Shown here: one piece after another, positions 1 through 64,000 of the stretch
Layout: the number at the start of each line of letters is the position of its first letter
Position numbering within the stretch: the stretch's first letter is position 1
The notes under the pieces: generated by a model
Seen by the model: only the letters and a program-made list of their open reading frames with translations
Told to the model about the DNA's origin: nothing
The model's database searches: none
Made by a program: the position numbers and the translations under genes
DNA from: Eledone cirrhosa
Taxonomy: Eukaryota
Direction: 5' to 3'
Length of the DNA stretch: 64,000 nucleotides
NCBI GenBank assembly: GCA_964016885.1
Contig: OZ024740.1
Span: 190,526,001 to 190,590,000 of the forward strand

Positions 1-221
1 GCAGTACGATAAACCCCACCCCCACCTCCAGGTTGACAGAGAGATGCATGCACCTCAAAGTCATCGAAGGTAGGGGCCAGCTGCCGCACGACGCTGATTC
101 GAGTCTCACAGATAACCATTACATTTATACCACATGACCTGAGGTCATTTAGAAGCTTTGCTTGCTTCCATGTTGAGCCCAGGCCACGTGCATTCAAACA
201 TCCTACTCTTAACACATCCAT
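1..221 (-). CDS. Tx1 ORF2 N-terminus, AP-endonuclease domain (partial)
   Basis: Manual translation from ATG at 221: MDVLRVGCLNARGLGSTWKQAKLLNDLRSCGINVMVICETR, containing the APE NxxG and ET motifs. Confidence 0.85.
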   Translation of the reverse strand, partial: MDVLRVGCLNARGLGSTWKQAKLLNDLRSCGINVMVICETRISVVRQLAPTFDDFEVHASLCQPGGGGGVYRT

Positions 222-254
222 GTGGGCGGCAGAGCCAAAGGAGAGTGTAGAGAC

Positions 255-2307
255 CTACCTTTTCCGCTTCCGGGGTTCGGGTCGCATGACTTCCATGGGT
301 TCGGGGGTGTTGGGTGAAGGGGTGTCTTGTGGTGGTGTGGGGTCGTCAGTGTGTGGTGGGGTTGGGGTGTGTGGAGTTGTGTTGGAGAGGGGAAGGGGAG
401 GGGGAAAGCTTTTTAGTAGGACGCGGTTTATGGGTTTGACAGAGGGTGGTCCTACGTCCTCCTTAAAATCCTTTTTTAGTTGTTGGTAGAGGTTCATTGG
501 GATCTTTATTAATTTTAAATGTGGGTAGTTTTCTGAAGAAACAAAGTTTACACCTTCGGTTTGTACTGAAGGATTATTGTATATGAGTTCATTTAATTTA
601 TTATTGTTTCTGTTGATGTAAGTATAGTGTAATGTCTTTTTTTCGGATGGTGTGAGTGTTTCGAAGAGGGGAGGGGTAGGTTTGGTTTTGTTTGATGTTG
701 GAGGGGTGTTTTCTATTTTGTTGGATTGTGTTGAGATTTGGGTGGGGGTTGTTTGGCCTTGTGTGTTTTGCACATGTTTTCTTTTTTTCCTTTTAATCTG
801 TCTGAAGGACTCCGTTCTTCCTCCGAATTCGTTGGGTTATCTTAAGTGTTGGAGGGAAGAGGTATGTTTGCTGGTAATGTTTCCGTGTTGGTTTTCTTGT
901 GGGGGAGATGGATATCACTATGTTAGACTGTGTTGTGTGTTGTGTCTGCGGTGGTCGTGTTGTTTTATTGAGTGAGGGGTTGGGTGGGCCTGTATTTTGT
1001 TTTGGGGTAATGTGTTGTGACTGTTTGTGTTGTGGTGGTGGTGTAGTTTTACTGAGGGACGGGTTGGGTGGGACTGAGTTTTGTTGTTTGTTTATCTGTT
1101 GTGGTGGTGGTGGTGGAGCTGGTGTTGGTAGAAGGGTTTTCTTTTTGTTGAGTTGGGGACAAGCGGCCTTCAGGTGCCCTCTGCCTGCACATATATGACA
1201 GGACAGCCTTCTCCCCTCGACGCTAATGTTTATATACCCGTGGCCCTCTAATAGGATTCTGTCGGGTATTTGGGCGATACGTTCAGGCTTCATTTGCACT
1301 ACCAGCTCTATACCTGTTCCACTGAACGCATTGCCTGTGGTTTTCCCAATGGAAATCACGTTGTCATTCACTGGATCGATGAAGCCAGCTATGAGCCAGC
1401 AGTAGCCCACATCTGGCATCATTGCATCCAGCCATATGCGTTGAGTTCTTTTACCCATATAAGATGGATAAAAGGTAAAAATGTTCGAACAAATCGGTGA
1501 CAAAGCACTTTTTTTTGCCGCCGATTCGTTCTTCATAATAATTGCTAGGCTTCCATACAGTCTGTCTTTTCTTATGAAAGTGGTTTCATTAAGTACTTCT
1601 GTGAGTACTGTTTTGATATCTGCCTGAGTTGGCTGTTCAGGTTTTTCTGAAGTGTTGTTGATGGTGCGGAACACGACCGTTCGACTTTCAATGTCTTTGG
1701 TGAGTTCTTGAGGCATTTTTACCGATAAAAAACCATTCTCTCCTTCACTTATGTATTGTTTGGCGTCTGTGATTCTTCGTGCCACATCTGAAATATTTTC
1801 AGGTATTTATGTCAAAGATTTCTTTGTTGTTTGTGCAAATGAAATATTTTTTACTTTGTCGTCTGCTTTGCTTTCTGTTATGGTGTTATTTTCAAATGTT
1901 ATTTTTGTGTTTGTTGTGTCTTTGTTTGTGGTATTAGTATTGTCATGCAATTTTTCAAATTTTTTTTTTTCGTTGTGTGAATCCATGTCCAGATTTGTGT
2001 TTTCGTCATTTTTCTCCGCAGATTCGTCTGTTTTTATTTTAATTTTTCCTTCCTTCTCTATGACGTTAGTTGGGAAGGAAGGGGGGACTAAAGCGTGCGA
2101 GCTTACAACTCTTACCGCTGTCCCCCCACCACTATTTTCGTTCGCTTCGTTTAACATTTCTGTCAGCCGATTGAAATTTTTTGCCACAAAATTATTTAAA
2201 ACAGGTTTTTCACCTCTAGGAGGGGTAAATATGAGCTGACCCACCGCCTGACAGTTCAGACGGGGGCTCAAGCTACACAATAGTATCAAAATTAAATTTG
2301 AACTCAA
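255..2307 (-). pseudogene. Tx1 ORF1 (gag-like zinc-knuckle protein), broken into ORFs 1807-2307, 793-1785 and 255-773
   Basis: VEGRRLSCHICAGRGHLKAACP knuckle and Pro/Thr-rich linker. C-terminal LIKIPMNLYQQLKKDFKEDVG is similar to copy 4 (LVRMSLNFYKEIRESFPQDVG). Confidence 0.8.
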
Positions 2308-2387
2308 TAAATTTCCGCAATAAATTTCAACAAAACTTCTGCGCGAAGTGAATTACATCCACACTGTAGAACAGACGACAGCTAGGA

Positions 2388-2472
2388 TGATAGATAGATA
2401 GATAGATATATATATATATAGATAGATACATAAATAGATAGATAAATAGATTGACAGGTAGATAGATAGATA
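2388..2472. repeat. (GATA)n/(TA)n microsatellite
   Basis: Directly visible. Confidence 0.9.
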
Positions 2473-3045
2473 TTATCTATATGTTTTCAAATTTATGAGC
2501 ACATGCCTTCTAATTCAATACCTAACCCGAATATTGATGTCCGAAAAAAATATTGTAAACATCCTCCATATATGGGTTTCTATTTACAAATGATTCACCC
2601 TGTTTACATGTGTACATTAATTACGTTAGAATTATTGCAATGAATGTTTTTAAACTTCATTTGGCGTCTGAAAACTAGGTATGAAAGACCTTTTGTAAAT
2701 ACATGTTCTGATAAATCACTTGTTTAGACCTTGTCATTTTACTTTCACTCCTAAATTGGTTTTAAAGATATTGAGTTAAAGCAGCTACATTCTCTCAGCA
2801 ATGATGTATGTAAGGGTTAATGGAGAACGAATTAACATTTCTTATTTCGTTCTGTGAATCTCATTAACCGTCACACAGGCAGGCTCACAAACGCGCACAT
2901 ATATATATATTAAGATACAGACAGTAATAAATGTTGTGTTTAGTGATAATTCAATAAAATATCATTCAAAATTTCCACGCAATTCTATGTAATGAAATTA
3001 GATACATATAATTTGCAGTGTTAACTTCGAAATAATCTGTTGCTC

Positions 3046-3108
<63 letters not shown>
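3046..3108. repeat. (AAT)n microsatellite
   Basis: Directly visible; first spacer of the LINE chain. Confidence 0.97.
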
Positions 3109-4459
3109 GCCATAAACACGCTTGCCATACCAGTAGTAACCTACAGTTACAATGTCATCAACTGGTCAAGCAGGGAGATCCGTAGGCTCGATACAAAAAT
3201 TCGAAATTTCTCAACCATGCACAGAATGCATCACCCTAAGGCAGATATAGATAGAATATATATCCCTAGGAAAGAAGGAGGACGTGGGTTAATCCAGTTA
3301 GACATTGCGTTGAAAACTGCAACAATTGGATTATCTACATATCTAAGGGAATCACATGATTGGATGATCAAACTCGTTTTGAAACACGAAAGCATCAAAA
3401 GATCATATTCCATTACAAAAGATGCACAAAGATACAGTAATGGACTACAAATTTCAGAAGTCCCATTTACTGCTGAAATGGAAAACACAGAAAAAGCAAA
3501 GCAGGTAAAAGTAACTGCAAAGAAAGAACTGCTACAGAAACTACCTAAGAAATGGCAAGAAAAGCCTCTGTATGGAAAATACCCAGAGCGAGCTAACAAT
3601 CCTGATGTTGACAAAACTTTAACCCATCAGTGGTTGGCATCCTCTGGATTGAAATCGGAGACTGAAGGACTGATTATATCAGCACAAGATCAGTGTCTGC
3701 CAACAAAAAATTACCAAGCCAACATAATAAAAAATGGATGCAGCCCATTATGCCGTGTATGCAAAAAACAACCAGAGACCATTGACCATATGATTTCAAT
3801 ATGCAGTCCTATAGCTCCAACCGAATACCTAAACAGGCATGACAGAGCTGCACAATACATACATTGGATAATGTGTAAGCATTTTGACCTGCCCCATCAT
3901 AAGAATTGGTGGGAGCATCAACCACCTCCCATACTTGAAAAAGATCACATCTCAATCTTGTGGTATTTTAGCATCGAAACAGACCGAAAAATAGATGCAA
4001 ATAGACCTGATATAATATTGAAGGACTTTCAAAAGAGGGTATGCCTGCTAATTGATATGTCTGTTCCAATAGACAAGAATGTATCTATAAAAACATTTGA
4101 AAAATTGTGCAAGTATAAGGACATGGAGATAGAAATTGGAAAATGTGGAAATTGAGAACTAAAACAATACCAGTGGTTGTAGGTGCTCTGGGAATGATAC
4201 CTAAGGGGTCTAATGATTACTTATCGCAAATCCCAGGAAACCCGCGTATTGGAGAAATACAAAAGATAGTACTAATGGGAACTGCCCATATACTAAGGAA
4301 GATTCTGTCAATATAAGTACATCACAAGTCTAAACACTAAAGATGCATGTGTGAGTATGTATGTTCTTTCTTGAACATGGCGGACCTTGTTGTCTCTTGA
4401 GGTCACTGGTTGTGACTTGGTGATAACTCGTATGAACGTAAAGCAAGATAAATGCAACT

Positions 4460-4460
<1 letters not shown>
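3109..4460 (+). mobile_element. R4/Dong-clade LINE family A, 5'-truncated copy (ORF 3217-4155 plus 3'UTR)
   Basis: RIYIPRKEGGRGL, CCHC finger CRVCKKQPETIDHMISIC, RHD and RLE motif NRPDIILKD..LIDMSVP. Near-identical to 16400-17747. AAT on both sides. Confidence 0.92.
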
Positions 4461-4525
<65 letters not shown>

Positions 4526-4533
4526 TTAATAAT
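4461..4533. repeat. (AAT)n microsatellite
   Basis: Lies between a Dong 3' end and a Tx1 3' end (tail to tail). Confidence 0.97.
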
Positions 4534-4784
4534 GCTTTCTTTATTAATCACAAGGGTTTACATAAAGTAGACATTAAGGACAGTACAGGACAATACAGGA
4601 CGGTACAAATGGTCATTTTTGCGTGTAAAAAATAAAAACAGAGGATGTAACAAACAAATAACAATGAAAAATTCCACAATACGGGGGAGACTTCCGAGGG
4701 ACATTCGTAGAGAAAGCCCATTAAAAAGCCACAGTCACCCTGACCACCAGGGCAAGTGCCCTCTCCAAGTTTTCCACCTTTAAT

Positions 4785-7700
4785 TTACAGACACATAGAC
4801 AGAGTAGGCTCATTCACTCGGGCCATTCTTGCCTCTCTCACCCATCTTTCAACAAAATGCTGGGAATAGAGCACTTCCCTCTCTACCCTGATTTTCCTTT
4901 TGAAATGAAATTTTAAAAATTTATTCAGGTCATCACCAAATAGGTACGTGTTCATCTTCACCCCTTTCAAACGTGTCCAGCATACTATCTCTTTCGCCAT
5001 GGCCACCAGTTAGATAAAAACTGCCTAACCTTCCAGGCTAAAGGAAGAGGGCGGGGCAATCCTCACGATGGACTCAGCTGATAGCTGGATCCGTCCTACA
5101 CGCGACAGCAGGTGTTCGACATAAACTCACAAGTCAGCAATGCTCAGACACTGGATGAGTGCGTGCCGGAGGGTTTCGTCACCCTGCGCGCATCTAGGAC
5201 ATGCCCGGTTGAGGGCACCTCCATGCCTGTAGAGTTTATCCCGAACTGGCAAAGCTCTTCGGTAGCACTGCCAGGCCAGGGAGTTCTGGAAGTTGTCCAT
5301 AGGCCCCGGCCCGAAAGTTCTTCCGAAGAGATTGTCTAGTTGATTTTCGTCGACGTCTAGAATTTCCACAAGTATATCGTCGCTCTTCCCCTCCACTAAT
5401 CCTCTATAGAACGCCAAGGTGGAGTTTCCACCGAACACATTGCCCGATTGGTCCAGGGCTGTGAGCCTCTGAAGACATTCCAGTCTCCAAGCGCTCCCTC
5501 TCGGTCTTCGCTACACCCAGGACTTCAGCCCTGTCAAGGGAAATGGCTGGGGAAAGACGCGTCTAGGAAACGGCAACCACACATGATCACTGTCGAGGAA
5601 GAGGTGGAGATGTCGTAACCTGAGCGCGTGTCTACGCATCATCAACCACGGCATTCCCAGCCCTCCACGTAGCGGGTGTTGACAGCAGATGGACCGCCTG
5701 ACCATCGGAGCGCGTACCTTCCACAAAAAGCGAAAGAGCAAACGTTCCAGCGCACTCAGTCGGGCTTAGGACAAGGTATGACGGCCAGGCGGTAGTAGAT
5801 GACGGACGCGATGTACGCGTTAGCCACCTCCGCTCGACTTTTCGGGGATAGGTTCATCTCCGCCCATTTCTGGGTGAGAGAAGCCACCCTGCTCATCACC
5901 TCGTCGATGTTGGATGGCCTGGACCTACCAGTCCAGGTGCCGAGCTGCAGGCCCACTGACTTTTCCTGGTTGATCATTGCTCCTGTCACCGCTTCGTATT
6001 CTCTTAGTGTAGTGCCGATAACCTCGATGTCTTTGGCGTTCGACACCACTACGGTGACATCGTCCACATATGCTGACACGGAGCTTCCGCATCCTAATTC
6101 GCGCGGGACGCCCTTCAACGTCTCCAGTTTGTGCAGTAATGGTTCGAGAGTCAATACGTACAAGAGGGACGAGTGGGGACAGCCTTGGCGGATCGAGTGC
6201 ATGATGCTGAACGGTTCCGAAAGGTTACAGTTCACTCTCACCACAGAGCAGCGATGCAGCCTATGAAGACGGGCCCGAAGCCAGCTGCCCTCAGGGTTGC
6301 TGCCAGATAACGATGGTCGACACTATCGAAAGCTTTCGACTGATCTAAATTGGTCAAGATCCCACCCGTGCAAGGTTCCCTATCTACCCATCGCCACGTT
6401 GTATCACATGAGGTGGAGGTTGTCGTGGATGGATCTGTTTGGAATGGCGCATGTCTGCGCCTCTTCCAACAGTCCACCAACGAAAAGCGCCAACCTCTTT
6501 GCTAGCACCTTGGCAAAAATCTTGAAGTCTGTGTTTAGCAGAGTTATGGGCCTAAAATTATCTCTGTTATCGCCCTCGTTCTCAGCAGCGCCACCGCTCC
6601 TCGGCTCACGGAGCCGGGAATTTTCCCGTTCTGTTGCCAGTTGCAGTAGGCCTCCGCCAAGAGGCCTCCGAACAAGTCTGGCATCTGTACGTAAAGTTCA
6701 TAGGCCAGACCCTCCAAACCAGGCGATTTACCCCTTTTACAGCCAATCATTGCCTCCCGTACTTCAACGGCTGTTATCGGCTTTACACAACACTACGCCT
6801 CAGTGGCCGTGAGCCGCGGCAGTACGTCGAGGTAGGCATTAAAGTCCTTCCGTCGATCCGGCTCACGGCAGCACCCAAACAACTGAGCGAAGTGTCGATG
6901 AAAAGCTTCACACATTTCCCCGGGATCGAGTAGCATGCGCCCGTCGTGGTCCACCAAAAACCGGATCGTGGCTTTGTCGCGACGTCGCGCCTCCGCTATT
7001 CGGGCCCATTGAACGGTTTTCGTCCCCTCGGGGCTGAAAACGCAGCCTTCGTGCTTTGCATTGAAGAATTGTTCAAGGGCCAATTTCGCCGCAAACGCGC
7101 CGGTCGCGATGACTTGGCTAAGCCCCTTGTCTAATTGTCTAACTAGTTCTCGCTCTGCTCTATTTTTCTCTATTCCTAAAGCCTTACTAAACATAATGGA
7201 CTCTATTCTAATCGCTCTTTTCAGAGCAAACCACCTTTTGTTGTTGACGATTGCCCCCGTCAACGCCCGCTTAACTAGTTCGCTAATCCAATCTCTGTAG
7301 GCCTTGCGCATTGTTAATGACGCGTTTAGTTTCCAGTAGCCCGGTCCCTGTCTATGAAGCCTATCTAAGTCAACCACACAGATCACGAATGTGTGGTCCA
7401 TGTGGCTGTCTATCTTGAATTGTGGACAGCCTATGCTAGACCTATCTATTTCCCTACAAAATGCTCTATCTAGATAAGATCTGGATGACTCGATGCGGTT
7501 TGTCCAAGTCTACATCGTTCACATTCGGGAAATCCAATCGGTACCTGTACGACAGTTGAAAACGCTTGATTAGCTTTGTGAGGCTTTTACACCCTCATCC
7601 TCTATCCGTTAATCCCACACAATCCCAGCGTGCATCTAAGATCGCGTTCCAGTCGCCCACTAACACTAGAGAGCGGGACGTTCCAAGAAAGGTCTCCAGA

Positions 7701-8073
7701 CGCCGGAAGAATTCAGGCCGTCCTGCTCCTGTTGGGGTACAGGCCGCCACTAGCCAGAAAGCTTGTCCTTATCCGCTGGTCACGTCCAGTACCACCAACT
7801 TACCCTCTGGGTCCAAGAGATCTAGACTTCTCCGGTACAACACGGCCAGTCCCCCCTACTCCCTGATCTGGGACGGCTTGGTGATGTGTTCACCTCGTAG
7901 CCGAGTCTGAATGCCCGTGCCTCGGAGATTCTGGTCTTGCTGATGGCCACCACATCTATGTTTAGCGACCTGAAGTCGTTCAGCAAGTGGCCTTGTTTCC
8001 AAGACGACCCCAGGCCACGTACATTTATGCTACCTATTCTGAGAGAAGCCATGTTGGCTAGCATAGGAGGCAA
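4785..8073 (-). pseudogene. Tx1 ORF2 (APE-RT-Zn finger), many frameshifts and stops
   Basis: Ordered motif fragments in ORFs 7822-8073, 6793-7401, 6544-6750, 6238-6480, 5756-6244, 5511-5741, 5127-5438 and 4785-5006. Confidence 0.9.
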
Positions 8074-8571
8074 CTGAGAAGAGAGAGGTACAAAACATTA
8101 CCTATGAGTCTTCCTTCGAAGGGGGCGGGTGATCCACCCCTCCGACCATTGGTGGGTTTCTCCACGAGAATATCCGTGAATATTCTTTTGGTGATGTTCC
8201 CTCGGTACTCTCCAATTGATGTGGGGAACATTTTTTTCAATGTTACGTAATTTTTTTTGTCTAATTTCTATTATTTTATGTGTGTGGGGTGTGCAATTTT
8301 GGTGGTTTGTACGTAGTTTGTTTCTGTGATGTTGGTGTGGTGTTGAATGCAGTTTAAAAGCTTTGTGTCTATGGCTGTGTATTGTGTCTGTTGTTTGGGT
8401 GTTGGTGCTTTCTGTGTTTGCTGTCGTGTTGTTGGAGGTGACGATGGGGTAGATGTTAAGTGTGGTGGTTTTGGTGTTGGTGGTGGTGATTTTGTAGGTG
8501 GTTGTGGGGGTGTGGCTGTTGATGGTGGTGGAGGGGGTGGTATGGTTTCCATTTTCTTTTAAGGTTCTTTC

Positions 8572-9546
8572 TTACTCTTTTTTTATTTTTGGGGTTGGGA
8601 TGGAGGTGGGGGGAGTTCTTCCTTTTTTTGGTGGAATAGTACTCCACTCTTCGGTCTCATCGCAATCCTTTTCCGATTTGGCTATATCAGGAATGGGTAT
8701 GATTCCCATTGTTTCTGTTGGTGGTGGAAGAGATGGAATTTTTGTTGTTGAGAATAGTGATTTCTCTTCTGCCACTGTGGTCTCTGTTTGTTTGTCTGCT
8801 CCTGTTGTAGGGAACGGCGTGGGGAGAAGGGATGGGCGCAAGCCTGTTTTGGTAAGTTTGGGGCAGGATGCCTTAAGGTGCGTCTTGTCACCGCATCCAT
8901 GACATCTTGGGCGCATACCTTCGACAGTCACGGGTAGATGGCTGCCGTCGTCCAGATCTATTACATCGGGGATGGCTTCAATGCTCTCATAGTTTGCTTG
9001 GATGATTATCTCCATCCCCAAACCTGGACAAGTTTTCTGCCTTATTGGCATGACATTGAGTATGGTTGTTGAATCCTCAACGTCAGCGAGGACGGACGCT
9101 GTCAACCTCGCAATATCCACTAAGGACGGAACCTGGCCCACTCGAGCCCTCACGAGTCTCTGGCCGCAGTATATGGGCATCATTATGATTTCGTCACTGC
9201 GGGGTGGCGCAATGGAGCGTGCTCTGGCTTCTTCTGGTGTAGCGAAGAGCACATCCACAGTGCCATATCTCGATCCCCGGGCTATATATGTTTTCTGTGC
9301 CCAGACGGTGCCCATAGTTCTTTGGACTTCTGACTCCGTTACCCTTTGAACCCGCCGCGATTTTGATCCGATCGTGCGGTAAATCACCGAACACAAATGC
9401 TTGTTTCTTATTATCTCAGCTGAGCGGGTGAGACTTACCCTGTGTCCGGTCTTTTTAACCAAGACCTTAGCTTGTTTTATCTCTTCGTTAGTGATGTGTA
9501 CTTGTTCAACATTATCTGTGGCTGCTGCTGCTGTTGTCACTACCAC
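8572..9546 (-). CDS. Tx1 ORF1 core (zinc-knuckle nucleic-acid-binding protein)
   Basis: 324-aa ORF with VEGMRPRCHGCGDKTHLKASCP, upstream of ORF2. Confidence 0.8.
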   Translation of the reverse strand: MVVTTAAAATDNVEQVHITNEEIKQAKVLVKKTGHRVSLTRSAEIIRNKHLCSVIYRTIGSKSRRVQRVTESEVQRTMGTVWAQKTYIARGSRYGTVDVLFATPEEARARSIAPPRSDEIIMMPIYCGQRLVRARVGQVPSLVDIARLTASVLADVEDSTTILNVMPIRQKTCPGLGMEIIIQANYESIEAIPDVIDLDDGSHLPVTVEGMRPRCHGCGDKTHLKASCPKLTKTGLRPSLLPTPFPTTGADKQTETTVAEEKSLFSTTKIPSLPPPTETMGIIPIPDIAKSEKDCDETEEWSTIPPKKGRTPPTSIPTPKIKKE

Positions 9547-9877
9547 TGTCGCTGTCGCTGCTGCTAATGTTTCTCTTGTATTTTACTTTGCCTTGTGATT
9601 GGGTGGAAGTGGCTGTTTCACCCTCCGAACAACTCGCGGTTCCTCCCTGTGGACAATTTTTTTGGCCCGCCATGTTTTTTTTAAAACAAAATGTTGGGGT
9701 TATGATTGTAAATGAAAGCAAATGTAGCCCTCAAGGGCGCGAGATACAGTTAAAAAAATCACCTCCTTTGACAGAGGGGTTCTTTAACTACACATGGATG
9801 TAAAACATAGTATATAGAACTTTCGAAAAACTCATAACAATTCAACTAACTTACTCCGCCATAGTTACCGCCGTCAA

Positions 9878-9910
9878 ATAATAATAACAACAAATAATAA
9901 TAATAATAAT
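9878..9910. repeat. (AAT)n microsatellite, slightly degenerate
   Basis: Lies between two Tx1 copies. Confidence 0.93.
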
Positions 9911-12775
9911 GATTTCATTTATTAGCCACAAGGGCCGACATGTAGGGGACAATACAAAAACAGGGACAGTGGGGGTTTACAATAAGGTCGAGTAAAAGTG
10001 CACAATGGCAAGACTAATTTAACAATGAAAATATAAAAATATAAAACAAACTATGCATAAATATAACAAGATAAATTCCCCGATAGAGAGTGTACGACCC
10101 TGGGGTGATTCGGGTACCCCACCAATCCTGAACCACCCTGCGCTTCTAGGGCACCCAGGAGAGCACCCCTCTCCTCAAGTTAGCCTGCCTATAGGCGCAT
10201 GGTGAGAGTAGGCTCATTCACACTAGCCATTCTCGCCACATTCACCCACCTTTTAGTAAATGTACTGGGGGGCAACACTTATCTCTCCACCCTCACCCTC
10301 CTTTCCAGGTGAAACTTGAAGAAGTTGATGAGGGATTGGCCGAAGAGAAAAGTGTCTGTCTTTAGTCCTTTCAACCTGGTCCACCATATAATCTCTTTCG
10401 CAACTGCCACCAGACAGAGGAAAATGTCCTGCTCTTCCTGACCTAAGGAAGGTGGCGGCTCGATCTTCACTATGGACTCGGCCGATAGCCGGATTCGTTC
10501 CACACGCAACAGTAGCTGTTCGACATAACTCCACAAGTCAGTAATGCACGGACATTGGACAAGTGCGTGCAGAACCGTTTCGTCGTTCTGTGCGCATCTT
10601 GGGCATGTCCGTCTGACAGCACTTCCGTGCATGTAGAGTTTATCCCGAACCGGCAGTTCCCCCCAGTAGCACTGCCAAGCGAGGGATTTCTGGAAATTGT
10701 CCATCGTCCCCGGCTCAAAACCCTCCGGTACAGACTAGTCAGTTCGACTTCGTCGAGGCCCAAAGATTCTCCGAGTGCGTCATCGCACTTGCCCACCAAT
10801 AATCCTCTATAGAACTCGAGAGTGGAAGTTCCACTGATCGCATTGCCCGCTTGGTAGAGAGCAGTGAGTGCCTGGCAACATTCCAGGTGCCAGTCAGCCA
10901 GTCTCGGTCTCTTCTTGACCCAAGACTGCAGCTCAGTCAAAGAAATGAGCTGCGGAAAGGCCCGTCTGATAAAGGCGACCACACCTGTTCACCATTGAGG
11001 CAGAATATCTGGAGATGTCGCAGCCTCAACGTATGTCTGCGCATCATTAGCCACGGCAAGCCCAGCCCTCCACGTAGAGGGTGCTGGCAGCAGATGGACC
11101 GCCTCACCAACGGAACTTGTCCCCTCCACAAGAATTTGAAGAGGAGCTTTCCAACTTGACGAGGCGCCGACGGAGGCAAGGCACGACGGTTAGGCGGCAG
11201 TAGATGACGGACGCGATGTACGCATTCGCCACTTCCGCGCGACCTTTCAGTGATAGCTTCCTCCCAGCCCATTTTTGGGTGAGACTGGCTACTCTGCTCG
11301 TTACCTCATACCAATTCTTTTCCACCTGGAGGTCTGGTCCGAACCAAACCCCGAGCAACTTTACTGTTCGTCCGTCCAGCGCCCTACGACGCTGTTGGAC
11401 AGCATGGGCTTGCCTCTCCAGGTTCCGAGCTGCAAGCCCACCGACTTTTCCGGGTTAAGTTTGGCTCCTGTCAACCTTTCATATTCCTTCAATAAGGTGC
11501 AGACCACCTCGATTTCTGAGGTGTTCGACATCATCATGGTGATGTCGTCCGCATAAGCCGACACCGCCTTTCCATGTCCCGGTTCGAGCGGGATGCCCTG
11601 CAAAAGCTCCAGCTTCCGCAGTAAAGGCTCGAGAGTCAATACGTACAGAAGGGAAGAGATAGGGCACCCTTGACGGACCGATCGGGAGAGCCCGAAATGG
11701 TTCCGAGAAGTGGGCAATAACCTTGACCACCGAGCGTGTGCCGCTGTGCATTGCAACGATCAAGCTTCTAAAGACAGGGCCAAAGCCAGCTGCTTTGAGG
11801 ACAAACTCCAGATACCGATGGTCGACCCTATCGAATGCTTTCGATTGATCTAATTTGATCAGTGCCCCACCAAAGACAGGTTTACATCCTACCCTCTCTA
11901 TGATGTATCGCATGAGATGGAGATTGTCGTGTATGGACCTGACTGGGATTGCGGAAGTTTGCGCCTCCCCAACCAAATCCTCGACGACAAGCGCCAATCT
12001 CTATGCTAACACATTGGCCCAAATCTTAAACTCTGTGTTGAGCAGAGTTATGGGCCTGAAGTTGTCTAATGTATCCCTCTTGTTCTCGTCTTTCCTTATC
12101 AGCGTCACCACTGCCCTGCTCACAGAACTGGGAATACTCCCATTCTGCTGCCAGTTACAGTAGAATCATTCGAGGAGTTGGGAGAACAAGTCTGGTATAT
12201 TTACGTATAGCTCGTAGGGCAGGCCATCCGAACTGGGTGACTTGCGCCTGATGCAGCCGACAAGGGAGTCCTGAATTTCGGCTGAAGTAATCGGCCTTTC
12301 GCAGCGCTCAGTGTCGACCGTCGAGATGCGCCGCAAGCCGTCAAGGTAGGGACTGAAATCCGCTATTCTCTCTGACTCGCCACTCTCCCTGAACAACCAG
12401 GCAAAGTGCCGGCGAAAGGCCTCACACATCCGCTTGGAATCGCTTATCTCGTGTCCGTCTCGGTCCGCCAAAGACCGAATTGTAATTTTATTACCACGCT
12501 GCGCCTCCGCCACGCGGGCCCATCGAACAACTTTAGTTCCCTCGTTTCTCAGCGCACGCGCCTTAGCTCTGACAATGCAACCTTCGTGTTTGTCATTGAA
12601 GAAATGGTCTAATGCCATTCTCGCCGCTAGCACGTCAGTTGCGATGCCACTAAAATAGCCTCGTCTAACTTATCTACCAGCTCCCCCTCCTTTCTATTTT
12701 TCTCTAACACTAGTTCTTTGCTGAACTCTATCGAAGTTACTCTAATCTCTCTTTTGAGAGCCCCCCTCCCCCACC

Positions 12776-12776
<1 letters not shown>
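9911..12776 (-). mobile_element. Tx1-clade LINE copy 3, 5'-truncated (RT to 3' end)
   Basis: LDQSKAFDRVDH, VRQGCPISSLLY, AYADD and CPRCAQNDETVLHALVQC. The 3'UTR is highly similar to copy 4. Confidence 0.92.

Positions 12777-12820
<44 letters not shown>
12777..12820. repeat. (AAT)n microsatellite
   Basis: Lies between the Tx1 truncation point and a Dong 5' end. Confidence 0.97.
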
Positions 12821-12822
<2 letters not shown>

Positions 12823-13691
12823 GGGAAGAAGACGCACGAGGTGGTAGAAGGTTGAAATCGCTCCCGTAAGTTTTTGATTTTTAACATATTTAAATCAATT
12901 GTGAAATATCAATTCTTAGTACAAATGATGCATAAATCACCGAATCAAGTCTGATAAAAATTCGGATCCATAATATATTGTTATATCGCTCAAATATTCA
13001 AATTTGTATTATATATTTTATATTGAAAAAAGAAAATGGTTATAAACGGAAGAAAACCCCCTCTGTCTACACTATATAGAACAGCCAAATAACAGCAATT
13101 TCAACAACACCAGAAACTAGATACACCACCTACCACATCACCCCGCTGTGTACACTAAATATAACAGCCAGATAACGGCAATTTCACCACCTCCACCACC
13201 AATCCCAGCATCATAATAATAATTACTATTATTATTGTCTCAAGTTTTAACAAAATATTTAATTCAAATATTAAATTAATATGTCAAAACATATATTAAA
13301 CATACGCGACACAAACGCATAGATACTACAGATCAAACAAAACTAGTCTATTCGACAAAACTCAGTAACGATAACGCCACCACTACCACCACTCCATCCA
13401 TCATTGCTATCACTATCCCATCACCAACGTCACCACTCCTTCATTGCTACCACCACTATTCCCCTGTTAACTTAAGAAAGGGGAAGCTGGCGGTATCACT
13501 AGACAAGGGAGAGGCTAGCAAAAGATATAAATAGATTGACTTAGTGACCCGGCCATCGACCAAATGTCAACAGCTATGGCACTGCTGGCTCCCCCCTTCA
13601 CCACCAACAATATAAAAAAAGCCCCAGCACCACCACCGACACAGCCAACAACAATAACAGGCAACTTCAGCAAAAAGTATATTATATTATT

Positions 13692-13748
13692 GTAATGCAC
13701 TGGGTAATTGCTGGCCTTGTGCCTGGAGTGGAAACAATTACTAATAAT
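13692..13748 (+). mobile_element. SINE 3' fragment inside the Dong-A 5'UTR
   Basis: gtaatgcactgggtaattgctggccttgtgcctggagtggaaacaatta matches the SINE tail at 38749-38800 and follows tattattatt. Confidence 0.7.
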
Positions 13749-13987
13749 TTCATTCTTAAGCCACGCAATGCTCACATTAAGGAACCACTCATGATAATAA
13801 CAATTAAAAAAAAATAAATAAATAAAACACCTTGACCCAGAAATACCGGGATGGCGGCCGGCGGGGAATAGCCGTGTCTCTAGGGGAGAACGACCCCTCT
13901 AGTCTTGGTTGACACTCGTTCTAGAAGTGGTAACACAAAATGATTACCCCTTGGCGGATAAGGATAAAACGCGACAAAATAAAGTAA

Positions 13988-16900
13988 ATGTCTTATGATA
14001 AAATATCATACCGGATCGGTCGTCAACCGGGTAAAAAGGGCCGCGTCCCTCAGAGAGGAACCAGACTGGGGTCGAAAAATCAGCTAATGATTCAAACCTT
14101 CCCATCACTTCGGAGCTGGAGACCTCCCATAACCGGAATACTCTTACTGTTGGCCCTCCATGCTCACCACCAAGAAATCCAAAGAAAAAGAGAGAAAAAT
14201 GGTCAAGGGAAGATAATAAAGAAGTCTTTGAAGCTTTCTACACTACCATGTACTACCCATCAAATACATCGAATACAGAACAGACATATATCAACTAGAA
14301 AAAGAAACATCCCGAAAATAGAGGCTATATTGACAGTAACAAACTAGCCAATATACGAAGAATTATTGTAAAAAAAAAGTTACTAACTGATATAGAAATT
14401 GATCAGATCAAGCCATTAGCACAAAGTCAGCGAAGGGAAAATGAAACATGTGTCAGTGAAAACGAGGTAAATTGTAACACTTCGAATCCCAGGGTTGGGG
14501 CGGAATCACTGGCAACAGAACAAATTAAAGAAAGGATCGAAAAAGTGGAGGGAGTGCATGCTCAAGAGGAAACCCAAATGAAAATAATGAGATCGTAAAT
14601 GGTAAAGAAATGAATGAGAATGAACTTGCCAACTTGAAGGATGAAATTATGATCGAATGGATGAAAATAAAAGAATCTGACATGGGGCAACGAGACACCC
14701 TCCCTAAGATCCAGAACTCCAAACAGAACCAAAAGATAATACACAAGACTAACATAATTCTCAAAAACATTATCATCACAAACAAACTAAACATTACTGA
14801 TTTAAATCATCTCTATTATGCATCAGCTAAAGTCACCACTCACTTATGTGGAGTGAAGATGAAATAACAAAGGAATTCCCACAAGAAATCTACTTGGCAT
14901 GAGAACATCAATCGCCAAATAAACCTTCTCCATAGAAATGTTAACAAACTATAAAGTAGTTGAACATGTTAAACAAACTAAACTTAGACAATTTAAAAGA
15001 AAATACAGTATAAAATCAACAAGTGACATAGACATGCTGATAGAAATAATCAAGCAAAAGGTGTCAGCCAAAGCTGCTCGTATAAGGCGCTTTGAAAAAC
15101 GATCTAGATTCTAAAAGGACAATAATATGTTCAAAAACAACCAAAGAAAATTCTACAGAAAAATTGGTAAGACAACAATAACTGCTAAATCAATACCACC
15201 CAAGGAGGAAGTGCAAGATTTCTGGGAAAAGATCTGGGCCGAAGAAAAAGTTCATAACATACATGCCCCATGGATAGACAGACAAATGAAAGATACAGCT
15301 CACCTCGAAGAACAAATATGGGAAAATATAACAGTTGAACAGTTGCGCTTGGCTCTAAGAAAAACCACCAAATGGAAATCCCCAGGAAAAGACAAAATAC
15401 AAAATGTTTGGATAAATGCCTTCACAGAGTCTCATGAGCTGTTAGCCCAACTTCATAGTTAAGGAGCCAGAAAAGATACCATCATGGCTAGTTAACGGCA
15501 TTACATTCCTGCTTCCGAAGAACGATGAGACAAACAATCCCCAAAATAACTTGCTTGACCACAATGTATAAAATGTTGACATCAGTCCTAACTGAATATA
15601 CATATGACCACCTGATAACAAATGACCTATTTCCATTGAGCAGTAAGGGTGTAAACGAGGATCATATGGCTGTAAGGATCAGCTTCTGGTTAACAAAATG
15701 ATACTGGAAGATTGTCATAATAGACACAAAAATCTATAAATTGCTTGGATAGATTATAAAAAAGAAATCGATAGTTTGCCACGCAGCTGGATTGAAAAAT
15801 GTTTAGAGATTTTCAAAATATCCCCCGTTGTCAGGAGTTTTTTGTCATTCAGTATGAAGACATGGAAAACGACACTCCTTTTGAATAGTGAAAAAATAAT
15901 CACTGGAAGCTGGAGAAGTTAATATTAATTGTGGAATTGTTCAGGGTGACTCTTTATCACCGCTTTTATTCTGCATCGCACTTATACCATTAAGTAAAAT
16001 GCTCAATGAAACAAAACATGTATATAAAGTCTATGACAAAACCATTAATCACTTGTTCTACATGGATGACCTGAAACTATTTGCAAAAAATGATGAACAA
16101 TTGCAAGGGCTATTATCGACTGTGGAGCAGTTCAGTGATGACATTAAAATGGAGTTTGGACTGGATAAATGCGCCAAGGCAACGTTCACCAGAGGAAAGC
16201 TGCTGAAAAGTTCAGACATTAATCTTGATCGAGGGAATGTGATAAGAGAACTTGATCAAGAGGAAACTTACAAATATCTAGGTGTTTGTGAAGGAGACGG
16301 AATCAAGCACTCGACAATGAGGGAAAGGATAAGGAAGGAATGTTACCTCAGAGTAAGAGAAATCTTAAGAACGGAATTGAATGCAAGGAATAGGATCGAT
16401 GCCATAAACACGCTTGCCATACTAGTAGTAACCTACAGTTACAATGTCATCAACTGGTCAAGCATAGAGATCCGTAGGCTCGATACAAAAATTCGAAAAT
16501 TCTTAACCATGCACATAATGCATCACCCTAAGACAGATACAGATAGAATATATCTCCCTAGGAAAGAAGGAGGACGTGGGTTAATCCAGTTAGACATTGC
16601 GTTGAAAACTGCAACAATTGGATTATCTACATATCTAAGGGAATAACATGATTGGATGATCAAACTCGTTTTGAAACACGAAAGCATCAAAAGATAATAC
16701 TCCATTACAAAAGATGCACAAAGATACAGTAATGGACTACAAATTTCAGAGGTCACATTTACTGCTGAAATGGAAAACACTGAAAAAGCAAAGCAGGTAA
16801 AAGTAACAGCAAAGAAAGAACTGCTACAGAAACTGCCTAAGAAATGGCAAGAAAAGCCTCTGTATGGAAAATACCCACAACGAGCTAACAATCCTGATGT

Positions 16901-17607
16901 TGACAAAACTTTAACCCATCAGTGGTTGGCATCCTCTGGACTGAAATCAGAGACTGAGGGACTGATTATATCAGCACAAGATCAGTGTCTGCCAACAAAA
17001 AATTACCAAGCCAACATAATAAAAAATGGATGCAGCCCATTATGCCGTGTATGTAAAAAACAACTAGAGACCATTGACCATATGATTTCAATGCGCAGTC
17101 CTATATCTCCAACCGAATACCTAAACAGGCATGACAGAGCTGCACAATACATACATTGGATAATGTGTAAGCATTTTAACTTGCCCCATCAAAAGAATTG
17201 GTGGGAGCATCAACCACCTCCCATACTTGAAAAAGATCACATCTCAATCTTGTGGAACTTTAGCATCCAAACAGATCGAAAAATAGATGCAAATAGACCT
17301 GATATAATATTGAAGGACTTTAAAAAGAGGGTATGCATGCTAATTGATATGTCCGCTCCAATAGACAAGAATGTATCTATAAAAACATTTGAAAATTGAG
17401 CAAGTATAAGGACCTGGAGATAGAAATTGGAAAAATGTGGAAATTGAGAACTAAAACAATACCAGTGGTTGTAGGCGCTCTAGGAATGATACCTAAGGGG
17501 TCTAATGATTACTTATCGCAAATCCCAGGAAACCCGCGTATAGGAGAAATATAAAAGATAGTACTAATGGGAACTGCCCATATACTAAGGAAGATTCTGT
17601 CAATATA
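13988..17607 (+). pseudogene. R4/Dong RT-CCHC-RLE polyprotein (disrupted)
   Basis: ORFs 15127-15462, 15999-16646 and 16770-17399 carry RT and endonuclease motifs in order. Confidence 0.9.
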
Positions 17608-17747
17608 AGTACATCACAAGTCTAAACACTAAAGATGCATGTGTGAGTATGTATGTTCTTTCTTGAACATGGCGGACTTTGTTGTCTCTTGAGGTCAATG
17701 GTTGTGACTTGGTGATAAATCGTATGAACATAAAGCAAGATAAATGC

Positions 17748-17781
17748 ATAATAATAATAATAATAATAATCATAATAATAA
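17748..17781. repeat. (AAT)n microsatellite
   Basis: Dong/Tx1 tail-to-tail junction. Confidence 0.95.
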
Positions 17782-20700
17782 CGATTTCATTTGTTAGCCA
17801 CAAGGGCCGAGATGTAGGGGACAATACAAAGACAGGGACAGTGGGGGTTTACAATAAGGTCGAGTAAAAGTGCACAACGGCAAGACTAATTTAACAATGA
17901 AGATATAAAAAAATATAAAATAAACTATGCATAAATATAACAAAATAAATTCCCCTATAGGGGGTGGCGACTTAGGTGTCACCCAGGTGCCCCACCAATC
18001 CTGAACCACCCTGACGCATGGTCAGAGTAGGCCCATTCACACCGCCCATTCTCGCTACTTTCATCCACATTTTAGCAAATATCCTGGGGGGCAGCATTTC
18101 TCCATCCACCCTCACCTTCCTTTCCAGGTGAAACTTGCAGAAGATGATGAGGGATTAGCTGAAGAGAAACGTGTCTGTCTTCAGTCTTTTAATCTGCTCC
18201 ACCATATAGCCTCTTTCGCAACGGCCACCAGACAGAGAAAAAATGCCTGCTCTTCGTGACCTAAGGAAGTCGGCGGGTCTTTCTTCACTATGGACTCGGC
18301 GGATAGCCGGATCAGTTCCACACGCGAAAGTTGCTGTCCGACATAACTCCACAAGTCAGTAATGCACGCACATTGGGCATGTGCGTGCAGAACGGTTTCG
18401 TCGTGCTGTGCGCATCTTGGGCAGGTCCGTCTGACAGCACTTACGTGCCTGTAGAGTTTATCCCGAACCGGCAGTGCCCCCCGGTAGCACTGCTAAGCGA
18501 GGGATTTCTGGAAATTGTCCATCGGCCCCGGCTCGAAAGTCCTCCGGTACAGACTGGTCAGTTCGACTTCGAATCCCAAAGCTTCGCACTTGCCCACCAC
18601 TAATCCTCTATAGAACTCCTAGTGGAAGTTCCACTGATCGCATTGCACTCTTGGTGGAAGGCAGCGAGTGCCTGGCAACATTCCAGGTGCCAGTCACGCA
18701 GTCTCGGTCTCTTCTTTACCCAGGACTGCAGCTCAGTCAAAGAAATGAGTTGTGGAAATGCCCGTCTGATAAACGACGACCACACCTGTGAACCGTTTAG
18801 GCAGAATATCTGAAAATTTCGCAGTCTCAGCGCCTGTCTGCGCATCATTAGCCACGGCATGCGCAGCCCTCAGCATAGAGAGTGCTGGCAGCAGATGGAC
18901 CGCCTCACCAACGAAACTTCTCCCTTCCACAAAATTTGAATAGGAGCCGTTCCAAATTGACGAGGCGCTGACCGGGGCAAGGTGCGACGGTCAGGCGGTA
19001 GTAGATGACGTATGCGATGTACGCATTCGCCACCTCCGCGCGACCTTTTAGTTGTAGCTTCTCCCAACCCATTTTTGGGTGAGACTGGCTTCTCTGCTCG
19101 TTAGCTCGTCACAATATATTTCCACCTGGAGGTCTGGTCCGAAGATAACCCCGACAACTTTACCGGTCCGTCCGTCCAGCGCCTCACCACGCTGTTGGAC
19201 GGCATAGGCTTGCCTCTCCAAGTTCCGATCTGCAAGCCCACCGACTTTTTCGGGTTAAGTTTGGCCCCTGTCAACCTTTCATATTCCTTCAATAAGGTGA
19301 CGACCACCTCGATATCTGAGGTGTCCGACACCATCAGGGTGATGTCGTCCACATAACCCGACACCGCCTGTCCACGTTCCGGTTCGAGTGGGATGCCTTG
19401 TAACAGCTCCAGCTTCCGCAGTAAGGGCTCGAGAGTCAAAAGTACAGAATGGAAGAGAGAGGGCACCCTTGTCGGACCGATCGGGAGAGCCGAAATGGTT
19501 CCGAGAGGTGGCCATTAACCTTGGCCACCTAGCGTGTGTCACTGTTCATTGCAACGATCTAGCTTCTGAAGACAGGGCCGAAGCCAGCTGCTTTGGGGAT
19601 AAACTCCAGATACCGATGGTCGACCCTATCGATTGCTTTCGATTTATCTAAATTGATCAGTTACCACCGAAGCCAAGTTTACCCCCAACCCTCTCTATGA
19701 TGTATCGCGTGAGGTTGAGATTGTCGTGTATGGACCTGGTTGGGATTCCACAAGTTTGCACCTCCCAAACCAAATCCTCCAGGACAAGCGCCAATCTCTT
19801 TTCTAACACCTTGGCCAAAATCTTAAACACTGTGTTGAACATAGTTATGGTCCTGAAGTTGTCTAATGTATCCCTTTTGTACTCGTCTTTCCTTATCAGC
19901 GTCACCACTGCCCTGCTCACAGGACTGGGAATACTCCTATTATGCTGCCAGTTGCAGTAGAGTGCTTCGAGGATTTCGGAGAACAAGTCTGGCATATTTA
20001 TGTAAAGCTCATAGGACAGGCCTTCCAAACCGGGTGACTTGCGCCTGATGCAGCCGACAAGGGCGTCCTGAATTTCGGTTTAAGTAATCCGCATTTAGCA
20101 GCGCTCAGCGTCGACCGTCGAGATGCGCAGCGAGCCCTCAAGGTAGTGACTGAAATCCGCTACTCTCTCTGATTCGCCACTCTCCCCGAACAACCGAGCA
20201 AAGTGCTGGCGAAGGACCTCACACAACCGCTTGGAATCGCTTATCTCGTATCCGGGCCTATCGAACAGATTTGGTTATCTCGTTTCTCAGCGTACGCTAC
20301 TCAGCTCTGACACTGCAACCTTCGTGTTTCGCATATAAGAAATGGTCTAATGCCATTCTCGCCGCTAGCACGTCAGTTGCAATGCCACTACAAATAGCCT
20401 CGTCTAACTAATCTACCAGCTCCCGTCCTCTCTATGTTTCTCTAACGCTAGTTCTTTGCTGAACTCTATCGAAGTTACTATAATCTCTCTTTCGAGAGCC
20501 ACACACCATCTGTTGTTGATGATCCCCCTGTCAACATTTGCTTAACTAAATTGTTGACTCGGTCCCTGTAATCCATACGTGCCGGAAATGACATGTTCAG
20601 ATTCCAGTAACCCGGTCCCAACCTACGCGTTTTATCTATGTCGACTAAACAGATCACAAATGTGTGATCTGAATAGGTGACCGTTTTAAAAATTGTGCAG

Positions 20701-23462
20701 CCTACACTATTTCTATCCATTTTCCTAATGAAGATTCTAGATGACCCTATGCGGATGGTCCACGTCCACACTGGCACATTGGGGAAATCTAGTCGATACC
20801 TGTCAGACAGTTGGAACAGGCTGATTAAGTGTTTGAGGCTTTTGCACACCCCGCTCCTATCAGCTTCTCCCACACAATCACATCGCGCGTCTAAGATGAC
20901 GTTCCAGTCCCCCGCTAACAGTAGAGGGCGAGACGTACCCAGAAAGAACTCTAGGCGCCTAAAGAAGTCCGGTCGTCCGGCCCCAGTTGGGGCGTAGACG
21001 GCCAGCAGTCTAAAGGCACCACCTTCGCAACTGCTCACATCCAGGTACCGTCCGGGTCCCGAAAGAATGACCTTACCTCGAGATCCAGACTTTTCCTAAA
21101 CAGTACCGCCACCCCACCTCCCATTCCCGGCCTGCTAACACATGCGAAGTTCTGATAGTCGTCAAAATTGGGGGCTAGTGCGCGCGTGTCGGAAATCCTT
21201 GATTCGCTGACGGCAATCACATCCATTCCCAGAGACCTGAGGTCGTTCAGCGGGCGACCCTGCTTCCAGGGTGAGTCCAGACCACAAACACTTAAACTTA
21301 CTATTCTTAATATGGCCATAATGGCAAGCTAAAAGAGAGAGTGAAGGTTTACTTACCTCCCGGGGTCTTGGGTAAGTCGGGTGGTTCGAGCTCCATGCTT
21401 GGTGAGGTTTCTTTTGGGAACCCCTTTAAAAGTCCTGATGTGGGTTTCACGTTCGTGGTTCCCACGTCTTGAGGAAAACTCTCTCGAATTTCTTTGTAGA
21501 AATTGAGCGACATTCGCACCAGAAGCAAATCTTCTGGCACGCAAAATGTGTTCAGTTCAAAGATCTTCCCCTCTGTTTGGATGTTCTCGCTACGTGCTAA
21601 AGGGCCATTAATTCATCGTTGGCCGTCCTGACAAGCACAAAGTGTTTAATGTTTTGTTGGTGTGGTTTTATTTGTTTTCGTGTTGGTGACTGTGGTAGTG
21701 ATGGTTTTGGTGGTGCTGTTTCGGGTATGTCTGTGTTTGTTGTAGGTGTGGTGTCTGCAATTTCAGGTATTTGTTGTTTATTTCTTCTCTGTGTTTGTTT
21801 AGGTTGTTTGCATTTCGGGGATTTGTCGGGGTGGTGTTGATGTTGATTTTTGTGTTGATCTTATTGGGGAAGTGTTTGCGTTAGTGGTGTCTGTATTTTT
21901 TTGTTGTGTATGTTCTAGTGTTATGTTGTGGCTTTTTTGTGAGTTTTCTCTTTTGTTTTTTGGCACTTTTGGGTTTTCCTTCAAATTCACTGGTGAAAGA
22001 CAAAGGGTCTGTGGCTGTGAGTGCATCTGTATCTGTGTGTGCATTTATTGTTTCGTCTATATGTATAATTGGAGTTGTATGGGGTGTGGGAGAGCTTTCC
22101 CCGTTTTCCCCTTGGATTGGTTTCAGTGCTGATGGTGGTCCGACTGTTCTTGATGTTGGTGGTGTTTATGTTGGTGGTGGTACAGCTTTTCGTGCTGACA
22201 CTGGTGTTGGCAACAAAGGAGGTTTGAGACTCCCCGCATTTTTGAGCTGAGGGCAGAATGCTTACAGATGAAGCAGTGCGGCCTTCAACCCTCACCGATT
22301 ATGTTGTTCGTATCCTCTGGTTTCATTTGGAGAGAATTCTCTAAAACCATTGCGGACCAATCTTCTCTCTCTGTCCTTTTGATATCCAGGAGGGTAGTGT
22401 CTGCCCCATCCTCGATTACGCTTCGCACGAGCCACCATATATTCATTCCTGGTGGGATCCTGGGAATGCGGATCTTTACTATTCTTTTTTCCATGTAGGA
22501 CGGGTGCATGATAATGTGTTCCGTGATGCAGGGGGTTACCGAGTGCTGAATAGCAAGGTCCTGGGTTTTGAAAAGTAACGAATGGTACCGAACTGATTGG
22601 CCCTTGTACTCTATGTCACCTCCGATGCACTTCAAAGCAGCCTCGACCTCTGCTTAGCTGGAAAGTTCCACTTTGCGTGTCTGCACTGAAATGCATCGAA
22701 TGTACACCGTCCTCCTTTGCATGGCCGCTATTGCCATGTCCGGGATGGTTAGGTTTGCCCAGGACTTCTCCCGTTTAATTAACCTCCACGTCTGGGCCAA
22801 CTGTTCGTCTTTATCGCTAATATCAACATTCAATAAGCGCTTTGTTTCGCTGCTGCCGCTGCAAAGGTGTGTGCCTCTGTTGCTCTTGTTGTTGGTGTTG
22901 TCGTTCTTGCTGTTGTTGTTGATGTTGTTGTTTTGTTGTTGCTGTTGCCACCGTCAACCGTATTTACATTGAGGCTGTCGGTGTTATTTTCGTTGTTGTT
23001 CGGATCTGTTGTTGTTGTGGTGGTGGTGGTGGCGGTGATAATGTTGTTTTGCGATGATACTGTAACTATCACCGAAGCGAGCGGTTGTGGTGGTACCTTT
23101 TGTGTTTTGCCTTCACATTCAGTGGAATGGACGACAAACATGTCTGTAGCAGTAGTAGTTGTGGTGAGATCTACAGTGGCTGCTTTTGAACTTTTGACCT
23201 GAACGTTGTTTACCGATTCAAGATCGAACATTTCCATTTTTTTTTGTTGGTGGGGAGCGATTTTTTCGAAGTTTTTTAAAATAAATCTGAATATTCGCGC
23301 TTAAAGTCCGAATATTGAGAGGTCTCCCTTCCTTTGGAACCAAGATGGGTCTCTTATGCTTCGTTAACGACAAGAAAATACAAAAAACTGATACTTTAAA
23401 ACAGCTTAACGTTACGAACCTTTTACCCCGCCGATTTGTACGTCTTCATACATGTGTGTCAA
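17782..23462 (-). mobile_element. Tx1-clade LINE copy 4, near full length, decayed
   Basis: ORF1 remnants 21349-23237. ORF2 starts at 21319 (MAILRIVSLSVCGL; LAVYAP, AGDWN, YSDH, GPGYW, GYVDD). (ATT)n tail. Confidence 0.92.
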
Positions 23463-23700
23463 CTAATGATAATGATAATAATAATAATAGTAATAATTGT
23501 TTCTACTATTGGCACACGGCCAGGAAGTACCCAATGCATTACTGGTACTTTATTCTATCGACCCCGGAAGGATGAAAAGCAAATTTAACCTCGGCGGGAT
23601 TTGAAATCAGATCATACTCATAATAATAATAATAATAATAATTGTTTCTACTTTAGGCACAAGGCCAGCAAATACCCAGTGCATTACTGGTACTTTATTT

Positions 23701-23736
<36 letters not shown>
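23463..23736 (-). mobile_element. Two MetaSINE-like SINE 3' fragments (23496-23612, 23641-23701) embedded in (AAT)n
   Basis: Reverse complement of gcttttcatccttccggggtcgatagaataaagtacc..ggccgtgtgcc..gtagaaacaatt, matching the SINE at 38613-38802. Confidence 0.8.
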
Positions 23737-23737
<1 letters not shown>

Positions 23738-24847
23738 CTGAACAGAAAGAAATGGATAGTAAGACAAGGAAGCTATTGACTATCTACAACATGTTCCACA
23801 AGAGGAGTGATGTCGATAGACTCTACTTAAGGAGATCTGAGTGTGGAAGAGGTCTTATCAGCATAGAGGACTGTGTTCAGATGGAGAAAAACAATCTACA
23901 CAAAAACGTGACAGATAGTAAGGAGCCAATTCTCAGAACTGTACTGAAGGAGGGGACAATAGGCTAGGGGATGTCCAAGGGGGAAATAACATCAAGGAGA
24001 AAGAGCAGCCTTCAGGAAAAATCACTTCATAGTACCTTCTTTGAGAAAACTGAATTTAGAGATCCACAGACATGGAACTGGTTGAAAAGAGGAGACCTTA
24101 AAAAGGCTACAGAACGAATGTTAATGGCTGCGCAGGAGCAGGCCCTCAAAACGAAGTGGTTGAAACACCATATTTACAAAGAGGAGGCTAGCCCACTGTG
24201 CAGGATCTGTGGAGAGAGAGAGGAGACTGTGGCTTACATTGTATCCGAGTGTAAACACCTAGCCCAGACCCACTATAAGGGTTGGAGACATGATGTGGTG
24301 GGCAGGGTGATCCACTTGCACCTATGCAAAGTAAACAAGTTACCATATTCTGAGAAATGGTATGAGCATAAGCCAGAGGCGGTGATAGAAAACGGTCAGG
24401 TGAAGGTGCTGTGGGATTTTAGGATACAGACGGACAGGAAACTGAAACACAATAGACCTGACCTGGTGGTTGTCGACAAAGAAAAAAGATCGTTCCTGAT
24501 TGTGGATGTGGCCTGCCCATTCGACACGAGAGTGCAAGAGAAGGAGAGGGAGAAAATCACCCGATACCAGGACTTAAAGTGGGAGGTAAAAAGGATTTGG
24601 AACTGCCATGAAGTCAAAGTGATCCCGATTGTCATAGGCGCACTAGGGACTATCTCAAAATGTTTCCAGGGATGGTTAAAGAAAATTGGCCCCTTCACGC
24701 TTTTTGGACGCTTCAAAAGGCATGCTTGCTGGGAACAGCAAGAACCCTCCGATACGTCCTGAATATCTGAGGCTGCAGGTAGTGGCTTGATATTCATTTC
24801 AATACACTTTCCAGTTAACTAACATCAATGACTGAGACTCAAAGAGT
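23737..24847 (+). mobile_element. R4/Dong-clade LINE family B, 5'-truncated copy
   Basis: RLYLRRSECGRGL, CRICGEREETVAYIVSEC, RHD, LWDFRIQTD, NRPDLVVVD..VDVACP. AAT flanks. Confidence 0.92.
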
Positions 24848-24886
24848 AATAACAACAATAATACTAATAATAATAATAATAATAAT
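24848..24886. repeat. (AAT)n microsatellite
   Basis: Lies between two Dong-B copies. Confidence 0.9.
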
Positions 24887-27800
24887 GGTTATGAATGGAA
24901 GAAAACTCCCTCTGTCTACACTATATAGAACAGCCAATTAATAGCAATTTCACCAACACCACAAACTAGATACACCACCTATACCATCACTGCTCTTTGT
25001 ACACTAAATACAACAGCCATATAACGGCAATTTCACCACCACCACCACCAATCCCAGCATAATAGTTATAATTACTGTTATTATTGTCTCAAGTTTTCAC
25101 AAAATGTTTAATTCCCATATTAAGAAAAATAATGTCAACACATATATTAAACATACGCGACTAACCGCATAGATTCACCGATCAAACAAAGCTACAGTCT
25201 ATTCAACAAAACTCAGTAACGACAACGCCATCACTAAAGTCACAGCCGCCACCACTCCATCCATCATTGCTACCACTATCCCATCACCGCCGCCACCACT
25301 CCTTCATTGCTACCATCGCTATTCCCCCATCACCTTCTGTTAACTTACAAAGGGGGAAGGTGGCGGTATCATTAGACGATATTAATAAACAATATTAATA
25401 ATTAATTTTGGATCAGGAATGTTGGAGTCGAAAAGGAGAAAAATGGCAAAATGACTAAATAGCTAAATAGCTGAAGATAATTTCACCACCAACACCACCA
25501 CCACTACCACACTAAAAACTCTGGTCAAGTTGCCTCAACCTCTCAACCTCTATTCCTACTTCAACTTCAACACCATCACTACAGTACTACGATCACATCA
25601 CCACCACCACTGCCTCATTATTGCTACCACCGCTATTCTCTCCCACTACCTCCTGCTAGGTACTACTAGCACAGCACCACCACCACCACCACCACCACCA
25701 CCACTGCCTAATTATCACTACCGCCGCTATTCTCTCGCACTACCCCCTGCAACATCGTAGTGTCCCCACTAAAAGAGGAAGGCATCAAAATATATAAATA
25801 GACTGAATTGATGACCCGGTCAAAATCAAAACACCCAAATCAGAATCAAAGCAGCACAGCAACAACGAAAAACGTAAAGAAAAGAAAAATGAAGAGACGA
25901 ACAAATAGACGGACAGAGAAGGGAAGGGAAAAACTAAGTCAGACATTCAAACACTAGCTTACAATGGAAATTATGCGTATTCATTTTTTTTTTTGGAGGG
26001 GGGGTTGACTGTTTGTTTATTTGTTTATTTATGTTCGTCTACAGCGTGATATTGCCACACAAAAATCACCGGGAGTGACGAAATCACCGGAGGTGATGAA
26101 ATCACCGGTGGTTATGTAAGCATACATTCGCCAATCCTCGATAAGAGTGTTTAAATGTCGAACATAAACAGTTCGAATAACGGTGAAGTGGAGACTAGAA
26201 TGTCATGTGACCGACTCTCACCCAACAGGTGCTCCCTGGCTCAGCAGCAAGGACCTGGCTGTCAACCAATTACTGCTGGTGTCGGAGGAAGAAGAAGAAG
26301 GAAAGGGACCAGAACCAACTGGATGAAAGAATTGAATAGAACTGTTATTCAATGTTACCTGAAGAGTAACCCCGAGGAGAAAGGCTATAGGAAACGGATG
26401 GATAACATCTGGAACGAGATTGGTCTATTTACGTCAGATGAACAAAAATTGGTCAGGCAGGCTCGGGTAATAAGAACTAATGGGTGGATAAGCGAGCTGG
26501 AACTGGAGGAAATGAGCAGAGAGATTAGCTTGGAAATGGAGAGTGGAGTATGCCAGGCAAACGAGCCAGTGGGAAATGAAGGTGACGAGCTCGAGAGAAC
26601 TGTCGAACCATTCGAAGCAGACAATGATCTGAATGCTGAAATAAATAATACCTGTAACAGAGATACGGACACTGAGGAGATGAATGCTGACGGGCTAGGA
26701 AAAATTTGGTTGATATCCTAAACTTAGTTGTAGATGAATTGAACAATGATAGTGGGAAACCTATGAACCTCAGATTTGTAGACAGGAAAAAGTTAAAAGA
26801 AATAACAGCTGAGGTAAACAAAGTCATCCCATACCTTGAGGCGAGGAGCCTTCACGAATGCAACAATATCCTCAAAGCAACAGCAAATACGGTGAGGAAA
26901 TTACTTGGTATAAAAGCTAGAGGAAACAACAAACAAGAAAGATCAGAGCCTTGGTGGAAGAAACGACTGAGTGGTCACATTAGGGAAATGAGAAATGACA
27001 TTGGAAAGCTTGAGTCCCTACTGAATGGGACACTAAAAAACATAGACACTAAAATAGACTGGAAATAAAGTACAAAACTAGGAGGAAAAAGCTAAATATT
27101 ACCATAGAGGAACTGAAGCAACGCATTGTAGCAAAGTGTGCAAAAATCAGGCGATACGGGAACAGAGTCAGTCAATATAGACAGAACCGCATGTTTGACA
27201 ACAACCAGAAGATGCTGTTTGGACAACTTGAAGGGAAAGAAAGAGGCAACGATTTGATCCCTGAGGCGGAACAAACTAAAACATTCTGGAGAGGAATATG
27301 GGAGCAGGATGTTAAACATAATGACCAGGCAGTGTGGATTGAGACAGTACAGAAGGAGATTAGTGAACAGGCACACCAACAAACTGATTTGAGTATCACA
27401 GTTGAAACTCTTAAGGAGCAGGCCAAAAAACTAACCAACTGGAAATCACCAGGCCCAGATGGTGTGCAGGGGTATTAGATTAAAAATATAACATCACTCC
27501 ACCCGAAACTGACAACCATGTTCAATGACTGCTTGATGTCAAGTGAGGTACCACAGTGGTTGACAAAAGGTACCACAGTTCTGATAATTAAAGACCAAAT
27601 CAAGGGTAATGATGTTACCAACTATAAACCTATCACATGTCTGTTCGTAATGTGGAAACTGTTGACAAGCATTGTCTGAGGAAATCTTCCATCACCTCCA
27701 CACAAACAACTTGTTACCGGACGAACAGAAAGGATGCCGAAAGAAGTCCCGTGGTACAAAGAACCAGTTACTTATTGATAATATGGTAATGAGGAATTGC

Positions 27801-29646
27801 AAGAGGAGACACACTTGTCTTGCCATGGAATGGATAGACTACAAAAATGCATTTGACATGGTGCCTCATTCTTAGATCCAAAAGCCTAGCGATCTTCAAT
27901 GTGTCAGATAACATCAGACAGTTGTTGGGCAAAAGTATGGAGTCCTGGAAAACATAGTTAACATCAGCTGGAGAATCCTTGGGAAGCGTGAAGATCAAGA
28001 GAGGTATCTTCCAGGGGGATAGTCTGTCCCCTCTGTTGTTTGTCCTTGCCCTGATGCCCCTGACCAGTGTACTGCGAAAAGTGAGAGAAGGAAACAGGTT
28101 GGGAAAGGGAGGACTTACCATCAATCAGCTCCTCTTCATGGATGATCTTAAGCTCTTCGGGAAGAGTCAGAAGGAGTTGGGTGTGCTTGTTGACACTGTC
28201 CGTATTTTCAGCAATGATATTTATATGCAATTTGGTATTAGTATGTGTGGAGTCCTTGTGAAGAAGAGGGGTAAATTGAGCAGAAGTAACGGAATCCAGG
28301 TACCAACAGGTGAGATGATAAAGGAAATTGACACTGAAGAAGGATAAAAGTATTTCGGTGTTCTGGAGGCTGATGACATCAAGAACAAAAAAATGAGGAA
28401 ATTGCTAGGAACTGAATACATTCGGAGAATAATGAGCGTATTAAAATCACATCTGAATAGTAGGAATGCCCTAAGTGCAGTAAATTCCCGAGCTGCGTCT
28501 ATTATTAGGTACAGTGCGGGAATTCTGAGATGAAATGTTGCTGAACAAAAAGAAATAGATAGGAAGACTAGGAAGCTATTGACTATCTACAACATGTTCC
28601 ACAAGAGGAGTGATGTCGATAGACTCTACTTAAGGAGATCTGAAGGTGGAAGAGGTTTATCAGCATAGAGGACTGTGTTCAGATGGAGAAAAACAACCTA
28701 CACAAATACGTGACTGATAGTAAGGAGCCAATTCTCAGAATTGTACTGAAGGAGAGGACAATAGACCAGAGGATGTCCAAGGAGGAAATAACATCAAGGA
28801 GAAAGAGAAGCCTTCAGGAAAAATCCCGTCATAGTACCTTCTTTGAGAAAACTGAATTTAGAGATCCACAGACATGGAACTGGTTGAAAAGATGAGACCT
28901 TAAAAAGGCTACAGAACGAATGTAAATTGCTGCGCAAGAGCAGGCCCTCACAACGAAGTGGTTGAAACACCATACTTACAAGGAGGAGGCTAGCCCACTG
29001 TGCAAGATCTGTGGAGAGAGAGGAGACTGTGGCTCATATTCTGTCCGAGTGTAAACACCTAGCCCAGACTCACTATAAGGGCTGGAGACATCAAGTGATG
29101 GGCAGGGTGATCCACTGGCACCTATGCAAAGTAAACAACATACCACATTCTGAGAAGTGGTATGTGCATAAGCCAGAGTCGGTGATAGAAAACGATCAGG
29201 TGAAGGTGCTGTGGGATTTTAGGATACAGACGGACAAGAAACTGGAACACAATAGACCTGACCTAGTGGTTGTGGACAAAGAAAAAAGATCGTGCCTGAT
29301 TGTGGATGTGGCCTGCCCATTCGACACGAGAGTGCAAGAGAAGGAGAGGGAGAAAATTAACCGATACCAGGAATTAAAGTGGGAGGTAAAAGGATTTGGA
29401 ACTGCCATGAAGTCAAAGTGATCTCGATTGTCATAGGCGCACTAGGGACTATCTCAAAAAAGTTTCCAGGGATTATTAAAGAAAATTCGCCACTTCACGC
29501 TTTTTGGAACGCTTCAAAAGGCATGCTTGCTGGGAATAAAAAGAACCCTCCGATATGTCCTGAATATCTGAGGCTGCAGGTAGTGGCTTGATATTCATTT
29601 CAACAAACTTTCCAGTTAACTAACATCAATGACTGAGACTCAAAGA
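24887..29646 (+). mobile_element. R4/Dong-clade LINE family B, near full length, decayed
   Basis: ORF from 26155: WKSPGPDGV, EQKGC, WIDYKNAFD, GIFQGDSLSPLLF, LLFMDDLKLF and RLE motifs. The 3'UTR matches 24760-24847. Confidence 0.92.
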
Positions 29647-29668
29647 ATAATAATAATAATAATAATAT
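29647..29668. repeat. (AAT)n microsatellite
   Basis: Lies between two Dong-B copies. Confidence 0.93.
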
Positions 29669-32579
29669 TAGGGGGAAGATATACACGAGGTCGATTATAG
29701 TGTTATGGAATCGCTCCCGTAAGTTTTTGATTTTTACATATTTAAAACAACTGTGATAGAATAATCCTTATTACAATTGAAACATAAGATTACTTTTTTT
29801 TTTTTCTTACTCTCAGCAAGCGATAACGCATCACATTATGACACAGGGCCCCACTATTTAATATTTAATTTTGGATCAGAAGTGATATAGTAAAGAAAGA
29901 GGAAAATCGCTACGCGGACAGACAGGCAAATCATTTCACCACCAACACCATCGCCGCCACCATCACCACTACCACGCAAAGATATCTAGCCAAGCCAACT
30001 GTTACTTCAACTTCTATTTCTACTTCAACTTCAACACCATCACTGCAGTACTACGATCACATCACCACCACCACCACTGCCTCATTATCGCCACCGCCGC
30101 TATTCTCTCCCACTACCTACTGCTAAGTACAACTATCACATCACCACCACTGCCTCATTATCGCTACCGCGGCTATTCTCTCCCACTACCTCCTGCTAAG
30201 TACTACTATCACATCACCACCACCACCACCACTGCCACATTATCGCTACCGCCACTATTCTCTCCCACTACCTCCTGCTAAGACAGAGGGATCTTAGCAT
30301 TCCAACTGAGTGAGGAAGGTATCAAGAGATATAAATAGACTGATGTGATGACCCGGTCAAAAAATCAAAATATATAAAATCAAAATCAAAACAGCACAAC
30401 AGCAACGAAAAACGTAAAGAAAAGAAAAAAGAAAAGAAAAACAAGCAAACAAATAAACAAACAAAAAAACTAAGTCAGACATTCAAACATTACATTACAA
30501 TGAAACTTAAACTTATGCTTATTTTTTTTTAAACTTTTAACCTATTTATTTGTTTATTTATTTATGTTCGTCTACAGAGTGATAGTGCCATGCTAAAATC
30601 ACCGGGGGTGATCAAATCACTGGGGTGATGAAATCACCGGTGGTTATGTAAGCATACATTCACCAATGCTCGATATGAGTGTTTAAATGTCGAACATAAA
30701 CGTTTCGAATAACGGTGAAGTGGAGACTGGAACGTTATGTGACAGACTCTCACGCAACAGGTGCTCCCTAGCCCAGCAGCAGGGAGCTGGCTGTCAACCA
30801 ATTACTGCTGGTGTCGGAGGAAGAAGAAGAAGGAAAGGGACCAGAACCAACTGGACGAAAGAATTGAATAGAACTGTCATGGAATGTTACCGGAAGAGTA
30901 ACCCCTAGGAAAAAGGCTATAGGAAACGGATGCATAGCATCTGGAAGAAGATTGGTCTATTTAAATTAGATGATCAAAAATTGGCCGGGCAGGCTCGGGT
31001 AATAATAACTAATGGGTGGATAAGCGAGCTGGAACTGGAGGAACTGAGCAGAGAGATTATATTGGAAATGGAGAGTGGAGTATGCCAGGCAAACGAGCCA
31101 GTGGGAGATGAAGGTGAAGAGGTTGAGAGAACGGAGGAAGCATCCGAAACAGACAATGATCTGAATGCTGAAATAAATGATACCTGGAACAAAGATACGG
31201 CAATTGAGGAAATGAATGCTGACAGGCTAGGACAAGATTTGGTTGATATCCTAAACTTAGTGGTAGATGAAATGAACAATCATAGTGGGAAACCAATGAA
31301 CCTAAGATTGTAGACAGGAAAAATTGAAAAGAAACAACAGCTGAGGTAAACAAAGTCATCGCATACCTTGAGGCGAAGAACCTTCACCAGTTCCACAATA
31401 TCCTCAAAGCAACAGCAAATGCGGTGAGGAAATTACTTGGCATAAAAGTGAGAGGAAACAACAAACAAGAAATATCAGCGCCTTGGTGGGAGAAACGACT
31501 GAGTGGTCAAATCAGGGAAATGAGAAATGACTTTGGAAAGCTTGAGTCCCTACTGAATGGGACACTAAAAAACATTGACACTAAAACTAGACTGGAAATA
31601 AAGTACAAAATTAGGAGGAACAATCTAAATATTACCATAGAGGAACTGAAGCAACGCATTGTAGCAAAGAGTACACAAATCAGGCGATACGAGAACAGAG
31701 TCAGTCAGTATAGACAGAACTGAATGTTTGACAACAACCAGAAGATGCTGTTTGGACAACTTGAAGGGAAAGAAAGAGGCAACGACATGATCCCTGAGGC
31801 GGAACAAACTAAAACATTCTGGAGAAGAATATGGGAGCAGGATGTTAAACATAATGACCAGGCAGTGTGGATTGAGACAGTACAGAAGGAGATTAGTGAA
31901 CAGGCACACCAATAAACTGATTTGAGTTTCACAGTTGAAACTCTTAAGGGACAGGCCAAAAAATTAACCAACTGGAAATCACCAGGCCCAGATGGGTTAT
32001 TGGATTAAAAATATAACATCCCTGCACCCGAAACTGACAACCATGTTCAATGACTGCTTGATGTCAGGTGAGGTACCAGAGTGGTTGACAAAAGGTACCA
32101 CAGTTCTGATAATGAAAGACCAAATCAAGGGTAATGATGTTACCAATTATAGAACTATCACATGTCTGTCCGTCACGTGGCAACTGTTGACAAGCATTAT
32201 GTCTGAGGAAATCTACCATCACCTCCACACAAACAACTTGTTACCGGACGAACAGAAAGGATGCCGAAAGAAGTCCCGTGGCACAAAGAACCAGTTACTT
32301 ATTGATAAGATCGTAATGAGGAATTGCAAGAGGAGACACACTTGTCTTGCCATGGAATGGATAGACTACAAAAATGCATTTGACATGGTGCCTCATTCTT
32401 GGATAACCAAAAGCCTAGATATCTTCAATGTGGCAGATAACATCAGACAGTTGTTGGGCAAAAGTATGAAGTCCTGGGAAACAGAGTTAACATCGGGCGG
32501 AGAATCCTTGGGAGGTGAGAAGATCAAGAGAGTTATCTTCCAGGGAGATAGTTTGTTCCCTCTGTTGTTTGTCCTGACC
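29669..32579 (+). mobile_element. R4/Dong-clade LINE family B, 5' half, broken inside RT
   Basis: Homologous to 25395-28050 and ends just after IFQGDSLFPLLFVL. Confidence 0.9.
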
Positions 32580-34490
32580 ATAATATGTTCAAAAACAACC
32601 AAAGAAACTTCTACAGATAATTGGCAAGTCAACAATAACTGCTAAATCAATACCACCCAAAAAGGAAGTGCAAGAATTCTGGGAAAAGATCTCGCCGAAG
32701 AAAAAGTTCATAATATACATAGACAGACAAATGAAAGATACAATTCACATTGAGGAACAAATATGGGAAAATATAACAGGTGAGCAGTTGCCATTGGCTC
32801 TTAGAAAAACAGCAAATTGAAATCCCCAGGAAAAGAAAAAATACCAAATCCCTTCACAGAGACTTTTGAGCTGTTAGCCCAAATTTACAATGAAATAGAA
32901 AAGGAGCCAGAAAAGATACCATCACGGCTATTTAACGGCATTACATTCCTGCTTCCGAAGAATGATGAGACAAACAATCTCAAAAATTACAGACCGATAA
33001 CTTGCTTGACCAAAATGTATAACATTTTAACACGAGTGCTAACTGGATATACATATGACCACCTGATAACATATGACCTATTTCCCAATGAGCAGAAACG
33101 GTGTAAACGAGGCTCATAAGGCTGTAAGGATCAGCATTTGTTAACAATATGATACTGGAAGATTGTCATAATAGACAGAAAAATCTATCAATTGCTTGGA
33201 TAGATTATAAAAAAAGCATTCGATAGATTGCCACATAGTTGAATTGAAAAAGATTTAGAGATTTTCAAAATATCTCCCGTTGTCAGGAGGTTCCTGTCAT
33301 TCAGCATGAAGACATGGAAAACGACACTCCTTTTGAATAGTGAAAAAAAATCACCAGCATGTGGAAAAGTTAATATTAATTTTGGAATTTTTCAGGGTGA
33401 CTCTTTATCACCGCTTTTATTCTGCATCGCACTTATACCATTAAGTAAAATGCTCAAGGAAGCAAAACATGGATATAAAGTCTATGACAAAATCATTAAT
33501 CACTTGTTCTACATGGATGAACTGGAATTATTTGCAGAACACGATGAGCAATTGCAAGGGCTATTATCCACTGTGAAGCAGTTCAGTGATGACATTAACA
33601 TGGAAAGCTGCTGAAAAGATCAGACATTAATCTTGATCGGGTGAATGTGATGAGAGAACTTGATCAAGAGGAAACTTACAAATATCAGGAGACGGAATCA
33701 AGCACTCGATAATGAGGGAAAGGATAAGGAAGGAGTGTGACGCAGAGTAAGAGCAATCTTAAGAACGGAATTGAATGCATGGAACAGGATCGATGCGATA
33801 AATACACTTGCCATACAAGTAGTGACCTACAGTTACATTATCATCAACTGGTTAAGCACAGAAATCTGTACGCTCGATACAAAAATTAGAAAGTGCTTAA
33901 CCATGCATAGAATGCATCACCCGAAGGCAGATACAGATATAATATATGTCCCTAGGAAAGAAGGGGGACGTGGGTTAATCTAGTTAGATATTGCGTTGAA
34001 ACTCCGACAATTGGATTATCTACATATCTAAGGGAATCACATGATTGGATTATCAAACTCGTTTTGAAACACGAAAGCATCAAAAGATCATACTCCAGTA
34101 AAAAAGATGCACAACATACATCAATGAACTACAAATCTCAGAAGTTCCATTTACTGCTGAAATGAAAAATACAGAACATGCAAAGTAGGTAAAAGTAACT
34201 GCAAAGAAAGAGCTGCTACAGAATCTGGCTAAGAAATGGCAAGAAAAGCCTCTGTATGGAAAATACCCACAAAGAGCTAACAATCATGATGTTGACAAAA
34301 CTTTAACCCGTTAGTGGTTGGCATCCTCTGGACTGAAATCGCAGACTGAAGCACTGATTATATCAGCACAAGATTAGTGTCTGCCAACATAATAAAAATG
34401 GATGCAACCCATTATGTCGTGTATGTAAAAAACAACCAGAGACCATTGATCATATAATTTCGATGTGCAGTCCTATAGCTCCAACCGATT
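32580..34490 (+). mobile_element. R4/Dong-clade LINE family A internal fragment
   Basis: Starts taatatgttcaaaaacaaccaaagaaa (matches 15123) and follows family A to about 17115. Contains GIFQGDSLSPLLF and HLFYMDEL. Confidence 0.9.
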
Positions 34491-34498
34491 ATTAGGCT

Positions 34499-34592
34499 GC
34501 TTATATGCAAATCTGGCTGATCAGAGGATCTGTTAATATGCAGATCTGACTGATCATCCAGTCTGCTAATATGCAAATCAGGCCGATCATTC
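34499..34592. repeat. Degenerate 33-bp tandem repeat x3
   Basis: gcttatatgcaaatctggctgatcagaggatct / gttaatatgcagatctgactgatcatccagtct / gctaatatgcaaatcaggccgatcatt. Confidence 0.75.
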
Positions 34593-34820
34593 ACTGTGTA
34601 TTTTTGAAAATAGCATATATTTTCACTAGCTCTGACAGTTTGGCAGGTGAACAGTGAGCTATACTGATGAAGGTTCATACCCAGAAACTGTGTCTGCAGT
34701 TCTGTTTGCATGCCAACACAAAAGCATAATGAAGGGTTCATTCTAATGATATGGCTATAAATTTAAGGCATGTTTGCATAATTGCAAACGAATCGAATGT
34801 TATTATTAATATTCGAATAC

Positions 34821-34970
34821 CAGTTTCTCTCTACATGGCTGCATACAATAAATGTAATCTGAGTTTTCGAATATTAATAATTGCTGGCCTTGTGCCTAAA
34901 GTAGAAATAATTATTCATATTCGAAAACTCAGATTACATTTATTGTATTCAGCCATGTAGAGAGAAACTG
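34821..34970. repeat. Inverted repeat, ~62-bp arms, with a 26-bp spacer matching the SINE 3' tail
   Basis: 34821-34882 pairs with 34909-34970. Spacer gctggccttgtgcctaaagtagaaat. Confidence 0.9.
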
Positions 34971-34974
34971 TCTT

Positions 34975-35173
<199 letters not shown>

Positions 35174-35834
35174 AATTATAGTGATTCATATAATCGTGTA
35201 GGTTCGTATGTTAATACGTGTGTACGTTTGTACAGCAAATTTACAATCATGTACACGTTTTAATAAATAATTTTAAGTTCGTCACTTACAGAAATTATAT
35301 ATAAAATTAATACATTATGAATTAGTTCGAACATTATAATGTTTAATTTCATTATAACGGCGTTCTAAATAATACATAAAAAAAAACTGTCTGCATATTA
35401 TCAAAACAATGAAAACTTCCGTGCATATAAACTAATATTTCAAGATACCAAATTGAGGATGGTTACAATGAGAATTTACTAATTTCAGAGTGACGAAGCT
35501 TCTTCAAAATATTACCAAAGTCTTTTCGATTTTCACACGAATGTCGACAATAATTCATTTGGTTCATCCTTGTTTATCACGAACGCCAATTTAAATTGAT
35601 TTTTTCTTTGCACAAATATTATTTATTGTGAATTAAATTTAATCTATATTGTGAGGAAGATTTAGCACGAAGCATTGTATTCATTTACAACTGAATGAAT
35701 GCACAGCAGCCATTTAATTGATAGACCTAAGCACACACATACTTATTGATATGATTATATATATGTAGACGGTAACAGCAAAAAATATGTATGTCTGTCT
35801 GTATTCTTGTATATAAATATAAATAAATAAATAC

Positions 35835-35926
<92 letters not shown>

Positions 35927-35956
35927 ATTATGTAATAAACAACATAAGGCAATTAT

Positions 35957-36014
35957 TCCATTTACCAGTGGTTTCTTAAAAGCAAAAGGTTTTGCTTTCA
36001 ATCCTCAGAATGAA
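35957..36014 (-). ncRNA. Type I hammerhead ribozyme motif (left arm)
   Basis: ttcatt-CTGAGGA-ttgaaagcaaa(acct)tttgcttttaa-GAAA-ccactgg-TA-aatgga: complete core, stems I and II pair, short near-palindromic stem III. Confidence 0.85.
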
Positions 36015-36097
36015 AAAAATCCTGGTTTGTTTATTGAATTTGGATTTTAAAAACCTAAAATTTTAAAATCCAAATTCAATAAACAAACCAGGATTTT

Positions 36098-36155
36098 TTC
36101 ATTCTGAGGATTGAATGCAAAACCTTTTGCTTTTAAGAAACCACTGGTAAATGGA
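36098..36155 (+). ncRNA. Type I hammerhead ribozyme motif (right arm)
   Basis: CTGAGGA 36104-36110, GAAA 36137-36140, predicted cleavage after GTA at 36149, stem I catt/aatg. Confidence 0.85.
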
Positions 36156-36256
36156 ATAATTGCCTTATGTTGTTTATTACATAATAATAATTAAGCTCTG
36201 TTACCTACATAGATCACTCTTTTTTCCTGGACTTTTCCGACGGAATTACTTCATTT

Positions 36257-36326
<70 letters not shown>

Positions 36327-37049
36327 TGTGTGTGTGTATATATATATACGTGTGTATATAAACTTAAGGTAAACATTGATGACATTTAATTCAAGCACTC
36401 AACGTACTTATTCCACATATGAGTGACGGAGTAAATATCGAATAAGGAAAAGCGAAGTAGTTTCAGATGTTCAAGTAATTTAATAATAATAATGCTGTGA
36501 TATATATTTCAATGGCGACAGTGGCCACACTGTTCCGTGCGCCAGTATTGCGACATCGTCAGACAGCTTGTTACATAATAAGGTAATGTTTCCGAGGCAA
36601 TCCAAATTGAATCGACATTTGAACGGTCGAAGAGTGTGCTCTCGGGTTCTTCGTCCGTTCCTCTGGTGAGTACCAATTCACCCCCACCGGTCTGTGCAGG
36701 CGCAGGTCCGAAGGAAGTTGACCATTAGCTACCGTAGGGTTCAACGAAATTCTTCTAGGCAGTGATTCCCTCTCAACGAAACAATGACCTATTCAGGCCT
36801 GTAATATATAGCTTTCAGCTAGCCACACCGTCAGTGGCTGTCAGCCGAAATCCAGTGGGGTTTGGAGAGTGTGAGTATCTGTACGTCTCAATACCACCCC
36901 ACATTAAGCATGGACAGTATAATTGACCATCAACCTCTAAGAGAAAATATACTTAATTCTAGGTATTATGGTTTCACAGTGGAAATTATGAATGAGTGTT
37001 GGAAATTAAAACTAAAAATTAAAAATCGAAATCAGAAATCAAAAATTAA

Positions 37050-37172
37050 AAATTAAAAATTAAAAATTAAAAATTCAAAATTCAAAATTCAAAATTCAAA
37101 ATTCAAAATTCAAAATTCAAAATTCAAAATTCAAAATTCAAAATTCAAAATTCAAAATTCAAAATTAAAAAA
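37050..37172. repeat. Hexamer tandem (AAAATT)n/(AAATTC)n
   Basis: Directly visible; expanded relative to the partner arm at 38041-38100. Confidence 0.9.
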
Positions 37173-37639
37173 AATTACAAGTGTGAATCTAGATTGAAGT
37201 TTGTAAAAGAATATGTGCACCTATAATATCTACTATGTAGGGAGATGTTCAAGTAAGAAGTTTGGAAAGGTGTTACATATATATTATCTACATACTGATC
37301 GATATTACCGTACAGTAGAACGGAGGGTAAATTACAGAATGAAAGGTAGTAGTTAGGCGGGTACATATTTAGAATGTCCAACACATGGAACAAAACCCCC
37401 CAAAACCCAGATTTAAAATACACAGAATATATCCATTAAATACAAAAAAATACATTTAGTACATATATGCAAAATGAGATAGGAGATACATGATTAATAT
37501 GATTGTCAATCTGTCCATATATACATTGAATTGGTGGGGATTCTGTTCAAAGGCAATTTGGAACAGGAAAATAGGCGTGTATCGTTGATTTTGTTTCCTC
37601 GTATTTTTACTCCGAAAGTTAGTTTTATGTCCGTCCACT

Positions 37640-38057
37640 AAAATTAAAAATAAAAAAAATGTACAAGTGTGAATCTAGATTAAAGTTAGTAAAAAGGATA
37701 TGAGCACCTATACTATCTACTACGTAGGGAGATGTTTAATTAAGAACTTTGGAAAGTGTATTAATGTTACAGATATATTATCTACATACTGAACGATATT
37801 ACCGTACAATAGAACGGAGGGTAAATTACAACATGAAAGGTAGTAGTTAGCTACTACCTTTCATGTTGTAATTTACCCTCCGTTCTATTGTACGGTAATA
37901 TCGTTCAGTATGTAGATAATATATCTGTAACATTAATACACTTTCCAAACTTCTTAATTAAACATCTCCCTACGTAGTAGATAGTATAGGTGCTCATATC
38001 CTTTTTACTAACTTTAATCTAGATTCACACTTGTACATTTTTTTTATTTTTAATTTT
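37640..38057. repeat. Near-perfect palindrome, ~207-bp arms, 4-nt loop (ttag, 37847-37850)
   Basis: aaggtagtag-ttag-ctactacctt at the centre; one mismatch noticed between the arms. Confidence 0.95.
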
Positions 38058-38612
38058 TAATTTTTGATATCTGATTTTCGATTTTTAATTTTTATTTTTA
38101 AATTCCAACTCTCATTCATAATTTCCACTGTGAAACCATAATACCTAGAATTAAGTATATTTACTCTTAGAGGTTGATGGTCAATTATACTATCCATGCT
38201 TAATGTGGGGTGGTATTGAGACCTATTGATACTCACACTCTCCCAACATCACTGGCTTTCGGCTGACTGCCACTGACGGTGTGGCTAGCAGTAAGCTATA
38301 TATTACAGGCCTGAATAGGTCATTGTTTGGTTGAGAGGGGGAAACTGCCTAGGCGAATTTCTTTGAAATCTGCGGTAGCTAATGGTCAACTTCCTTCGGA
38401 CCTGCGTCTGCGCAGACCGGTGGGTGTGAATTGGTACTCACAAGGGAACGGACCAAGAACCCGCGACCACACATTTCGTCCATTCCCATGTCGATTCAAT
38501 TTGAATTCCCTCGGAAACATAACCTTATTATGTAACATGCTGTCTGACGATGTCACGACACTGGCTCACGGAACAGTGTGACCACTGTTGCCATTGAAAT
38601 GTATATCACAGC

Positions 38613-38802
38613 GGTGGATTGGCAGTATCGGTAGACGGTTGGACGCCATGCTTTCTAGCATAGCTACGTCCCTTTACGATCTGAGTTCAAATCCCGCTGC
38701 GGTTGACTTTGCCTTTCATCCTTACAGGGTCGATAAAATAAAGTACCAGTAATGCACTGGATAATTGCTGGCCTTGTGCCTAAAGTAGAAACAATTATTA
38801 TT
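38613..38802 (+). mobile_element. tRNA-derived SINE with a MetaSINE-like central domain
   Basis: A-box-like tggcagtatcgg, B-box gttcaaatccc, central gactttgcctttcatccttacagggtcgataaaataaagtacc and an (ATT)n tail. Confidence 0.82.
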
Positions 38803-38850
38803 AAAGGACTTGAACATCTGAAACTACTTAGCTTTTCCTTATTCTCTCTC

Positions 38851-38881
<31 letters not shown>

Positions 38882-38892
38882 CACTCTCTCTG

Positions 38893-39272
<380 letters not shown>

Positions 39273-39625
39273 ATATGAAAGACGTAAAATAAGAACATTT
39301 TAAAAATTAAAAATTAACTTACTTACTAATTAGTTTCTGTAATGGGATAAAGATAGTTACGCAATGTAACTATCGATAATTCATTACGTCACCAGGGAGT
39401 ATATTCTCAGCTAAGTATCCAGACAATGCGCGGACACTAGGGACTCATATAAAATAATAATTCGGTAGATGGAACAGTTAGCAGGGACTGAATTCCAAAG
39501 CACTGAAAAAGTTCACTGTCTCTGGTCAAATGGCAGATTCTAAAGAATCAATCACGTGAGACTGAGGCTAGTCGGAAGGAGTGGGGTGGTAAAATGACAA
39601 AAGCCTACTACCACTACAATGAATT
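39273..39625 (-). mobile_element. Hammerhead-bearing non-coding repeat (family H2), degenerate copy; hammerhead remnant 39322-39400
   Basis: Diverged reverse-complement homologue of 42815-43140. CTGGTGA..gtaatga/ccattac..GAAA-ctaattag-TA; the 3' strand of stem I is deleted. Confidence 0.7.
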
Positions 39626-39947
39626 AGTAGTGGATTTGGCAGGTTTGCTCAACAAATAAATAATTTGGAGATAAATATAGAGAATTAGTATATTTACCAA
39701 CATATGTTGGTAAATATACTAACTTTCTCTCTGCGAGCGTCTTAATACAGGTATATGTTGGTGAGGATATATTCAGCAATGGAGGTTCAAGACTGGTTAA
39801 ATCTATCAATACACATGTTATAATGAATGCAAATATTTTATCATGACAATTCGTTTCACATTTCAGTTTGTGTCGGCTATGGACAAACAGAACGAATCTA
39901 CATTGAAACATCTGCTTATAACGTGTTACTCTTAAACTTATAAAATA

Positions 39948-40053
39948 ATTGTTACTACTTTAGGCACAAGGCCAGCAATTAACCAGTGCATTACTGGTAC
40001 TTTATTTTATCGACCCCGTAAGGATGAAAGGCAAAGTTTACCTCGGCGGGATT
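39948..40053 (-). mobile_element. MetaSINE-like SINE 3' fragment
   Basis: Reverse complement of the 3' half of 38613-38802. Confidence 0.82.
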
Positions 40054-40310
40054 AAACTTATAAAATAATATTGAGAAATAATTTATGTCCCTTACATTAT
40101 AAACTTTCTGAGTTATACAACGTTGTTGACTTTCAAATATGTTTGGATACAAAATGAGCCTAATGCATACAATAAATACGATGAATCCTGGGGTATGATA
40201 CCTGAATCGTGTGTATAAATGTATGTTGCACACAAAACTTCAATTCTTCTCGTATTATGAGAATATCTATTAACGTGTTCTAACACATACACATTCACAC
40301 ACACACAGCT

Positions 40311-40352
<42 letters not shown>

Positions 40353-40382
40353 GTATGTGAGTGCGTGTGTATTATATATATA

Positions 40383-40464
<82 letters not shown>

Positions 40465-40744
40465 AGCCCACTCGCCGTAAGGCACCAATCACATTATTTC
40501 TGACTTGACCACTGTAACGTCAGAGTTCTTAGCCACTTTGAATTCGTTTCTGGCGGGGATCATTTAACAAAAATCTTCGTCCAAGTGAGTTTGTTTCCGG
40601 ATGGTTTCGAAACTCGTGCATTTATCGGATATTTCCAAAAAGCGAATGAAACCTCTTTGGTTTGAAACATAATTTTGGTATGCTTATATACTTTTTTCTT
40701 CTAACTTTGATGTTATACCTAATTGTGTATGGTTGACGATATAT

Positions 40745-40958
40745 TTAATCGATTTCTACGTGCTATTAGAAATGGTGGGTAAATAATCTATAGCTGTTGA
40801 TCGCGGATAGATAGCTGTCGTTTATTTATCTACTATATCTTCATAGGTGCCTTTTAATCTTATAGCCTTGTTTAATTTTTTTTTTGTGTGGTTGATTATG
40901 CTGATTGGGAGAGGAAATAATCTATATATTTTATGAAATGATTCTATGGACATACTTT

Positions 40959-40965
<7 letters not shown>
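40745..40965. repeat. Unclassified dispersed repeat, second copy at about 56870-57082
   Basis: Shared cttcatagg..tatagc..attatgct(g/a)attgggagaggaaa..tgattctat(g/a)gacat; both copies end in (TA)n. Confidence 0.7.
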
Positions 40966-40997
<32 letters not shown>

Positions 40998-41130
40998 GTA
41001 AATATATTTGTATATATGTATATATACTTTTAACAGATGTCAACGTGAATGGACCTGTTATTTTTATCTAAAGATATGTTTTCCAATTCCATCCCGCCCG
41101 TCCCCTCAATCTATCTTATTTCTCATTATT

Positions 41131-41166
41131 TCTTCTGATGAAGGAATAGCGTCCGAAACGTTAAGA
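41131..41166 (+). ncRNA. Minimal type I hammerhead ribozyme motif (Penelope-type)
   Basis: tctt-CTGATGA-a-gga(atagcg)tcc-GAAA-cg-TT-aaga; palindromic aacgtt in place of stem III. Confidence 0.8.
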
Positions 41167-42169
41167 CCCTCTTCCTGCTATATCAAGCGTTAACCTAATA
41201 TATCCCTTCCATATACTGTACCGATTGTGTTTTCATTTCTGTTTACCTTTTACATACATATATTTATACTTAACTAATAATCCGATTATACAAACAACAT
41301 TGTATTAGAAAGAGATATCCATTCAAAATGAATGCAATTACATATATCTAAAAACATCTACGCACTAGCTGACATAGTTATATTTAAATTCCTAGATCTT
41401 GAATCAAACGAAAACGTTTTGCCACTTTGTAAGAGACCGGCTGGCATTCTAATGACGTTTCTCTTCAAATTTATAAATTACTCAGTACAAAAGGTATGAT
41501 TTATTATTATCAAAGATGATGTATTCTTGATATAGCTTAAACGATGCTTGTTTGCAAATTATCCTCTAGTAAACTAAAACACACAATATAGTTCTGGCTT
41601 GATATTCTGTAGTTTGTTAAGATCTTTGCATTCTGGCCAACTGAAAGTATAACCACCTTTCTTCAAACAATTACATCGAGATAAATTTGAATTAAGGCAA
41701 ACCATAAAAAGAGTTGGTATCCGGAACCACCGGCGTATAAAGAGAAGCAAATCCGCTTCCTTTTTCCGGAGAAGCTCATCGAAATTGGCATAAAAATCAA
41801 TGTTACCGGCGTTGTATAAATAGCGGATGTAACACGGTATTACAACGGGTAAACTTATACAGAGTCGAAATTAGTGAGTGTATGCAATGGTAATAATAAC
41901 AATCATCAAAAGAATAAAACATTAAATAAATGTTGTAATAAATTTCAATGAGAATTGTTTGTCGCTGTTTATGCCACATGACTTTTAGATTCCAAACATT
42001 GCAAGGGTACGTATATGTTAACAGGTGTGCATGCACGTATAAATGTTATCCATAAATACACCTTTGACACACATGTACACACAAACACATACCTATAAAA
42101 ATACGCATACCCGCCAACATACACACAGGCAAAATCTCAAATATAGTATGATATACGTATTTATGTGTG

Positions 42170-42214
<45 letters not shown>

Positions 42215-42290
42215 CAAAGGAATTGTGGTAAGGAAACAGGTGGACCAATGCGCGCGAGAGTATTCAATACTTAGGGTAGTAGAGTGGGAA

Positions 42291-42420
42291 ATAGGAAAAA
42301 GTATGACCCCCGACGGCAGAGCTCAAGCTGTTTCGTCGGCTATTTCTGGACTAGAAATTAGTCCAGAAATAGCCGTCGAAACGGCTTGAGCTCTGCCGTC
42401 GGAGTCATACTTGTTCCTAT
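42291..42420. repeat. Palindrome, ~63-bp arms, 5-nt loop gaaat
   Basis: 42291-42353 pairs with 42359-42420 with a few mismatches and runs into (TA)n. Confidence 0.92.
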
Positions 42421-42614
42421 ATATATATATATATATATACATATTAATACAAATACCAATGTTAACGACTTACGTGTATTCTTTCATCATAACGTCCGTT
42501 TCAATTGCTATCTTTCTCTCTCTATCTCTTTCTCGCTCTCTCTCTCCCTCTCCCTCTCACTCTCTCACTCTCACTCTCTCTATCTCTCTATCTATCTCTC
42601 TCTCTCTACACACT

Positions 42615-42688
<74 letters not shown>

Positions 42689-42814
42689 AGAATTAATATC
42701 TAGTAACATATATGTACATACAGATGCGTATCAATGCTAGCAAATATATAGGTTTTGTCTTAGTAACTTTGTGGTTCAATGCATGGGGTTGCAGGCAGGC
42801 CGCTGTCTTATTAG

Positions 42815-43241
<427 letters not shown>

Positions 43242-43689
43242 GAGTATTCCAGTAATTATTTGAGGCCAATTCATCTCCTTTTTCAAATAGACTTAAATTC
43301 GCATAAAAGACTGAAGACTCGATCAGTACGACAACTCGAATTCAAATATCTTACTTAGATATTTTAATTGGTATGAGATTTGATTTATTTGGCTCAAACT
43401 TGCAGGAGTGATTGAAAACGTTTCCGGAAACTATATATATATCTGCCACGCTATGATATAGATATTATAGTTTTAAATATTGATTTTCTAATCTATTTGT
43501 GTATGCAAATGTGTATTACATGTAATTGTAGTAATAGCTTTATTTCAACTTACTGCTACACACTCTCTACATCTCCTAATCTGATGTTAGCATCGAGTTA
43601 TTTTGTTTTACCATTTCAGACTATGCACATCATTCTCTCTCACTATCCCCCTCTGTCGCTCTTCACACGTACACATACACACACACGCG

Positions 43690-43748
<59 letters not shown>

Positions 43749-43772
43749 CTGTGTGGGTGTGTGTGTGTGTAA

Positions 43773-43816
<44 letters not shown>

Positions 43817-43826
43817 GTATACACAC

Positions 43827-44263
<437 letters not shown>

Positions 44264-44299
44264 TTTCAAACTCGCTCACTGTTTCAAAACATACTTACT

Positions 44300-44416
<117 letters not shown>

Positions 44417-47400
44417 TACACATATACTCATCTATATGTGTATGTATAAATGTGTGTAAGTATGTTTGTCCACGTGATTCCTTTTACATGATCGCGTATG
44501 GTAATATGTTCGTTTAGGTCTGTGTATATATTTTCATACTTATTTCCTGTTATACAATAGTGTGCAAATCAAAGGATGAATTTCACAATTTACCAATAGC
44601 TCCAACTCTGAATAATATTGTTGCTTAATTCTGAAAAAAGAAATGTGTTTTCTGGATTTCAAAATAAAAATCGTATTTACCTATTACCTAGAAACATGCT
44701 TCTTTATAGAATATATTTGAGGTATTATGTTGATATTTTATGTATAGAAATATTAAACTTCCCGATTTAATATTTAGTCACGTGTATATCTAAAGCGATT
44801 ACAATTCAAAGACAAAGTAAGTAAATATCATTCTGATGATTAATAACACGCAAGTACAGGGTTGTAAAAATTAAAATATGTACATTAAAATGTTCTATTT
44901 CCTACTGCCGATAGAGATTAATATGAAAATGGTGTATATATGAAACAAATGTCCGGAAGATATAAAATTACTCCAACATGATCTTATATACCCTGAATAT
45001 TTGCATATAGTTTCGCATAATAGTCGAGATCAATTTTAAATTGTGCTTCTCCTTTGAACTTATTGTAAGGAAATCTATAAATTGCTTTTATTTGGTATTT
45101 TCTTTAGAACGTATATGTTTTAATTTGAGCCACCAAATATCGCACATCTTATTAATAGTAGTTTACTTATTTACATCATTTATTTTTCACCTCTGAAGTC
45201 ACGATAATCCTCTCGACTTTTCCTAATTACAAAGATTCTGGAATGTCCTTATTTGTAGTTCTATGCTTTATTTTACGTTTTTATTTATACAACTCTGTAT
45301 ATTTTGTTTTATTTATTATCTATTTTCATTTTTCAAGTAATCAGCAGTAGCAAAAAGTACATGAGTTATTGTTATCTTCATAATTACTAAAGGTGATCCC
45401 ACAAAATGTGCATGTTCCTATTTCCATCCTTTTTGTAAATGTTCCTCTATTATCTTCTCTTTCGGTCTTGCTCCTTTCTCTCTCCGGTTCCCTATATCTT
45501 TCTCTCTTTCGTTTTTATTTCATTTATCAGTACCAACATTATTTTACTCACTTTCTCAGGATATATCTCTGCTACAATATTGACCTAGGATTAAGACACC
45601 CCTCGTTCATGTTCCTTTACCTACAACGTCCATCTGATTTCTTCCTTCGTGTCGTGTGGTTGTTCTATTTTCTATATATAATGTCTCTGCATTCTTCGAA
45701 ATGTATGTCTTGCAGATAACCCTGTGATTATGAACTGTAGCACCTGACAGTGTTACGATATACACTAATATGATATATATTAAAGTGTGTCTTCATTTTC
45801 ACACATGCTAAATTGTAAACAGGCAAATTATTGATCAACAGATAGAAAATATTTTCGTTAATATTATCATGGTTATGATAAACAAAAGAGATTGGAAATA
45901 TATTTAAACGCAGACTAAAATATTATCAACCATAATATAAGTTGCTAGTGAAAGTTAGTGATCGGTTGGTCAAATAATATCCGTTGTTGTATATATTCAG
46001 TTATCTCCATTTTCAATTCAGCTTAGATTTCTTTTCAGCGCAGTTCAACATGGCGTAACCAATATCTATCGAAACTATTAATCACGACTGGATTTATTGG
46101 ACAAAACTATGATAAATGTTGTCTGGGTAAATGATCAGTCGTAATATCTACATCAAGTTGTTTTTTTGCGTGTTCTAAATATGTCTGTTCTGGAATCCAT
46201 ATTAGCCATATTGCCCTTAATTTTCTATTAGTATATTGAAGAAAATATCACGATTTGAACGTTATGCTTTCTCTGGTGGCATAATGAGTATAATATGTTA
46301 AATGATAATTCTTTCATACATTAATGAGTTATTTGCACAGGAGGCTTTAAAGTACCCTGGTTGCAAAACACAGGTCCTAAAATGCAATGGTCTATATGAT
46401 CCTCTGGACATAGAATAATACTTTGTTTTGCTATATATAAATGATATGGAAAAGAAAATAACATATTGGTAGGCATAGATAGTTTGATTAGCGTGAATAA
46501 CGTAATAGTATAAATACTTCTAAAGGTATTCTAGAGTAATATATGTTATTGATTTAACCTTGCTATGTGACATTATAGCATTAAATATGGCAAAACATTG
46601 GTAAGGCATTTTAACTTTCAAGATAGTTATTCTCTGTGTGATATATACATACTTTTCGCCAGCAAATTGCTTATTGTCCATACTCGAAATCAAGTGTCAG
46701 AAATAAAAAAGAAAATAACTTTTCTAAATATTGAAATGGAAATATGTTTAAATGCTGACATGACTTATGTGAGTTTCAGCATGTTTCAGCATGTAAGTGT
46801 AATACCAAATTTTACAACTAGAAATAGAAATACTAATTTAAGAAGCAGTTAATATGCTATAAATTATAGTATTAGGTTAAGAAATAAGGTATGGTAGTTG
46901 AGGTGAAATGGTATTTTTTTCTGAAAATAAACTTCTATCCCTATCTTAATTTTTGAATATACATCTCATTGCACATTTCCATAAAAATTGAAACAATTAT
47001 TTGATTATATTGAACATTCCTTCTAATCTAGATAAGGGGTTTTAACTTTTTATTCAAAACATTGGTTTGGATCAAGATAGTCACGAGTTTATTCTACATG
47101 CATACCCCTAAGGCATAATAATATATATCACAAAACAAATAACATCAAACGCACCGAGGAAGTTAATTCATAGAATATGCTATGAAATAAAGAATTACAG
47201 GGCTTATTCCCTGGCCCCATTCATTGCACATTTGTCACATAATCATTGTTAATGTCTTCGGAATTATAACATTTCGTGTCCTACTATGAATTTTCTGATA
47301 TTCTATCAAAGCAAACGAAATACCTGTAATGTATTAATTCAACTTGTCTTAAACAGTAGGTGTGAGTATATTTGATCCTTAGACATATCTACCTAGATGG

Positions 47401-47953
47401 CACTTCATATCCTAAAGACCGAGACAGATCGAACATTAATATATACAGTACAAAACTCTACCTAGTGTTTCAAGAAGAAATCTGTACACAAGGACAATAG
47501 TAATTCAAGTAATTGATTTGTAAATTAAATCTAGGATGTTTTAAGAACTATTCCGGACAGTACGCTAAGCAGAGAAAGCAAGTATTATACGTGTTCCTGT
47601 TACAAAGCTTAATCGTACGGTGCAATATATACTATATAATATTATACTACAGATATTTTTACGAATATAGATATGTGATCGCATGTAGATATATGCAAAG
47701 TTCAAGAGGAATGAGAATTTAATTTTAGTATACTGTCCCATGAAATAAAAAAAATTATTCTCACCCTATGAAGTAAAGTCGCAATATATTAAACATTTCA
47801 GCTATTTGGAGTTTTCAAGGAGTTTCTTTGGTTGTGTTAGTACATATAAAATTATATTTCATATTCAATACAGGATTAATGTTCTGTTACAAGCAATCTG
47901 AAATTATATACGCATATGTTATTGATTATGAATATAACAGTACTTCGACATAC

Positions 47954-48002
<49 letters not shown>

Positions 48003-48036
48003 TATATCTATATGTAAAAATATATATATATATATA

Positions 48037-48219
<183 letters not shown>

Positions 48220-48526
48220 GTATGTATATACATATATCTGATCTTTAATGATTAAATGATTACATGCGGGAAATCATTGTTGGCAGAATTTTAGTGTAAA
48301 GCATTAATATTGACAGTTTAAATATACCATATAATTCAACATTTGAATTTCTAACCAATAGTAAAGAACATATATATTTATTTTTCATTTACATATATTT
48401 CTACATAGTCTGTAAGCATGCCTGTACAATTGACAAAACATTCCCAGTGCCTATCATCATAGGCATATATATATATATCTATATAAAATATATATATATA
48501 TATAAAATTTCGCTATTTTATATTGC

Positions 48527-48596
<70 letters not shown>

Positions 48597-48602
48597 CATT
48601 TG

Positions 48603-48680
48603 ATCGTTTTGGAAGCCTCAAAAATGCAGATGGGTACATCTCAGGGTAACAGAATCCGGTTCTGAAGAGAAAGATGTGCT
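48603..48680. repeat. Unclassified dispersed repeat, second copy 59692-59765
   Basis: cgttttg(g/t)aagcctcaa.aatgcagatgggta.atctc.gggtaacagaatccggt..tgaagagaaagatgt; both copies lie near (TA)n. Confidence 0.8.
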
Positions 48681-48987
48681 CACCATCATCTTTTCAGCCG
48701 AAATCAGGATTGGGGTGGACGAGCTGGAAAGATTTTACTCCTCTTTCTAGCACAGTAACTCTGAAGTAAGCTGCTAATTTATACATTTATATATATATCT
48801 ACCTCACTCTATTTCTCTTTGTCTGTCTCTGTAGATATCTTCTTTCTATATATGTATATATCCTTTCTATCTCTCCTTCTCTCTGTATATCACACCATCT
48901 CTTTTGTATATATCTGTATTGTCTCTCATCCTTTCTGTATTTTTCCAACTCTCTCTCTGTTCTTGTCTCTCAGTCACTCTCTCTATC

Positions 48988-49021
<34 letters not shown>

Positions 49022-49526
49022 AATATATATATATTGGTAAAAGGAAAGTAAAATGCTGACAAATTGTTCCCAGTGAAAAATAGCTTAATTAGGAATAAGT
49101 AAAAATTAGTAATAGTATTGGTTATTATTCAGTTTTGGTTTTAAGTTTTTACCGGTTGCGCATTACTAATGTTTTTAAAAAATAATTTTGAGATAGAGCG
49201 CCCGTGATGTTTGCTCTAATCTGATTAGTTTTGGAAATTCTACCTCTTTTATGTCAAAAAAGTGGCTCCAGATGTATGAAAAAATTATTGTGGTCAAAAC
49301 AATTTTGATTGGTCGGTAGAGGTCATGTGAATCTTAAACATTGATTTTGCGCCAAATGTAGGTTTGTCTCGGCTGATTGAGAAGTCACTGAAAAATAAGT
49401 CTTTCAAGACAAATGTGTGTGTGTGTGTGTAGTAGTAGTAGTAGTAAAGAGGTTCGTTGCTGTGATAATGGTCAGCAGGGATGTGTGTGCGAACCGCAGC
49501 CTGTTGACAGTTCAAATGCCTATTAA

Positions 49527-49529
<3 letters not shown>

Positions 49530-49622
<93 letters not shown>

Positions 49623-49635
49623 CGTGTGTGTGTGT
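49530..49635. repeat. (TG)n microsatellite in the Penelope 3' region
   Basis: Directly visible. Confidence 0.95.
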
Positions 49636-50289
49636 AGCAGAGTAATTCGTGGTAGAGGGATGGTCAGTAGGAATGTGTCTGTACGTGTGTGGGGGACATT
49701 TTAACATGTTAAAATATATTTTTCAGCTCGTCTCATACGGAGAAGTGTGTGTGTGTGTGTATGTCTCTTTGTATGCTAATGTACGCGTGTGTATGTGTGT
49801 GTGTGTGTATATATGTGTGTTTGTGTGTGTGTGAGAATATGTGTGTGTGTAGGTGGACCAGTATTTTTGTGATACTGGTAACAATGGTGTACATTATTCG
49901 ATATTTTCAGTAAAAACGATTCTCTCAATATGACATCAAAAACCTTAATAATAAAAGGTGTGAACTGATATATAGTATTGGCATAATACCGAGGTGTGTG
50001 TGAGTGTCCAGATTGTACGTACTGCAAGGGGAATCCATTAGGCATTGCCGTATTGGAATACTTGTGTACAAATATGTATGTGCCCATAGTGTGCAATGCA
50101 TGTGTGCGTTTATGTATGTGTGTGTGTCGGCACGTTTACATCTATATATATCAAAAGGTATGCAAATTTGTGTTTATTTGTGTTGCACCATAGAACGTGT
50201 GTTTACGTATGTCATTGTTTTTATATGTGGATAGAGATGTATACTGATGTAGGTATGTATGTTGACGTGTGTATGTCGTGGGTTCGTCT

Positions 50290-51600
50290 TAGGGAGAAGT
50301 GTTTAGACGGGGTCCGTATTTGTTAATAAAGTGAGATTCCTTGCTGATGCGCTGGGTGTGGGTGGCATTATCTTTAAATTTGTAGAGAGGAAAGATTCTG
50401 AAGTTTGGATGATTCTGGGCGGCACAGGTATCAATGTGCTCACTCAGTGGTATTTTCCTGTATTACCGTATTTTAATTTGGGATCTATGGACAGTCATGC
50501 GTTGGCAGAGGCTGTCTTTGTCTGGCCTATGTATTGTTATCGACAACCTGAGCAAGTTAATACATATATTAGATTTTCTGATGCGCATGTGAAATTGTGT
50601 TTTACTATAAAACGTTGTCCTTCTTTGAAATAGAATTCCGAACCCTCTATTAGATTGATGCATATGCCACAGTTGGTTCTATCGCATTTTTTTACTGTGG
50701 GTTTCGTTGTTGTGGTTGGCAGTACTTTGGCATGTGTTAGGATGCTTTTCATTGACTTAGATTGTCTTTTGCTCTTTATGATATCGTGTGTCGTAGGATT
50801 TGGTTCATTCTCTGGTCCTTTTTCAACACAGGGATGTTCTGGAGGATGGTGTCAAAGGCCTCATTGTTGAGGGGGTTGTGTGTGGAGATGTATGGAAGAG
50901 CTTTTAGTTTCGGTTGATTTACTTTAGGGTGTCTAAGATCCTGGGTACTCAGTTTTAGGGCACGTTGGATTACATTGTAATTTAGTGATGCAGGGTAGTC
51001 CCTGCTTATGAGTGTGTCCTTTATTTCTTGTAGCCGTAAGTATCAGGTGTTTTTATTGGAGACTATAGTACAAATTCTCTTGGCTAAGTTGTAGGGAGTA
51101 TTAATTTTAACGTGTCTAGGGTGGCAAGAGTTGAAATAAAGATATTGCTTGGAGTCTGTGGGCTTGTAGTATATGTCTGTTTCTATTTTTTTGTTATGGA
51201 TCTTAATGAGGATGTCGAGGAAGGGGAGTTGTTGATGGCTGTATTCAATCGTGAAGTTAATATTCGTGTTGAGCCCATTTATAAGGGTGTAACATTCTTT
51301 ACGTTTCTCGAAGTTTTCGTGCCAAAGGATGAAGCAGTCATCTAGATATCGCTTCCAGTTCCTTTCTATGTGTAAGTGGAGATTGTTTCCAAATGTGTTT
51401 AGTACTTTAGTGTAGAGGGTGATTTCCAGGTATCCCATGACTAGGTTGGCATAAGTGGGGGCTGTTTTCGTTCCCATATCGGTCCCAGATTTCTGCCTGT
51501 AGGGTTTGTTATTGAAAACGAAGTAATTGTTCTCCAAGATAAATTTTGTGTCCCTCTATCACGAATTCTTTTTTGATGCGTTGTGGGAGTTCATTGTGGT
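50290..51600 (-). pseudogene. Penelope RT C-terminus plus GIY-YIG endonuclease (disrupted)
   Basis: YRQKSGTDMGTKTAPTYANLVMG, WKRYLDDCF, LPFLDI, YYKPT, SCHPRH; CDRTNCGIC..FTCASENLIYVLTCSGC.QYIGQT. Confidence 0.9.
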
Positions 51601-53221
51601 AAATAGGCATTTGAACTGTCAACAGGCTGCGGTTCGCACACACATCCCTGCTGACCATTATCACAACAACGAACCTCTTTACTACTACTACACACACACA
51701 CACACATATTTGTCTCGAAATACTTATTTTTCAGTGACTTCTCAATCAGCCGAGACAAACCTACATTTGGCGCAAAACCAATTTTTAACATTCACATGAC
51801 ATCTACCGCCCAATCAAAATTGTTTTGACCACAATAATTTTTTCATACATCTGGAGCCACTTTTTGTTACTTAAAACAGGTAGAATTTCCAAAACTAATC
51901 AGATTAGAGCAAATATCACGGGCGTCTATCTCAAAATTATATTTGCAAAGCATTAGAAATGCGCAACCGGTAAAACTTAAAACCAAAACTGAATACTAAC
52001 CAATACTATTACTAATTTTTACTTATTCCTAATTAAGCTATTTTTCACTGGGAACAATTTGTTAGCATTTTCTTTTCCTTTTACCAATATATCATAACTC
52101 GTGTGTTACACATCTATTCTTTTAAATATATATATATATAAAAAGAGAGAGAGAAAGAGAGATGGTATCATTATAGATCAACACACCACTTAATTTTAGT
52201 GGGAACATTTTTTCCTCGCTTCTTTTTCGCATCCTAACAACTAATCTAACTTTAAGATACTGGGAACGGGAAACAATGGAAAAATGTCATTAATACACAC
52301 CCACTCACACACATACACACACAAGCACATACCCACATTCACACTCACAAACAGGCACACAGACACACACATACACGCACACTAACACCTGTTCCACCTT
52401 TCGAACAACATACTCACACACTAACAGTTTATCTTTAAACCGTTATCCCCTTCAACATCACTAATTGACTAATGGACCTATCAACACATTCAAGCCGAGT
52501 ACTTGGCGTAGCTACCGATGGTCTCTGTCGGATAGAAGGAACATTTATAGGTACGAAAAACTGACATATGGATTTTTCCCGAGATGCGCCTTGAAATATG
52601 GAACTGTTTTACTCACACTCTTCCAGTGTCCGTGCATTAATAACTTGTAGAATATAACTGTTATTACGTGTGTGACCGAATCCATTGGGAAGATCGTATC
52701 ACCGTCTGCTTTTGGTGCTGAAGGGCAAGCAGCTTTCCTCTGCCCGGTGGCAAGCGCGAATGAGGTTATGTGGTGGGCCAGCTTGAGAGGATTGGACTGA
52801 TTGAGCAAAATTGGTATTGGTTGCACTCCCTTATACGTAAGTCTCCATTCAATGAAGTATTTGATGAAATATGAATTCGTCAGTGCACAGTGAAAATATA
52901 TTTAGGAAAGATAAACGGTAGAGTATGGAAATTAGATGAATCTGACTGCTGTTCTAGTAGTCTCGGTTCTTGTCATTTTCAAACTACCACTCCCTATCTA
53001 CTGACCCTTAATCACGTGACCATTCATCCATTAGAAATGATTATTTGAATTATAATTCATTCAATATTGCTTGAATCATTACCTAAACAGTTTAAGGTTA
53101 CTTGTTTTATAAATTCCGGAAAAAATGGTGTCAGGTAAATCTATTTTTAAAACCGCCTTGTTTTAGTCTGTGTAACTTCCACACAAATATATTTGGGATT
53201 AAGTTCATATTATATATATTA

Positions 53222-54074
53222 CTAGCAGTGGTACACGGCGTTGCACGGCATAAGTTATTTTGGAACGCGGGCCGCCAACAGACCTAATCTCTGGAGAAAC
53301 TGCATGTCTGGGCAATATGTAAAGAAAATAAACCGAATTCTCTGATGGGTGGATAATCTTTAAGATTTTCCTCGATGAAGCAGGGAAAATGCAGGTTTTC
53401 ACCTAATGCGAGCCCTAGCGGATCAAGAAAATGAATTTTATTTATGTTCATAATATGCCTTGAAATTTCGGGAAAATCTGCTCTAAAAAGATGAAAAAAT
53501 AAAGTGTTTCACCATAAAAAGTTGGATTTTCTTGGCTTACCTTATGAAGAAGAGACTGACTAATACATAGTTACAATTTATAGGAAATCGGGCTGATGAA
53601 ACGCTCCAAAAAGAACCATAGAAAGCTTAAAAACGCAGTTGTTCAACTAATGCGGGCCCTAGGAGATCAAAATGTTGAATGTCTTTGTGTGCATAACACT
53701 CGCTGAAATATAAGTAATACACATGTAAAGGTTGAAAAAAATCGGTTGGGTACTTCTCGAGTTTTAGGGATTCAAACACACAGAGACAGACATCCTCGGT
53801 GAAATGACGTCATGCAGACTTCAGACATACAGACATATATTATAAGGGCGCGACGTTATATGTATGTATCTATCTAAAAATAAAAGACTAAGAATTATAG
53901 AGAGAGATCGCTAAATCGCCTAATGTGGTCCCTAGGGTATTGCTCAGAACACTCCCTGAAACATAAGTATTACATGTGTAAAGTTTGAAAACAGTCGGTT
54001 TGGGTGGTTCTCGAGGTTCAGGCATTCAAACTCACACCCACACAAACATACATCCTCAGTTTTATATATATAGA
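53222..54074 (-). mobile_element. Non-autonomous Helitron-like element
   Basis: On the - strand it begins A^TCTATATATATAAAA and ends ccgtgcaacgccgtgtaccactgCTAG^T (GC-rich imperfect hairpin then CTAG), inserted between A and T. Internal repeats at 53400/53645/53917 and 53713/53967. Confidence 0.72.
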
Positions 54075-54226
54075 TATATTTTATATATAGAGTGTTTAAA
54101 AATATATAGGTCATTTCTAACCACACTTTATTAGTAACCACCAAGCGCCTTCTCCCTTTCAATTCATATATACACGCACACACGCACACACACTCATAAC
54201 ACACGCATACACACACACAGATACAG

Positions 54227-54290
<64 letters not shown>

Positions 54291-54405
54291 TAAAATATCA
54301 GCTCTACTGTTCTTATTTATTTGACATATATTTATCCTTATCGAGCCCTCTTTGGATTTTAGTCTTCAAATTTATTATTATTACCATATATATATATATA
54401 TATAA

Positions 54406-54501
<96 letters not shown>

Positions 54502-54503
<2 letters not shown>

Positions 54504-55000
54504 CCATGGATGGGTTCTCTCCAACAGTCTCTGTCCATCATCATCGCTGACATGTCCTGCGTCTCCAAGAGACCAGTGCCTGTCCTTAGGGCATAAAATA
54601 TGTCAACCTCGGTCTTCCGCTTCCAGTGTGTCCATTCAGGGGCTCCCACAGGAACACTGAGAGCAGTGTCAACTCTTGATGTCGGTGAGCATATCCAGCT
54701 AACCCCAGTCTTCTCTGTGCTATGCTCAAATTGACATTTGGATGGCTCCCGTACAGTTCTGAGTTCTTCATCCTCAGTGTATACTGATTGATGTTCAGAG
54801 CCATCTTCAGCCTTCTCGTGTAGCACCCATCCACCATCTGAGTGTGTTTCTTTGTCAGTGTCCAAGTCTCAGGCCCGTTCAGCACCACAAACTCCACTAC
54901 AGCAAGGAAGAGAGTGATTTTCAGATATCTACGAAGAACCGACTTCCACAATGATCTCAAACTCTGGCACGTCCCCCAAGCTTTCCTTTTCTGTATTCCC
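54502..55000 (-). mobile_element. RTE-clade LINE 3' fragment
   Basis: [53 protein letters not shown]. Confidence 0.82.
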
Positions 55001-55020
55001 AGTCTTCGCTCCCAGATACA

Positions 55021-55160
55021 GGAATTCCATTCAACTAATTTCTATTGAACTGAATTACTGTGATATGTTCTGTGTGATGGGCATAATTGTAGGTCTAATA
55101 TTTTCCTTCTTTTTGTCTTTCAATCACTACCTTGGCACATATGAAAGTGCGTCTTTATTA
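55021..55160. repeat. Unclassified dispersed repeat, second copy 61655-61792
   Basis: gaattccatt.aactaatttctattgaactgaattactgtgatatgttctgt..cacatatgaa is shared. Confidence 0.85.
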
Positions 55161-56792
55161 TTATTTCGGAGAGGCTTGGATCTCGCCATACGAGCCATAT
55201 TCCTAGACCCAGAAGGCAAGTCGGTGGCGCAGGACGTGACCGGCAGCGAAGGCAATGCTTTCAGGCTAGTACGCCCCAACAAGGGCAGGACCGCCAGATT
55301 TCTTCAGATGTCCAGATACCTTTCTTGGAACGTCCCGCTATTTAGTGTTAGTGAGTGACTGGAACGGTATAATGGATGCACGCTGGGATTGTGTGGGGCT
55401 AGTAGATAGAGTAGGAGGGTTCAAGAGCCACACGAACCTGCTCAGACGTTTTGAATTGACTGGATCACCCGAATGTGCCAATGTGGGCATGGACAAACCG
55501 CATCGGGTCATCCAGATCGTATCTCGATAGGGTATTCTGCAGAGAACTAGATAAGGCTAGTATGAGTTGTCCACAATTTAAAATAGTTGACTACACAGAC
55601 CCCAAATTTGTGATCTGTGAGATCGACATAGACAGACTTCATAGACAAGGGCCCGGTTACTGGAAGCTAAACGCATCTTTCACGGCGCGCAAAGCCTACA
55701 GAGACCGGATTAGCGTATTACTTAACCGGGCGTTGACGAGAGCGGTCGTCCATAACAGGTGGTGGTTCGCCCTGAAAAGGACAATTAAAGTAGAGTCGAT
55801 TAGGTTTAGCAAAGGAATAGTGATAGAGGGAATTAGAGTAGAGGCAGAGCTAGTCAGAAAGCTAGAAGAGGCGTTTAGGGTAGGCATCGCAACCGACGTG
55901 CTTGCGGCGAGATTGGCACTCGACCAATTCTTCAACGCAAAACACGAAGGCTGGGTTGTCAGAGCTAGACGCGTGCCAATGGGCCCGGATAGCCGAGGCG
56001 CAACGTGGCAACAAAGCCACAATTCGGTCTTTGTCTGACCAAAACGGGTGCGTGTTGCTCGAACCCGAGCAGATGTTTGAAGCTTTTCAGCAGCAATTTG
56101 CTGAACTGTTCGGGAATAGCGGCGGCCCAGATCGGGGCATGGACTTCAGTGCATACCTCGACGGACAGCCTCTGCTCTCGAGAACCGCAGCACAGTGTTG
56201 CGAAAAGCCAATAACAGCCGGTGAAATACGGGAAGCGATGGCTGACTGCACGGAGGTTTGGATGATCTGCGATACGAGATTTCTGCATTTATGCCAGACT
56301 TGTTCAGTGACCTCTTGGCAGACGTCTACTGCAACTGGCAGCAGAACGGGAGCATTCCCAGTTTTGTGAGACGGGGAGTGGTGGCGCTGCTGAGAAAAGA
56401 CCCGTACAAGGGGGATATTATCGATACTTTCTGCCCCATAACCCTGCTAAACGCAAAGTTCAAGATTGTGGCCAATGTGTTAGCAACGAGGTTGGCCCTT
56501 GTCATTGAGGATCTGGTGGGAGAGGCGCAGACATGCGCCATTCCGGACAGATCCATACACGACAACCTCCACCTCATGCGATACATCATAGAGAGTGTGG
56601 TTAAGGAACCTGGCACGGGTCAACTTGGATCAATCAAAAGCATTCGGTAGGGTCGACCATTGGTACTTGGCGGCAGTCCTCGGGGCAGCCGGTTTCGGGC
56701 CCGTTTTCAGGCGTTGGATCGGTGCGATGTACATCGACATCTGCTCAATTGTGAGGGTGAACGGTCACCTGTCGCAGCCCTTCAGCATCACC
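55161..56792 (+). mobile_element. Tx1-clade LINE ORF2 internal fragment (APE to RT)
   Basis: SYLDRVF, GPGYWKLN, PITLLN, IHDNLHLMRY, LDQSKAF; closest to copy 2. Confidence 0.9.
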
Positions 56793-57078
56793 ATGGTAGA
56801 GGTAATTAAATATATACACATTTATTCTAGTTTATCTTACACCTAATTCTGTTTAGCTGACTGTATATCTGGTCGATTTATACATGCTGTCGAAATGTTC
56901 GATAAATACTCCGTTGTAACCGCCGCGAAGGGGGTGCTTTCGGTTATTTGTCGGAGATTTCTTCATAGGAGCCTTTATTTTTATAGCTTGGTCTAATTGA
57001 TTTTTTATATGGTTAATTATGCTAATTGGGAGAGGAAACGGTATATATTTTGCCTAGTGATTCTATAGACATGTTTTA

Positions 57079-57119
<41 letters not shown>

Positions 57120-57309
57120 TTCGTTGGTTCAGCACCGGATAGAATCGGTCATTCCGTATGGTCAATCTGGATGCAATATTATGGAAAGTACTCAATGTAA
57201 TGCAGGTCATCCGTCTTCATTTGTGTAGTTGGTGGTGGGAATACGGAGTTAATTATTATGAATAAAATAACAGGAGGCTGGACTGGTGTAAATCCTTGAA
57301 AAGTTTATT

Positions 57310-57367
57310 ATACTCTGATCATTTCCATGACCGTGTTCCGTATGAATCCGGTGATATCATCAGGTAT
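57310..57367 (-). ncRNA. Hammerhead motif, family H3 copy 1 (U16.1 mutated)
   Basis: atac-CTGATGA-tatcaccg..cggtcatg-GAAA-tgatca-gA-gtat. Confidence 0.7.
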
Positions 57368-57563
57368 TCGAAATATAACAAAGGAATATATAAAAATACA
57401 TGGGTCCGAAAATCAGAGGCAGAGAGGACGACTGACCAACAAGCCTTTTTTACCTCGGTCAGTGGCCCTCAAATGATGGCTATTCGGTCTACTAATGACC
57501 ATCTGGTGAATGGGCGAAGGCTTATAATGTACTACCACCTCCCCGTCAAATAATAAAAAAAGA

Positions 57564-57612
<49 letters not shown>

Positions 57613-59489
57613 AGAAAAGTCAGCGTAAGGTCACACTACAATCAGGCCAGAAAACGCCGCTAAAAATGTTATTCGAAAGAACCTATATTTTAACAAAGGC
57701 ACATATAATTGGTGTCTGTATGGTCAAATGTTTGAACAGAAAATTGGAAAGCTAACTTATGTTAAGAGTTAAAGGATGAAATTAAATTAAAAGTTTTTAA
57801 AAAATTAAGCGTTAAAAGAATTTTTTTAAATAATTAGAATATTAATAGACAATTAAAGGTTTGTGTTGCGGGATTTATTTTATGAAACTACTGAGTCATA
57901 TATAAAAACGTTTAAGTGTATTATTGGGAATCCCTATAAGTTATCAAGGTGGGATATAGAGGAAAAATTAAAGCCTTCGATTGTAAATCCCAGCCAGCAC
58001 CACCTAACCACGTGTCAGCCAATGTCGAATGGTATCGTCTAGCAAAAGAAATGAAAATTATTTTTTGCGAGTACGCTAGGAACGTGACTGCCATAGGCTC
58101 CGGGTGTGTTAGCGGGAAGTCTACCATCTTCGACAGGTCATCGTCTATACCAAGCAAATACTTTTAATTCAGACATGAAAGGGTTTATTAACGTGTCAGT
58201 AGAGGGAGGCATGATACAGCTAACAGTTATGCCTAAGCCCATGGCTTATAGGTATAAGTATAATATGGTGGTCAAAACAGGTGGCGCGGCCGGCCCGGGG
58301 CAAATCAAAGCGTTCCGAGTAATTTCATTTACCGACAGAGGGGACATTTATTTCCAGGATTACACCAGTGCAGCCTCCTGATATGTTATTCATAATAATT
58401 AACTCCGTATTCGCACCACCAACTACACAAACGAAGACGTGTGAAGTGCACTACGTTGAGTATTTTCCATAATATTGAATCAAGATTGACCATACGGAAT
58501 GACCAATTCTATCCTGTGGTGAACCAATAAACCTAAATAAATAATGCTTCGATAATGTTGAGCACTTTCATATGTAATATTGAACAGCGGCACTGACTTC
58601 AGTGTACAGCTATTGTCAGCATCGGATTAACTGTTCTATACCATTCGGATTGTGGCTGTTCTTTGCTTTGTCTACCGCCCACCCAATCCAATGCTGCGTC
58701 CTTGTCGGGAATATTCGGATTCCGACAAGATTCTACGTATTATACTTAAACATGTATTGTATTGACTGAACTCTCTACTCTATACTTCAGGACTTTTTCT
58801 GATTCATACTGAGTTCTGGGACACGAACTTACACTAGGTACCACCTGATACCTTTCCATCTCTTCCATGCTCTATATCTATATGTATAACCTTGTATTAT
58901 CTTACTGCAACTTGATCTATTTTGTATTTCCCCTTTGCTTTGATTCCTCCGATATGTTCTTATATACTTCTTCTATCTCACTACATCACTACGCTAGCTA
59001 TGACGGCGTTTTATTTATTTATGTATTTTACTTTTTACTTTATTAATGTATCTTTGTATCCTGCTTTTATTTATTTGTGATTTTCTGCTTATTATTCCTT
59101 ACTCAGGTCTTTATGCACCTTTCATAGTTCCCTACCCACCAAAGAACCACACTACTACGTTCCAATTTTCTGTTCACACATTAGACCATACATACACCCA
59201 TTATATGTGCCTTTGTTAAAATATAGGTTCTTTGGAATAACATTTTGCCTGACTGTAGTGTGACCCTTACGCTGACTTTTCTTCTTTCTTTCTTCTCTTT
59301 TTTATTCTTAGACGGAGAGGTGGTAGTACACTCTAAGCCTTCGCCCCTTCACCAGGTAGTCATTAGTAGACCGAATAGACATCACTTGAGGGCGATTGAC
59401 CGAGGTGAAAACATCTAGTTGGTCAGTCGTCCTCTCTGTCTCTGATTTTCGGACCCATGATTTTTATATATTCCTTTGTTATATTTCGA

Positions 59490-59547
59490 ATACCTAATGA
59501 TATCACCGGATTCATACGGAACATGGTCATTGAAATGATCGTAGTAT
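59490..59547 (+). ncRNA. Hammerhead motif, family H3 copy 2 (core CTaATGA)
   Basis: atac-CTAATGA-tatcaccg..tggtcatt-GAAA-tgatcg-TA-gtat. Confidence 0.7.
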
Positions 59548-60440
59548 AATAGACTGTTCAATGATTTAATTTACACCAGTCCAGACTCCTCTTATGTTAT
59601 TCATTATATATATATATATATATAAGAGAGTATAGGAGTTTGCTCGAAGTAATGTGGAATGATGATTGTGGAATAATAAAAAACGCGTTGTCGTTTTGTA
59701 AGCCTCAACAATGCAGATGGGTAAATCTCTGGGTAACAGAATCCGGTGGTGAAGAGAAAGATGTAAGGAGGAAATGTAAGATGAGACGTATAGTGTGTTG
59801 AAGAACGTAGGAAAGAGCGTAAAAATAATAACACGAGATAGTGGTACCTTGGAAGAGATTTAATTGTCCCTATATTTCAGATTTCGCATCCATCGACTGG
59901 GGTCTTTCCGGTACGAGGTCTCTGTTGTCCGCCGCGTGTATACAACTGAGATATTATGTAGAGCGTCGCGCACGCTCACGCGGATCAGCTGTGGTCAAGC
60001 AAGGTCGAGGCAGTTCCTCTTTACTACGAGAGTGGGATGGTGCTGTCAATCCATTATACTACCTATATTCAGTCTTTAATACTAGTAGTTTTGGTAGTCT
60101 GCCTGGTGTCGTTTGTTGGTTGGTGGATGATGGGCACGCTATACACACAATAACAATCGTTCGAATGCCACTGTGTGTGTGTTGTTGTTTCGTTTGTTTA
60201 CACCAGCCATCTCGCCTCGCTTCTCTCGGATCTGTTATTTATTTGTGGTCCTAGGCGTTTGATCCAAAGTGCTTCCTTGATTCTTAAAGTGCGGACGTTG
60301 CGTTCTGGCGTTAGCACTGTGACAATGGGCTTTCCTTCTTTGTTTTCGATATGTATCGTATAGTAAAATGTAGGTGGAAATATCCAAGGATAAGAGCACT
60401 CAGTCCATAGGACGAGGTTATTATGAAAAAGTATATCAAG

Positions 60441-60591
60441 GACATAAAAAAGGTACTCAAGTTAGGTCGGGTTTTGTCCCTAACCTATTCAGTCTGTCAT
60501 GAGTAAAATAAGAAAAAAATAAATTTTTATTATGACAAGCTGAATGGGTTGGGGTCCAGAACCTAACGAAATTTGAGTACCTGTTCATGTC
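60441..60591. repeat. Old imperfect inverted repeat, ~68-bp arms, next to (TA)n
   Basis: gacat..aggtactcaa..attcag..tgtcat pairs with atgaca..ctgaat..ttgagtacct..atgtc. Confidence 0.7.
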
Positions 60592-60613
60592 ACTTCTGTA
60601 ATTATATATATAT

Positions 60614-60650
<37 letters not shown>

Positions 60651-60726
60651 AGTATTGAAGTTTCCGTTGAAAATTGAAGAAGTCGTAGGAGTGAAGAGTG
60701 CTCTATGTAAGTACCAGAGCTAAATG

Positions 60727-60928
60727 TAATGTATAATAAACAATACAATATAATTACCTCATTACCAGAGGTTTTCCGAATAAGACGAATACGAAACACG
60801 TCCTCATTCGTTCATCGGACAAGGAAATTGCATTGTCCGATGAACGAATGAGGACGTTTTTCGTATTCGTCTTATTCGGGAAAAGTCTGGTAATGAGGTA
60901 ATTATATTGTATTGTTTATTATACATTA
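60727..60928. repeat. Palindrome, ~96-bp arms, 10-nt spacer
   Basis: 60727-60822 pairs with 60833-60928 with a few mismatches; followed by (TA)n. Confidence 0.93.
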
Positions 60929-60931
60929 TAT

Positions 60932-61000
<69 letters not shown>

Positions 61001-61292
61001 TTCACCTTAAACTACAGAAAGATGGTCACGTGGAACATTCATCTTCTCAACAGAGCACTACATAGTTTCGGCTGCTCTAAATTCTGTTCTCGTCCATCCA
61101 GGACAACATGTTATGAGGAAAGAGACCTATTCAGCAGGAACATACAACTTATACTGGACAAGACAATACTGGTTTAGATCGGCTCTCTTCGAACCGTTGG
61201 ACAAGGAAAGAATAGTATAGGACCATATAGCTATACGCCATTGGGACATTGGATGACTGAAATACCTGAAAAATGCAATACAAAAATGACAT

Positions 61293-61367
<75 letters not shown>

Positions 61368-61389
61368 CTCTCTCTCTCTCTCTGTATAT

Positions 61390-61435
<46 letters not shown>

Positions 61436-62556
61436 AGAAAGTGTGATACATGTGTACCAGTGTGGAGAAGCCTTTTAAAATTCGCAGGTTATAGATTAAG
61501 TAAATAATGTACCGAATGTCTTGCGTGCAAATTGAATAAGCAATCCAGACTTGCGTGTGTTTTTATCGTATTTATCAACTAGAATGAGAGCGAAACAGTG
61601 TGTCACGTCAGTTCATTTGATGTTCTTTTCAATTCATTTGATAGCTACCACCATGAATTCCATTGAACTAATTTCTATTGAACTGAATTACTGTGATATG
61701 TTCTGTATGATGTGCATATTTGTACGTCTACTGTTTTCCTCTATTTGTCTTTCAATCGCTACTTTGGCACATATGAAGGCGCGTCTTTATTTCAACTCTA
61801 TGCTTGTGCCTTTCATTAACTGCTCTGTATATTCAGAACGTTTCCTAGTCTATCACAATACGTACGGTAAATGTCTTCTATTTTAAAACCAAATTCTTTT
61901 ATTCTAAGCACTCTATTTTGCGAAAAATATCATATGATTATAATCTTGTACTTTGCTTTTTGATTTATAGATTCAGTATGATATATTTATATATGTATAT
62001 ATATATTAAAATAGACACCAAATATATGCTGTTGGTTTGACGTGACATGTCTGTAGTTGAATAACATATGGCGTCATTTCGAATTATTTAAAACATCTAA
62101 CCAATTTCTCTGGTTGATGGCTTTCGAATGCTTTGGAAAAATGATAACGATGTTTTGTTATTAAATATCTAGTTTTGAAATGTCATAGGAAGGGGATGAA
62201 ACGATCGCAAATCAGCATTTAATATATGAATGTATTTGGTGTATATTTGTTTCTAGTTTAATTATTGTTTTAGCACAATAAGATTTTGTATATATGCCTT
62301 TTTTGAAAATTCATTCAAAGAGATTTGTTACATAACCATTTTTCATTGCTTATTATAATGAATTACTTTATTTTTAGCTGTGTTTTACTCCCCCACCTAT
62401 CTTTATATTGTTTTATATTGTTTTTGTAAAAAAACGATATCTATTATATATAAGGAGGCCGACCGGGCTGGAAGCTGCTAAATATGTGGCCGCCTTCCTG
62501 TCACTGCTTTTCAGCCCCATGGACTTTATCTATTATTATCCTTGGTTAAATTTCGA

Positions 62557-62614
62557 ATACCTGGTGATGTCACCGGATTCATACTGAACCCGGTCACTGA
62601 AATGATCATAGTAT
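62557..62614 (+). ncRNA. Hammerhead motif, family H3 copy 3 (core CTGgTGA), in fragment 62548-62664
   Basis: atac-CTGGTGA-tgtcaccgg..ccggtcact-GAAA-tgatca-TA-gtat, with (TA)n about 50 nt downstream. Confidence 0.7.
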
Positions 62615-62658
62615 AATAAACATTTTACCAAATTACACCAGTCCAGCCTCCTGTTATT

Positions 62659-62714
<56 letters not shown>

Positions 62715-63285
62715 GTTATACTTTGGGAGGGTCATGTTGCCAATTCAGAAACGAAATATATATAATTTATTTGACATTAATTATTTGACATTCAATATAT
62801 TTTGTTGCGTTTTAACCATAACAGTTTAGGGGTAATTACTTCGAGTTACCATTCCTAGGACGAATATCAACGAAGACCAGAAGTGTCATCATCCCCATGA
62901 AACACATCGATACCGCGCCGCCGCAAACCCGGTATTTCTTGGTCTCGGTGTTTTTTAAGAAAACTTGAAATACAATAATAATAATTATTATTATGCTGGA
63001 ATTGCTGGTGGTGAAATTGCCGTTATTTGGCTGTTGTATTTAGTGTACGCAGAGGGATTTTCTTCCATTTGTAAACATTTCCTTTTCTGAATATAACATT
63101 TATAATACAACATTAAATATTAGAGCTAAATGCCAGGGTATTATAGGATCTCGTTTCCTGAGAGTGGCTGATAACTTATGTCCCATTTGAAATAACTATT
63201 ATTATACCACAGTTGCTTAAATATATATATTTTTTAGTTTACGGGAGCGAATCCATAACAATATATCGAACACGTGCTTTCTTCT
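62715..63285 (-). mobile_element. 5'UTR/start fragment of a third R4/Dong-related element
   Basis: Reverse complement shares tcgctcccgtaa (12858, 29711), acagcca.ataacggcaatttcaccacc (13164, 25013) and agaaataccggg..tggtaac..attacccct (13839-13951). Confidence 0.7.
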
Positions 63286-63301
63286 TCTTCTTCTTCTTCT
63301 T

Positions 63302-63519
63302 GATTGGCAGTATCGGTAGAGGGTCTGATGCCATGCTTTGACGCTCGGAGTTACGGCCCTTGCTATTCTGGTCTCAAATCCCGCCGAGGTTAACTTTGCT
63401 TTTCATCCATACGGGAACGATACAATAAAGTACCAGTAATGCAGTGGGTCATTGCTGGCCTAGTGCCAAAAGTAGAAATAATAATAATAATAATTATTAT
63501 TATTATTATTATTATTATT
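63302..63519 (+). mobile_element. MetaSINE-like SINE with AAT/ATT tail
   Basis: Full-length homologue of 38613-38802. Confidence 0.82.
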
Positions 63520-64000
63520 GAATGCTATGGTTGACGGAGGATCTTCTCTGTAAGGTATTGTAAATTTTGAACGCTATAACAATTGTAAATTGTTTAAAAC
63601 TTTAACCAACTTGTAGACAAAAACACCCTCCTCCTCGTGAGAGGGGTCTTTCTGCCCGTTATTTGGCCCTTCGGGGTTAAATAACTGCTTATTGGGGTTT
63701 CGTGCCCAATATTTATTTTAAACAAAAAAAAACAACATGGCTACGAAAAAGAATGTTCATAGGTCACTCCCACTCATTCCGTCTTCTTCTTCCTCAATCG
63801 TCACTACAGCAGAGATAAGATTGTCTCTCTCCCTCCCTTCTCTTTCGCAAGCGACGACAGAAAAGAAAAGTCTCGTGCAAAGCGTGCAAGATTTCTCCAC
63901 GACGACGACGACACTGACGACGACAACGACGAAACAGGTGTGCGGGAAATACGAAAACCCATTTCATTCGTCTGACGTCAGGAATAATAGCAGTAGCAGC

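Follow-up and report, generated by a model that had tools for sequence, protein, structure and literature searches.

A chain of decayed LINEs and SINEs in the genome of the octopus Eledone cirrhosa is probably the product of a serial pile-up of independent insertions into AAT repeats, in which Dong-like LINEs entered in one direction and Tx1-like LINEs and a SINE in the other, each group presumably nicking its own strand and each insertion likely leaving repeat on both sides. The AAT/ATT polarity on which this reading is based holds on many chromosomes, and the locus described here follows it in an unexceptional way. The window, i.e. the whole stretch of DNA analysed, comprises 64,000 nucleotides (positions 190,526,001-190,590,000 of contig OZ024740.1, hereafter C1) and lies mid-chromosome in a 3.0-Gb chromosome-scale assembly.

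Results

Layout of the chain

Self-comparison and annotation of the window resolved positions 3109-32575 into ten elements alternating with ten AAT spacers, the first of which starts at 3046; to the left of this position lies DNA outside the element families. Five LINEs of the R2 group (Dong-like) are on the plus strand, and three LINEs of the L1 group (Tx1-like) and two SINEs are on the minus strand. The spacers are 22-72 bp long each, 403 bp summed, and 10/10 read AAT on the plus strand. Element order, strands and spacers all agree with a first-pass annotation made from the sequence alone. That annotation had ended the chain at 32579; its ten-element list stands up to there, but the chain extends to 34491 and measures 31.4 kb, because the last DongB is joined, without AAT, to an eleventh piece (32576-34491), a DongA that has lost its 3' end. 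It had likewise placed three Tx1 copies on the minus strand, correctly, but these belong to two families that are about 71-73% alike. That the chain originated in one AAT array, as was also proposed, is an inference. Every copy in the chain is decayed; nowhere in the window does a frame stay free of stops for more than 348 aa. The features are as follows.

3046-3108, plus: (AAT)21 spacer, left end of the chain
3109-4461, plus: DongA, 5'-truncated (zinc knuckle, RLE, 3' UTR); matches 16401-17747 at 96%; weak Pfam zf-RVT match
4462-4533, plus: AAT spacer, tail-to-tail
4534-9876, minus: Tx1A, near full-length, decayed (ORF1; ORF2 with APE, RT and zinc knuckle); RVT_1 and zf-RVT matches; 5' end common to 29 other copies
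9877-9910, plus: interrupted AAT spacer; the same variant lies 5' of 16/29 other Tx1A copies
9911-12775, minus: Tx1B, 5'-truncated
12776-12821, plus: AAT spacer, head-to-head
12822-17747, plus: DongA, full-length; 5' leader of about 1.2 kb and a single decayed ORF with RT, CCHC and RLE
17748-17781, plus: AAT spacer, tail-to-tail
17782-23463, minus: Tx1B, full-length, decayed; APE at about 21038-21328; Exo_endo_phos and RVT_1 matches
23464-23497, plus: degenerate AAT spacer
23498-23619, minus: SINE, covering the 3' two-thirds of its family's 184 bp; 3' end resembling that of Tx1
23620-23642, plus: AAT spacer
23643-23701, minus: SINE, 3' fragment
23702-23736, plus: AAT spacer between two truncated 5' ends, which neither neighbour's tail could supply
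23737-24846, plus: DongB, 5'-truncated; matches 28540-29645 at 93.8%
24847-24886, plus: AAT spacer starting with DongB's recurrent variant tail, as in 12/29 other DongB copies
24887-29645, plus: DongB, near full-length, leader truncated, ORF decayed
29646-29667, plus: AAT spacer
29668-32575, plus: DongB, 5' part, stopping within the RT
32576-34491, plus: DongA, older internal piece with the 3' end missing, joined to DongB without AAT; matches 15118-17119 at 85%

Two unrelated types of endonuclease

Proteins and domains were analysed in less-broken copies of each family taken from elsewhere in the genome. DongA and DongB, which have 39% protein identity and a 5' leader in common, each contain a single ORF in which an RT and a CCHC knuckle are combined with a C-terminus of the PD-(D/E)xK type, and no APE. 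The C/H, PD and K residues are invariant across 55 sequences, and a structural model of the DongA C-terminus (pLDDT 93) has R2 proteins as best match (TM 0.76, E 1e-10); the model thereby predicts an R2-type C-terminal endonuclease fold for the plus-strand LINEs. R2 proteins are also the nearest solved proteins. Members of the Dong/R4 clade have an N-terminal Myb-like domain without C2H2 fingers. In eight homologues, inspection by eye showed a W-x-x-E-D/E motif and no C2H2 finger, and Pfam gave no match. As to a 5' HDV-like ribozyme, Rfam returned no match in positions 1-36000, and a home-made descriptor run without a positive control found it in 0/3 Dong leaders.

The Tx1A and Tx1B families have two ORFs, and ORF2 is of the L1 type, with APE, RT and zinc knuckle (Pfam Exo_endo_phos, E 8e-8; RVT_1; zf-RVT), the same three domains being present in its homologues. 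Its nearest solved structure is L1 ORF2p (E 6e-45), and the APE matches L1 EN. The only named close homologue of the Tx1-like protein comes from Argonauta hians (69% identity), and at the 3' end of the element an AATAAA-type signal precedes the terminus by a few bases. Among the homologues none is a named reference for Dong or Tx1, and both clade names are therefore taken from architecture, target and literature; for Tx1, the label is suggested by the architecture together with the published abundance of L1-Tx1 in octopuses. The first-pass proposal that an RLE clade and an APE clade meet on one microsatellite in opposite orientations is supported, with an R2-type endonuclease on one side and an L1-type APE/RT on the other.

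About 30 nt at the 3' end of the 184-bp SINE family appear to resemble the Tx1 3' end in an alignment of seven sequences. As to a tRNA-derived Pol III head, the Rfam matches at one locus with a full SINE copy include no tRNA.

Polarity at dispersed copies

We searched the genome with the repeat-free 3' and 5' ends of the elements, keeping the best 30 loci at most for each and removing the window's own; anchor copies were picked blind to their flanks and scored on a 30-nt flank for at least 9 nt of repeat, except that 41 anchors went unscored at the 5' end, which lay beyond the fetched locus. Dong anchors carry AAT at 46/49 3' ends, 25/29 full 5' ends and 25/35 truncated 5' ends, and Tx1 anchors carry ATT at 53/58 3' ends (one with both repeats), 46/58 full 5' ends and 18/31 truncated 5' ends. 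DongB-type leaders have AAT at 25/29. Not one Dong or Tx1 anchor end carries the wrong strand alone. As background, 9 nt of AAT or ATT repeat occurred in 70 of 20,000 random 25-mers (0.35%) drawn from 40 evenly spaced 10-kb control stretches. A pooled tally of all copies in loci L001-L281, which includes neighbours and is therefore less independent than the anchors, gave AAT 187 and ATT 0 for 225 Dong ends, and ATT 133, both 1 and AAT 0 for 188 Tx1 ends. Across AAT spacers, 202/203 element pairs obey the polarity, the sole exception involving an inverted piece of 37 bp that lies at the 5' end of a Tx1B.

The earlier claims that the repeat lies also at 5' junctions and that orientation is fixed relative to it thus extend to many chromosomes, on which truncated 5' ends mostly carry the repeat. 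The polarity is strict and the targeting is not absolute: by the 9-nt rule, 13/31 truncated 5' ends of Tx1 and 10/35 of Dong are without repeat. Thirteen spacers sit between two truncated heads, nine of them having a truncated head of Tx1 on one side and one of Dong on the other, and no tail can therefore explain their repeat; together with the truncated 5' junctions on repeat, these spacers rule out a tail-only origin of the repeats.

Tx1 copies were also found in CTT, AGT or GTT repeats. In two Tx1B copies the element ends with one ATT unit followed by (CTT)n, and the downstream repeat is therefore largely target and not tail. A Tx1-like sister family, with a copy at window positions 1-2388, has (TATC)n at 19/19 5' ends, which indicates that the choice of repeat is family-specific. 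A metagenome scan for the flanks of Tx1 relatives in other animals confirmed no locus. The SINE is mostly dispersed outside arrays and only loosely tied to AAT/ATT: its ends in the pooled loci gave ATT 133 and AAT 1 of 273, and in random stretches 7/29 SINE 3' ends are at ATT.

Independent insertion and chains elsewhere

The copies in the chain arrived independently. All ten segments tested (10/10) have a closer relative elsewhere in this genome than inside the chain, and chain siblings are 4-29% divergent, with different truncation points.

Members of these families cluster: at 125/194 anchor ends one begins no more than 200 bp away, compared with 600/18,955 random positions (3.2%), and the families cover 5.5% of 400 kb of control DNA. 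The genome holds 20,444 sites of (AAT)8 preceded by two non-A bases. Of the 30 (AAT)8+ arrays that head the list for C1, 22 touch these families, and five of the other eight belong to one repeat with an internal array; the first 100 (AAT)8 sites gave 27 neighbours within 12 kb, where 4-8 are expected, and 24/27 of these are on the same strand. Six such clusters were chosen visually within the first 27.3 Mb of C1 and fetched. Three of them contain chains of about 25, 28 and 28.5 kb (range 25-29 kb), two further clusters contain chains of 18.5 kb and of 14 kb or more, and a single 10-kb stretch covered the sixth. All fetched chains keep the polarity at their spacers; spacerless nesting also occurs, one DongB leader containing a SINE and another an inverted piece of Tx1. 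Since the first 27 Mb of this chromosome hold similar chains, the locus represents a common product, and a rough extrapolation puts the number of such chains in the genome in the hundreds.

Repeat added by insertions

Target duplications of the SINE are 10-20 bp long, start at the element's 3' end, and begin with ATTA in 20/24 cases; these 24 informative duplications among 113 copies compare with a mean of 4 and a maximum of 8 in shuffles. Tx1 LINEs gave 4/67 informative duplications against a shuffled maximum of 3, and Dong 8/102 against a shuffled mean of 7.45, which is not above shuffles. The first-pass claim that each insertion regenerates its target accordingly holds for the SINE; for Tx1 the data are suggestive, and for Dong the duplications stay at the shuffled level. 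Repeat is also carried by the elements themselves: 12/29 DongB tails open with one variant, and 16/29 Tx1A 5' flanks share an interruption. Full-length 5' junctions are for this reason weaker evidence of targeting than truncated ones.

Median spacer lengths are 32 bp for tail-tail, 28 bp for head-head, 41.5 bp for Dong tail-head and 30 bp for Tx1/SINE head-tail spacers. Although the classes differ (Kruskal p 0.001), the longest spacers are not the tail-tail ones, and the order expected from simple addition of tails was not seen. Among the fetched loci, perfect arrays reach at most 38 units. In a search for empty alleles, four read runs on positions 2480-13100 gave multi-copy depth, and among the listed joints none skips a whole element; the left flank of the chain is present in three runs of one study.

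Discussion

Target-primed reverse transcription is the established mechanism by which LINEs insert. Combined with the observed polarity, it implies that the two groups would nick opposite strands: Dong would nick and prime on the ATT-reading strand, giving the element followed by (AAT)n, and Tx1 and the SINE would do so on the AAT-reading strand, giving the element followed by (ATT)n. Tx1 transcripts may run into an ATT pad and anneal to the target by means of it. The apparently shared 3' end and the polarity suggest that the SINE is mobilised by Tx1 enzymes, and if so, insertion in a pure array would duplicate about 4-6 units. As the recurrent variants show, DongB carries with it a small number of templated tail units, and Tx1A a 5' pad that is likewise templated; replication slippage probably adds further repeat. 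Duplication, pads and slippage together would keep each spacer long enough for the next insertion, and the chain would grow. Some junctions are without any AAT: 32575/32576 in this chain and, in others, those of the nested SINE and of the inverted Tx1 piece.

An account with the same targeting and no regeneration, in which slippage made long arrays that the elements then saturated, appears unlikely to us. It could draw on the Dong duplications not exceeding shuffles, on tail-tail spacers not being the longest and on the occupation of 22/30 long arrays, which fits saturation equally well; however, the 10-20-bp duplications of the SINE and the recurrent variant pads are repeat added by insertions, and the spacers total 403 bp, against a longest perfect array of 38 units. 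Very unlikely, and already largely refuted, is that Dong alone targets the repeat, the ATT of Tx1 and the SINE being a 3' tail made by slippage and later used by Dong. Targeting of TAA by Dong is published (PMC3812793), part of the 5' ATT of full-length Tx1A copies comes with the element (16/29), and ATTA suffices for the SINE, all of which would be compatible with such a scheme. It is contradicted by the truncated Tx1 5' ends on ATT (18/31), by the nine spacers between truncated Tx1 and truncated Dong heads, and by the two Tx1B copies with one ATT unit and then (CTT)n, which identify the 3' repeat as target.

We give hardly any credence to the chain having been generated from a few insertions by tandem duplication, unequal crossover or misassembly, even though three DongB copies adjoin and the DongB/DongA fusion suggests a deletion between neighbours. 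Siblings are 4-29% apart and differently truncated, similar chains occur in other orders elsewhere, and, with each of the 10/10 segments nearer to a dispersed copy than to its siblings, tandem duplication is excluded as the main cause. Least credible of all is that insertion is random and that copies are selectively retained where the DNA is rich in repeats and harmless. Octopus vulgaris is reported to have TE hotspots (PMC13282606), but retention can yield neither base-exact junctions and a strand polarity of 202/203 nor a sister family on a different repeat.

Serial pile-up of independent insertions would provide a landing rule for Dong-R4 and L1-Tx1, described as two of the most active LINE groups in octopus (PMC13282606), and is a candidate cause of octopus TE hotspots. 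It also presents a natural pair of unrelated endonucleases; on a single simple substrate, the two are predicted to cut opposite strands. As the flanks of Dong insertions are repeats, short-read callers may under-count them; few non-reference Dong sites were reported with a short-read caller (PMC9115989). Tentatively, and with somewhat less than even confidence, we propose that most long (AAT)n arrays of the genome are the joint work of a SINE, one RLE clade and several families of APE elements; the arrays would act as shared safe harbours in the form of hundreds of polarised 20-50-kb chains, and that head-to-tail packing lets Dong lineages as diverged as these (39%) swap their 5' leader and hides ongoing Dong and Tx1 activity from short-read insertion callers.

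Each component of the system has a published precedent in Dong with TAA, in Kibi and Koshi, or in TRAS and SART, and the combination was not found in the literature searched. The same literature, with Repbase outside the search, yielded no description of an ATT-specific Tx1 or of an RLE/APE pair sharing a microsatellite. For cephalopods, Dong-R4 and L1-Tx1 are reported as abundant or active, and the available text of these reports contains no target analysis (PMC13282606, PMC8967140, PMC9115989). Dong, DongAg and DongBg, one of them molluscan, are described as R4-clade elements in TAA microsatellites (PMC3812793, PMC3774820), and the plus-strand LINEs resemble them in RT, CCHC and C-terminal RLE and in having TAA/AAT on both sides in sense orientation; compared with these published accounts, we see two lineages of 39% protein identity with a shared 5' leader, at thousands of interstitial sites that are shared with an APE clade. 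Bombyx Dong is described as having a 5' HDV-like ribozyme (PMC3774820).

The minus-strand LINEs are, like Kibi on (TC)n, Koshi on (TTC)n (PMC3812793) and the crocodilian Tx1 families on (TTCC)n or (TTTC)n (PMC4494074), two-ORF APE LINEs with microsatellite specificity, and some copies even lie in (CTT)n, the Koshi repeat. Their main target, in contrast, is (ATT)n, which is not among the targets given for those families in PMC4494074 and PMC3812793, and it is shared with an RLE clade acting from the other strand. Another Tx1 element considered for comparison, Tx1-1_ACar, proved specific for telomeres. A SINE with the target preference of a Tx1 element is known from SINEU and Tx1-Mar, for which sequential tandem insertions around a target duplication are described (PMC4494074); there the target is a Mariner element, whereas the present SINE targets ATTA or (ATT)n and appears to have about 30 nt at its 3' end in common with Tx1.

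A further parallel is offered by TRAS and SART of Bombyx, which insert in opposite directions into (TTAGG)n (PMC7265360, PMC10088271). In both cases a single tandem repeat takes up two LINE lineages, one in each direction, and arrays are formed. TRAS and SART belong to the R1 clade, have an APE and are restricted to telomeres, whereas the E. cirrhosa system unites an RLE and an APE clade on dispersed microsatellites, with the present locus in mid-chromosome. The system works like TRAS and SART without being a member of that group.

Further families on ATT and other repeats

Three or more additional, distinct 5′ ends adjoin ATT arrays, at loci fetched from elsewhere in the same genome (L209, L219, L227 and L284-L309) and at 63493-63545 of the window, and some of these run into Tx1-like sequence; the ATT/AAT target is therefore used by more families than this chain contains. 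One repeat present in multiple copies has an AAT array as a fixed internal part (L293, L296, L299, L303, L306 and L311), and at L303 a DongB copy is located within that array. The Tx1-like family at the start of the window adjoins a different repeat, with (TATC)n at the 5′ end of 19 of 19 other copies.

Elements beyond those of the chain, and parts of the Dong-like LINEs, in the window
1-2388, minus strand: 5′ part of another Tx1-like family; a GATA repeat adjoins at 2389-2472
12822-13504, 24887-25377, 29668-29790 and 62787-63287: leader common to DongA and DongB, also found at loci from leader searches of the genome
13692-13758, plus strand: SINE 3′ fragment, inside the DongA leader
38611-38793, plus strand: SINE beside short repeats, outside the chain
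55161-56788, plus strand: Tx1A-related fragment preceded by ATT, outside the chain
63302-63478, plus strand: SINE beside short repeats, outside the chain

The window also holds two long inverted repeats. The arms at 36494-37356 and 37640-38612 are 91% identical over 574 bp and include 7-bp tandem arrays, possibly representing a foldback or MITE-like element. Those at 48966-49524 and 51602-52162 (about 560 bp, 90% identity) flank approximately 2 kb and possibly represent a DNA transposon.

Leaders and junctions of the Dong-like elements

At 14 of the 29 full-length DongA 5′ junctions (L113-L141), AAG units separate the AAT array from the first bases of the element, perhaps as a consequence of slippage as reverse transcription ends. 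Elsewhere DongA and DongB pieces are joined directly and AAT is absent, as at 32575/32576 of the window and at L221 and L206; the DongA piece at 32576 starts at an internal AATAAT of the DongA ORF. Such fusions may reflect either deletion between neighbours or a template switch.

Many other DongA copies can be aligned continuously through the region of the SINE fragment at 13692-13758, and the fragment is thus a component of the DongA family. Self-comparison of the window revealed that, within their 5′ leaders, DongA and DongB have approximately 680 nt in common, with an identity of roughly 85%, although their proteins are 39% identical. Among loci elsewhere in the genome, 27 of 29 leaders retrieved with the DongB query continue into DongB ORFs, as does one of 29 retrieved with the DongA query (into DongB). 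Taken with the disparity between leader and protein identity, these counts suggest that leaders have been exchanged between the two lineages.
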